From positions 51,460,001 through 51,524,000 of the forward strand of contig JBNRSN020000023.1 in the NCBI GenBank assembly GCA_051313645.2: a stretch of 64,000 nucleotides of DNA, written 5' to 3'. The translations under genes were made by a program, and so were the position numbers. Shown one piece after another: positions 1 through 64,000 of this stretch (positions are counted from its first letter, which is position 1; every line of letters begins with the position of its first letter). Below the pieces are notes generated by a model that was not told the origin of the DNA, did no database searches, and worked only from the letters and a program-made list of their open reading frames with translations. This DNA is from Centroscyllium fabricii (taxonomy: Eukaryota).

Positions 1-719
1 CTTTTTGCCGTTTTGAAATTTTGCACTGTGAACTCCCGAGTTGTACAGCTTGTGAAAGCTCTGTGCGAGCTGCTGGTGCAACTGAAGGGCATAATTAATT
101 CAAAATCTCACACGAGACCACGTGATTGGCAGGGAGCCAATCAGTGGAAGCAATCCTCCATTCAAAACTTACACGGAGAAATCTGTGTAACTTTTGAAAA
201 GAGAGATCTTCCAAAACACATCTAAACTCAAAAATTAAATTTAAAAAACACCACATTTTTTTTAACAGTACTCCAACTAACATAAATTATCTATTTTAAA
301 GAAAAAAGAAAAATTTAGGAAAAAAATTTACAGTCTTTAACCGGCCTAAAATAATACTTACCTGTCTTTAAAGTTTAAAAAACTTAAAAACCTGTAAGAA
401 CAATATTTAAAATCTATAAAATAAACACTTACCTGCTAAAAACGGGTGCTTATGTCTGGTAATTTCAAGCGTAGAATCTTCAGTACTTACCCCGTGAAAA
501 ACTCTGGGGAAAAAAACCGGAAGTTTACTGCGCAACCCGTTGTGCGCAGGACCGTGCGATCCTCCTCGCAGCAGCTCTGCCCCCCCCCCCCCCCCCACCT
601 TGCTGGCCGCCTTCGGAAATGCAGGGAGCAGCTGCAAACGGCTGCTCCGTGCAATTTGGAGCTCGGGTGCGCTAACACCCGGCTCCAAAACCTGCTGCGG
701 AGATCAGAAATATCGGCCC
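1..719. mobile_element. Non-autonomous DNA transposon (Harbinger-type MITE), cut by window start
   Basis: Positions 110-560 align by eye to the TIR/TSD-bounded copy at 40934-41691. Confidence 0.65.
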
Positions 720-831
720 GTTGTTTGTACAAAAAATGTTGCTCCCCATGAAGAAGACCTGGTCACCGGAGCCCATTTCGAAGGTGGAATGCTCCACATG
801 GACATGCTCTATAGAGGGATTTGGACTCTCC

Positions 832-1728
832 GGGGTCAATTTTCCTTGGGCCGTGAGGCGGGTTTTTGGGCAGGCCAGCAACGAAAATAGCTGAAATGGG
901 GGTCCGCAAGACCCTCCCGCCGCCTTCCCGCCCGCTTGTCCATTTCACCCGGCGGGTCCGATCAGCCCACCTCAACCCCACCTAGCATCAGCGGTGATGC
1001 TCTTTAGGCTCATTAGGGGCCCTTAATTGGCATCGATAATGCCATTTTAAGGGCCCCTTGCTATTTTGAGCCTCTTCCCACCCAAAACCCGCCTGGTGGG
1101 AACACCGCTGTTGAAAGCTGGCAGACACCCAATCGGCTTAGTGACTGCCACCTTCAAGGCATGGGAAACAACAGCCACAGCACGGCTTGCTGGCCTCCAA
1201 CATGCTGGAGGTGTAACTGTCTCCCAAGGGTGCCAAAGTTCAGTGGCCAAAGACCTTTAAATCACTTACCTGCCAGCTGCATCCCACTGACTCACAGACA
1301 ACGTGCTGCGGGCTTGTCTGTGAAGCAAAGCAGTTACACGGTCAATCATCCAGTGGGTCAGTTTCTGTTTACATTCCACTGAAACCACAAACAAACAGAG
1401 CCAGCCTAGTTAAAGCTGTCACTCTTAGATTTGTGTTTTCATCTGTTGACATTGCATTATGACATCATAATGCCCTGAAACCACACAAAGAGAAACACCA
1501 AGCCTATCACTACAGCTGCCCATCATCGGCTCTGCTGCTGACACAGTGCAAAGCCCGCCCACTTTCTATGTAAAATCCATCAATTGCCAGGGTCTTCCCA
1601 AACTCGGGGATTTAATTGGCCAATTAAGCCAAAATTGCGAGTGGATTCCACACCCTTCAGAAAGTGGGAAGATAGAGTGATCAGTGGGGATCCCACCCAT
1701 TTCCCACACCTTCAGGAAAATTGACCCC
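832..1728. mobile_element. PIF/Harbinger-type MITE
   Basis: Perfect 15-bp TIRs GGGGTCAATTTTCCT/AGGAAAATTGACCCC, 3-bp TSD TCC; distantly related to 35455-36198. Confidence 0.8.
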
Positions 1729-3143
1729 TCCCTGTCAGTCCCCTTTTAAAGAGGAACTCTCCCCAAAATGTACCGTACTGTTTACTTTGCTCGCTCCTAT
1801 TTTGGCCCACTTTGAACCAAGTCGATGCTGCTGATGGTGTCACTGGGAGTGCTGGCTCCAAGGAGCATAAATGTGAGGTAATCTGAATTAAAACGTACAG
1901 GCCTGAACTCGGGGATGATTCGGGATCATTTCTGTGAGCTTCCTCGGGAAAACCTGCTCTGTGTTCATTGTGAAAACCAGGTTTTAAAATCAGCCTCGTT
2001 GTCATGGTGACCCAATACTATAAGGCCCTCTCTGAAAGGGATGCCTAAGGTGAGGCTACTGTGAAGGAGTTACTCAACCAGTAGACTCCCTCTTTAAAAG
2101 GGAGCGGCAATGATGAGACTCCCTTTATGATTGGGCTTCTGATGGGGAGACTCCCCTTGTGCATGGAATCCTGGCCAAGTAGTCTGATGTGCTGCTGTGA
2201 ATTTGTAGGTTTGCCGTCCGGTGACGTCGATCAGAGTAACTATTTCTTGGTGTCGGTCAGATTCTTGGTTTCCAGCCCCTTGGCTGACTGAGAGGGCAGC
2301 AGTGAAGAGAGTGATGCCCTCACGGGTTTCTCCCAATCCCAGCTTTCCCACTGGATGTAGGCGAGTGGAGTGTAAGGTGAATCAAGGGGTGGCTAGCCTT
2401 CTGGTTTGCCCTCGCGCCCTATGAGAAGCGCCCAATCCTTTGACGCCTAGTGTCTAGACTCACGTAGGAAGATCGGTCACTTGGAGGGCAGTTCGTGGAA
2501 TCTGTCCCCCAGCAACAGATTTTAAAATTCTCATCCTTGTTTTCAAATCCCTCCATGGCCCTTGCCCCCTCCCTATCTCTGCAATCTCCTTGGGCCCCAC
2601 AACCACCCCCCCCCCCCCCCCCACGAGATATCTACACTCCTCCAATTCTGCCCTCTTGAGCATCCCTGATTGTAATCGCTCAACCATTGGTGGCCGTGCC
2701 TTCAGCTGCCAAGGCCCGAAGCGCTCGATGTCCCTCTCTACCTCTCTTTCCTCCTTTAAGACGCTCCTTAAAACCTAGCTGTTTGACCAAAGATTCGTCC
2801 AAAGATGTGCGGGTTAGGTTGATTGGCCAGGATAAAATTGACCCTTAGTGTTAGGGGGATTGAAGATGTGGGGTTATGGGGATAGGGTGGGATATGTGTC
2901 GGTGCAGGCTCGATAGGCCGAAATGGCCTCTATCTGCACTGTAGGGATTCTATGACCAAGATTTTGGTCACCTGCCCTAAGTTCTCTTTATGTGGCTCGG
3001 TGCCAAATTTTCTTTTGCAACATTCCTGTGAAGCGCCTTGGGATGTTTTACTACGTTAAATGCAAGTTGTTGTTGTTGAAAGGAAAAAGAGGATTCTCCC
3101 TTGGCGCTTCCTGAATGGTAACTCCCTCTGTGCCTCCCCATAG

Positions 3144-3242
3144 GGTGGCTTTGTAGCCTGCATGATAGCAATACTGAAACAGATGGAGGACTACCATTAC
3201 ACACATTACATCAACACCTTCAAGACCCGGCATGATATCATT
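3144..3242 (+). CDS. DOCK5: DOCK5 internal exon (GGFVACMIAILKQMEDYHYTHYINTFKTRHDII)
   Basis: ccccatag acceptor, gtaagt donor, 99 nt phase 0-0; resembles DOCK5 GSFVACMIALLQQMDDSHYSHYISTFKTRQDII (from memory). Confidence 0.93.
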
Positions 3243-4095
3243 GTAAGTAAAAGCTTTCTTCAACCCGTTCTCCTTGGAGGTTTTCACGGTTATGACGGGT
3301 TTTGACAAAAACGACCCCGACGAATTGTTTATGTGGGGAAGAATTTAAACACCGAGGGGGTTAGGCAAGAGTTTCAGAAACAAAGAGGTTGGAAGTGAGA
3401 ATTGGAATCCAGGCAGAACCTCTTCACCCAAAGGGTGCTAAGAGTTGCGGAATAAGGTAGCTGGACAGGGTAGGGCAAGAAGAACGTAACATTTGCATTC
3501 ACAAAGCACCTTATCACATCATGAAGACATTGAAGATAATTGAACCAGAGGCGGAGATGAGGAGAATTTTTTTATGCAACGAGTTATGATCTGGAACGCG
3601 CTGCCTGAAAGGGCGGTGGAAGCAGATTCAATAATAACTTTCAAAAGAGTACTTGAAAAGGAATACTTGCAGGGCTCTGGGGGTAAGACTAGGTGAGTGG
3701 GACTAATTGGATCGCTCTTTCAAAGAGCCAGCACAGGCACGATGGGCCGAAAGGCCTCCTTCTGTGCTGCATCACTCTTAAGACATCTTGAAAGACATGA
3801 CACAGTTAATTACTTTTCAAGTACAGTGACTGGTATTATCGAGGCACGCACTGCAGCCGATCCGTGACTCAAGTAATAAGGCAAATTTTGTCATGTGTTC
3901 AAGGGGGAATTGGGGAGTCTCGGTGCTTTATACTCACACCAACATTTCTGCGATTATTGCCAAATGCGGATGATATTCCCCTGGATACATGTATTGAGAC
4001 AGAAGGGATTGGGGAACGTGGTGAGAAGAGGGGTAGATGCGATTGCGAACAATCAGTATGGAACGGGCTTGTAATGACTAATTGATTTTTTCTTG

Positions 4096-4558
4096 TACAG
4101 GTTGTGCACCGTTAATCCGGCACCGTCGGGACCAGGCCACTGAAAAATCCGAACCACTGTAGGTTCGGGGAGCGCATGCGCAGACCATTCAAAATGGCCA
4201 CCGCGCATGCGCAGACCATTCAAAATGGCCGCCGCGCATGCGCAGACCATTCAGAATGGCCGCCGCGCATGCGCAGACCATTCAAAATGGCCGCCGCGCA
4301 TGCGCAGACCATTCAAAATGGCCGCCGCGCATGCGCAGACCATTCAAAATGGCCGCCGCGCATGCGCATACCATTCAAAATGGCCGCCGCGCATGCGCAT
4401 ACCATTCAAAATGGCCGCCGCGCATGCGCAGACCAGTCGGGAAGAGGCCTGCGCATCGCGAGCGTCCCTGGGATCACGTGGGCCGGCCAGCGGGATTCGT
4501 GCCAGACCACTTAAGGTGCCGAATTATCAGGTGCCGGATTAACGGTGCACAACCTGTA
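4096..4558. mobile_element. Tigger/pogo-like MITE with internal 31-bp tandem array
   Basis: TA TSD, TIR CAGGTTGTGCACCGTTAATCCGGCACC at both ends; about 8 copies of GCGCATGCGCAGACCATTCAAAATGGCCGCC. Confidence 0.85.
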
Positions 4559-4764
4559 CCTAAAAAAAAAAATGTTAAAGAGTCTGAATCTGAAAAATGA
4601 AGATGCGGCCTAACCGAGAACAAAGGTCCCACGTGACTGCCATTTGAACAGGGTCGGGGGAGTGGTGGTGTTTCCTTGTGCAGATGTGGAAGGAGAATAC
4701 TGCATTAGTAATGTGGTAGCTGCCTGCAGAGCAGTCAGACAATTACAAATCAAATGCCCCAGTG

Positions 4765-5220
4765 CCAACCCTGACTCAGTGGGCAGCGCCCTCGCCTCTG
4801 AGTCAGAAGGTTATGGGTTCAAGCCCTGCTCCAGGGACTTGAGCACAAAAATCTAGGCTGACACTCCAGGGGAGTGCTGCACTGTCGAAGGTGCCGTCTT
4901 TCAGATGAGACGTTAAACCGAAGCCCCGTCTGCTTTCTCAGGTCGACGTAAAAGATCCCACGGCACTATTTCGAAGAAGAGCAGGGGAAGTTATCCCCGG
5001 TGTCCTGGGGCCAATATTTGTCCCTCAATCAACATCACTAAAACATATTATCTGGTCATGATCACATTGTTGTCTGTGGGACCTTGCTGTGCGCAAATTG
5101 GCTGCCGTGTTTCCTACATTACAACAGTGACTCCACTTCAAAAAGTACTTCATTGGCTGTAAAGCGCTTTGGGACATCCTGAGGATGTGAAAGGTGCTTT
5201 ATAAATACAAGTCTTTTTTA
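4765..5220 (+). mobile_element. tRNA-derived DeuSINE-like (SacSINE1-like) element
   Basis: A/B-box head (TGACTCAGTGG, GGTTCAAGCCC), Deu-domain-like core AAAGATCCCACGGCACTATTTCGAAGAAGAGCAGGGG; second copy at 27318-27770. Confidence 0.75.
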
Positions 5221-5316
5221 TCCTGAGGTACATGAGTGGCAGTGATTGCCCTCCCAGTCAGTCCATAGTGGATGAGCAGATACATGTCTTTCCAAATTGA
5301 TGGTGGGTCCAACTAA

Positions 5317-5817
5317 TGAGCACCGGTAATCCGGCACCCGATGGTCCGGTAGCTTCAGTGGTTTGGCATGATTGGAAACCGGCGTTCTTCATTTTGCGGA
5401 GCAGCTGCCCGGTGGCGCCACCGTTTCCCGCAAAGGGTGAGCGAGCGCTGAAGGCGTCGGGCGTTTGGGTTTCTGTTTTTTAAGGTTCTGTAAGTGTTCT
5501 ATCCCCAGGCTCCCTCCCGGGGTGTGCTCTACCCGCGCGCTCTGGGCCCCGGGGAGTGTTCTACCGCGCGCTCCGGGCCCCGGGGAGTGTTCTACCCGCG
5601 CACTCCGGGCCCCGGGGAGTGTTCTACCCCACGCTCTGGGCCCCGGGGAGTGTTCTACCACGCGCTCCGGGCCCCGGGGAGTGTTCTACCCGCGCACTCC
5701 GGGCCCCGGGGAGTGTTCTACCGCGCGCTCCCCCCGAACCTTCAGTGGTTCGTAATTTTCAGTAGTCCGGCACCGGCCTGGTCATGAGGGTGCCGGATTA
5801 ACGGTGCTCAACCTGTA
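5317..5817. mobile_element. Tigger-like MITE (left TIR clipped) with a different, about 32-bp tandem array
   Basis: Right TIR ..GTGCTCAACCTG+TA; about 7 copies of GCGCTCCGGGCCCCGGGGAGTGTTCTACC. Confidence 0.8.
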
Positions 5818-5965
5818 GTGGATATAAGACACGAAGAATAATGAACTACTTATAATCTTGGCTTGCCTCTGGAGACAAACACTTTGATGTAAGGGGGGCT
5901 GTTGATGCTGGTGGCGCTGGGGCCCACCTCATGAGCAGGGTTTGCAAGGTTACACCGGTGGGTAA

Positions 5966-6169
<204 letters not shown>

Positions 6170-6604
6170 TAGGGGATGTTCGCGAGTGAGAGAGGAGCTG
6201 GTGTAGGGAATGATCCAGAACATTGGTCCAAAGCCTTCCAGCTTGTTCATGGTGGGCTTCCTCAAGTGGCGTCAACAAGCCAGCATCCGAACCACCCCTT
6301 CTGCAGGCGCCTGTCTCAAGGCACAGTGAAGAACGTGGCCATGGGCATTTAATGGCCTTCATTAAAACCAAGCTTGGAAAACTTAATTTGGTTTGTTTAA
6401 ACAGAAATATCCTTGTGTTTCACGCCAGAATCTGTAGGATACCTGAACACTCCTTGGTAACCAGACCTTCAGAGCTTTTTTTGTTCTCCTGCAGTTTTCT
6501 CCCTTCCTCTCCTAAAACCTCCTGCTGGGTTCAGTTCCACAGATACCCTCTGGTATCTTATCCATTCCTGATCAATATCCTGTGTGAGCATACGTTTTTG
6601 TGTG

Positions 6605-6965
6605 TGTGAGCAGTGCGTGAGGTTGCAGCCCCTCTTCCATTATTTGAAGGGGCTACTCCTCAATTTTTGGCTGCACTTCAGTCCCACGCTCCTGATCTTC
6701 GGTCACCCGGTGCGGAGGGGAGAGGGCGGGTCGGAGGACCTCCTCGTTGGACTGCTCCTGGGCCTGGCCAAGGTGGCCATTAACAGGTCCAGGCAGCGGG
6801 TGGCCAAGGGGGTCGTTGGGCCCGACTGCCTGCCTCTCTTCCGTGATTATGTTCGCGCCCGGGTGTCCCTGGAGATGGAGCACGCGGTGTCCGCCAGCAT
6901 GCTCGATGCCTTCCGCGACCGGTGGGCGTCGGAGGGACTGGAGTGCATTATCACCCCCCTGGAAA
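6605..6965 (+). mobile_element. Tx1/L1-like LINE 3' fragment
   Basis: Peptide FWLHFSPTLLIFGHPV..LLLGLAKVAINRSR resembles a Tx1-type ORF2 C-terminus. Confidence 0.6.
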
Positions 6966-7016
6966 CAACATTTAGATTTGATTTGTTAAGTTGCATTTCA
7001 ATTTGGTTTACTTTGT

Positions 7017-7398
7017 GGTTGCATAGTGGTTAGCGCTGTTGCCTTACAGCACTGGAGACCCGGGTTCAAATCCAGCCTCGGGTACTATCTGTGTGGAGTT
7101 TGCACATTCTCCCCGTGTTTGCGTGGGTTTCCTCCGGGTGCTCCGGTTTCCTCCCACAGTCCAGAAATGTGTGGGTTATGTTGATTGGCCAGGATAAATT
7201 GACCCTGAGTGTTAGGGGGATTGAATATGTGGGGTTACGGGGATAGGGTGGGATATGTGTCGGTGCGGGATCGAGGGATATTGGGACAAGGCAGGGACAG
7301 GGTGCTGGGTTTGGATGATCAACCATGATCTCATTGAATGGCGGAGCAGGCTCGAAGGGCCGAATGGCCTACTCCTGCTCCTATCTTCTATGCTTCTA
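7017..7398 (+). mobile_element. HE1/V-SINE-like SINE with CR1-derived tail
   Basis: tRNA head, V-domain GTGGAGTTTGCACATTCTCCCCGTG..GGTTTCCTCCGGGTGCTCCGGTTTCCTCCCAC, tail shared with CR1; other copies 9474-9780(-), 27786-28187(-), 33195-33594(-), 38046-38422(+). Confidence 0.8.
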
Positions 7399-9784
7399 TT
7401 GTTTGTGCCCCGTTAAAAGGGGGCACTCGCCTACTGTCTTGTTTGTGATGGCACCAGCCATCCATCACCGAATTCAACATAAAAGGTGTGTGTGAGCATT
7501 CGAGTCAGCACACTTGTGCTTGTGCGCGTGTGTCTGCACGCTTGTGTGTGCTTGTGCTGGTGCATGTGAGCACGCTTGTGTGTGTGTGTGTGTATGCACG
7601 AGTGTGCGTGCGCGCGCATACGTCTGTGCGGACCTGCAGTGAGGACAATAACTTGCTGCCTCTCGTGGTGCCTCTTGTGGTTGCTGAAGTACGAACACGT
7701 GGCAGCAGTGCTGGTAGGTGTGGAACTGTTCCCCCCCCCCCCCCCCCCCGCCCGCCCTCCCAGGAAGGAATCGGTGACTTCAGGAGAGGGGAGGAGTGGA
7801 GGTTGGCGAAGAAACAAAACAGAATTTCAACCCCTTCCCCCTTCTCAAATTTGTTCTTGACTGGACTTGCTCCTTAATGATGGGTTTTGCTGGGGTTGAT
7901 CACAAATTGGCCCTGGACGGTCCGTTAGACACTTGTTAATAGTTGGTGTTGGCAGAAAGTCGCTGCTTACGGTGAAGCTGGGTCTTGAAACCCTGGGACC
8001 AGCCACCCCAATGAATCAGCAGATCTGGTTTGTGCTAAACCTCAATCTGTCCATTTTCTTGGGCTCCATCCACACTGCAGCTGTTGGGAGATCCCAAAGA
8101 CTACCGATACTCCAAGGTAGCGATGATGACATGGAAAGGGATCGGGCAAGGATGATGCGCATTGAGCCAGATTTAATTAGCTTGCTAAAAGAGTGTGGCG
8201 CAACTGATCCACGCTAAACAGGGTTCGCGTTAAGCTGGGTGTTGGCCAATGGCGCTGATTATTTGTTGTGACGGTGCTGGGATTGTCCATTCACGCGGAA
8301 CAAGCAGAAGGAGTTCCACAAATACAGTGGAGTTTCCTGTCAACGATCACTGCATCTGTTGAAATTGCCTCAGCCAAGACTACGCGTGTGGCTCCGGAGA
8401 TTTGACCCTTGACCCGATGAGTTTTATGCTGGTAGAAAAAAGAATGTTAAATTGCAATGTTTGGGACTGCTGCCATTCACCGGTGCTTTATGCAGCCGCA
8501 CAGTGCAGAGACAGTCAAATCAAACTGTCGGCCATTCTTTTCAACCTTGGCACTTTAATTTAATGGAATTTGGATTTATTTGTTGGATGGGTAAGTATGT
8601 TTTGATGGTGTGCAGAAAGTTTGAGCAGCGCGGTAGCTGTTCAGCAATCCCTGGCGTGCTCTTCAAACTGCTGGTACCTGCGCACAGAACGTTCAACTAT
8701 CAGATGCAGTGATTGTTTGGGGGCCTTGCCAAGTCGACCATTACACAGAAATTCCACTGTACGTTAAGGGTTACAGAGCCAAGGCGGGTCGATGGTGTTG
8801 AGATACAGATCAGCCGCGATCTCGTTGAATGGCAGAACAGGACGAGGGGCTGACGACCTCCTCCTGTCCCTCTGTACATCTAACACCCTCCTTAAATTAT
8901 AAGAACATGAGAAGTCGGAGTCGGCCAATTGGCCCCTCGGGCCTGCTCCGCCATTCAGTAAGATCATGGTTTGGTCCAATCTTGGCCTCAACACCACTTT
9001 CCCGCTCACTCCCTGACATGAATCTTGTCGTTCATGTGGAAACAATACTGGGCGGCCTGCGGGTGGCACTGTCCAGGGAGAGTATAAATACTCGGGCACA
9101 GGCACAGCTTGCTCAGGACATTCTTTAACAGGAACTAGTGAAGGACACAACTAGATCGCCATGTTGAAAAACAGTTGATTAATACTTAGACCAAGTGCTT
9201 AGTAGTTTTCTTACATCATTCCCCATAGCCTTTGATCCCTTGTAGTTCAAATGTCTGTCAATCTCCGCGTTGAATATATTCAATGACTCCGCCTCCACAG
9301 TTCTCTGGGGTAGAGGATTCCAAAGATTCACGACCCTCTGAGTGAAGAAATTCTTCCTCATCTCCATCTTAAATGGGCGACCCCTTATTCTGAAACTATG
9401 CCCCCTAGTTCTAGATAGCCCCACTAGCGCTACTTTAGGAGCCAGTCTGATAGAAATGAGTCGGCAGTAATACAGAAACACAGAAGATAGGAGCAGGAGT
9501 AGGCCATTCGGCCCTTCAAGCCTGCTCTGCCATTCAATGCGATCATGGCTGATCATCCAAACCCAGTACCCTGTCTCTGCTTTCTCCCCATATCCCCCGA
9601 CACCCCCAACTCTAAGAACTATATCTCACACACATACTCATGGGCAATTTTTAGTATCTCCAATTCGCCTAACCTGCATGTCTTTGGGTGGTGGGAGGAA
9701 ACCGGAGTACCCGGAGGAAACCCACACGAACACGGGGAGAACATGCAAACTCCACGCAGAGAGGTCCCGGGCCAAGCAGGATGC

Positions 9785-12700
9785 ACAATCTATATCAACG
9801 ATTTGGAGGAGGGGATCGAGTGTAACATATCAAAGTTTGCAGATGATACTAAGATGGGAGGGAAAGTAGTGAGGGAGGAGGACATAAAAAACCTGCAAGG
9901 GGACATAGACAGGCTAAGTAAGTGGGCAGAGATTTGGCAGATGGAATACAACACTGGAAAGTGTGAGGTTATGCACTTTGGCAGGAAAAACCGTAGAGCT
10001 AGTTATTATCTTAATGGCAAGAAACTGGAAAGTACTGTAGAACAAAGGGATCTGGGGGTCCTGGTGCACGAAACTCAAAAGGTTAGTATGCAGGTGCAGC
10101 AAGTGATCAAGAAGGCCAATGGAATGTTGGCTTTAATTGCTAGGGGGATAGAATATAAAAATAGGGAGGTATTGCTTCAGTTGTACAAGGTATTGGTGAG
10201 ACCACACTTGGTCGTTGTACACATTTGAGGTCGTTGTACACATAGGAATCAACGACACACGTAAAAAGAGGGATGAGGTCCTGCAACAAGAATTCAGGGA
10301 GCTAGGCAGAAAGTTAAAGTGCAGGACCTCAAAGGTTGTAATCTCTGGATTACTCCCTGTGCCACGATTTAGTGAGTATAGGAATAGAAGGATAGAGCAG
10401 CTTAATACGTGGCTCAAGAGTTGGTGCAGGAGGGAGGGCTTTAGTTTCCTGGATAACTGGCCCTGTTTCTGGGAAAGGTGGGACTTGTATGGGGACGACG
10501 GTCTCCACCTTAACCGGAAGGGGACCAATATCCTAGCGGGGAGGCTTGCTAGCATGGTTGGGGAGGGTTTAAACTAACTTGGCAGGGGAATGGGATAGGT
10601 AGTGGAAAAGAGGGAGGTCATAGGAAGCCAGAAACAAATGGTAGGAAGGTGAGAAACAATAAGCAAGGGAGAGAAACACAAAGGGCCAAACAAATTCATA
10701 ATAGTGTGATCAAAACAAGCCTAAAGGCTTTGTATCTTAATGCAAGAAGCATTAGGAACAAGGTGGATGAACTAGCTGTGGAAATAGAGGTAAGCAAATA
10801 TGAGCTGATTGGAATCACGGAAACATGGCTGCAGGGGGGGCAAGGCTGGGAACTCAACATCCCGGGGTATACAACATTCAGAAAGGATCGGCACAAAAGA
10901 AAGGGAGGTGGGGTGGCATTGCTGGTGAAAGAGGGGATAAATGCAATTGAAAGGAAGGATATTAACTCAGATGATACGGAATCTATATGGGTAGAACTAA
11001 GAAATAGTAAAGGGCGGAAAACATTAGTGGGAGTTATATACAGGCCTCCAAATAGTAATATGGAGGTGGGGGACGGCATAAAAAGGGAAATTAGAGAAGC
11101 TTGCGATAAGGGCACAGCTGTCGTCATGGGCGACTTTAATCTACATATTGATTGGACTAGCCAAGTTAGTAAAAATAGGGAGGAGGAGGAATTCCTAGAA
11201 TGTCTACGGGATGGGTATCTGGACCAATATGTCGAGGAACCAACTCGGGATCAGGCCATCTTAGACTGGGTATTGTGCAATGAGAAGGGACTAATTAACA
11301 ATCTTGTTGTACGAGGCCCCTTGGGTCGGAGCGATCATAATATGATCGAATTCTCAGTTGAGATGGAAAGTGAAAAGATCAACTCAGAGACTAAGGTCCT
11401 GAATTTAAATAAAGGGAATTATGAAGGTATGAGAAGGGAATTAAGCAAGATAGATTGGGCAGTGTTCCTGAGGGGATTGAATGTGGATAGACAATGGCAA
11501 GCATTCAAGTATAGGATGGAAGAAATACAGAACTCGTTCATACCGGTTTGGCATAAGAATAAACCTAGAAAGGTGACTCAACCGTGGATAACAAGGGAAA
11601 TAAGGGACAACATTAAATCCAAAAAATGGGCATATCAATTGGCCAAAAAAAGTACTAGGCCGGAAGATTGGGAGCAGTTCAGGATACAGCAAAGGAAGAC
11701 AAAGGGATTAATCAGGAGGGGGAAGATAGATTATGAAGGGAAGCTTGCGGCAAACATAAAAACTGACAGCAAAAGCTTTTATAGGTACATCAAGAGGAAA
11801 AGATTGGTAAAATCACAAGTCGGTCCCTTGCAGTCCGATTCAGGGGAATATATAATGGGGAATAAAGAAATGGCAGACCAACTAAACTCATATTTTGGTA
11901 CTGTCTTCACAAAGGAGGACACAAGCAACCTCCCAGGGATAGCAGCGAACATAGGGTCCAAGGCAAGGGAGGAGCTGACAGATATCATTATTTCTAGGGA
12001 GATGGTTTTGGGGAAGTTGAAGGGATTGAAGGCCGGCAAATCCCCAGGGCCTGATAATCTACATCCTAGGGTACTTAGAGGTAGCCCCGGAAATAGAGGG
12101 TGCATTAAGGATCATTTTCCAGAACTCAATAGACTCTGGATCAGTACCCACGGATTGGAGGGTGGCTAATGTTACCCCACTCTTCAAAAAGGGGGGCAGA
12201 GAGAAAGCAGGGAATTATAGACCAGTAAGCCTTACATCAGTAGTGGGCAAAATGCTCGAGTCCATCATCAAGGATGTAATCTCGGAGCATTTGACAAGGA
12301 GGGATGAGATCGGACAGAGTCAACACGGGTTTACAAAAGGTAAATCATGTTTAACTAATCTATTGGAATTCTTTGAGGAAGTAACTCGGAAAATAGATGG
12401 CGGAGAGCCAGTAGATGTGGTGTACCTTGACTTCCAGAAAGCTTTCGATAAGGTTCCACATAAAAGATTAGCATGTAAAATTAAGGCTCATGGGATTGGG
12501 GGCAAAGTTTTGATGTGGATAGAGAACTGGTTGGCAGACAGAAAACAGAGAGTTGGAATTAACGGCTCGTTTTCTGAGTGGCAGTCGGTGACTAGTGGAG
12601 TACCGCAGGGGTCTGTCCTGGGACCTCAGCTGTTTACAATATATATTAATGATCTGGATCAGGGAATTGAATGTAATATCTCCAAATTCGCGGACGACAC

Positions 12701-14175
12701 CAAACTAGGAGGGGGGGCAGGCTCTGAAGAGGGTGTCAGGAAGCTACAGGGCGATTTGGATAAGTTGGGGGACTGGGCAGATAGATGGCAGATGCACTAT
12801 AATGTGGATAAATGTGAGGTTATCCACTTTGGGGGCAAAAACAGGAGGGCAGATTACTACTTAAATGGCAATAGATTGGGAGATGGGGAGGTGCAGAGAG
12901 ACCTAGGTGTTCTTGTACACCAGTCGCTGAAGGCGAGCACGCAGGTGCAGCAGGCAGTTGGGAAGGCAAATGGTATGTTGGCCTTCATATCAAGAGGGTT
13001 CGAGTATCGGAATAAGGATACCTTACTGCAGCTGTACAAGGCACTGGTGAGACCACACCTCGAGTATTGTGTACAGTTCTGGTCGCCTAGCCTGAGGAAG
13101 GATGTTCTTGCCATGGAAGGAGTGCAGCGGCGTTTCACCAGGCTGATTCCTGGAATGGCAGGAATGACCTACGAAGAGAGATTGTGTAGTCTGGGCTTGT
13201 ACTCGTTGGAGTTTAGAAGATTGAGAGGCGATCTCATTGAGACGTATAAAATTCTGAAAGGACTGGACAGGCTAGATTCAGAGAGAATGTTTCCAATGAC
13301 GGGGGAGTCCAGAACCAGGGGCCACAGTCTAAGGATAAGGGGTAAACCATTTAGGACAGACATGAGGAAGAATTTCTTCACTCAGAGAGTGGTGGGCCTG
13401 TGGAATTCCCTGCCACAGAGGGCGGTGGAGGCCAGTTCATTAAACATATTCAAGAGGGAATTGGATATATTTCTTCAAGCTAAAGGGATTAAAGGTTATG
13501 GAGAAAAGGCGGGGACGGGGTACTAGCTTGCTAAAGATCAGCCATGATCTCATTGAATGGCGGAGCAGGCTCGAAGGGCTGAATGGCCTACTCCTGCTCC
13601 TATCTTCTATGATTCTATGAATACTGCGTACAGTTTTGGTGTCCATACTTAAGAAAGGACATACTCGCTCTCGAGTCGGTACAAAGAAGGTTCACTCGGT
13701 TAATCCCAGGGATGAAGGGTTGGACATATGAGGAGAGGTTGAGTAGATTGGGACTCTACTCATTGGAGTTCAGAAGAATAAGGGGCGATCTTATTGAAAC
13801 ATATAAGATTGTGAAGGGTTGGATCGGGTGGACGCAGGGAGGATGTTCCCAATGATGGGTGAAACTAGAACTAGGGGGCATAATCTTAGAATAAGGGGCT
13901 GCTCTTTCAAAACTGAGATGAGGAGAAACTACTTCACTCAGAGGGTAGTAGGTCCATGGAACATGCTACCCAAAAAAGCTGTAGAAGCTACATCATTACA
14001 TAAATTTAAAACAGAAATAGACAGCTTCCTAGAAGTAAAAGGGATTAAGGGTTACGGGGAGCGGGCAGGAATTTGGACATGAGTCTAGGTTCAGATCGGT
14101 CATGGCCCTGTGAGTAGTGGAGCGGGCCCAGGGACCGTGTAGCCTGATCCTGCTCCTATTTCGTGTGTCTAATTC
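9785..14175 (+). mobile_element. 5'-truncated CR1 LINE split by a second CR1
   Basis: RT reads ..KFADDTK..LVRPHL up to 10210 and resumes as EYCVQFW at 13620. Confidence 0.85.
10211..13619 (+). mobile_element. CR1 LINE: SGNH-esterase ORF1 remnant + ORF2 (APE endonuclease, RT) with one frameshift near 12077
   Basis: VHIGIND..DGLHL esterase motifs (10215-10577); YLNARS, ITETW, GDFN, SDH APE motifs (10649-); [19 protein letters not shown] motifs (12162-13526); (TTCTATGA) tail. Confidence 0.95.
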
Positions 14176-15728
14176 TGTTAGATTCAGAAGATGGTTCTGT
14201 GATAGAAACATAGAAGCATAGAAGATAGGAGCAGGAGTCGGCCCTTCGAGCCTGCTCCGCCATTCAATGAGATCATGGCTGATCATCCAAACCCAGTACC
14301 CTGTCCCTGCCTTCTCCCCATATCGCTTGATCCCTATCGAGCCTGCACTGACACAAATCCACCCTATCCCCGGATTGGTGGTTAAGATCAGATCAGCCAT
14401 GATCTTATTGAATGGCGGAGCAGGCTCGAGGGGCCGATTGGCCTACTCCTGCTCCTATTTCTTATATTCTTATGATTCGAACCCAGGATACTTCCAGCTC
14501 CATCAAGCCGGACTTCTGAAGGTGGATCTGCTGTCAACAGGCATTACAGGATGCTGGGGCTGCCTTTTGTTTTTGCCAGCCAGCAGTGTGCTGAGCTCTC
14601 AGGCCACCTGTACAGGCCAACAGTGCCAATGGATTGTATTCCTGCCCTGCACACACCTTTCCCCAACCTAGGGGGAGATCCGCAGATGAAAAAGAAACAG
14701 TTGTAATTGCACAACCTGAACAATGTTGAATGAGCCGTCGTTTTCAGTGAGTCCGCTGGTACAGCCAGGTGATGAACCCCAAGCTGCAGCCTCACCGCAC
14801 CATCAGTCCCACGGCAGAAGCGTCCCTAAGATTGACTCCCGCTGGTTTCACCAGTTTGACTTTGCATTGTTTCACTGCTGTGTCTCTCACAACCACACTT
14901 TAGGAAGACTGTCAAGGCCTTGGAGAGGGTGCGGAGGAGATTTACCAGAATGGTACCAGGGATGAGGGACTTCAGTTACGTAGAAAGACTGGAGAAGCTG
15001 GGATTGTTCTCCTTCGAGCAGAGAAGGTTAAGAGGAGATTTAAGAATATAAGAAATAGGAGCAGGAGTCGGCCATTTGGCCCTTCGAGCCTGCTCCGCCA
15101 TTCAATAAGATCATGGCTGATCTTCTACCGCATCTCCACTTTCCTGCCCTATTCCCCTATAGAAACATAGAAAATAGGTGCAGGAGTAGACCATTCGGCC
15201 AATCGAGCCTGCACCACCATTCAATACGTTCATGGCTGAACATGCTACATCAATACCCCGTTCCTGCTTTCTCGCCATATCCCTTGATCCCCCTAGTTGT
15301 AAGTATTACATCTAACTCCCTTTTGAATATATTTAGTGAACTGGCCTCAACAACTTTCTGTGGTAGAGAATTCCACAGGTTCACCACTCTCTGGGTGAAG
15401 AAGTTTCTCCTCATCCCGGTCCTAATCTATCCCTTGATTCCCTTAATATCCAAAAATCTATCGATCTCTGTCTTGAATATACTCAACGACTGAGCCACCA
15501 CAGCCCCCTGGGATAGAGAATTCCAAAGATTCACCGCCCTCTGAGTGAAGAAATTTCTCCTCATCTCAGTCCTAAATGGCCGACCCCTTATTCTGAGACT
15601 GTGACCCCTGGTTCTAGACTCTCCAGCCAGGGGAAACAACCTCCCTGCATTTACCCTGTCAATCCCTGTAAGAATTTTGTCTGTTTCAATGAGATCACCT
15701 CTCATTCTTCTAAACTCCAGAGAATATA

Positions 15729-15883
15729 TGTAAGAAGTCACACAACACCAGGTTATAGTCCAACAGTTTTATTTGAAATCACAAGCTTTCAAATGTGATT
15801 TCAAATAAAACTGTTGGACTATAACCTGGTGTTGTGTGACTTCTTACATTTGTCCACCCAAGTCCAACACTGGCACCTCCACA
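15729..15883. mobile_element. Short palindromic Penelope-tail-like insertion in a CR1
   Basis: 56-bp perfect inverted arms (15728-15783 / 15794-15849); TSD CCAGAGAATATA. Confidence 0.75.
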
Positions 15884-16068
15884 CCAGAGAATATAGGCCT
15901 AGTCTACTCAATCTCTCCTCATAGGACAGCCCCCCATCCCAGGAACCAGTCTGGTGAAGCTTCATTGCACTCCCTCTATGGCAAATATATCCTTCCTTAG
16001 GTAAGAAGACCAAAACTGTACACAAGTAACGATTTGTGCTGATTGTATTTTTGTTGCCTTTTCTGCAG

Positions 16069-16147
16069 GGTGTTCTTGCGGGCAATCAATCAGTTTGCGG
16101 CAGTCCTCAACAAGCTGTTCCTGGACCAGGCAAACTTTGAGTTGCAG
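16069..16147 (+). CDS. DOCK5: DOCK5 exon (VFLRAINQFAAVLNKLFLDQANFELQ)
   Basis: ttctgcag / gtgagt, 79 nt, phase compatible with neighbours. Confidence 0.95.
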
Positions 16148-16242
16148 GTGAGTCAGTATTTTCTCATGGAATAAAGTACTCATTTCAGACGACACATTTC
16201 GGCAGGAATATGACAACAGTTGGCATGGTATTCCCTTGCAAG

Positions 16243-17268
16243 ATTAGAGGGCCAATACTCGGGTTGGAGACCGGTCACCAGTGGGGTGCCACAGGGGTCG
16301 GTGTTGGGGCCACTACTATTTGTAATCTTTATCAATGACTTGGAGGAGGGGACTGAGGGGTGGGTCAGCAAATTTGCAGATGACACAAAGATTGGGGGAG
16401 TAGTGGATGAGGAGGAAGGAAGTAGAAGGATTCAGAGGGATATAGATAGGATGCAGAGCTGAGCTGAAGAATGGCAAATGGAGTTCAACACGGGGAAATG
16501 CGAGGTGATGCACTTTGGTAGGGCAAATAGGAATAGGGAATATAGGGTCAACGGCAGGGTCCTGAGCGAAGCAGAGGAGCAAAGGGATCTGGGAGTATAT
16601 GTACACAGATCATTGAAGGCTGCCACCCAGGTGGACAAGGCAGTAAAAAAGGCCTATGGTGTATTGGCCTTCATCAACAGGGGAATAGAGTTTAAGAACC
16701 GGGAGGTCATGCTACAGCTGTACAGGTCACTGGTGAGACCACACTTGGAGTACTGTGTACAGTTCTGGGCACTGTACTACAGGAGGGATGTGGAGGCGTT
16801 GGAGAGGGTACAGAGGAGATTCACCAGGATGCTGCCGGGAATGGGGGGAAAGTCGTATGAGGAGAGGTTGAGGGAGCTGGGACTCTTCTCCCTGGAACGG
16901 AGAAGGAAGAGGGGGGACTTAATAGAGATGTTTAAGATGATGAAGGGGATCGATAGAGTAAACGTGCAGAGACTGTTTCCCCGGGTGGGAAGAACGACAA
17001 CAAGAGGGCACGAGCACAAGATTCAAGGAGGAAGATTCAGAAGGGATGGCAGGGGCAAGTTCTTTACACAGAGAGTGGTCGGGGAGTGGAATAGGCTACC
17101 ATCTGAAATAGTGGATGTGGACAGTCTGGGTGCTTTTAAAAGGATGATAGATAGGTACATGGAGGGGAAGGAAGAGTAGGGGGGACAGGAAAAATCAGAG
17201 AAGGACTAAGCGCGGCACTACATTGAGGGCCCAAGGGGTTGTACAGTGCTGTATGTTCTATGTTGTAT
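16243..17268 (+). mobile_element. 5'-truncated CR1 LINE (RT C-half, one in-frame stop)
   Basis: ORFs 16220..16462 and 16478..17179 with [23 protein letters not shown]. Confidence 0.92.
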
Positions 17269-17884
17269 ATGGCTCCTGTGCTGGCAGCTCCCTAGGGAGC
17301 TCCTTTGCCATCCTTGGCCATCCGTTGCCATCCTTTCCTCTTTTTCCCCCCAGTCTCCTCTCTTCTGCTGTTTAAGTTCCCCTGGCTCTAAGAGTGGGTG
17401 CATTTTATCTCTATCTGCAAGTTCAAGCTGCAAGGTTAAAGTTAGCTGAGCCCCCTGCCCATCCCCCGACCATGCCGGTTCTTTGTTCTCAGTGAGCACT
17501 GGCTCTTCACTTCAACTTACCTCCCAAATTCCCAGACACCTCTGCCGTCAAGACGACGCTTCTCCACTAGACTAGTGATCTAGTGACTAGTGGAGTTCAG
17601 GGCCAGGAATCACGAGAATATCCGTGCTAATTTGATCCTGCGACAGAATCATTCATGTCCGAGACTGGGACCCAGGAGCAAGAATGAGCCCAGCAGCGAG
17701 GTCAAGGCCCAGGAGTGGCGCAGCGTGGACCAGCAGCGGGGTCGGGGCCCAGGGAAGGTGCGGCATGGGCCAACAGCGAGGTCGGGAGGACCACAATGCA
17801 TCCTACGAAACCCAGGCAGAGAGGACCTGTGGGAAGGAGGGAGGAGGACAGGAGGAGTATGTTTGTGTGTGTGTGCTAGGCCGT

Positions 17885-18070
17885 TGTAGCAGAGCCTGGT
17901 CTCCAATCGTCTTGGATCCACTTGCCATTGGACCAAGACCTTGCTCTGTCAAGCCCGTGCGGTAGCTGGTGTGCAACGGCCACCCCACGTTAAAAGAATT
18001 CACGCACGGGCCTCGTCCACCCTTTAAAATGAAGTTCGGGACCCGGAACGTCAGGACCCTCATGGACAAA
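17885..18070 (+). mobile_element. RTE-clade LINE 5' fragment
   Basis: MKFGT(R/W)NVRTLMD endonuclease start motif at about 18028-18068. Confidence 0.55.
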
Positions 18071-19070
18071 GAGACTGTAGGTCCCGCATTGGACTCATCA
18101 GTCACCTGAGAACTCATTTTCGATGTGGAAGCAAGTCATCCTCGGTTCCAAGGGACTGCCTAAGAGAGAGAGAGATCACCTTGAATTCAGCTAAAATTGT
18201 TGCAATGTATTTCACTAAAGGAAGGAAGGGGAAAGAAACTGCCAAGCAGGACTTGATTGGGGTGAGATGAAGAGGCTCGTGTGGGGCATAAACCAGTTGG
18301 GCCGAATGGCCTGTTTCTGTGCTGTGCGCTCGTTGTAATTCTATGAATGCATGGGGATGACCATCCCTCTGTCCCACCATCAGTGGCAGACCCTCCAGCT
18401 ATCTTGCCCCTGCATTCTGGATCTCCCTTCCTAAAGCTCCCTGCCTTGCTACACCTTTCCTCGCCCTCAATAGCAGGACAGTCCCGTGATCCGTTCATGG
18501 CCTGTGCCAGGAGAATAGAGCAGAAATTAGGGGTTTTCGTTTTTTGTATAAGGTCGCATTGAAAATGAGTAATTGAATCAGAGTGTGCATCTTACTGTAC
18601 AGTTCCAGGTTACACAACATTTTATATTTATTCATTCATGGGATGTGGGCACAGCCAGCATTTATTGCCCATCCCTAGTTGCCCATAACTGACTGGCTTG
18701 CTAGACCATTTACAAGTCTGCAGTGTGTACCATCTACAAGATGCACTGCAGCAACTCGCCAAGGCTTCTTCGGCAGCACCTCCCAAACCCGCGACCTCTT
18801 CCACCTAGAAGGACAAGGGCAGCAGATGCATGAACACCACCACCTCCAAGTTCCCCTCCAAGTCACACAACATCCTGACTTGGAAGTATATCAGCCGATC
18901 CTTCAACGTCACTGGGTCAAAATCTTGGAACTCCCTCCCTAACAGCACTGTGGGAGCACCTTCACCACACGGACTGCAGCAGTTCAAGAAGGCGGCTCAC
19001 CACCACCTTCTCGAGGGCAATTAGGGATGGGCAATAAATGCTGGCCTTGCCAACGATGCCCACATCCCAT

Positions 19071-19567
19071 TGTTAACTCACTCACTCTGTGAGGAGGACC
19101 CACCCTCCTGGGGGTCTGGGTTCTTATTTAGGAGACTAACACGTCGGTCAGTCTGTCACTTTCTCAGTAATACACAAAGTCAGAGACTGTAAAATAATTA
19201 AAGTTTATTACCCAGTACCGGTACTTCACTCTGAGAGACCCCTTGTGTTTGCACACAAGCATAGCAATCCAGAAGTGCACGCCGCTCGCTCTGGGACTGC
19301 AATTATTTATATAATACATAAATGCAAAAGACCTTGCAAAAAGATTAAACGTACATGTTCAGCGAATAATTCTGAAAAATGAAACCAACCAATAAAAAAA
19401 AAACAGAGACAGCAAAAACCAAATTAAATGTCAACATCTTGTGTTGACTCTTCCTTATCTTCGCAGCTGCAATATTGTTATGTTTCTATATTTTACCTCT
19501 TTGCTTCCAACCTTTTAAGCCATGTCAAACTAGAATAAAGCAATCGAGAATTAGCCAAAGTTTATCA
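19071..19567 (-). mobile_element. Solo LTR (497 bp)
   Basis: TG...CA termini, 4-bp TSD CCAT, interrupts a repeat tail; minus-strand TATA-like (about 19310) and AATAAA (about 19204) in U3-R-U5 order. Confidence 0.75.
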
Positions 19568-19989
19568 CCATAAGCGAATAAAAAAAAAAGTCAACCACAT
19601 CGCTGTGGGTCTGGAGTCACATATAGGCCAGACCAGGTAAGGACGGCAGATTTTCTTCCCTGAAGGACATTAGTGAACCTGATGGATTTTTGCAACAACT
19701 CAGCAGTTACATAATCATCATTATTGATTTCGGATTTATTTAGTAACTGAATTTAAATTTGCCAGTGGGATTTGAACGACATGGATCATTAGTTCAGGCC
19801 TATGGATTACTAGTCCAGTAACATAACCGCTATGCTACTGTTCACTTGCATATAGAGGGCATGTTAGTGGCGTGGTTACGTTACTGGCCAAGTAATCAAG
19901 AGGCTGTTCCAATAACCCAGAGAATGTGAGTGCAAAGCGCAGTTTGAGAATTTGAATTCAATGTTAAAAATCTGGAAATAAAAAGCTAG

Positions 19990-20663
19990 TACAGGTTGAG
20001 CACCGGTAATCCGGCATCCGATGGTCCGGCACCTGCAGTGGTCTGGCACGAATTGAAACCGGCGGTCTTCAGTTTGCGGAGCAGCCGCTCGGTGGCGCCA
20101 CTGTTTCCCGCTGTGAAGCATATAAATTTATTTTTCAAAAAATTACATTTTTGATTTAAATATTTAATTAAATGCCATTTTAATTCATTTTAAATATGTG
20201 ATTATTTTTATTTATTTGATGTCTAGGTGTATTTTCTGGGGTCTTCCAATTCATACTTATGGGGTTTCCATACATACGGAATACCGATAAGAATGAATGG
20301 GGATTCCCTTCTCTCATTTGTTAGGCCGGCCCACGTGATCCCAGGGACGCTCGCGAACCTCCTGCACCCCGGGAAACGTGGGCCTCTACCCGCCAGCACC
20401 CGGAGAGTCCCAGGAACGCGAATCTCCGTACCTCCTGGACCACCAGGTAGGCGGGCAATTTATTTGTGGATCGGCGGCATTTCCCCGCGGGAAGCCTCTG
20501 ACCACAAATTCAGCCCCATCGATTATCTCTGCCATTCCCTCACTCTGAAGTACAAGATCGGTCTGCTAATCAGTAAGTTTTCAACCTTCAGTGGTTCGGA
20601 ATTTTCAGTGGTCCGGCACCGGGTTGGTCCCGAGGGTGCCGGATTACCGGTGCTCAACCTGTA
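19990..20663. mobile_element. Tigger-like MITE inside a SINE
   Basis: TA TSD, TIR CAGGTTGAGCACCGGTAATCCGGCA; near-identical inverted copy at 54967-55646. Confidence 0.88.
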
Positions 20664-21049
20664 TCAGTAAAAGTGACCATTGAAGCCGTCGGTAAAAACC
20701 CAATTGGTTCACTAATGTCCCTTAGGGAAGGAAACCTGCCGTCTTTAGCTGGTCTGGGCCTACCTGTGGCTCCAGTCCCATGCCAATGTGGTTGACTCTT
20801 AACTGCCCTCCGAAGTGGCCGAGCAAGCCATCAAACTCTGGGAACTACGGGCGGGTAATAAATGCCAACCTTGCCAGCGATACCCACACCCCACGAATGA
20901 TTTTTTTTAAGGAAACACAAATCCAGGTTTTGTTCACCTCCAGTTTTTACTCTGGATTCTTCGGCCCAGAATCACTTCAGAATTTTTTTGAGGAAGCTTT
21001 CTCCAAGCCTTTCATCTCCACCATCCCATTTGGAACCTGTCCAGGCGGA

Positions 21050-22514
21050 CAGGATTAAGGTTTGGTGACGAGGGTGTTTGTTGCTTGGCGAACCGACCCC
21101 TGCCGTGCGGAGGCTGAACGCCAACTCTCTGACACCTCCTCCTACCTCCCCCTGGATCATGACCCCACTGCCAAACATCAAGCCACTGTTTCCAAGACTG
21201 TCACTGGCTTCATCTCCTCTGGAGATCTTCCCTCCATGGGTGTCAACCTCATCGTCCCCAAACCCACACAGCCCGCTTCTACCTCCTTCCCAAGATCCAC
21301 AAACAGGGTTGCCCTGGTAGACCCATCGTTTCAGCCTGTTCTTGCCCCATGGAACTGATTTCTTCCTATCTCGACTCTTTTTTCTCCCCTTTTCCAATTT
21401 TTTCCCAGCTACATTTTCCGATGCCTTCCGCCACTTTTAACAGTTTCCAGTTTCCTGGCCTGAACCGTCTCCTTTTCACTGTGGACGTCCATTCCCTCTA
21501 CACCGCCATCCCCCACCAGGATGGCCTGAGGGCGTTCTGCTTCTTCCTTGAACAGAGACCCAACCAGTCCCCATTCACATTGAACAACTTCTCCTTTGAC
21601 TCCAGTCATTTCCTCCAAATTAAAGGTGTTGCTATGGGTACCCGCATGGGTCCTAGCTATGCCTGCCTTTTCGTGGGATATGTGGAACACTCTCTGTTCC
21701 AGTCCTACTTGGGTCCCCTCCCTCACCTCTTTTTCCGGTACATTGATGACTGTATCGGTGCCGTCTCCTGCTCTCGCCCTGAACTAAACAATTTCATTCA
21801 CTTTGCTTCCAACTTCCACCCTTCACTCACCTTCACATGGTCCATCTCCAACTCTTCCCTTCCCTTCCTCGACTTCTCCGTCTCCATCTCTGGGGATAGG
21901 CTATCGACCAACATTCAGTACAAGCCCAGTGACTCCCACAGCTACCTGGACTACTTCCTCCCACCCCGCTTCCTGTAAGGACTCTATTCCATTCTCCCAG
22001 TTTCTCCGTCTCCTCCACATCTGTTCTGATGATGCCACCTTCCACACCAGTGCTTCCGATATGTCTTCCTTTTTCCTCAACCGATGATTCACCTCTACCG
22101 TGGTCGACACGGCCCTTGACCGTGTCCGTTCCATTTCCCGCACTTCTGCCCTCACCCCGGCCCCTCCCTCCCGGAACCACGATAGGGTTCCCCTTCTCAC
22201 CTTTCACTCCACCAGGCTCCACATTCAATGGATCATCTTCCGCCACATCCAACGTGATACCACCACCAAACACATTTTCCCCTCACCTCCACTTTCAGCA
22301 TTCTTTAGAGACCGCTCCCTCCGAGACACCTGGTCCACTCCTCTACCATGCCCAGCACCCCTTCCCCTTCGCCCGGCACCTACCCATGCAAGCGCAGGAG
22401 ATGCAATACCTGCCCTTTTACCTCCTCCCTTCCCACTGTCCAGGGCCCCAAACACTTCTTCCAGGTGAAACAGCGATTTACTTGTACTTCTTGCAATTTA
22501 GTATACTGTATTCG
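21050..22514 (+). mobile_element. Degenerate Penelope-like element (RT, Cys-rich linker, start of GIY-YIG endonuclease)
   Basis: DVHSLYTAIPH, QIKGVAMGTRMGPSYACLF, RYIDDC, IPFSQFLRL, CKRRRCNTC, FTCTSCNLVYCI; multiple frameshifts. Confidence 0.88.
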
Positions 22515-22850
22515 GGGGATAAATTGGGTCGCGCGCCTTTTCTGGTGGTAACCTCGGCGGTGCGCTACTTTTAGCGCCTGCCTGCCGCTGGCACCGTTAC
22601 CGCTGATATTCGGTTGTAGCGCCCATAGTAGGAGGTTGGGTGCTTCTGCAAGCGCACAACTCGTTCTTTAGGCGCTACAACCGAAGTTCCGGGCACTGTG
22701 GCGTGAAGCGACACGCAGCACAGAGTGCCGTGCCACGGTACTGCAGGCCTTCCTCCCCTGATTAAAGGGGAGGGGCCTAGCGCGGTTTCGGCCAGAGCCC
22801 CGCAGGGCCGCCAAGCCGCCGAAGGAGCCCGGCACTCGAGGGAAGTGCCA
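22515..22850. mobile_element. Harbinger-derived non-autonomous fragment
   Basis: Homologous to 55900-56230 and (inverted) to 37430-37755; TTAGCGCC subterminal motifs. Confidence 0.65.
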
Positions 22851-23277
22851 GACTCAGAGGCGAGGGCGCTACCCACTGAGCCACGGCCGATACTGTGACA
22901 AAGGCACTATATAAGTACAAGTTGTTGTTGTTAGTGGGGTCCTGGACAAAATTTATCCCTCAACCAAGACCGCTAAAAACAGATTGTCTGGTCATTTATC
23001 TCATTGCTGTCTGGGTGACTTGTAGCGTGAACATTTGCCATTGCATTATTAACAGCGACTACACTTCAAGACGTGGCTACGATGCACTTTGGGGGCTGAG
23101 GTTGTGAAGGACGCTGCGTACGTGCAAGGCCTTTCTTTGAGCAGTACAACATGGAGAGGGTTGGTGTGGTATTTTGGAACGGTTCCATGAACACTGACCA
23201 GTGCCGAGGTCTGAAGACTCAAACATGTTCTCCTGCTGGCTCCAGATCAGTGATTCAAAGGTTTCCTTTCTTTTCAG

Positions 23278-23378
23278 CTCTGGAACAATTATTTTCACCT
23301 GGCCATCGCATTTCTCGTTCATGACTCGCTGCAGCTGGAGATCTTTTCGAGAGAGAAACGCCACAAAATCGTCAACAA
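23278..23378 (+). CDS. DOCK5: DOCK5 exon ([33 protein letters not shown])
   Basis: ttttcag / gtaatg, 101 nt, [13 protein letters not shown] motif. Confidence 0.95.
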
Positions 23379-23933
23379 GTAATGTTCAGAAAATTAAAAA
23401 ATATAATTAAAAAGCCGTATATTACCCTGTATACCCGCCCCCAAAAATCCAAAACGCTCGCAAATGTAAAAATTAATTAATGCTAATTCTGTCAGGCTAT
23501 TGATTTCCGGGTCAGTTTGGGTCACCAATGGCTCAGGTACTGTGTTGGGCAGTGATAAAGGTTACAGGTCACCTCACCGGTTTGTGCTGAGGTTAGGTAC
23601 GCCCTGACTGTCTCTAGGGATTCGGATGGGGGGAATCGGACAGGGTGCCCGATCCGACTCGTTCTCCAGTAGCCCCTCTTAGTAAGTGTATGGGTGTGGT
23701 CCTTGCTGGAGGGCGAGATCGGAATCGGCTGTGGCAGCACCCACCCCGTGGCCAAATAGCCCGCTGATACTCAGTGACCAGCTTCGCACCTGAAGAATGG
23801 TCACTTTGAGTGAGGTATTGGAGGGCAGCGGGCACCCGGGGATTTGTGACCAGCAAGAGTCACATGGGGAAGGGCGTTCTCTTCAGGGGGCTGGGGGTGA
23901 AGGAATTTGACAAATTCAGTCAGCTACTCTCTC

Positions 23934-24553
23934 TATCTAACCCGTGCTGTACCTGCCCTGGGAGTGTTTGATGGGACAGTGTAGAGGGAGCTTTACTCTG
24001 TATCTAACCCATGCTGTACCTGCCCTGGGTGTGTTTGATGGGACAGTGTAGAGGGAGCTTTACTCTGTATCTAACCCGTGCTGTACCTGCCCTGGGAGTG
24101 TTTGATGGGACAGTGTAGAGGGAGCTTTACTCTGTATCTAACCCGTGCTGTACCTGCCCTGGGAGTGTTTGATGGGACAGTGTAGAGGGAGCTTTACTCT
24201 GTATCTAACCCCGTGCTCTACCTGCCCTGGGAGTGTTAGATTTAACAGTGTCGAGGGAGCTTTACTCTGTATCTAACCCATGCTGTACCTGTCCTGGGTG
24301 TGTTTGATGGGACAGTGTAGAGGGAGCTTTACTCTGTATCTAACCCGTACTGTACCTGCCCTGGGAGTGTTTGATGGGACAGTGTAGAGGGAGCTTTACT
24401 CTGTATCTAACCCACGCTGTGCCTGCCCTGGGAGTGTTTGATGGGACAGTGTAGAGGGAGCTTTACTCTGTATCTAACCCGTGCTCTACCTGCCCTGGGT
24501 GTGTTTGATGGGACAGTGTAGAGGGAGCTTTACCCTGTATCTAACCCATGCTA
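23934..24553. repeat. 67-bp tandem repeat, about 9 copies
   Basis: Unit TATCTAACCCGTGCTGTACCTGCCCTGGGAGTGTTTGATGGGACAGTGTAGAGGGAGCTTTACTCTG. Confidence 0.95.
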
Positions 24554-24734
24554 CACTAAGTCGTGGAAAGCTCAGTTGTAATACTGGGTGCCAAAAATAG
24601 GAAAGTGCTCCATTCCCCAATATTAACATTCCCCATGTGGAGAGCACAAGGAAATATTAAATAAGTAACTAAATGTTGAAGTTTGCTTTGAATCTATCCA
24701 TTGCTTGCACTGAGAGCTAGCGTCTGTTTTGTAG

Positions 24735-24793
24735 ATATGGAGACATGAGGAAAGATATTGGTTTCAAAATAAGGGACATGTGGTACAACCTTG
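24735..24793 (+). CDS. DOCK5: DOCK5 exon (YGDMRKDIGFKIRDMWYNL)
   Basis: ttttgtag / gtgagt, 59 nt, YGDMR..IRDMWYNLG motif. Confidence 0.95.
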
Positions 24794-24959
24794 GTGAGTA
24801 TGAAGCTGGAGCATCTAAACGTTGTGCCATAGCAGAGGTTGAATGTCTAATCACTGCCCCAAGCTAGTGAGATCGCAATCTGAGCCAGGCCACTGAGTGA
24901 TGCCAAGGGAGACTGGACACAGAGAAATAAACTGGCCCCCAATTGCGTTTAAAACAGGT

Positions 24960-25742
24960 TACAGCACAGAAAGAGGTCATTGGGCCTATCAGGCCTGTGT
25001 TTGCTCTTTGCTAGATCACTCCACAATTAACTCCATTGCTCCATATCTTCCACTCTTTCAAATATTTGTCAACTTTCTCCTTAAAAGTTGCAGTAGTCTC
25101 TCTTCAACTACTACCCGTGGCAAAGCATCCCGTGCTCTAACAGATCGCTGCTTCTGCCTGAAGACATTTCTGCCACCCTCTCTCTCCCTGCCACTGGAAA
25201 CAGTTTCTCCTTATCTACTCTGTCAAAACGCCTCATCATGTTGCACACCTCGATTAAATCTCCCCTTAACTTTCTCTGTTCTAGGGAGAACAACCCCAGT
25301 TTCTCCAGTCACTCCCTATAACTGAAGTCCCTCATCCCTGGTACCATTCTGGTAAATCTCCTCTGCACCCTCTCGAAGGCCTTGACATCCTTCCTAAAGT
25401 GCGGTGCCCAGAATTGAACACAATACTCCAGCTGAGGCCTAACCAGTGATTATTAAAGGTTTAGCATGACTTCCTTGCTTTTGTACTCTATTTATAAAGC
25501 CTAGGGTCCCATATGCTTCTTTTTAACAACCTTATCAATTAGTTCTGCCATCTTCAAAGACTTGTGTACACCCCCAGGTCTCTCTGTTCCTGCACCTCCT
25601 TTAAAATTGCACCATTTAGTTTCTATCGCCTTTTCTCATTCTTCCTTCCAAAATGTATCACTTCACATTTCTCTGCGTTAAATTTCATCCACCGTCTGTC
25701 TGCCCGTTTCACCAGTCTGTCTATGTCCTCCTGAAATCTGTT
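24960..25742 (-). mobile_element. Old CR1 3' fragment
   Basis: Reverse-strand [16 protein letters not shown] and similar CR1 RT C-terminal motifs. Confidence 0.8.
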
Positions 25743-25949
25743 ACAGGTCCGGCACCGTTAATCCGGACACCGTTAATCCGGAAACTTCAGTCATCCGGCA
25801 TGAATCCAGGCCTCTCCCCGACTGATCTGCACATGCGCAAAATGGCCGCCGCGCTTGGCCGTGCATGCCCGGGCCTCTCCCCGACTCCTATTGAGTTAGT
25901 CTAAACAATTGATGCTTCGGCGAGCGCATGCGCAGACCATTCAAAATGG

Positions 25950-26566
25950 CCTTAAGGGCCATTCGTTAAGGGCCCTTAATTGGCATGTTTAATGCCATTT
26001 TTAGGGCCCTCAGCCATTTTGAGCTGTTTCCCGCCCTAACCCCGGCACCTTAAACCCCGCTGGGTGAAACCCAGCAGGAGCACAGCGCTGGTTATTACTT
26101 TCTCCTTCAAGGTGTGAAGGACATGCTGCCAAATGCTTGGCATGCCTCCAGCACCTTAGAGGAGTAAGTTACTCCGTGCTGTCTGCAGCAGCTGTGGGCA
26201 AAAACTGAGAAATCTCAGCTCTGCACATTTGCTCACAGCCGGGGCCGAGCTGTCAAGGATTCTGACCCCGCCCGCCCACCTGTCAGTCACCAGCACTTGA
26301 CCTTTCCCATTGGTTCCACTCGACTGTGATGTCACAGTGGAGTGTTTCCATGGGAACTGTCAACAACCAATGCTGGAACTGTCAATCAAATTCCTCACAG
26401 CCCCGCTGGAGCCCGACTCGATTAACTTAATTACCACCCGCTGCCGCCGGCATGGATTTAACAACTCAATTAAATTAAAATTGCGTGGGCTTCCCAGCTG
26501 TTTGGGCGGGTGGGACAGGAAGCCGCCCAGACCAATCCCCGCCAGGTTCCCGCCCTTCCGGCAAAA
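25950..26566. mobile_element. Harbinger-type MITE (partial, inverted relative to 35455-36198)
   Basis: High similarity to 35455-36050 and 45446-46050. Confidence 0.75.
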
Positions 26567-28529
26567 CATAAGAACATAAGAACATATTTCTTATGTTCTT
26601 AAAAGACCCCCCTATGATTCCATGACTATCAAACACCTTTTGAAAGTCCATCAACAACAACCGCACTACCCTCATCAACCCTCTCCGTTATGTCATCAAA
26701 GCACTCGATCAAGTGTGTCAGACATGATTTGCCTTAAACAAATCCATGCAGGCTGTCATTTATTAACTCATATTTTTCCAAGTGACCATTAATTTTGTCC
26801 TGGATTGTTGTCTCTGCCGCCGTGTCTGTTTCTTATTCCCTTCAGCAAGTCACCTTGGCATTGTCAGAAAGTCTGACAATATAATTTTTAGTACCATATT
26901 CCTGATTGCTTATAAGCAGGGATTGGAATAGGTTGCTGCACCAGTCACTGAGCCCAACCTCAACCTACTCCGTTCGTTCATTGTCACATTTTGCCCTGAC
27001 GCGGCCGTACATTTACAAAGCACAAGCAAGTTTTTTGGGTCAAATAAGTCAGCACATTCATTGATCTTGCATGCAATGCGAGTGAAATAAAAGTGGATCA
27101 GTCCATTTGGAATTCGATACGACGGGAATGAATGGAATGGGATATGGCCCACCTGGAATCCTGTATAATGGGAATGAATGGGTTGAGGTTCTATCCATAG
27201 GAATGGGAGTGAATGTGAACAAGCCCATTGAAATTCTTGGAGGTTTTGGGGCTCTATGTTGTGAATTGGATGGCCGCCATTAGAATTTGGACCCCATCCA
27301 ATTGGGACTTTGTTGTCAGCCGTGGTTCAGTGGGCAGCACTCTCGCCTCTGAGGCAGAAGGTTTGTGGGTTCAAGTCCCACTCCAGAGACTTGAGCACAA
27401 AAATCTAGGCTGACGCTCCAGCGCAGTGCTGAGGGAGCGCCGCACTATCTGAGGTGCCGTCTTTCAGATGAGATGTTAAACCGATCAGCTTCCTCAGGTG
27501 GTTGTAAAAGATTCTACGGCACTATTTCGAAGAAGAGCAGGGGAGTTGTCCTCGGCATCCTGGCCAATATTTTTCCCTCAATCAACATCACAAAAACAGA
27601 TTATCTGGTCATTATCACATTGCTGTTTGTGGGAGCTTGCTGCGCGCAAATTGGCTGCTGCATTTCCCACATTACAACAGTGACTATACTTCAAAAAGTA
27701 CTTCATTGGCTGGAAAGCGCTTTGGGACGACCGGTGGTCAGGAAAGGCGCTATAGAAATGCAAGTCTTTCATTGATCTTCAATACATAGAAACATAGAAG
27801 ATAGGAGCAGGAGTAGGCCATTCGGCCCTTCGAGCCTGCTCCGCCATTCAATGAGATCATGGCTGATCATCCAAACCCAGTACCCTGTCCCTGCCCCGTC
27901 CCCATATCCCTTGATCCCTATCGAGCCTGCACCGACACACATCCCACCCCATCCCCGTAACCCCACACAGTCAACCCCCCTAACACTAAGGGTCAATATA
28001 TCCTGGCCAATCAACCTAACCCGCACATCTTTGGACTGTGGGAGGAAACCGGAGCACCCGGAGGAAAGCCACGCAGACACGGGGAGAATGTGCAAACTCC
28101 ACACAGATAGTACCCGAGGCTGGATTTGAACCCGGGTCTCTAGTGCTGTAAGGCAACAGTGCTAACCACTATGCCACCGTGCCGCCCATACAGCGGGAGG
28201 AGGGCACACTATCATTAAAGATCTATGTTTGGATCAGAATTTGGCCCATTTCATTTGAAGTGTAATTGCACGGTTCATCTTCCTGTGAGCGTCTGAACAA
28301 TTTCTTAGAAATGATAATCTGTGCCCCTAACTGAAATATCTACCCCTGCCCCTCGCACTGTACAAAATGAAATAAACTTACTGCCCTTCACGTTAGGCCC
28401 GACTCTCATCCAAATTTAGAATTCCAGTGTAACAACCCGCTTCCCATTCCCTCTGTTTTACAGAATTCCAATGGGCCTCTTGCCATTTCTTCCCATTGTG
28501 GCCACACAAGTCAATGGTTGTCCGTTCCT

Positions 28530-29440
28530 TTTGGTCTCCTTACCTGAGAAAGGATAGACTTGCCATAGAGGGAGTGCAGCGAAGGTTCACCAGACTAATT
28601 CCTGGGATGGCAGGACTGTCGTATGAGGAGAGATTGGGTCGACTAGGCCTGTATTCACTAGAGTTTAGAAGAATGAGAGGGGACCTCATTGAAACGTATA
28701 AAATTCTGACAGGGCTAGACAGACTGGATGCAGGGAGGATGTTTCCCCTGGCTGGGGGGTCGAGAACGAGGGGTCACAGTCTCAGGATACTGGGTAGGAC
28801 ATTTACGACTGAGATGAGGAGAAATGTCTTGATGCTTTCGGTTAAATTCAGAAAGAATGTCTCCAATGGCGGGGGAGTCCAGAACCAGGGGCCACAGTCT
28901 AAGGATAAGGGGTAAACCATTTAGGACAGATATGAGGAAGAATTTCTTCACCCAGAGAGTGGTGAGCCTGTGGAATTCCTTGCCACAGAGGGCAGTGGAG
29001 GCCAGTTCATTAAATATATTTAAGAGGGAATTGGATATATTTCTTCAGGCTAAAGGGATTAAGGGTTACGGAGAGAAGGCGGGGATGGGGTACTGAACTT
29101 GAAAGATCAGCCATGATCTCAGCCAAAGATCAGCCATGATCTCATTGAATGGCGGAGCAGGCTCGAAGGGCCGAATGGCCTACTCCTGCTCCTATCTTCT
29201 ATGTTTCTATGTCTTCACTCAGAGGGTGGTGAACCTGTGGAATTCTGTACCCCCGAAGGCTGTGGAGGTCAAGTCACTGAATATGTTTAAGAAGGAGATT
29301 AGATTGATTTCTAGACACAAAAGGCATCGAGGGGTATGGGGAGAGAGCAGGAATATGGTATTGAGATAGAGGATCAGCCATGATCCTATTGAATGGCGGA
29401 GCGGGCTCGAAGGGCCGAATGGCCGACTCCTGCTCCTAGC
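28530..29440 (+). mobile_element. CR1 3' fragment with nested younger CR1 3' end (about 28831-29211)
   Basis: RT C-terminal peptides; nested piece nearly identical to 13285-13610. Confidence 0.85.
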
Positions 29441-29483
29441 AGCAACTCCATTCATGATTTGACTGTTTTGTATTGTGCTCCAG

Positions 29484-29632
29484 GTCCTCACAAGATAAAG
29501 TTCATCCCAGGGATGGTGGGACCAATCTTGGAGATGACGCTGGTGCCTGAACCAGAGCTCAGGAGGGCTACGATCCCCATCTTCTTTGACATGATGCAGT
29601 GTGAATACAGTGTCAACAGGTGTTTCCACACG
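29484..29632 (+). CDS. DOCK5: DOCK5 exon ([49 protein letters not shown])
   Basis: ctccag / gtaaga, 149 nt; GPHKIKFIP is DOCK5-type. Confidence 0.95.
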
Positions 29633-29949
29633 GTAAGAAGCCAATGGCACGCGGAACGAGAAGCCAACCCTGATTTCTTTGAGGTAGACCGTCTACCCCG
29701 GCAACTAGGCGAATCACCGGGCCTGCTCACGGTGAGATTCCCTCGCTAAAGATGGGCCGAGGGAACTCCTTGCAATAGGTCCTGGGAGGTCGCCCACATT
29801 GGCTTAGTGGGTAAGAGCCACTTCTGCAACTGAGCCCGCCAGACTAGGGTGAGCCACAGGTTCCGTTCCTGAGCTGTGCTGAGCTAAGTGATGTTAGCCA
29901 ATTGTTGCAGTTTGCTCCAGCATTCTGGGGCCAGGGATAAATAAATTAG

Positions 29950-30560
29950 GAATAAAAACAGAAAATGCTGGAGAAACTCAGCAGGTCAGGCAGCATCTGT
30001 GGAGAGAGAAACAGAGTTAACGTTTCAGGTCGATGACCCTTCGTCAGAACTGGAAAAAACTGGATTGGAGCAGGTTTTTAAGCAAGTGTCCGGGCCGGGA
30101 AAGTGGGGAGGGGAGGAAAGAACAAAAGGGAAGGTCTGTGATAGGATGGAAGGCAGGAGAGATTAAATGATAAAAAGCGATGATGGTTAGGTGAATTGGA
30201 GATACTAAAAATTGCCCATGAGTATGTGTGTGAGATATAGTTCTTAGAGTTGGGTGTGTCGGGGGATATGGGGAGAGGGTAGGAGGGGGGTGCTGGGTTT
30301 GGATGATCAGCCATGATCTCATCAAAATGGCGGAGCGGGCTCGAAGGGCCGAATGGCCTAGTCCTGCTCCTATCTTCTGTGTTTCTGTGTTTCTGTGGTA
30401 CAAGTCTGTCCCATCTCCAGCTTTTTCCAGTTCTGACGAAAGGTCATCGACCTGAAACGTTAACTCTGTTTCTCTCTCCACCGATGCTGCCGGGCCTGCT
30501 GAGTTTCTCCAGCGTTTTCTGTTTTTATTTCAGATTTCCAGCATCTGCAGTATTTTCTTT
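29950..30560. mobile_element. Inverted pair of Penelope-like terminal repeats with hammerhead motifs, interrupted by a SINE fragment
   Basis: 29950-30058 is the reverse complement of about 30420-30530. Confidence 0.7.
30429..30465 (+). ncRNA. Putative minimal type I hammerhead ribozyme (second copy on minus strand 30015-30051)
   Basis: AGUU-CUGACGA-A-AGGUC-auc-GACCU-GAA-ACGU-U-AACU: stem I, core, stem II, palindromic stem III. Confidence 0.65.
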
Positions 30561-30860
30561 TTGTAGGAATGAATTAGTGGCAGTTCCTGTTTAGTGAAGT
30601 GTAATGATGTCAGGGCAGGTCGGGATCAGTCTCAGCAGTGATGCACTCCATGCTCAAATAGCCCATGACATTCACTGTCCAGCAGCACACTTGGCCACTG
30701 GGTGAGGACGGCCTAATGCCCAGCTCAATTCTGTGGCACAAGAAGGAGAAAAAGCCCCAAAAAGGAAGGCGCTGATGATGAGAGTTCCTTACTAAGGGTT
30801 TTGCAAAATATGCGGCAGAAATGACCACGCAGCATTGAACAGAGAGAGTTTCTTTTTCAG

Positions 30861-30946
30861 TTCGAGAATGAGCTCATCACTAAACTGGACCAGGAAGTAG
30901 AAGGAGGGAGAGGGGACGAGCTGTACAAAATCCTTCTGGAGAAAAC
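30861..30946 (+). CDS. DOCK5: DOCK5 exon (FENELITKLDQEVEGGRGDELYKILLEK)
   Basis: tttttcag / gtaagt, 86 nt; LDQEVEGGRGD is DOCK5-type (DOCK1/2 have LDHEVEGG). Confidence 0.95.
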
Positions 30947-31239
30947 GTAAGTGTTGAACATATTGTATTCTTCCTCTTGGAGTCTCGAACGTCACACGGT
31001 CCTCTTGTGCAAGTTCCAACAATATTGAATGTTAAATCAGCACCTTATTTTAAGGAGGTGACTGTCCGTGTGTCAGGGTTGAAAGTAGGAGCAGCAACGT
31101 TCTCAGGTTTTCAGTGCTTCGGTGTTGATGGTGGAAAGTCTCTCAAAGGGCCTGCTTGGCTCCAGGCTTCAAGTCAGATGGTTGTGGGTTCAAGAACGAC
31201 TCCAGTAATTGAGCACAGAATCCAGGCGGATACTCCAGT

Positions 31240-32740
31240 GCAGTACTGAGGAAGTGCTGCACTGTCTCAGGGACAGTACTGAGGGAGCACCGCACTGTCT
31301 GAGGGACAGTACTGACGGAGCGCTGCACTGTCGGAGGGGCAGTACTGAGAGAGCGCTGCACTGTCTGAGGGACAGTACTGAGGGAGCACCGCACTGTCTG
31401 AGGGGCAGTACTGAGTGAGCGCTGCACTGTCGGAGGGGCAGTACTGAGAGAGCGCTGCACTGCCGGAGGGGCAGTACTAAGGGAGCGCAGCACTGTCGGA
31501 CGGGCAGTACTGAGGGAGCGCTGCACTGCCGGAGGGACAGTACTGAGGGAGCGCCGCACTGTCGGAGGGGCAGTACTGAGGTAGCGCTGCACTGTCGGAG
31601 GGACAGTACTGAGGGAGCGCCGCACTGTCGGTGGGACAGTACTGAGGGAGCACCGCACTGTCGGAGGGGCAGTACTGAGGGAGCGCAGCACTGTCGGAGG
31701 GACAGTGCTGAGGGAGTGCTGCACTGCCGGAGGATCAGTACTGAGGGAGCGCCGCACTGTCGGAGGGACAATTTGAGGGACCACTGCACTTCCGGAAGGT
31801 CAATACTGAGGGAGTGCTGCACTGTCGGAGGGACTGTACTGAGGGAGTGCCACACTGTCGGAGGGGCAGTACGGAGGGTGTGCTGCATTGTTGGAGGGGC
31901 AGTATGGAGAGAGTGCTGCATTGTTGGAGGGGCAGTACTGAGGGAGCACTTCACTGTCGAAGGGGCAGTACTGAAGGAACGCTGCATTGTCAGAGGGGCA
32001 GTACTGCGGGAGCGCGGCGCTGCAATGTTGGAGGCTTAGTACTGAGGGAGCGCTGCACTGTTGGAGGGTTAGTACTGAGGGAGTGCTGCATTGTCGGAGG
32101 GGAAGTACTAAGGAAGCGCTGCACTGTCGAAGGGGCAGCACTGAGGGAACGTTGGACTTCCGGAGGGTCAATACTGAGGGAACGCTGCACTGTCGGAGGG
32201 GCAGTTCTGAGGGAGCGCCGCACTGTCGGTGGGGCAGTACCGAGGGAGCGCCATACTATAGGTGAGGCAGTACTAAGGGAACGCTGCACTGTTGGAGGGG
32301 CAGTGCTGAGGGAACACTGCACTGTCAGAGGGGCAGTACTGTGGGAGCGGGGCACTGTGGGATGGGCAGTACTGAGGGAGCTGTGCACTGTCAAGAGGGG
32401 CAGCGTTGAGGGAGCGCTGCACTGTCAGAGGGGCATACTGAGGGAGCGTTTGACTTCCGGAGGGTCAATACTGAGGGAGTGCTGCACTGTCGGAGGGACA
32501 GTACTGAGAGAGCACCGCACTGTCGGAGGGGCAGTACTGAGGGAATGCTGCACTGTCGGAGGGACAGTACTGAGGGAATGCTGCACTGTCGGAGGGGCAG
32601 TACTGAGGGAGTACCGCACCGCACTGTCGGAGGGGCAGTACTAAGGGAACGCTGCACTGTGGGAGGGGCAGTACTGAGGGAGCTATGCACTGTCGGAGGG
32701 GCGGTACTGAGGGAGTGCTGCACTGTTGGAGGTGCTGCCT
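31240..32740. repeat. 33-bp minisatellite (about 45 copies) expanded inside a DeuSINE-like element (31157-33062)
   Basis: Unit CAGTACTGAGGGAGCGCTGCACTGTCGGAGGGG; SINE head upstream and Deu core/tail downstream. Confidence 0.93.
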
Positions 32741-33659
32741 TTTGGATGAGACATTAAACCGAAGCCCCGTCTGCTCTCTCAGGTAGATGTAAAAGATCTC
32801 ATGGCACTATTTTGAAGAAGAGCAGGGGAGTTATCCCCAGTGTCCTGGCCAATATTTATCCCTCAATCAACATCAGTAAATAACAGATTATCCGGTCATT
32901 ATCACACTTCTGTTTTGTGGGAGCTTGCTGTGCGCAAATTGGCTGCCGCATTTCCTATAGTAAAACAGTGACTGCACTTCCAAATGTACTTCATCGGCTG
33001 TAAAGTGCTTTGGGATATCCGGTGGTCGTGAAAGGCGCTATAGAAATGCAAGTCTTTTTTTTATACAACAATAGCATGTGGTTGTGTTAAAGATGCAATG
33101 CAATTCGATAAACATGGGAGCTAGTCTTATCTTTGGACGATGGTGCAATTAAGTCAATGGAAGGGAAATCGGGTGGGGCTCATAACAGCCGACTAGAAAC
33201 ATAGAAGATAGGAGCAGGAGTAGGCCATTCGGCCCTTCGAGCCTGCTCTGCCACCCAATGAGATCATGGCTGATCATCCAAACCCAGCACCCTGTCCTTG
33301 CCTTGTCCCCATATCCCTCGATACTTATCGAGCCTGCACCGACACATATCCCACCCTATCCCCGTAACCCCACGTATTCAATCCCCCTAACTCTAAGGGT
33401 CAATTTATCCTGGCCAATCAACCTAACCCGCACATCTTTGGACTGTGGGAGGAAACCGGAGCACCCGGAGGAAACCCACGCAGACACGGGGAGAATGTGC
33501 AAACTCCACACAGATAGTACCCGAGGCTGGATTTGAACCCGGGTCTCCAGTGCTGTAAGGCAACAGTGCTAACCACTATGCCACCGTGCCGCCCAATTTG
33601 ATATTGCCCATTTTACACCATGGGCCAATTGTATAATTAGCCCACAGTGTCACTTAATA

Positions 33660-35450
33660 GTGGATGCATTGGTTCTCATCTCCAGAATTCTATAGATTGT
33701 GGAGCGGTTTCTGCAGATTGGAGGGTGACAAATGTAACCCTGCTATTTGGAAGAGGAGGGAGATAGAAAACGGAACTACAGACCGGTTAGCCTAACATCA
33801 GTTGCAGGGAAAATACTAGAGTCTATTCTAAAGGATGTGATAACAGGACACTTAGAAACTAGGGACAGGGTCACTGGCAAGGCTTGGAAGCTAAGCAGGG
33901 CCAGGCCTGGTCAGTAATTGGATGGGTGACCACCAGGGAATACCAGGTGCAGAAGGTCACGAAAGGAGCCCCAGGGAGGGGCGGTTGGCTGAAGATTGTC
34001 GGAATGATGGAAAGATGGAATGGCGGCGCGCACAGTCGCAACTGCTTTGCTGGACTCTTGGGAGCTTGCAAGATCACATTTCGTTGTTCATGTACTTGTA
34101 CATTGTATAATGACAATAAAGTTAAATTAATTATTATTATTATTATATCAACGGGATTAGACAAAGTCAACATGGATTTATGAAAGGGAAATAGTGTTTG
34201 ACAAACCTACTGGAGTTTTTTGAGGATGTAACTGGTAGAATAGATAAGGGAGAACCAGTGGATGTGGTGTATTTGGATTTTCGGGTGGCCTTTGATAAAG
34301 TCCAACATAAGAGGTTAGTGTGCAAAATTAAAGCACATGGTATTGGGAGTAATATACTGGCATGGATTGAAAATTGGTTAACAGACAGGAACAGAGTAGG
34401 AATAAATGGGTCTTTTTCGGGGTGGCAGGCGGTGACTAGTGGGGTACCGCAGGGATCAGTGCTTGGGCCCCAGCTATTCACAATATATATCAATAATTTG
34501 GATGAGGGAACCAGATGTAATGTTTCCAGGTTTGCTGACGACACGAAACTGGGTGGGATTGTGAGTTGTGAGGAGGATGCAAAGAGGCTTCAAAGCGATT
34601 TAAACAAGTTTAGTGAGTGGGCAAGTACATGGCAGATGCAGTATAATGTGGATAAATGTGAAGTTATCCATTTCAGTAGGAAAAACAGAAAGGCAGAGTA
34701 TTATTTAAATATTGATAGATTGGGAAATGTTGATGTACAGAGGGGACCTGGGTGTCCTTGTACACCAGTCACTGAAAGCAAACAGGCAGGTGCAGCAAAC
34801 AGTTAGGATGGCAAATGGTATGTTGGCCTTCATTGCAAGAGGATTTGAGTACAGGAGCAAGGATGTCTTACTACAGTTATACAGGGCCTGGGTGAGACCA
34901 CACCTGGAGTACTGTGTGCAGTTTTGGTCTCCTTACCTAAGAAAGGATACACTTGCCATAGAGGGAGTGCAGCGAAGGTTCACCAGACTGGTTCCTGGGA
35001 TGGCAGGACTGTCGTATGAGGAGAGATTGGGTCGACTAGGCCTGTATTCACTAGAGTTTAGAAGAATTAAAGGGGATCTCATTGAAACATATAAAATTCT
35101 GACAGGGCTAGACAGACTGGATGCAGGAAGGATGTTTCCCCTGGCTGGGGGTCTAGAACGGGAGGTCACAGTCTCAGGATATGGGGTAGGACATTTAGGA
35201 CTGAGATGAGGAGAAATCTCTTCACTCAGAGGGTGGTGAACCTGTGGAATTCTCTACCACAGAAGGCTGTGGAGGCCAAGTCACTGAATATATTTAAGAA
35301 GGAGATCGATAGATTTCTAGACACAAAAGGCATCGAGGGGTGTGGGGAGAGAGCGGGAATATGGTATTGAGATAGAGGATCAGCCATGGTCATATTGAAT
35401 GGCGGAGCAGGCTCGAATGGCCGACTCCTGCTCCTAATTTTCTATGTTTT
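33660..35450 (+). mobile_element. 5'-truncated degenerate CR1 LINE
   Basis: RT ORFs 34198..34806 and 34712..35209; CR1 3' UTR. Confidence 0.92.
33884..33950 (+). pseudogene. 5S rRNA-derived segment within a short insertion (about 33859-34146)
   Basis: GGAAGCTAAGCAGGGCCAGGCCTGGTCAGTAATTGGATGGGTGACCACCAGGGAATACCAGGTGC matches the 3' half of 5S rRNA including its internal promoter boxes. Confidence 0.8.
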
Positions 35451-35454
35451 CTAT

Positions 35455-36198
35455 GGGGGCGATTTTGCTGGAAGGGTGGGAACCTGGCGGGGATTGGTCT
35501 GGGCAGCTTCCTGTCCCGCCCGCCCAAACAGCTGGGAAGACCATGCAATTAATTGAGTTGTTAAATCCCCGCCAGCGGCAGCGGGTGGTAATTAACTCAA
35601 TCGAGTCGGGCTCCAGCGGGGCTGCGAGGAGTTTGATTGACAGTTCCAGCACTGGTTGACAGTTCCCATGGAAACACTCCGCTGTGACATCACAGTCGAG
35701 TGGAACCAATGGGAAAGGTCTAGTGCTGGTGACTGACAGGTGGGCGGGCTGACTCAGAATCCTTGACAGCTCGGCACCGGCTGTGAGCAAATGTGCAGAG
35801 GTGAGATGTGTCAGTTTTTGCTCACAGCTGGTGCAGACAGCACGGAGTAAATTACTCCTCTAAGGTGCTGGAGGCATGCCAAGCATTTGGCAGCATGTCC
35901 TTCACACCTTGAAGGAGAAAGTTATAACCAGCGCTGTGCTCCCGCTGGGTTTCACCCAGTGGGGTTTAAGGTGACGGGGTTAGGGCGGGAAACAGGGCAA
36001 AATGGCTGAGGGCCCTTAAAATGGCATTAAAAATGCCAATTAAGGGCCCTTAACGAGGTGACAACCCATCCCCTCCGGCCGGGGGCGGGGAATCAGGGCG
36101 GGGGAAAATGTAAAAGCGGCGGGGGGTTGGGGGTCGCGACCCACCGGTTCTGATATTTTCCGAAAACCCCGCCTCACGGAGACATGAAAATCCCCCCC
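35455..36198. mobile_element. Harbinger-type MITE
   Basis: Imperfect TIRs GGGGGCGATTTT / AAAATCCCCCC; full-length relative at 45446-46221. Confidence 0.75.
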
Positions 36199-37069
36199 AA
36201 TGTTTCGAATACACTTTGCAAACAAGCACTCTGCTGCCATCTAGTGGCATTAACGAGGCACTGCATACTCTTGCCCTCCAACAAATAACCACAACTTTCA
36301 TCTTGCTGCCCTGGTTCTTTCCTGGGCAATGTGCCAACATTAGCACCAATTCTGATCACATGAGCTGCGGAGGAGGAAAGCCGTGGTCAAGATAAGAACA
36401 TAAGAATTAGGAGCAGGAGTCGGCCCCTCGAGCCTGCTCCACTATTCAATGAGATCATGGCTGATCTTTGACCTCAACTCCACTTTCTCGCCCGATCCCC
36501 ATATCCCTCGATTCCCCTAGAGTCCAAAAATCTATCGATCTCAGCCTTGAACAGACTCAGTGAGTGTATTTCTGTACAGGACCAGAATTCTACACAAGAG
36601 GCGTCAGTTCTCGGCTGAGGGAGCTGGTGTCAAATTGGTGTTCGGAGCTCCAGAATGGGATCGGTCTCCCTGGGTAAAGGAAAGAGCGGGGGTGGGGTGG
36701 GGGAAGCAGCCTGCGTTCTCACTCCTGACAACTATCCACTCACCCCACTGGGAAGCTTGCAAGTGCCGGCAGAGGGTGAGGATAGGAGCGAGGTTGACCT
36801 CCGCTTCTGGTGAGAGCAAGGTTCAGTGATGGCTTCCGCAGTCGAATATCCAGCCAACAGTCACTGCCCAAGCTCGCACGTCACCAAGGGCCATTTTGGG
36901 CAGGCACCAGAGGGCTGATGGCAACTGTGGAATAATAAATAAAACAAAGGATAAAGCTGCATTTCTATAGCGTCTTTCACGTCCTCAGGACATCCCAAAG
37001 CTCTTCACTGCCAATGAAGTACTTTTGAAAGGTAGTCACTGTTTTTGTGTAGGAAATGTGGCAGCCAGC

Positions 37070-37755
37070 TGTTAGCGCCCTAAGAGGGGTGCTAATGGGG
37101 AGCAGGGCACCTAGCGCCTGGGCTGGCGCCTCCTGCGATATTCAGCGGGGCGGCAGTGGCAGCCGGTAGTGCCCCCTGGCGCTGCGCCGCCGGCGGTAAC
37201 GTCATCGCCATGCGCAGTGCCCAGCTTGCGCTCCGGCCTCGAATTTTACTCACACCCCCGACTTAGCGCCGGACGCTGTCACCGACCGGGTCCGGGGGAC
37301 GCAATGGCAGCCGGGCCAGCGCTATTTAAAGGTGGAGGGGTGCCGGGCAGCCATTTGTCTTGCTGGCCGCCTGCCAGCACCTGCCCCCTCTGTTACCCCC
37401 CCGCCGCGGAATGCTGGCTGTGCTCCGTGAGCCCGGCACTTCCCTCGAGTGCCCGGCTCCTTTGCTGGCACTCTGATCCCCGGTGGTCCAGCGGGGCTCC
37501 GGGCCGCGCCTCCCTAGGCCACTCCCCTTTAAGAAGGGGAGAGAGGTCTGCAGTACCACGGCACGGCGTGCTGCAGAGCGTGGCGCAGCGACCCACAGTG
37601 GCCCGAACTTCAGTTGTTGTGCCCAAGGAACGAGGCGCCCCACCTCCTACTTGGGGCGCTAAAACCCAATTTAAGGTGCAACGGCACAAACTTTTTGGGG
37701 GGGCTAATTTCTGAGGTTAGCGCCACAAACGGGGTGCTACCCAATTATGCCCCCT
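37070..37755. mobile_element. GC-rich Harbinger-derived non-autonomous element
   Basis: Inverted homolog of 55900-56632; end CCAATTATGCCCC. Confidence 0.65.
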
Positions 37756-38478
37756 CCCCCAATCGGTACACAGCAAGATCCCACAGACAGCAAATGAGAC
37801 GAATGGCCAGTTACTGTGTTCTGGTGGCATTGGTTGGGGGATGAATATTGGCCAGGTCACCCAGAAAATCTCTCTGTTTCTCTTCGACACATAGCATGGT
37901 ATTACCTGAACAGGTAGAGGGTGCCTCGGTTGAACAACTCACCTGACAGGTGGCACCCCCTGACAATGTAGCACTCTCTCGGCATTGCGCGCAAGTGTCG
38001 GCCCAGAACCTCAGCAGGAGCCAGGAGAAGATGAATGGAATGGTGCGGGGGACGACTCGGTGTCCCAGTGGTTAGCACTGCTGCCTCGCAATAAGGAGCT
38101 CCTGGGTTCGAATCCTGCTTGGCCCGGGACCTCTCTGCGTGGAGTTTGCATGTTCTCCCCGTGTTCGTGTGGGTTTCCTCCGGGTACTCCGGTTTCCTCC
38201 CACCACCCAAAGACATGCAGGTTAGGTGAATTGGAGACACTAAAAATTGCCCATGAGTATGTGTGTGAGATATAGTTCTTAGAGTTGGGGGTGTCGGGGG
38301 ATATGGGGAGAGGGTAGGAGGGGGGTGCTGGGTTTGGATGATCAGCTATGATCTCATCAAAATGGCGGAGCAGGCTCGAAGGGCCGAATGGCCTACTCAT
38401 GCTCCTATCTTCTGTGTTTCTGTGAGGGTGCAAGAAGTCACACAACACCAGATTATAGTCCAACAGTTTTATTTTAAA

Positions 38479-38516
38479 TCACAAGCTTTCGGAGCTTCTG
38501 CCCCTTCGTCAGATGA
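38479..38516 (-). ncRNA. Putative minimal hammerhead ribozyme (same family as 58508-58545)
   Basis: Minus strand UCAU-CUGACGA-A-GGGGC-agaa-GCUCC-GAA-AGCU-U-GUGA. Confidence 0.6.
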
Positions 38517-38865
38517 AAGAGAGACTGACTTAAAGAACGCACATGTGTGATGAAGAGAGAAATCTGATATCTCCCACATCTCACCTCAGTAGAGATAGAC
38601 ACACAAAGGCTTATTAACATATTTTTAAGTGTTTCATTTAAACATAGCATATATAGAGAGAGAGAACAATGTGGTCTCTCCAGTTGTTTCACATCACACC
38701 TCAGCTGAGGGACATCAAAGCAGTGAAAGGTTTTCCAACATATCAAAGGTTGCAGTCACAAAGGGTCAAACGTCTGTGAGAGTGGGGGCGAGGGGGGCAA
38801 ATGACCAAAAGTGATGGTTTGCCACTGACCTTTGACCTTGTGTTCACCGTTTGGCCTTTCCGCAG

Positions 38866-39022
38866 CTTGTTGGAGCACTGCAGGAAACACAAGTACCTGG
38901 CGGCCTCTGGAGAGGCCTTTGTCCTGCTGGTCACCAGCCTGCTGGAAAACCTGCTCGATTATCGGACCATCATGCACGATGAGAGCAAGGAGAACCAGAT
39001 GAGCTGCACCGTCAACGTGCTG
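38866..39022 (+). CDS. DOCK5: DOCK5 exon (LLEHCRKHKYLAASGEAFVLLVTSLLENLLDYRTIMHDESKENQMSCTVNVL)
   Basis: ttccgcag / gtgagt, 157 nt. Confidence 0.95.
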
Positions 39023-39350
39023 GTGAGTGTCGGGAAGCCAAGAGGTTCCAGAAATCAAGCCATTACATAGCGGTTTAAGAGCAGTTCCCACCCTCCCTCT
39101 TTTTGCATAAAGGCCCTGCTAAGCATCAAAGCAAGGAAATTATGCTAAACTTTTATAGAACACTTGTTCGGCCTCAGCGAAAGTATTCTGGGCACCACAC
39201 TTTGGCAAGCGTGTTAAGACCTTGGAGAAGGTGCAGAAGAGACTTACTGGAATGGTACCAGGGATGAGGGACTTCAGTTACGTGGATAGACTGGGATTGT
39301 TCTCCTTCGAGCAGAGAAGGTTAAGAGGAGATTTGATGGAGGTGTTCAAA

Positions 39351-40540
39351 ATGAATGAATGAATGAATCTTTATTTCGAACAATAAAAAAAGAACCCATT
39401 AAAAGAAAGAACAAAAATAATAATACAAAAAAATAATAATAAAATAAATTTTAAATTAAGATAATTTTAACATAACTCATATAAGGCTTGCTCGAAAAGG
39501 GATAGGAATCATAGAATCATAGAAGATAGGAGCAGGAGTTGGCCATTCGGCCCTTCGAGCCTGCTCCGCCATTCAACGAGATCATGGCTGATCTTACACG
39601 TTCAGTACCCCATCCCTGCCTTCTCCCCATATCCCTTAATCCCTTTAGCCTGAAGAAATATATCCAGTTCCCTCTTGAATATATTCAATGAACCGGCCTC
39701 CACCACCCTCTGTGGCAAGGAATTCCACAGGTTCACCACTCTCTGTGTGAAGAATTTCCTCCTCATCTCAGTCCTACAAGGCTTACCCCTTATCCTTAGA
39801 CTATGCCCCCTGGTTCTCGACTCCCCGGCCATCGGAAACATCCTTTCTGCATCTGAGGAAGAAGCAGAGGCTTATCTAGTCCTACCCCCATTCTCAATTA
39901 TTAAACAAGATCATATTCAAACAAATAGTACAATAAACATATTACATATATACAAATACTTCAACATCAAAATCCATATAACTCCCCACACACTACTCCA
40001 CCATTTATGCTACAATAACAAATCACCATACACAATAGATACACATTCCCTTATTAACCACTTTCCTCTATATATTTCTTAAAGATTTTATTTTTGTATT
40101 TTTTCTTGAATTGATGAATGGTTAAACTTTGTTGCAGTTCCAACTCAAGTCCGTTCCACAGATTAACACCACAGCATGAAATACACATACTCTTCATAGT
40201 AGTACGAACATAGATCTTCTTCAAATTAAATTGGCCCCTCAAATTATAACCCCTTCTCTATCCAAAAACATTTTTTGTATGTTACCTGGTAACAATTTAT
40301 TTCTTGCTTTGTACATTATCTGAGCAGTTTTAAATTCAATCAGATCCATGAATTTCAAGGCGTGTGACTTCAAGAATAGATTATTTGTGTGATCACGATA
40401 TCCTGCATTGTTTATTATTCAGATGGCTCTTTTCTGTAGTATGTGTAATTGCTGTAGGTTGCTTCTGTAGCTATTACCCCAGACCTCCACGCAGTAAGAC
40501 AAATATGGCAAAACAAGTGAATAATATAGAGAAACATAAT
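39351..40540 (-). mobile_element. AT-rich CR1-group LINE 3' end (Crack/Daphne-like), nested in a CR1 and itself carrying a CR1 3' end (39508-39855)
   Basis: LYYSLVLPYLSYCVEVWGN..LHILQKRAI, GVNLWNGL peptides; (TTCA)n tail at 39351-39368. Confidence 0.7.
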
Positions 40541-40933
40541 CAAGGGTTTTTGATAGAGTAAATTTGGAGAAACTGTTTCCAGTGGCAGAAGGATCAGTAA
40601 CCAGAGGAGACAGAGAAGAACATAAGAAATAGGAGCAGGAGTCGGCCATTTGGCCCCTCAAGCCTGCTACGCCATTCACTAAGATCCCCACTCTCCTGCC
40701 CGATCCCCATACCCCTTGTTCTGAGACTGTGAACCCTGGTTCTAGACTCCCCAGCCAGGAGAAACATCCTCCCTGCATCTACCCTGTTGAGCCCTGTAAG
40801 AATTTTGTATGTTTGGATATATGGTCATTGGCGAAGGAATCAGAGGCGGGCTGAGGAGAAATATTTTGACGCAGCAAGTTGTTGTGATCTGGAATGCGCT
40901 GCCTGAAAGGGCGGTGGAAGCAGATTCAATAAT

Positions 40934-41691
40934 GGCCCAAAAATTAGCCTCGGAGGCTTCCTGCGCGTGTATGCCTCCCAGGTACACTTGCCCTGTGCTC
41001 CTGCCGTTCTGCAATTGAAATCCCGATTTGGAGTGTTGCTTCAGACTCCAGGTGCCGCGCTGCTGTAACTCAACGTCGTAGTTAGTGCGAGAGCGCGCGC
41101 GGGACCACGTGATCGGCAGGGAGCCAATGAATGGAAGCAATCCTCCATTCATAACGTACACGGAGAAATCTGTGTAAGTTATGAAAAGGAAGAGCTTCAA
41201 AAACACATCTAAACACAAAAATAAAATTAAAAAACACCACATTTTTTAACAATACTCTGACATAAATTACCTATTTTAAAGAAAAAATTAAAATTAAAAA
41301 AAAATGTAAAGTTTTTAACAGGCCTAAAAAAATACTTACCTGTCTATAAAATTTAAAAAAGTAAAAACCTGTAAAAAAAAAAAAAAAACTTAAATTCAAT
41401 AAAAGAAAACACTTACCTGATAAAAAGGGGTCATTACAGCTGATAGTTTTCAGCGTAAAATCTTCAATACTTACCCAGATTAAAAAAACGTTGAAAAAAA
41501 ATGAGAATTCCACTGCACACCTCGTGGTGCGCAGGCGAACGCGCGTCAGCCGGCTGCAGCTCGCGATCCCCCGCCGGCCATCATCGGAATTGCAGGTAGC
41601 ACCGGGAAATGGCTGCTACCTGCAATTCGGCGCCCGCACGCATGAGTACCCGGCTCCTGGAACGGCCCGCAGTCACCCCAATATTTGGGCC
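40934..41691. mobile_element. Harbinger-type MITE inserted in a CR1 tail
   Basis: TIR GGCCCAAA/TTTGGGCC, 3-bp TSD AAT; the uninterrupted target GATTCAATAATAACTTTC is seen at about 3625. Confidence 0.82.
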
Positions 41692-42789
41692 AATAACTTT
41701 CAAAAGGGAATTAGATAAATATGTGAAGGGGAAAATTTTTCAGGGCTCTGGGGCAAGAGCGGGCGAGTGGGACTAATTGGATCGCTCTTTCAAAGAACCG
41801 GCACAGGCACGATGGGCCGAATGGCCTCCTTCTGTGCTGTTTCATTCTATGATTCTAATGTTCTTAATCTGGCAGCCCTGGAGATATCTAGTAACCAATG
41901 GTTACAACAGGTGAAACATGGCCCACACACTAGTTTCTCCTCTACCTTGTCTCCGGAGTTGGAAAGGGTTCAGGCCAGTTGGCCGCACACCCTGTTACAC
42001 GGCGCAGCCAGGGACAAGCAAGGAGAGTACGAGGTACTAAAAGCGGCCGACTAAAATCATAACTTCCTGCTGCTTTATGATAATTTGGTTCAGAAGCAGA
42101 AATATGTTTTAGTTTGGCAGGGAATCCATGTCCAGGGGGGTTTAGCAATGCATGATTTTGTGAAGTTCGGTTTAATTTAGTTTTTGTGGTGAATTCCAGG
42201 CCCACAGCTTCAAATTGCTGATTAGAATTGGGGAAGAGAAAATAAAACCTCTACTGAGATGAAGGGTACGGTAGCATCGTGGTTGTGTTACTGGACTTGT
42301 AATCCAGAGGCCTGGACTAATGATCCAGATTTTTGAATATTGAGGGAATCAAGGGATATGGGGATAGTGCAGGAAAGTGGAGATGAGGTAGAAGATCAGC
42401 CATGATCGCATTGAATGGCGGAGCCAGGCGCGAGGGGCCGAATGGCCGACTCCTGCTCCTATTTCTTATGTAAACGTGAGTTCAAATCCCACGACAGCAG
42501 CTGGGGAATTTAAATTCAGTTAATTAAATAAATAAATAACGGTAATGGTGATCTAAGGAAGGACGTTCTTGCCATGGAGGGAGTGCAGAGAAGATTCACC
42601 AGGCTGATACCTGGGATGGCAGGAATGACTTATGAGGAGAGACTGGGTTTGTACTCTCTGGAGTTTAGAAGATTGAGAGGGGATCTCATCGAAACGTATA
42701 AAATTCTAACTGGTCTGGACAAACGTGATGCAGGAAGAATGTTCTCGATGATCGGAGAGTCCAGAACCAGGGGTCATAGTCTGGGGGGG

Positions 42790-44430
42790 TAATTGAGGAT
42801 ATTACCATTACAAGGGAAGAAGTACTAGAAATCTTGGGAAGCTTAAAGGTAGACAAATCACCAGGGCCGGACGCGATGTTCCCCAGGCTGCTGTTCGAGG
42901 CCAGGGAAGAGCTTGCGGGCCCCCTGTCTCAAATTTTCAGGTCCTCTCTTGCGTCAGGGGATGTACGCGAGGACTGGAGAACGGCTAATGTAGTACCCCT
43001 GTTTAAAAAGGGTAGTAGGGACAAACCGGGTAACTATAGGCCAATCAGTCTTACATCTGTAGTGGGGAAAGTAATGGAAAAAATTCTGAGGGACAAAATC
43101 AGTCTGCATTTGGAAAAGCAGGGTCTGATAAGGGATAGTCAACATGGCTTCGTCAAAGGTAAGTCGTGCCTAACTAATCTCTTGGAATTTTTTGAAGAGG
43201 TAACAAAGAGGGTGGATGAAGGGAGTACGGTGGACGTGGTGTATATGGACTTCAGCAAGGCTTTTGATAAAGTCCCACATAGGAGACTAATAACAAAGGT
43301 TAAAGCACATGGGATACAGGGCAACTTGGCACAGTGGATTCAAAATTGGCTGGGGGATAGGAGACAAAGGGTAATGGTAGAGGGCTGCTTCTGTGACTGG
43401 AAACCAGTAACCAGCGGTGTCCCCCAAGGATCGGTTTTGGGACCCTTACTGTTTCTAGTATACATCAATGATTTGGACATGGGAGTAGGGGGTACGATCA
43501 GCAAATTTGCTGATGATACGAAAATTGGAAGGGTGGTAAATAACGATGAAGATAGTAAAAGGCTCCAGGAAGATATAAATGTAATGGTTAGTTGGGCAGA
43601 AAAATGGCAAATGGAGTTCAACCCAGAGAAATGCGAGGTCATACAATTCGGCAGATCAAATGGGGTAAGGGAATATACCATGAACAAAAAAACGTTAGGT
43701 AGGACCGAGGAACAGAGGGACCTTGGGGTACAGGTGCACAGCTCCCTGAAGGTTGCTGGACACGTAAACAAGGTGGTTAAGAAGGCATACGGAATTCTGG
43801 CCTTTATTAACCAGGGCATAGTATACAAAAGTAGGGAGGTAATGTTAAACTTGTATAACACGCTGGTGAGACCTCAGCTGGAGTACTGTGTGCAGTTCTG
43901 GTCACCGCACTTCAGGAAGGATGTGGTTGCCCTGGAGAGGGTGCAGAGAAGGTTTACCAGGATGATACCTGGTCTGGGGGACTTATGCTACGAGGAAAGG
44001 CTGGACAGGCTGGGGTTGTTTGCCTTGGAGAAGAGAAGATTGAGGGGTGACATGATTGAGGTGTACAGGATCATGAGAGGACACGATAGGGTGGATAAAG
44101 GGGCATTGTTTCCCTTGGTGGGAGAGTCAAGTACTAGGGGACATAGATTCAAGATTAGGGGGGGGAGGTTTAGAGGGGAGGTAAGGAGAAATTTCTTTAC
44201 TCAGAGGGTGGTGGAAGTGTGGAACTCCCTGCCTGTAAGGGTGGTGGAGGCAGAAACCATCGCAACATTTAAAAAATATTTGGACCAGCACATGAAGGAC
44301 CGTAACATACAGGGTTATGGGCCAGGTGCGGGCAAATGGGGTTAGTATAGTGAGGAGTTTCCTGGGCCGGTGCGGACTGGATGGGCCGAATGGCCTTTAT
44401 CCGCACTGTAAAGTTTCTATGATTCTATGA
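42790..44430 (+). mobile_element. Young 5'-truncated CR1 with open 503-aa RT frame, nested in another CR1 (42553-44807)
   Basis: ORF 42834..44345 with [31 protein letters not shown]; microsatellite tail. Confidence 0.95.
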
Positions 44431-45445
44431 TAAGGGGTAACTCATTTAGGACAGAGATGAGGAGGAATTTCTTCACCCAGAGAGTGGAGAACCTGTGGAA
44501 TTCTCTGCCACAGAGGGCGGTGGAGGCTGGGTCATTGAATATATTCAAGAAGTGATGGCTAGGGGCGGAGTCAGCTTCAGGCATGCCCGGGCATGTATAC
44601 ACACAGGCAAAAGGCAACTATATACAACAGTGGTTTACCACAAGAAGGAGCTGGATGTATTTCTTAAAGCTAGAGGGATCATGGGATATGGGGAGAAGAC
44701 AGGGACAGGGTATTGAATTTGGATGATCAGCCATGATCTCATTGAATGGCGGAGCAGGCTCGAAGGGCCGAATGGCCTACTCCTGCTCCTATCTTCTATG
44801 TTTCTATATCAGGAAACTACCAGATTATCATAAAAGCCCATCTGGAAGGAAATCTGCTGTCCTTACTGGGTCTGGCCTATATATGACTCCAGACTCACAG
44901 CGATGTGGCTGACTCTTAGCTGTCCTCTGAAGTGGCCCAGCAAGCCACTTCGGTGCACCAAACTGCTACAGGGAAGATGGACTGCAGCAGTTCAAGAAGG
45001 TGGCCCACCAGCACCACCACCTTGAGGGCAATTAGGGATGGGCAATAAATGCTGGCCTTGCCAGCGAAGCCCACAAGCCATGAAACTACACGCAATGGAG
45101 GAAGGGACCCATTTGTCCAATTTAAAAAATATTGGGAGTAGTAAAAAAGAAAGACTTGCCTTTCATTGACTAACTGTACTTTCAAAGCAGAGCTGGTGCA
45201 ATAACAACAACTTGCATTTATATAGCACCTTTAATGCAGTAAAACATCCCAAGGCGCTTCACAGGAGTGCAAAATTTGACCCTGAGCCACATAAGGAGGT
45301 ATTAGGCCAGGTGAGCCTAAGCTTGGTATTCAAGTTAGGGGGATAGCCAAATACTGCAGATGCTGGAAATCCAAAATAACAACAGTAAACGCTGGAAAAA
45401 CTCAGCAGGCCAGGCAGCATCCGTGGAGAGAGAAACAGAGTTAAT

Positions 45446-46221
45446 GGGGGTGATTTGGCCGGAAGTGCGGGGACCTGGCGGGGATTGGTCGGGGCGGGTT
45501 CCTGTCCCGTCTGCCCAAAGACATGGGAACCCCACGCAATTTTCATTTAATTGAGTTGTTAAACCCCCGCGTGCGGCAGCCGGTGGTAATTGGCTCAATC
45601 GAGTCGGAGCTGTAGCCGGCTGCAAGGAGCTTGATTGACAGTTCCAGCACTGGTTGTTGACAGTTCCCATGGAAACACTCCACTGTGACATCACAGTCGA
45701 GTGGAACCAATGGGAAAAGTCAAGTGCTGGTGACTGACAGGTGGGCGGGCGGGCTCCCAATCCTTGACAGCTCGGCACCGGCTGTGAGGAAATGTGCAAA
45801 GCTGAGATTTCTCAGTTTTTGCCCACAGCTAGTGTACCCACCGCAGAGTGACTTACTCCTCTAAGGTGCTGATGGCCTGCGAAGCATTTTGCAGCATGTC
45901 CTTCAACACCTTGAGGGAGAAAGCAATGAGCAGCGCTGTGCTCCCGTTGGGTTTCACCCAGCGGGGTTTTAGGCTGGCGGGGTTAGGGTGGGAATGGCAT
46001 GAAAATTCAGAAGGGCCCTTAAAATGGCATTATACATGCCAATTAAGGGCCCTTAACGAGGTGACAACCCATCCCCGCCGGCCGCCGGCGGGAAGGTTTC
46101 GGGGCGGGGAGTCAGGGCGGGGAAAAATGTCAAAGCGGCGGGGGTCGCAACCCGCTGGTACCGCTATTTTGACGGCCTTCCCGCCGAAAACCCCACCTCA
46201 CGGGGACATGAAAATCCCCCC
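45446..46221. mobile_element. Harbinger-type MITE inserted in a Penelope-like tail
   Basis: GGGGGTGATTT / AAAATCCCCCC ends; homologous to 35455-36198. Confidence 0.75.
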
Positions 46222-48048
46222 GCTTCGTTTCAGGTAGAAACCCTTCGTCAGGACTGAAAAAACCCAGGAAATGAAACAGATTAAAAGGCCAGTTTGGGGG
46301 CTGGGAAATGGGGATGAAAGAGCAAAAGAGAAGTGAAGAGACATTGCGAGGTGTTCAAAACGAGACGAGAAGGTGACAGGACGAGTAAAGAGACAAAAGA
46401 TGGCTCGAGATTAGGTGTGAAATGCGCTGGCAGAATGAGAGACGGCTGCCATGTGGGAGAGAAAAAAAGGGGGAAGGGCCCAAAACAAAGGTGTGGATAA
46501 AAAATATATAAAAATATGATACGGGCCGAGGTTATGATCTGAAATTGTTGAACTCGATATTGAGTCCGGAAGGCTGTAAAGTGCCTAATCGGAAGATGAG
46601 GTGTTGTTCCTCGAGTTTACGCTCAGGAATAGGGGCTCTGTTTGAAAGCACACCAAGGAACACAAGTATAATCTGAGAAGGGCGAGATTTGTGTGGGATG
46701 AAAGAAAGCATTGTTTCACTGAGCGGCTGCTCAGTTTCGGGTCCAGTTTACTGAGGGAGCAGGGCTCCGATCGAACAAGTTTCTCAACAGAGGGAAATCT
46801 CTTCACTCAGAGGCTGGTGAATCTTTGGAATTCTCTACCCAGAGACTCAGTCGTTGAATATATTCAAGACAGAGATCGATAGATTTTTAGATATTAAGGG
46901 AATCAAGGGATATGGGGATAGTGCAGGTAAGTGGAGTTGAGGCAGAAGATCAGCCATGATCTTATTGAATGGCGGAGCAGGCTCGAGGGGCCGAATGGCC
47001 TGCTCCTGCTCCTATTTATAGAGTCATGGGGCGCGAAATTGACGTCTTAGCGCCGTCGGTTTAGCGCCGAAAAATGGGCGCTACAGGTTTTAGCGCCGGG
47101 CGCAGAAAGTTTTGCGCCGGGCGCTAAATTCACCCAGTGATAAGCGCCGGCGCTAAGTGTTAGTGCGCGCTAATTTCAGTGCCTGATTCCTAACCGCGAT
47201 CCTCGTGCAACACCCGCCCTGCGTCCTGCGCCCCATATTCAGCCGCGGCTGCCGAGTCTACGCCTGGCGCTAGCAGCACCAGCTTTTTCCAGCGCAGGTG
47301 AGTCCAGTTGGGGCCGATTGGGCGGTATTTAAGGGGACACACTTCCTTCAATTGGGGCGGCAGCCATTTTGCGAGAGGGAGCCAGGAGAGCGAGAGACAG
47401 ACATATCCAGAGATCGGAAAAGCTTTCAAAGCTCAGGTAAACCTTTGCCTCAGCTGCTGCTTCTGCTAAACTGAGAACTTTAAGGTACCAGCTGCTTTGC
47501 TGAGGCTGCAAAGCTTATATCGATTCAAGTAAACTGCTCAAACTTTAAAAAGTTACCAGCAGCACTTTGGCCCTTCTGCCCTGTGGCTCAGTTGTAACGA
47601 TGGGAGCTGCCCTCGACGGAGATGTTGCGTTGGTGCAGTACGTTGCCATGCAACAGAGAGAATGCCAAAGACGCAGAGCCAGAAGGCGAGAGCGGGCACC
47701 TGTGATTGGCAGAGGCAGGCGGGCACAGAGAGATGTACGCAGGCGACCTTACCGTCAAAGGGCCTTTGGCCAGCAGCATTCCTACATCAACATGTCGGAG
47801 GAGCAGTGTGTGCGCCGTCTGCGGTTCTGCAAAGAGGTGGTGGATGAGATCTGCCAGCTGCTTCAGGCAGACCTGCAGCCTCACCAGAGGACCAGGACCT
47901 CTCTGTCAGTTGCAGCCAAGGTGACTGGCACTGAACTGTAATGCCACTGGGTCCTTCCAGGCAGGTACTGGGGACATTGCCAACATTTCCCAGTTTGCAG
48001 CATATTCCTGCATCCGTCAAGTGACGGAGGTACTCTACAGGAGGATGC

Positions 48049-51000
48049 TGTGGTAACCATTCTACGATACCACTGTACCCTTATGGCTAACAATGGGCTG
48101 TGCAGATGTTAGGCACAGCCCTGTATACTATGACACTGTTGGGAGCTAGGTCAGCCACACCTCTAACTCCTCCCCCAGGTGAGGTCCGGTTATAGGTGGG
48201 ATCTGACCGAGGCTCCTTCATTCCTGTACTGTAGTTCGTCTGGAGAGTAGTTCCATTCTTAGTAATTAAAAGCCTTTAGTTTCGGTAACTACGCGTCGAC
48301 TCTTTTAATCGAAGATATTGACGATACGTCAATTTTAATTACTAATTATTTTAAAATGGAGAGCAGCACGGTTAAACCTGAGAAGCTGGACGTCAGTCCC
48401 CAGGACCCTGCCGCTGCCGCTACCTACGAACACTGGTTCGGCCTCCTGGAGGCCTACATGGACGCCGCCAAGGCTACATCAGACAGGGACAAGCTGCATG
48501 TCCTGCGATCGAGGATCTCCAGCAGGTATTCACCCTCGTCCGGAACGCCTCGACCTACATAGCGACTGTACGAATTTTGAAGAAATGTTACGAGCGCCCG
48601 GTCCACTCAGTCTACGCCCGACATGTGCTGGCGACCAGATCTCAGCTACCGGGTGAGTCCAATGAGGAGTTCGAGCAAGCGCTCCTGGCCGTAGTACGGG
48701 TCTGTGGCTGCAAAGGCACAACAGTTGAAGAGGAGGAAGAACTCCTCGTTCGGGACGCTTATGTTACAGGACTGAGGTGTGTGGAAGCCCGCCAGCGGCT
48801 ACTAGAGAGAGACAATTTATCCCTCGAGGAGGCGACTAAGATAGCCAAATCAGTAGAGGGGGCCCGTAGCAAGTTACAGGCGTACAGCGGCACTAACCCG
48901 CAAGCCTACAACATATGGGCCGCGCCACAACAGGCCCAGGCCTGGGCGCCACGGGCCGAGGCCCCCACGATGGCCGCGACGGCCACTAAAGACACTAAAG
49001 ACAAGCGCTGCTACTTCTGCAGCCAGGGACTGCACCCTAGAGCGAAATGCCCAGCCAGGACAGCGACCTGCGAGAAATGTGCGAAGAAGCGACACTACAC
49101 TAAAGCCTGCAGATCAGCTCCAGCAGCGCCCAACTCAAGGTACAACAGTGCAGCCTGTGAGAGCACCGACAGACACCAGGTAAGCTGCAATAGCAGCGCG
49201 ATCCAGCGACGGTACGGGGGTAGACAACAAGCGCCCCCATCTCCCACCCCGATGCGGCAAAGGCCGGCCAAGCGCGACCCCCCAACGCGGCCGGCTGCGT
49301 GCGAATCACGGGCACCGCCAGCCCGACCAGCGTGGCCCGCTGCGTGCGAATCACGGGCACCGCCAACCGGACCACCGCGGTCCGCTGCGTGCGAATCACG
49401 GGCGCCGCCAGCGCGTTCACAGGGCCCCACCGTGTGCATCCCCTCGGAAACGCCATTTTGTAACCAGAGCCCCTCCATGTGCGAGCCAGGGGCGCCGCCA
49501 TCTTGTATCCAGGGCCCCTCCATGTGCGAGCCAGGGGCGACGCCATCTTGTATCCAGGGCCCCTCCATGTGCGAGCCAGGGGCGCCGCCATCTTGTGCAC
49601 AGCCCCAATCAGCAGGGGCTGCGGCAGCCAGAATCAGGGTTAGCCAGGGCAGGCCCCATACCCTGTCTAACTCCATAATGCCGATTACCATTAATAATCA
49701 TACTGTCGACTGCCTTTTCGACACAGGCAGCACTGAGAGTTTCGTTCACCCTGATACAGTGCGGCGCTGCGGACTGCAGGTCCTGCCCACCAACTACCAA
49801 GTTTCCCTAGCTTCACAGTCCCACACCGCGGACGTCACCGGCTACTGCTCCGTCACGCTCACCGTCAAGGGGCGCATGTACCGTAATTTTAAATTGTATA
49901 CCCTCCAACAGCTGTGTGCCCCAGCCTTACCAGGTTTGGATTTCCAGTGCCACTTCAGGAGCGTGACAATGGAGTTCGGCGGGACCTTACCCCCCCTCAC
50001 CGTCAGTAGCCGGGACAATTTCCCCCCAAAGTGGAGCCCGGCCTGCGGCCTCTCCACCCTGAGAATCGACCCCCCCTCGCTGTTCGCCAACCTCGATCCG
50101 AAGTGCAAACCCATTGCCACTAAGAGTCGGCGGTACAGTGAGGGGGATCGCACGTTTATCAGGTCGGAGGTCGGGCGGATGCTGAAGGAGGGGATAATTG
50201 AAGCCAGCACCAGCCCCTGGCGCGCCCAAGTTGTAGTGGTGAAGTCTGGCGAAAAACAGTGGCTGGTTATCAATTACAGCCAGACTATCAACCGCTACAC
50301 CAGGCTCGACGCCTACCCCCTCCCCCGCATCTCGGAAATGGTCAATCAGATCGCCCAGTACAAGGTGTTCTCTACGATCGACCTTAAGTCGGCGTATCAT
50401 CAGCTCCCGATTCGGAAAGCCGACCGCCCCTACAACGCCTTCGAGGCGAACGGTCGGCTCTACCACTTCCTCCGGGTCCCCTTTGGCGTGACCAACGGAG
50501 TGTCAGTGTTCCAACGGGAGATGGACCGTATGGTTGACCAAAACGACTTGCAGGCCACTTTCCCCTACCTGGACAACGTGACCATCTGCGGCCACGACCA
50601 GCAGGACCACGATGCCAATCTGGCCAAATTTCTCGCCACGGCGGACAAGCTGGACCTTACGTATAACAAGGACAAATGTGTCTTTAATACAGCCTGGCTC
50701 GCCATCCTCGGATACGTGGTGGAGAACGGGCTCCTCGGCCCCGACCCACAGCGTATGCGACCCCTGCAAGAACTGCCCCTACCTCACAACCCCAAAGCCT
50801 TGAGGAGATGCCTAGGATTTTTCTCCTATTATGCACAATGGGTCCCACAGTTCGCAGATAAGGCTAGACCACTCCTCAAGGCTGCCGCCTTCCCCCTTTC
50901 TGTAGAAGCCCAAACGGCATTCGCAAGGATAAAGGAAGACATTATCAAGGCGACCATGCTCGCTGTTGATGAATCCATCCCTTTCCAGGTGGAGAGCGAC

Positions 51001-52790
51001 GCTTCGGACTTTGCCCTTGCTGCCACCCTGAATCAGGCAGGCAGGCCCGTAGCGTTTTTCTCCCGCACCCTACAGGGACCCGAAACTCGCCACTCAGCAG
51101 TGGAAAAGGAGGCCCAGGCCATCGTGGAGGCCGTGCGCTACTGGCGTCATTACCTGGGCGGTAAGCGTTTTACCCTGCTCACCGACCAACGGTCGGTGGC
51201 GTTTATGTTTAACAATAAACAACGGGGTAAAATCAAGAATGATAAGATCCTGCGGTGGCGGATCGAACTCTCGACTTACGAGTACGACATTCTTTACCGA
51301 CCAGGCAAACTCAATGATCCCCCGGACGCACTGTCCAGGGGACCCTGCGCCAGTGCCCAGCTAGACCGGCTGAAGGACCTCCACGACCGCCTCTGCCACC
51401 CGGGTGTCACCAGACTCGCCCATTTCGTTAAATCTCGTAGCCTTCCCTACTCCATCACGGAGATTAAGGCTATGACCCGAGAGTGCCCTGTCTGCGCCGA
51501 GTGCAAACCCCACTTTTTCCGGCCAGACACGGCGCACCTCATTAAGGCCACCTGCCCCTTTGAACGTCTCAGCGTGGACTTCAAAGGCCCCCTCCCTTCC
51601 ACCGACCGCAACTCATACTTCCTCACGGTAGTGGATGAGTTCTCCCGCTTCCCCTTTGCCTTCCCCTGCCCAGACATGACGAGCGCGACGGTGATCAAAC
51701 ACTTCACCACGCTGTTCGCCATTTTCGTTCTCCCCAGCTACATCCATAGCGACCGGGGGTCATCGTTCATGAGCGATGAACTGCGCCAGTTTCTGCTCCA
51801 GAGAGGGGTTGCCACGAGCAGAACGACCAGTTATAACCCCCGGGGGAACGGCCAGGTAGAAAGGGAGAATGGGATTATCTGGAAGGCGGTCACCCTGGCT
51901 CTCAAGTCCAGAGGCCTTCCAGTGTCCCATTGGCAGGCAGTCCTCCCAGACACGCTGCACTCTATTCGCTCTCTGTTATGTACTGCCACTAACGCCACCC
52001 CGCACGATCTGATTTTCTCTTTTAACAGGAGGTCGACTTCGGGGACAGCTCTCCCTCCATGGCTGACGACTCCGGGGCCGGTTTTGCTTAGAAGGCATGT
52101 CCGGAGCCACAAGACGGACCCCCTGGTGGACAAGGTACAGCTCCTACACGCAAACCCGCACTACGCCTTTGTGCAGTTCCCGGACGGGCGTGAGGACACC
52201 GTGTCCATCAGGGACCTGGCTCCCGCAGGAAGCACCACCGCAGAGCCCCCAGCCGGCCAGCAGGCCGATCAACCACCAGACGCACGATGGCCCCCGAGTT
52301 TCCCCAACTACGACCCGGACGACGGGGACCAGCCAAGCCCACCGCCACCTGAAGTCACAGCGCCGGCAGATGCTGGCTATTCGACCCAGAAGGCACCACC
52401 ACCAACACCGGAGCGCCGGCGGTCCTCCAGGCAGAGACGACCGCCGGACAGACTTATCGTGAACTGTTCGACCCATTCACCCCCCCCGGACTCAAAGTTT
52501 TTAAGAAGGGGTGAATGTGGTAACCATTCTACTATACCACTGTACCCTTATGGCTAACAATGGGCTGTGCAGATGTTAGGCACAGCCCTGTATACTATGA
52601 CACTGTTGGGAGCCAGGTCAGCCACACCTCTAACTCCTCCCCCAGGTGAGGTCCGGTTATAGGTGGGATCTGACCGAGGCTCCTTCATTCCTGTTCGTCT
52701 GGAGAGTAGCTCCGTTCTTAGTAATTAAAAGCCTTTAGTTTCGGTAACTACGCGTCGACTCTTTTAATCGAAGATATTGACGATACGTCA
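48049..52790 (+). mobile_element. Full-length Ty3/Gypsy LTR retrotransposon (Mag-like)
   Basis: LTRs 48049-48331 and 52516-52790 (TG..CA; 4 substitutions + one 8-bp indel by eye), PPT AAGAAGGGGTGAA, gag-pol order PR-RT-RH-IN. Confidence 0.97.
48356..52557 (+). CDS. Gypsy gag-pol polyprotein (one frameshift near 48525; 1326-aa open frame)
   Basis: Two CX2CX4HX4C knuckles, protease FDTGS, RT IDLKSAYHQ/VPFGV/YLDN, RNase H SDAS/EKEA/TDQ, integrase HHCC + VDFKGP/SDRG/GQVER. Confidence 0.93.
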
Positions 52791-53784
52791 GAGGCGCCAA
52801 TACATAACCTTCCCCATGGATGCCGAGCAGCAGCAGCAACTCCATGAGGGGTTCGCGGCTATCCATGGCTTCCTCATGGTGCACGGTGTCATTGATTGCA
52901 CTCATGTGGCATTGCGGGCACCTTATCGGACCGCAACAGGAAGGGCTTTCATTCCCTTAACGTCCAACTCGTCTGCAACCACCGGCAGCTCATCATGGCA
53001 GTGAATGCTCAGTGCCCAGGGAGCACGCATGATTCATTCATTCTGCGACAGAGCACTATCACCAACCTGTTTGAGGGACCCAATCACCCAGATGGATGGC
53101 TTCTGGGGAACAAGGGGTATGGTCTCGCCCCCCTGGCTCATGACACCACTCCATGCACCCCAGACACCTGCTGAGGATCGCTACAACATCAGCCATCAGA
53201 TGACCAGGGCCATCATTGAACAGACTATTGGCATCCTCAAAATGCAGTTCCACTGTCTGGAACACTCTGGAGGTGCCCTCCAGTACGGGCCTGACTACGT
53301 GTCGCGCTTTGTGGTGGTGTGCTGCATGCTGCACAACCTGGCAATCTTCAGGACACAGCCACTACTGCCAGATCTTGTGCCAGCAGCGGAGGAGGAGGAG
53401 GAGGCGGCGGAGGAGGAGGAGGAAGATGAGGATCCTCAGCAGCAGCCCCAGCAGAGGAGGCTCCTGCAAACTGGAAGGGCTGTGTGTCAGAGGCTAGTGG
53501 ACAGCCGCTTCTAGGTGCCTCCTAATGGAATGAGGCTGGAAGGAGGTGTGGGCTTCAGCAACACCTGTCCATGTATTTTCAGTGACTTTACTCCTTATTT
53601 CTGTTAATTTAAATAAATGCACAGTGAGGTACCCACCCCACAAAACATAAATAACATAGCCAAGGTGGCAAGGGAGGTATGATGGAATGAGTGTAGGTAC
53701 CGACTTCTTTGGATGGATAGTGCCAAAGGCTGCTGTTCTGAGGAGCAAGAGGAAGGAGAGAGGAGAGGATGCTGATGAACTCAC

Positions 53785-54745
53785 CACTGCCACCCACAAC
53801 GGGGGTCGGCATCTCCTGAAGCCACAGGAGTACTCAGCCGGGTGCCCATAATCCTCGGCAGCTGCTCCTCCATCGGGGTTAGCTCCTCAATGTTGGGAGA
53901 GCCGCCCCCGGTGCGGTCCTGCTCCCTTCTGTTGCTGGCGAGCTTGCGCTGCAAGGAAAAGGAGAGAATGTGAGGTAGAGGAAAGGAAGTCGTGCATATG
54001 AAATGCCTAGCATGCATGAGCAAGTCCTTCAAGCATAGCAGTCTGAGTACAGAAGGCAATGAGAATTTCCTTCAAGCATAGCATCTGAGTACACAAGGCA
54101 ATGAGAATTTCCTTCAAGCATAACAGTCTCAGTACACAAGGCAATGAGAATTTCCTTCAAGCATAACAGTCTTAGTACACAAGGCAATGAGAATTTCCTT
54201 CAAGCATAACAGTCTCAGTACACAAGGCAATGAGAATTTCCTTCAAGCATAACAGTCTCAGTACACAAGGCAATGAGAATTTCCTTCAAGCATAACAGTC
54301 TCAGTACACAAGGCAATGAGAATTTCCTTCAAGCATAACAGTCTCAGTACACAAGGCAATGAGCAATTCCTTCATGCAACAGGCTGCTGAAGGACACAGA
54401 CCCTCAGGGCAATGAGGTTGTGTGCATGGGGGGTTTAGGACCCTGCAGCCAAGCATTTTGGCTCAGATGCAAAGAAACATAGAGTAACAGATTTTTTTAC
54501 TCACCCTCAGACCCCTGCAGAGGTCATTAAATTTTTTCCTGCATTGGAATAGAGTCCTAGGCACAACACTGCTGCTGCTCACAAGCTGTGCAACCTCATG
54601 CCACAGCCTGTTTGCCCTCCCTGGGCGTAGGTTTGCACCCACTCTGAGGGTACAGCGCTTCCCTGCGCTCCTCGACAGCATTCAAGAGGGCTTCAAAGGC
54701 CCTGATGGAAAACTTTTCTGCCTGTTCCCTCGCTGCTTTAGGCAT
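53785..54745 (-). pseudogene. Harbinger Myb/SANT-like DNA-binding gene, two exons (54745-54505 and 53948-53785), one frameshift
   Basis: KFSIRAFEALLNAVEERREAL..LWHEVAQLVSS..RTLFQCRKKFNDL | RKLASNRREQDRTGGG..LTPMEE; GTGAGT donors and TTGCAG acceptor. Confidence 0.82.
54016..54377. repeat. 43-bp tandem repeat, about 8 copies, in the Myb gene intron
   Basis: Unit CAAGCATAACAGTCTCAGTACACAAGGCAATGAGAATTTCCTT. Confidence 0.95.
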
Positions 54746-54966
54746 GGCCTCGGTTTTCAAAATGTCCTCTTCCAAGGTGTGGTCAGAGCACCAGTCATAG
54801 GAGGAAGTGAGCAGGGAGTGGCTGCAATGGGAGGAAGACCCTCCCCCCTTTAAGAAATGTTACTGAACTCGCAATCCCGAGGCCTGGACTAATAATCCAG
54901 AGATACAGGAGTATAGGTCACACCGTGGTAGTTTGGGAATTCAAATTAATTAAAATAAAAAGCTGG

Positions 54967-55646
54967 TACAGGTTGAGCACTGGTAATCCGGTACCCTCGG
55001 GACTAGGCCGGTGCCGGACCATTGAAAATTCCGAACCACTGAAGGTTGAAGAAGTGATGGAAAACTTACTGATTAGCAGCTCTATCTTGTACTTCAGAGT
55101 GAAGGAATGGCAGAGATAATTGATGGGGCTGAATTTGTGGTCAGAGGCGGTGGAAACGCCACCGATCCACAAATAAATTGCCTGCCTACCTGGTGGTCCA
55201 GGAGGTACGAAGATTCGCGGTCCTGGGACTCTCCGGGTGCTGGCGGGTAGAGGCCCACGTATCCCGGGGTGCAGGCGGTTCGTGAGCGTCCTTGGGATCA
55301 GGTGGGCCGGCCTAACGAATGAGAGAAGGGAATCCCCATTCATTCTTATCGGTATTCCGTATGTATGGAAACCCCATAAGTATGAATTGGAAGACCCCAG
55401 AAAATACACCTAGACATCAAATAAATAAAAATAATCACATATTTAAAATGAATTAAAATGGCATTTAATTAAATATTTAAAACAAAAATTAAATTTTTTG
55501 AAAAATAAATTTACATGCTTTACAGCGGGAAATGGTGGCGCCGCCGAGCGGCTACGCCGCAAATTGAAGAGCGCCGGTTTCAATTTGTGCCGGACCACTG
55601 AAGGTGCCGGACCTACGGGCGCCGGATTACCGGTGCTCAACCTGTA
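54967..55646. mobile_element. Tigger-like MITE inside a SINE (inverted twin of 19990-20663)
   Basis: TA TSD, CAGGTTGAGCAC TIRs. Confidence 0.88.
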
Positions 55647-55899
55647 TCAGTAAAAGTGACCACGGCGCTGTCAGATTGTCATAAGAACCCAACTGGTTCA
55701 CTGATGTCCTTGAGGGAAGGAAACCTGCTGTCCTTGCCCGGTCTGGGCCTATATGTGACTCCAGTCCCACACATCCCGTAGTTGACTGTTAACTGCCCTT
55801 AGAAGTGGCCGGGCGAGTCTCTCAGTTGTAACTAGGGCTGGGCGATAAATGCCGGCCTTGCCAGCGACGCCCACATCCCAGGGATGAATAAAAACAAAG

Positions 55900-56632
55900 C
55901 GGGAAGAATCGGCTAGCGCACGTTTTGTGGCGCTAACCTGGACGCAGCGCTATTTTTAGCGCCAGCCGCTCGCTGGCGCCGTTGGCACTAAATTCACCTG
56001 TAGCACCCATAGTAGGAGGGCGGGTGCTAAAACACGCGTCCGCCCTCGTTCTTCGGGCGCTGCAGCCGAAGTTCCGGGCGCTGGGGGTCGCTGCGACATG
56101 CAGCGCAGAGTGGCGGCCCGCGGTACTGCAGGCCTTCCTCCCCAATTAAAGGGAGGGGCCTAGCGCGGCTGCAGCCGGAACCCCGCGGGACGAGATTCAC
56201 CACAAGGAGCCCGGCACTGGAGGGAAGTGCCGGGCTCAGTGGTCGGAGGCCTGACCCCGCGGGGGGGAGCAGCGGGGGAGACTGGGGGAGGCAGAGGGGG
56301 AAGGTGCTGGCAGTCGGCCAGCAATAAAAATGGCCGATCGGCGCCCTCCCCTTTAAGCAATGCTCCCCCGCTGCTCTTACGGCCAGAAAAGGCTGTTGCG
56401 GGCAGCGCCCGCGGAAAACTCAGCGGGCGCTGCCCAATTTCAGTCGCGGGCGCCAGAATAGCGCTGCACGCACTGATGACGTCATTCCCGCCGGCCAGCA
56501 GCGCGAGGAATTCAGTAGGGCGCTACTGGTTAGCGCCCCACTGAATTTCACAGTAGGTGCAAGCGCTGGCGCTAAGTGTCTTGCCCTTTTTGGGCGCTAA
56601 CGGGCAGGCGCAGGACAGCCAATTTCTAGCCC
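55900..56632. mobile_element. Harbinger-derived element or right arm of the Harbinger transposon
   Basis: TAGCGCC motifs; terminal sequence is an imperfect inverted match to 47029-47080. Confidence 0.65.
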
Positions 56633-56859
56633 AAAGAGTCTGCCAAGCTGACACAGAGAGGGAGGGAGAGAGAGCGAGGGGCCAGAGGGTAGTCTGTGCC
56701 TGTGGATCCGCACCCAGCAAGGAGCCGACAGCTTAGGGAGAGGAGGGCGAAGGAGAAAAGGTTTCATCTGTTGCAGAGAACAAAATGAAGGAACTGTCCC
56801 ATTGGGGAGCCAATGGAGAGATGGATCTAAACTATTTTCATTAAATTTTCCCCCCCCAG

Positions 56860-56900
56860 ACCTTCTACAAAGAAAAGAAGCGGGAGGACATTTACATCAG
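56860..56900 (+). CDS. DOCK5: DOCK5 exon (TFYKEKKREDIYI), near start of DHR-2
   Basis: polypyrimidine-ccag / gtagga, 41 nt; KKREDIYIR is DOCK5-type. Confidence 0.93.
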
Positions 56901-57029
56901 GTAGGAAGGTGTTTAGTATAATATTCACCATATTTCCAGGAAGGGGATGCGTTTGTGCAAATTGTACAACATGGCGTGTTCTTTGCACCAGCTAACGTGT
57001 TGATGTAAAATTCCTTTGTGCATTGTTTT

Positions 57030-57680
57030 ACATAAGAACCTAAGAATTAGGAGCAGGAGTCGGCCATACGTCCCCTCGAGCCGGCTCCGCCATTCAATGA
57101 GATCACGGCTGATCATCGACCTCAACTCCACTTTCCCGCCCGATCTCCATATCCCTTGATTCCCCTAGAGTCCAAAAATCTATCGCTCTCAGCCTTGAAT
57201 ATACTCAACGACTGAGCCTCCACAGCCCCCTGGCGGAGAGAATTCTAAAGATTCACCACCCTCTGAGTGAAGAAATTTCTCCTCATCTCAGTCCTAAATG
57301 GCCGACCCCTTAATCTGTGAATGTGACCACTGGTTCTGGACTCCCCAGTCAGGGAAACATACGCCTAACATCTACCCTATCAGGACCCTTAAGAATTTTA
57401 TACGTTTCGAGGAGATCACCTCTCATTCTTCTAAACTATAGTGAATATACTCAATCTCCCCTCTGAGGACAATCCCCCCATCCCAGGAATCAGTCTGGTG
57501 AACCTTTGTTGCACTCCCTCTAAGGCAATTATATCCTTCCTCAGGTAAGGAGACCAGAACTGTACACAATACTCCACGGCACGATATAATTGCAGTAAGA
57601 CTTCTTCATGGTTATACTCCAATTCTTTTGTAATAAAGGCGAACATATCATTTGCTTTCCTAATTGCTTGCTACACCTGG
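57030..57680 (-). mobile_element. CR1 3' fragment
   Basis: Reverse-strand EYCVQFWSPYLRKD peptide and CR1 3' UTR. Confidence 0.85.
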
Positions 57681-57689
57681 ACTTCATAG

Positions 57690-58915
57690 CCCAGTCAACC
57701 CTGCAAAGTCCTCCTCACTAACATCTGGGGACTTGTGCCAAAATTGGGAGGGCTGTCCCACAGACTAGTCATGCAACAGCCTGACATAGTCATACTCATA
57801 AATTCATACCTTTCAGCCAACGTCCCAGACTCTTCCATCACCATCCTTGGGTATGTCCTGTCCCATCAACAGTCCTCATCATTGACTCCAGGCCCCATGA
57901 AGTCTCATGGCATCAGGTCAAACATGGGCAAGGAAACCTCCTACTGATTACCACCTACCGTCCTCCCTCAGCTGATGAATCTGTACTCCTCCGTGTTGAC
58001 GAAGCACTGAGAGTAGCAAGGGCACAGAATGTACTCTGGGTGGGGGACTTCAATGTCCATCACCAAGATTGGCTCGGTAGCAACACGACTTACCGAGATG
58101 GCCAAGTCCTGAAGGACATAGATGCCGGACTGGGCCTGCGACAGAACGTGAGAGAACCAACATGAGGGAAAAAACTACTTGACCTCGTCCTCACTAATCT
58201 ACCTGTCGCAGATGCATTTGTCCATGACAGTATTGGTAGGAGTGACTACCGCACAGTCCTTGAGGAGACAAAGTCCCACCTTCACACTAAGGACACCCTC
58301 CATCGTGTTGTGTGGCACTACCACTTTGCTAAATTGGATAGATTCAGAACAGATCTAGCAGCTCAAAACTGGGCATCCATGAGGCGCTGTGGGCCATCAG
58401 CAGCAGCAGAATTATATTCCACCACAATCTGTAACCTCATGGCCTGGCATATACCTCACTCTACCGTTACCATCAAGCCACAGGACCAACCCTGATTCAA
58501 TGAGGGTTCACCTGACGAAGGGGCAGAAGCTCCGAAAGCTTGTGATTTAAAATAAAACTGTTGGACTATAACCTGGTGTTGTGTGACTTCTTCCAATTGT
58601 CCACCCCAGTCCAACACCGGCACCTCCACATAATGAGGAGTGTAGAAGAGCATGCCAGAAGCAGCACCAGGCGTACCTAAAAATGAGGTGCCAACCTGGG
58701 GAAGCTGCAACGTGCATGCTGAACAGCGGAAGCAGCTTGCTATAGACAGAGCTAAGCGATCCCACAACCGACTGATCAGATCAAAGCTTTGCAGTCCTGC
58801 CACATCCAGCCGTGAATGGTGGTGGACCATTAAACAACTAATGGGAGGAGGAGGTAGTGCCTCCTTCTGAAGTCCCCACCAACACAGAAGCCAGTCTTCA
58901 GGCAATTCAATTCAC
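57690..58915 (+). mobile_element. Degenerate LINE endonuclease-region fragment
   Basis: QQPDIVIL..SYL..ITI.GY, VGDFN (GTGGGGGACTTCAAT), LDLVL, GRSDY APE motifs with stops and deletions. Confidence 0.7.
58506..58631 (+). mobile_element. 126-bp hammerhead-containing retroelement
   Basis: TSD AATGAGG; hammerhead motif 58508-58545; same sequence family at 38423-38520 and 15729-15883. Confidence 0.72.
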
Positions 58916-59094
58916 TCCATGTGAGGTGTAACTTGGAGGGTCGAGGCAAGGACATCAGTTGGGAGACCAGTAGAGAAAGTAAGCCGCAGTGTATAAAAGG
59001 CAGGAGATTGTCAGATGTTAGTGGCCATGATAGAATCAGACATGGGGTCTGGAGGCAGCAAGCTGGATGGTTTAACTTGTGTTGTCACTGTCAG

Positions 59095-59185
59095 GTACCT
59101 CTATAAACTGCGTGATCTGCATCGGGACTGTGAGAATTATACCGAGGCGGCTTATACCCTACTACTGCACGCAGAACTGCTGCAG
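59095..59185 (+). CDS. DOCK5: DOCK5 exon ([30 protein letters not shown]), DHR-2 lobe A
   Basis: tgtcag / gtaaga, 91 nt. Confidence 0.96.
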
Positions 59186-59239
59186 GTAAGAGACATTCTT
59201 AACGTGCCTCTGAGCCTATTAGGGGTGGTCTTATTGTTT

Positions 59240-60997
59240 AGAATCATAGAATGGTTACAGCATGGAAGAATGCCATTCGGCCCGTCGATCCCGTGCTAAC
59301 TCTCTGCGCGAGCACTTCAGCTAGTCCCATTCCCCCGCCCTTTCCCCGTAGTCCTGCAAATTTCTTTCCATCAGATACTTATCCAACTCCCTTTTGAAAG
59401 CCGTGATTGAATCGGCCTCCACCACCCTGTCAGGCCGCGCATTCCACATTCGCACCACTCGCTGCGTAAAAAAGCTTTTTCTTGCGTCGCCTTTGGTTCT
59501 TTTGCCAATCACCTTAAATCTGTGTTCTCGGCCCTTCTGCCGGTGGGAACAGTTTCTCTCCATCTACTCTGTCCAGACCCCTCATGATTTTGAACACCTC
59601 AATCAAATCTCCTCTCAATCTTCTCTGCTCCAAGGAGAACAACCCCAGCTTCTCCAGTCTATCCACGAAACTGAAGTCCCTCATCCCTGGAATCATTCTC
59701 GTAAATCTTTTCTGCGCCCTCTCTAAGGGCTTCACATCCTGCCTAAAGTGCGGTGCCCAGAATTGGACACAATACTCCAGTTGGGTTCATCATAACTTCC
59801 TTGCTTCTGTACTCTATGCCTCTATTCATGAATCCCAGGATGCCGTATACTTTCTTAACCGCTTTCTCAACCTGCCCTGCCACCTTCAATGATTTGTGCA
59901 CATATACCCCCAGGTCTCTCTGCTCACGCACCCCCTTTAGGATTGTACCCTTTAGTTTATATTTCCTCTCCTCATTCTTTCAACCAAAATGTATTACTTC
60001 GTACTTTTCTGCGTTAAATTTCATCTGCCGAGAGTCCGCCCATTCCACCAGCCTGTCCATATCTTCCTGAAGTTTATCACTCTCCTCCTCACTGTTCACT
60101 ATACTCCAAGATTTGTGTCATCTTCAAATTTTGAAATTGTGCCCTGTACACCCAAGTCCAAGTCATTAATATATATCAAGAAAAGCAGTGGTCCTAGAAC
60201 CGACCCCCCCCCTGGGGAACACCACTGTACACCTTCCTCCAGTCCGAAAAATAACCGTTCACCACTACTCTCTGTTTCCTGTCACTTAGCCAGGCTGTCC
60301 GTATCCATGCTGCCACTGTCCCTTTTATTCCATTGGCTTCAAATCAGCTTCATGCTACACACGGGAGGGATTCTCCTCCTTGCGACTGCTCCTACAGTTA
60401 AAGGTGAGGCCTGACGAGGATTCTACAGTTTTAGTGTGACATTGAGTCATAGAGTTATACAGCACAGAAAGAGGTCCTTCAGCCCATCGTGTCCGCGCCG
60501 GCCATCAAGCCCAGTCTATTCTAATCCCATTTTCCAGCACTTGGCCCGTAGCATTGTATGCTATGGCATTTCAAGTGCTCATCTAAATGCTTCTTGAATG
60601 TTGTGAGGGTTCCTGCCTCTACCACCCTTTCAGGCAGTGAGTTCCAGATTCCAACCACCCTCTGGGTGAAAAAGTTCTTGCTCAAATCCCCTCTAAACCT
60701 CCTGCCCCTTACCTTGAAACTATGCCCCTTGGTTATCGACCCCTCTACCAAGGGAAAAAGTTCCTTTCTATCTACCCTATCTATGCCCTCACAATTGTGC
60801 ACACCTCAATCAGGTCCCCCCTCAGCCTTCTCTGCTCCAAGGAAAACAACCCCAGCCTGTCCAGTCTTTCTTCATAGCTGAAGTGCTCCAGCCCAGGTAA
60901 CATCCTGGTGAATCTCCTCTGCACCCTCTCCAAAGCAATCACATCCTTCCTATAGTGAATCACATCCTTCCTATAGTGAATCACATCCTTCCTATAG
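59240..60997 (-). mobile_element. Two adjacent CR1 3' fragments (59240-60350; 60447-60997)
   Basis: Reverse-strand RT C-terminal peptides ([27 protein letters not shown]). Confidence 0.85.
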
Positions 60998-61140
60998 TCA
61001 TCCTCAGAAATAAAACACCACCAATTTGACAGAAAGCATTTCTTGCCTTTTTTTCTTCAGTAACAATAAGGAATTTCAGAGAGTTGCCCATTTAGAATTG
61101 TTTTTGAATCGTTCTCTGCTCCTTTTGGTTGCTCCCACAG

Positions 61141-61260
61141 TGGTCGGACCACGGCTGCGCCGCTCACCTCATCCACAGAGAGGATTACCAAGCGCTGACC
61201 AACCGGGAGCTCAAAGAGAAGCTGTACCAAGAAATCATCCACTACTGCGACAAGGGCAAG
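61141..61260 (+). CDS. DOCK5: DOCK5 exon (WSDHGCAAHLIHREDYQALTNRELKEKLYQEIIHYCDKGK)
   Basis: cccacag / gtgcgt, 120 nt phase 0-0; ELKEKLYQEII..DKGK motif. Confidence 0.94.
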
Positions 61261-61784
61261 GTGCGTGTGCACCACACGCGGTGACCCCCAGCACGTCCTC
61301 ACACATACTGACCCCCAGCACTTACTGCGTCACTCAAACCCCACCTCATACAATTTTCTTTTTGTTCATGGTCATCGCTGGCAAGGCCAGTATTTATTGC
61401 CCATCCCTAATTGCCCTCGAGAAGGTGGCGGTGAGCCGCCACCTTGAACCGCTGCAGTCCATGTGATAAGAACTTAAGAAGTAGGAGCAGGAGTCGGCCA
61501 TATGGCCCCTCGGGCCTGCTCCGCCATTCAATAGGATCATGGCTGATCCGAACTTAGACTCATGTCCACTTCCCTGCCCGTTCCCTGTAACCCCTTATTC
61601 CCTTATCAGCTAGGAAACTGTCTATCTCCGTTTTAAATTTATTTAATGTCGCAGCTTCCACAGTTCTCTGAGGCAGCAAATTCCATAGACTTACTACCCT
61701 CTGAGTGAAGAAGTTTCTCCTCATCTCAGTTTTGAAAGGGCAGCCCCTTATTCTCAGATTATTCAATTGAATTCAATTTTACTG

Positions 61785-62402
61785 TCATTCCAGTGTACTA
61801 GTACAATACAACGAAACGTAGATTCGCCGCTCCCGAGAGTAGTGCAAATAAGTTACATAACATGGGTTGCACACAATAAAGTACATTTCAGGTGTGCAGA
61901 TACTGGAGTTTTTTGTTAGAGTTCAGGAGGCTGACAGCCCTGGGGAAGAAGCTGTTCTTGAATCTGGTCGTGTGGGTGCAAATTGATCTGTAGCGTCTCC
62001 TGGAGGGCAGGAGAGTGAACAGACTATGGCTGGGGAGTGTGGGGTCTTTAATAATGTTCTGAGACCTCCGTAGGCAGCGTTTCAGGTAGGTCCATTCAAT
62101 TGATGGTAGCTAGGTGCCGGTGATTCGTTGGGCAGTTTTGACTACCCGCTGCAGGGCCTTCACCGTGGCCCGAGATAGTGCAGTTTCCATACCAGACTGT
62201 GATGCAGCTTGTCAGTATGCTTTCAATTGTGCAGCGGTAGAAGTTGTTGAGGATGCCGGATATCAGCTTGGCCTTTTTCAGCTTCCTTAGGAAGTACAGA
62301 CGCTGTTGGGCCTTCTGTATCAGAGAGGAGGTGTTTAGTGATCAGGAGAAGTCTTCCGAGATGTGGACCCTGAGGAACTTGAAGCTGGACACCCTTTCCA
62401 CC
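61785..62402 (-). mobile_element. Rex1/Babar-like LINE 3' fragment nested in a CR1 (61468-62755)
   Basis: Reverse-strand VSSFKFL..KAQQRLYFLRKLKK..FYRCTIESILTSCITVWYG. Confidence 0.8.
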
Positions 62403-62958
62403 TCAGCCCCTAGTTCTAGTCTCACCCATCAGTGGAAACATCCTCACCGCATCCACCCGATCAAGCCCCCTCACAATCTTATATGTTTCGATAAGATCGC
62501 CTCTCAGTCTTCTGAATTCCAATGAGTAGAGGCCCAACCTACTCAACCTTTCCTCATAAATCAACCCCCTCATCTCCGGAATCAACCGAGTGAACCTTCT
62601 CTGAACTGCCTCGAGAGCAAGTATATCTTTTCTTAAATATGGAAACCAAAACTGCACAGTATTCCAGGTGTGGCCTCACCAGTACCCTGTATAACAGCAG
62701 CAAGACTTCCCTGTTTTTATACTCCATCCTCCTTGCAATAAAAGCTAAGATTCCATTGGTGATGAAGGTGCTTCCACTTCTTTGTAGCAGTTTGGTACAA
62801 CTGAGTGATTTGCTCAGCCATTTCAGAGGGCAGTTAAGAGTCTGGAGCCACAGGTAGGCCAGACCGGGTAAGGACGGCAGATTTCCTTCCTTAAAAGACA
62901 TTAGTGAACCAGATGGATTTTTACAACAATCCAGTCGTTTCATAGTCACCATTACTGA

Positions 62959-63618
62959 TACAGGTTGTGCACCGTTAATCCAGCACCCTCGGGACCATGT
63001 CGGTGCCGGACTACTGAAAATGCCGAACCACCGAAGGTTCGGGGAGCGCATGCGCAAACCATTCAAAATGGCCGCTACGCATACCAGTCAAAATGGCCGC
63101 TGCGTATACCAGTCAAAATGGTCGCTGCGCATACCAGTCAAAATGGCCGCTGCACATGGGCAGACCAGTCAAAATGGCCGCTGCGCATGCGCAGGCCAGT
63201 CAAAATGGCCGCTGCGCATGCGCAGGCCAGTCAAACTGGCCACTGCGCATGCGCAGACCAGTCAAACTGGCCACTGCACATGCGCAGACCAGTCAAAATG
63301 GCCGCTGCGCCTGGGCAGACCAGTCAAAATGGCCTCTGCGCATGCGCAGACCAGTCAGAATAGCCGCTGCGCATGCGCAGACCTGTCAAAATGGTCACTG
63401 CACATGCGCAGACCAGTCAAAATGGCCGCAGCCCAGGTGCAGACCAGTCAAAGAGTGAGGGAATGGGATTTGCGGTCCTGGGACTCTCCGGTGCTGCCGG
63501 GGAGAGGCCCGCGCATCGCGAGCGTCCCTGGGATCACGTGGGCCGGCCAGCAGAATTCGTGCCAGACCACTGAAGGTACCGGATTATCGGGTGCCGGATT
63601 AACGGTGCACAACCTGTA
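62959..63618. mobile_element. Tigger-like MITE with about 14-copy tandem array, inside a minus-strand SINE
   Basis: TA TSD, TIR CAGGTTGTGCACCGTTAATCC; units GCGCATGCGCAGACCAGTCAAAATGGCCGCT. Confidence 0.87.
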
Positions 63619-64000
63619 CTAGTTTTTTATTCCACATTTATTTAATTGAATCTAAATTCCCCAGGGGCCATGGTGGGATTTGAACTCATGTCTACACGAG
63701 ATCATTAGTCCAAGCCTCTCGACTACTCGTCCAGTAACATAACCACTATGCTCCCGTAATTGATTGCAACTCACCAACTTCAAGTGTAATACAGTTAAAA
63801 AAATAAATTAAACTCCAGATGGCTCAATGGGTAAATAATATATGATGTGGTGCTTGAGGACTGAAGATCAGGAGGATCCCAGGGACCATCTCAAAACTAT
63901 TGAGCTAGTCTTCGCCCTTTGGCTAGCCCCTGGTGAAGGGAGGGGGAAATAATCCAGGGCTTCCCCTCCTAATCACTTCAATTTTAAAATTCTCATCCTT

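Follow-up and report, generated by a model that had tools for sequence, protein, structure and literature searches.

The window, a 64-kb stretch of Centroscyllium fabricii DNA analyzed at its full length, contains six related MITE copies, three at one site in a SINE family and three outside the SINE (copies 4, 5, and 6). Copy 1 (19992..20661, plus strand; 670 bp) has an AT-rich interior, TIRs of 28-30 bp, and TA duplications at 19990-19991 and 20662-20663. It belongs to subtype A together with copy 2 (54969..55644, minus strand; 676 bp; TA at 54967-54968 and 55645-55646), from which it differs by 43 mismatches in 664 aligned columns. Copy 3 (62961..63616, minus strand; 656 bp; TA at 62959-62960 and 63617-63618) is of subtype B and carries a 31-bp tandem array at 63046-63452. 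Copy 4 (4098..4556, minus strand), also subtype B with a 31-bp array (4172-4435), lies in a non-SINE target, TTTTTTCTTG-TA-CCTAAAAAAA. Copy 5 (~5316-5815, plus strand) has a third interior with a separate 31-bp array (5516-5731), a left TIR whose first bases are eroded, and a non-SINE target. Copy 6 (25744..~25955, plus strand), a relative that is truncated and has a diverged TIR, occupies a TA within a CR1; a search for its second end found none.

Copies 1-4 range from 459 to 676 bp, with TIRs of 28-30 bp (1-3 mismatches per 28 bp) and a TA on either side, and removing copies 1-3 in silico down to one TA reconstitutes the host SINE. Their longest stop-free frames span 104-218 aa, and the two longest SINE-MITE junction frames had neither a Pfam transposase match nor homologues. 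Short, bounded by TIRs, TA-duplicating, and without transposase coding capacity, these elements are non-autonomous MITEs of the IS630-Tc1-mariner type. At least three interiors are found on common ends. An earlier, sequence-only reading had assigned copy 3 a different cargo, which holds for its subtype but not for its ends of 79 bp and 63 bp (89%) or a 101-column internal block (76%), all common with copy 1; at one end, copy 3 is closest to the off-SINE copy 4 (4/62 mismatches). That reading overlooked copies 5 and 6. It was right that a copy near 4096, our copy 4, has unrelated flanks and that targeting is not absolute.

No partner transposase, which for the Tigger family would be a DD29-36D enzyme with CENP-B_N/HTH_Tnp_Tc5 domains, was found among the seven scanned frames of 37 long open reading frames in the window. 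The sole DDE match among those frames is a Harbinger-type DDE_Tnp_4 fragment (53005-53514), which we rejected as the partner because members of the Harbinger superfamily do not generate TA duplications with such ends. The MITE ends themselves appear Tigger-like or pogo-like. Their TIR length falls within the 8-33 bp of Tigger, which is reported in five chondrichthyan species (PMC9219625). Three insect Tig1-like elements in the available part of PMC7386202 (2020; supplement 3, rows 247, 248, and 253) share the TA duplication, and their TIRs (CAGTATAATCTCACTAATCCGGCACT), like that of the MITEs, start with CAG and carry TAATCCGGCAC at a nearly equal distance from the end; the MITE TIR differs at positions 4-15, and the MITEs lack a transposase. 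In the same available part of the supplement, the MITE motif CAGGTTGAG does not occur and CAGGTTGTG occurs twice, internally only, and a text search of two supplements returned no exact match to the MITE TIR. The first TIR bases alone cannot fix the family, because a red-algal Fot-like TIR likewise starts CAGGTTG. Beyond the window, SINE-MITE junction frames matched none of 49 and none of 550 candidates in protein sets, and a further protein search gave seven weak matches, the best stretches of which fall on the tandem repeat and none on the junction. TIR and SINE motifs had no match in bacterial or archaeal genomes, searched with host contamination in mind, or in plasmids.

The host SINE is a dispersed, non-coding repeat of ~380 bp, present as six copies or fragments in the window with a pairwise divergence of 19-30%. 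Three are split by a MITE (ends approximate): the host of copy 1 (19863..20905, plus strand) has a tRNA-like head and a LINE-shared tail, the host of copy 2 (54857..55892, plus strand) has a short 5' end, and the host of copy 3 (62796..63752, minus strand) is missing its tail. Two MITE-free copies span the target region. One (19590..19836, minus strand) has lost the target site and is locally ~11-13 bp shorter; the other (42268..42550, plus strand), whose head is interrupted by a CR1-type piece at ~42330-42468, has lost the target's left half and is locally ~10 bp shorter. A 3' fragment (44808..45081, plus strand) begins downstream of the target site and is thus uninformative. The last ~55 bp of the SINE align with repeat ends at 19016-19069 and 61369-61465, which, from a decayed frame, we infer to be LINE ends. 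The first of these closes a decayed LINE-like 3' end (18700..19069, plus strand), a likely retroposition partner of the SINE judging from the common tail; the matches of its decayed frame are exonised pieces in shark proteins. Against the Rfam tRNA model, the head scores 16.9 bits (E=0.18) in the second MITE-free copy and 12.1 bits (E=6.2) in the host of copy 3, both below the gathering threshold of 29, and box-like motifs noticed by eye are candidate A and B boxes. Rfam at the gathering threshold and ARAGORN gave no matches across the whole window. A motif search for a named family of this SINE found none in full texts and none in one supplement. By description only, it can be likened to SacSINE1 and the CmiSINEs of cartilaginous fish (PMC5499810), which join a tRNA-derived head to a LINE-derived tail, as this SINE probably does.

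With the element excised in silico, the host of copy 1 reads AAAAAGCTAG-TA-TCAGTAAAAG, that of copy 2 AAAAAGCTGG-TA-TCAGTAAAAG, and that of copy 3 (minus strand) AAAAAACTAG-TA-TCAGTAATGG. All three MITEs hit the identical SINE base, as the sequence-only reading had reported with correct coordinates, both TAs included. Relative to the host, copies 1 and 3 are oriented alike and copy 2 is inverted, in agreement with its claim that copies 1 and 2 are opposed. The target it proposed, CTGG-TA-TCAG, is present in copy 2 only, as copies 1 and 3 have CTAG. The supposed likeness of this target to the element's own CTG-TA-CAG end is shifted by one base on both sides and holds for one of the three copies; we rejected mimicry of the element's end for being out of register. 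Nor did we adopt TA-TCAG-TA as an old excision footprint: MITE-free copies share the right-hand sequence, and there is one base in excess.

Every host copy with an intact site (3/3) is occupied by a MITE. A search for an intact empty site within the window found none, and both MITE-free hosts that span the site lost it through short deletions. Because each host has 20-22 TAs, the chance of hitting the same TA three times is ~1 in 400. The probability that three of five random TAs are homologous is ~8e-5, or 3e-4 for a homologous triple when insertions are restricted to CnnnTAnnnG, both within-window figures, uncorrected for the choice of the window by this pattern. The point enrichment over a TA share of 3 in 2800 is ~470-fold (95% interval 110-820), a value inflated by selection. 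These are three events in one pre-selected 64-kb window, and the excess measured inside it probably marks a real hot spot at one SINE base.

The MITEs are much younger than the SINEs they interrupt. Copies 1 and 2 differ by 6.5% (43/664) and their hosts by 26% (90/344; Fisher p=2e-17), and the gap persists for non-CpG mismatches (27/573 versus 67/300, p=1e-14) and in the best-aligned 3' half alone (p=3e-7). Both MITE subtypes are also found outside the SINE. Given this divergence gap, both orientations, and two subtypes that also occur off the SINE, the three MITEs look like independent insertions, and the earlier claim that co-amplification of one composite is insufficient stands. Sequence beyond the host SINEs shows no relation between the three loci, and we rejected segmental duplication on that ground. 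All three MITEs carry T4-T6 runs in the host sense, and by established Pol III behaviour such runs would hinder SINE read-through.

The sequence-only reading had named a single clade of filled hosts as evidence against targeting. On the hosts of the window, this check gave a mixed answer: monophyly of the filled hosts has an AU p of 0.43 and appears in 28% of bootstrap trees, in an alignment where two MITE-free fragments (42268..42550 and 44808..45081) fill less than half of the columns. Hosts 1 and 2 group together (90/87), with 12 informative columns marking them as a SINE subgroup versus four and one. Three columns favor filled-host monophyly, and nine place host 3 with the empty copies, against hosts 1 and 2. 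Around the TA (15 bp on each side), hosts 1 and 2 have 2/30 mismatches versus 83/310 elsewhere (p=0.008, one of nine tests), and their 30/31 identity there is the top-scoring 30-column window of the alignment. The same stretch compared with host 3 has 5/30 (p=0.22) and 7/30 (p=0.47) mismatches.

We lean, with moderate confidence, towards a pogo/Tigger-type transposase that would act in trans and prefer a symmetric site resembling CTnR-TA-YnAG, to which the SINE base would be the best match and hence the main landing pad. A non-autonomous, TA-targeting family with pogo/Tigger-like ends would be mobilized by a transposase encoded elsewhere. Tc1/mariner/pogo transposases generally work as two-fold symmetric dimers, and this one may read ~4 bases to the left and to the right of the TA, with a preference for C-T-n-R-TA-Y-n-A-G or similar. 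The host SINE would carry a match on both sides by happenstance. With matching sites rare elsewhere and the SINE abundant, one SINE base would become the chief target, and TAs with a half-match elsewhere would receive the remaining insertions; SINE-specific recognition would be unnecessary. Both orientations would follow, because the target is read symmetrically.

Of the 2800 TAs in the window, nine fit CTnnTAnnAG and four fit CTnR-TA-YnAG, three of the latter being the filled SINE sites, a count that is circular because the motif was derived post hoc from those same sites. Off-SINE half-sites provide independent evidence, with p values uncorrected: C at -4 is present in 4/5 (background 0.23, p=0.011), or in 3/4 counting sure ones only (p=0.038), and CT in 2/5 (background 0.06, p=0.031). 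The motif in full is matched at none of the three insertion sites outside the SINE (copy 4 has a right half TAGG; copy 5 has halves CAAC and CCAC). A fairly strict preference must be assumed, because restriction to CnnnTAnnnG alone still leaves P at 3e-4. The near-identity of hosts 1 and 2 over 15 bp per side exceeds what a 10-bp motif needs and counts against this proposal.

Palindromic target preference is already published for pogo, and the earlier claim that an extended preference would be unusual there is not supported. In the available text of PMC9976928, Passer, a member of the pogo superfamily, has its TA centred in the palindromic consensus AAGTACTT. Passer sites and those of copies 1-4 share a G at -1 or a C at +1. 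The Passer consensus differs from the MITE sites, which have C at -4 and T at -3. Unlike the MITEs, Passer is autonomous, and that text describes no single-repeat hot spot for it. Another parallel comes from Stowaway MITEs, which are of Tc1/mariner type: different lineages inserted independently at one TA, empty sites carry footprints or flanking deletions, and MITEs that target specific sites inside other MITEs are also noted (PMC1925063). That case concerns a single intron position that is orthologous among plant species, whereas the shark case concerns paralogous SINE copies in one genome.

Part of the earlier claim of SINE targeting survives, namely independent, sequence-directed insertions at one SINE position; SINE-specific recognition, or dedicated SINE targeting, is unproven. 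Such targeting would mean that a longer, asymmetric SINE stretch of 20-30 bp is recognized, as by Dada, giving a harmless multicopy landing site. The filling of all intact sites, the 30/31 identity of hosts 1 and 2, and the selection-inflated enrichment speak for it, but three of six copies lie elsewhere, insertions occur in both orientations, and the local conservation, one of nine tests, is missing against host 3. Short sites are also expected for a family with a 2-bp duplication; mariner/Tc1 elements read up to 8 bp, according to the available text of PMC3706591. We regard this explanation as quite unlikely. A broader form of it, in which a cartilaginous-fish Tigger-like lineage came to recognize a 20-30 bp site of the abundant SINE as such, with the SINE as a safe landing pad, and cycles of insertion, excision with small deletions, and re-insertion or homing fill most intact sites, is unlikely but deserves some weight.

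Dada and Pokey, in the available parts of PMC3706591 and PMC8869645, resemble the shark MITEs in that their insertions recur at the same base of a sequence present in many copies. Pokey, a piggyBac-type element in 28S rDNA, also inserts elsewhere, as the MITEs do. Dada differs in having 6-7 bp duplications and no TIRs, whereas the MITEs have TA duplications and 28-bp TIRs; it targets functional small-RNA genes and, in the available text of PMC3706591, is not found among vertebrates outside ray-finned fish. A Dada-like target-specific element would have nearly all copies at one site of its multicopy target; here, 3/6 copies are at the SINE base. The word SINE does not occur in the main texts of PMC3706591 and PMC8869645.

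Coincidence ranks next and is improbable. Here, ordinary TA insertion with a mild bias would have been seen through one triple-bearing window picked among tens of thousands. The window was indeed selected by eye for the pattern, and a probability between 1e-4 and 9e-4 for each comparable window may not be negligible over a multi-gigabase genome. Coincidence nevertheless requires a window with five or six copies in addition to so rare a triple, the triple fell in a three-member TA cluster while clusters of 20-39 homologous TAs (CR1 tails and satellites) went unhit, and all intact sites are filled.

Ranked lower again, and likewise improbable, is ectopic gene conversion or homing-like repair, in which a break at a SINE site that is empty or has lost its MITE by excision would be mended from a filled copy, carrying over the MITE with a short flank, and inversion would arise by excision and re-insertion or by TIR recombination. 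Close to the TA, hosts 1 and 2 diverge by 3-7% over 30 bp, much like the MITEs (6.5%) and unlike the remaining host (26%); these two hosts belong to one SINE subgroup, and the short deletions in both site-spanning MITE-free hosts are as expected from breaks. Yet copy 2 demands an additional inversion step, copy 3, with its other subtype and its end closest to copy 4, is left unexplained, and the conserved stretch, being rich in AT and free of CpG, would mutate more slowly anyway. Last, descent of all three from one ancestral SINE+MITE composite, which would have been retroposed or duplicated and would afterwards have inverted between its TIRs and exchanged interiors, is very improbable: filled-host monophyly is not rejected, but the four-fold divergence gap, the host-sense T-runs, the unrelated outer flanks, and the nine columns joining host 3 to empty copies all oppose it, and for copies 1 and 2 such copying appears largely refuted, given equal substitution rates.

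TA-targeting transposons are usually regarded as integrating almost at random. Should half of the copies in a family hit one SINE base, either the target consensus is unusually sharp or the SINE is recognized. Either reading, if true, would offer a natural handle on target choice by pogo transposases and a candidate for site-biased integration; a SINE-targeting lineage, if true, would add a SINE-targeted member to a superfamily that duplicates TA, and its transposase could serve for site-biased delivery. Such hot spots would also produce parallel insertions, a source of error for presence/absence markers and for the dating of nested insertions, and may yield false SINE+MITE composite consensus sequences in repeat libraries.

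The MITE positions reported in the sequence-only reading were right: copies 1 (19992-20661), 2 (54969-55644), and 3 (62961-63616) each have TIRs of 28-30 bp, with a TA at both sides. A TIR search of the window brought the number of relatives to six, adding copy 4 (4098-4556), copy 5 (~5316-5815; left end eroded), and copy 6 (from 25744; truncated, within CR1). These three lie outside the host SINE, as had been claimed for copy 4 from its flanks. About 63 bp of end sequence is common to all six copies and ~79 bp to all but copy 6, and an internal block is common to copies 1, 3, and 4 (33/33 bp identical between copies 1 and 4). The six copies therefore form a single family, in which at least three different interiors occur. 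The interior of copies 3 and 4 (subtype B) carries a 31-bp tandem array (63046-63452, 13.7 copies, and 4172-4435, 8.5 copies; also listed at 25924-25951). Its unit joins GCGCATGCGC to AAAATGGCC, which we take to be similar to NRF1 and YY1 binding motifs, and copies 3 and 4 hold 15/16 and 17/21, respectively, of the window occurrences of these two sequences. The array would be a mobile set of putative promoter-type sites. Copy 5 carries a GC-rich array (5516-5731; period 31-32 bp), so that two unrelated arrays of equal period occur inside one MITE family.

Excising copies 1-3 in silico restored one unbroken repeat, with the TA at the identical aligned column in all three. This host SINE is ~380 bp long. 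Its head is tRNA-like (Rfam tRNA E=0.18 in one copy and 6.2 in another, both below threshold), and its tail of ~55 bp recurs at the ends of longer LINE-like repeats (19016-19069 and 61369-61465). No family name was matched in the parts covered of PMC5499810, PMC6887750, and the PMC5786205 supplement. Six host copies or fragments could be aligned (mutual divergence 19-30%), and five span the target: three filled (h1, h2, and h3, split by copies 1, 2, and 3) and two MITE-free. Both of the latter lost the target through 10-13 bp deletions (19726-19745 and 42505-42535) whose gap placement depends on scoring. Deleted columns average ~5% of the host alignment (83/1605), which puts both losses at 0.3% if independent, a post hoc figure; the deletions may reflect damage or scarring at excision, or else a trait of a subfamily to which both copies belong. 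The window contains no intact empty SINE site, and its two one-mismatch matches lie outside host copies. One MITE-free host (19590-19836) and one filled host (19863-20905) stand head to head, ~25 bp apart.

The surroundings are rich in repeats, including CR1-type LINE pieces, a Gypsy-type element, a Harbinger-type fragment (DDE_Tnp_4, 53005-53514, E=3e-11), and several SINEs. The Gypsy-type pol frame (48382-52557; 1391 aa, stop-free) encodes protease, RT, RNase H, and integrase and is flanked by repeats of 96% identity (48049-48331 and 52516-52790); the whole is a young LTR element that also contains tandem repeats of 45 bp. Decayed reverse-transcriptase frames (21163-22574; RVT_1 E=3e-5, below cut-off) look Penelope-like by eye, and the frame of a repeat at 18809-19021 matches exonised pieces in Heptranchias perlo and Heterodontus francisci proteins (3/4 matches), which places the DNA in or near the cartilaginous fishes. 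A three-copy family (25963-26566, 35453-36197, and 45444-46221; 87-93% identity) has one member adjoining copy 6, which it may have truncated. Minisatellites occupy 23929-24552, 31240-32732, and 54025-54378 (periods 67, 33, and 43 bp). A second tRNA-headed SINE family, presumably similar to Deu-domain SINEs such as SacSINE1, carries the MITE in none of its copies (4763-5216, 27314-27769, and 32701-33060).

The half-sites before the TA in the three SINE targets, in host and reverse sense, are CTAG, CTGA, CTGG, CTGA, CTGA, and CTAG, i.e., C at -4, T at -3, and a purine at -1 on both sides. As background we took 2800 TAs from the window with five MITE copies removed, clustered by homology. CTnR-TA-YnAG matches 4/2800, three of them filled SINE sites, a circular count because the motif derives from those sites; the looser CTnnTAnnAG matches 9/2800. 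An independent test comes from the off-SINE half-sites CTTG, TAGG, CAAC (from the eroded end and hence uncertain), CCAC, and CTGT, with C at -4 in 4/5 (p=0.011) and CT in 2/5 (p=0.031), or 3/4 (p=0.038) and 2/4 (p=0.020) without CAAC. Small as the sample is, this excess points to an intrinsic symmetric preference; the full motif fits 0/3 off-SINE sites. The copy 4 target (4081-4097 and 4557-4573), a T-tract/A-tract near-palindrome lengthening the inverted repeat to 44 bp, is in line with such a preference. A proposed resemblance of CTGG-TA-TCAG to the element end CTG-TA-CAG holds for copy 2 only, one base out of register, and end mimicry is thus unsupported.

The MITEs have TIRs and TA duplications, occur in both orientations, are younger than their hosts, and have moved beyond the SINE. 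We consider it somewhat probable that a pogo/Tigger-type transposase, supplied in trans, moves them by reading ~10 bp symmetrically, with the abundant SINE supplying most of the best-matching sites. Dedicated targeting of a long SINE site is rather unlikely. Within 15 bp of the TA, h1 and h2 differ in 2/30 columns vs 83/310 elsewhere (p=0.008, one of 9 tests), which could reflect recognition of a longer site, conversion over a short tract, or the absence of CpG from this stretch, but pairs with h3 show no such effect (p=0.22 and 0.47). A coincidental triple in a lucky window is unlikely. In figures uncorrected for the choice of the window by this very pattern, three of five random TAs are mutually homologous with P=7.5e-5 (simulation 162/2,000,000), rising to 1.5e-4 for six draws and 3e-4 to 9e-4 with short consensus filters, and three insertions in a SINE with 20-22 TAs share one TA about 1 time in 400. 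Searches of the protein and contig collections covered returned no additional SINE-MITE junctions. Conversion or homing among SINE copies, for which the h1/h2 near-identity would mark the tract, is also unlikely.

Copies 1 and 2 differ in 43/664 columns and their hosts in 90/344 (Fisher p=2e-17); the counts are 27/573 vs 67/300 with CpG columns removed, and p=3e-7 with the well-aligned 3' host half alone. Both parts of a composite that spread as one unit would be expected to show equal divergence, so this gap speaks for independent insertion. Each of the three SINE-inserted MITEs contains T4-T6 runs on the host-sense strand, where they would impede read-through by Pol III, and the outer flanks of the hosts are mutually unrelated. 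In the host tree, h1 pairs with h2 (90/87) and h3 falls with the empties. Weighing against independent insertion, a constraint that unites the three filled hosts is not rejected (AU p=0.43). Copying of a SINE+MITE composite is very improbable given the divergence gap, T-runs, and flanks; the sequence-only reading had argued likewise, and copy 2, alone of the three, is indeed inverted relative to its host.

We conclude that this shark-type SINE contains a real, probably recurrent hot spot at which a pogo/Tigger-like MITE inserts. The strong SINE targeting claimed earlier stands to that extent, with the same TA filled three times; a Dada-like targeted family was not demonstrated. In the parts of the sources covered, target-specific DNA transposons are listed as Dada, Pokey, and CryptonV (PMC3706591, PMC8869645), Passer prefers AAGTACTT (PMC9976928), and Tigger elements have TA duplications and 8-33 bp TIRs and are found in 5 chondrichthyan species (PMC9219625). 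The window TIRs begin with CAG and contain TAATCCGGCAC, like those of three insect Tig1-like Tiggers, with no exact match in the portion of supplement 3 covered (PMC7386202); the name Tigger-like is a provisional one based on TIR likeness only. In the portions of the literature covered, no paper describes a Tigger-like MITE that is concentrated at a single base of a SINE; both elements may be recorded in Repbase, Dfam, subscription journals, or bioRxiv supplements, which lie outside that scope. Stowaway has inserted repeatedly at one TA (PMC1925063). The SINE hot spot would operate much as known Tc1/mariner hot spots do, with an abundant perfect target making it sharper.
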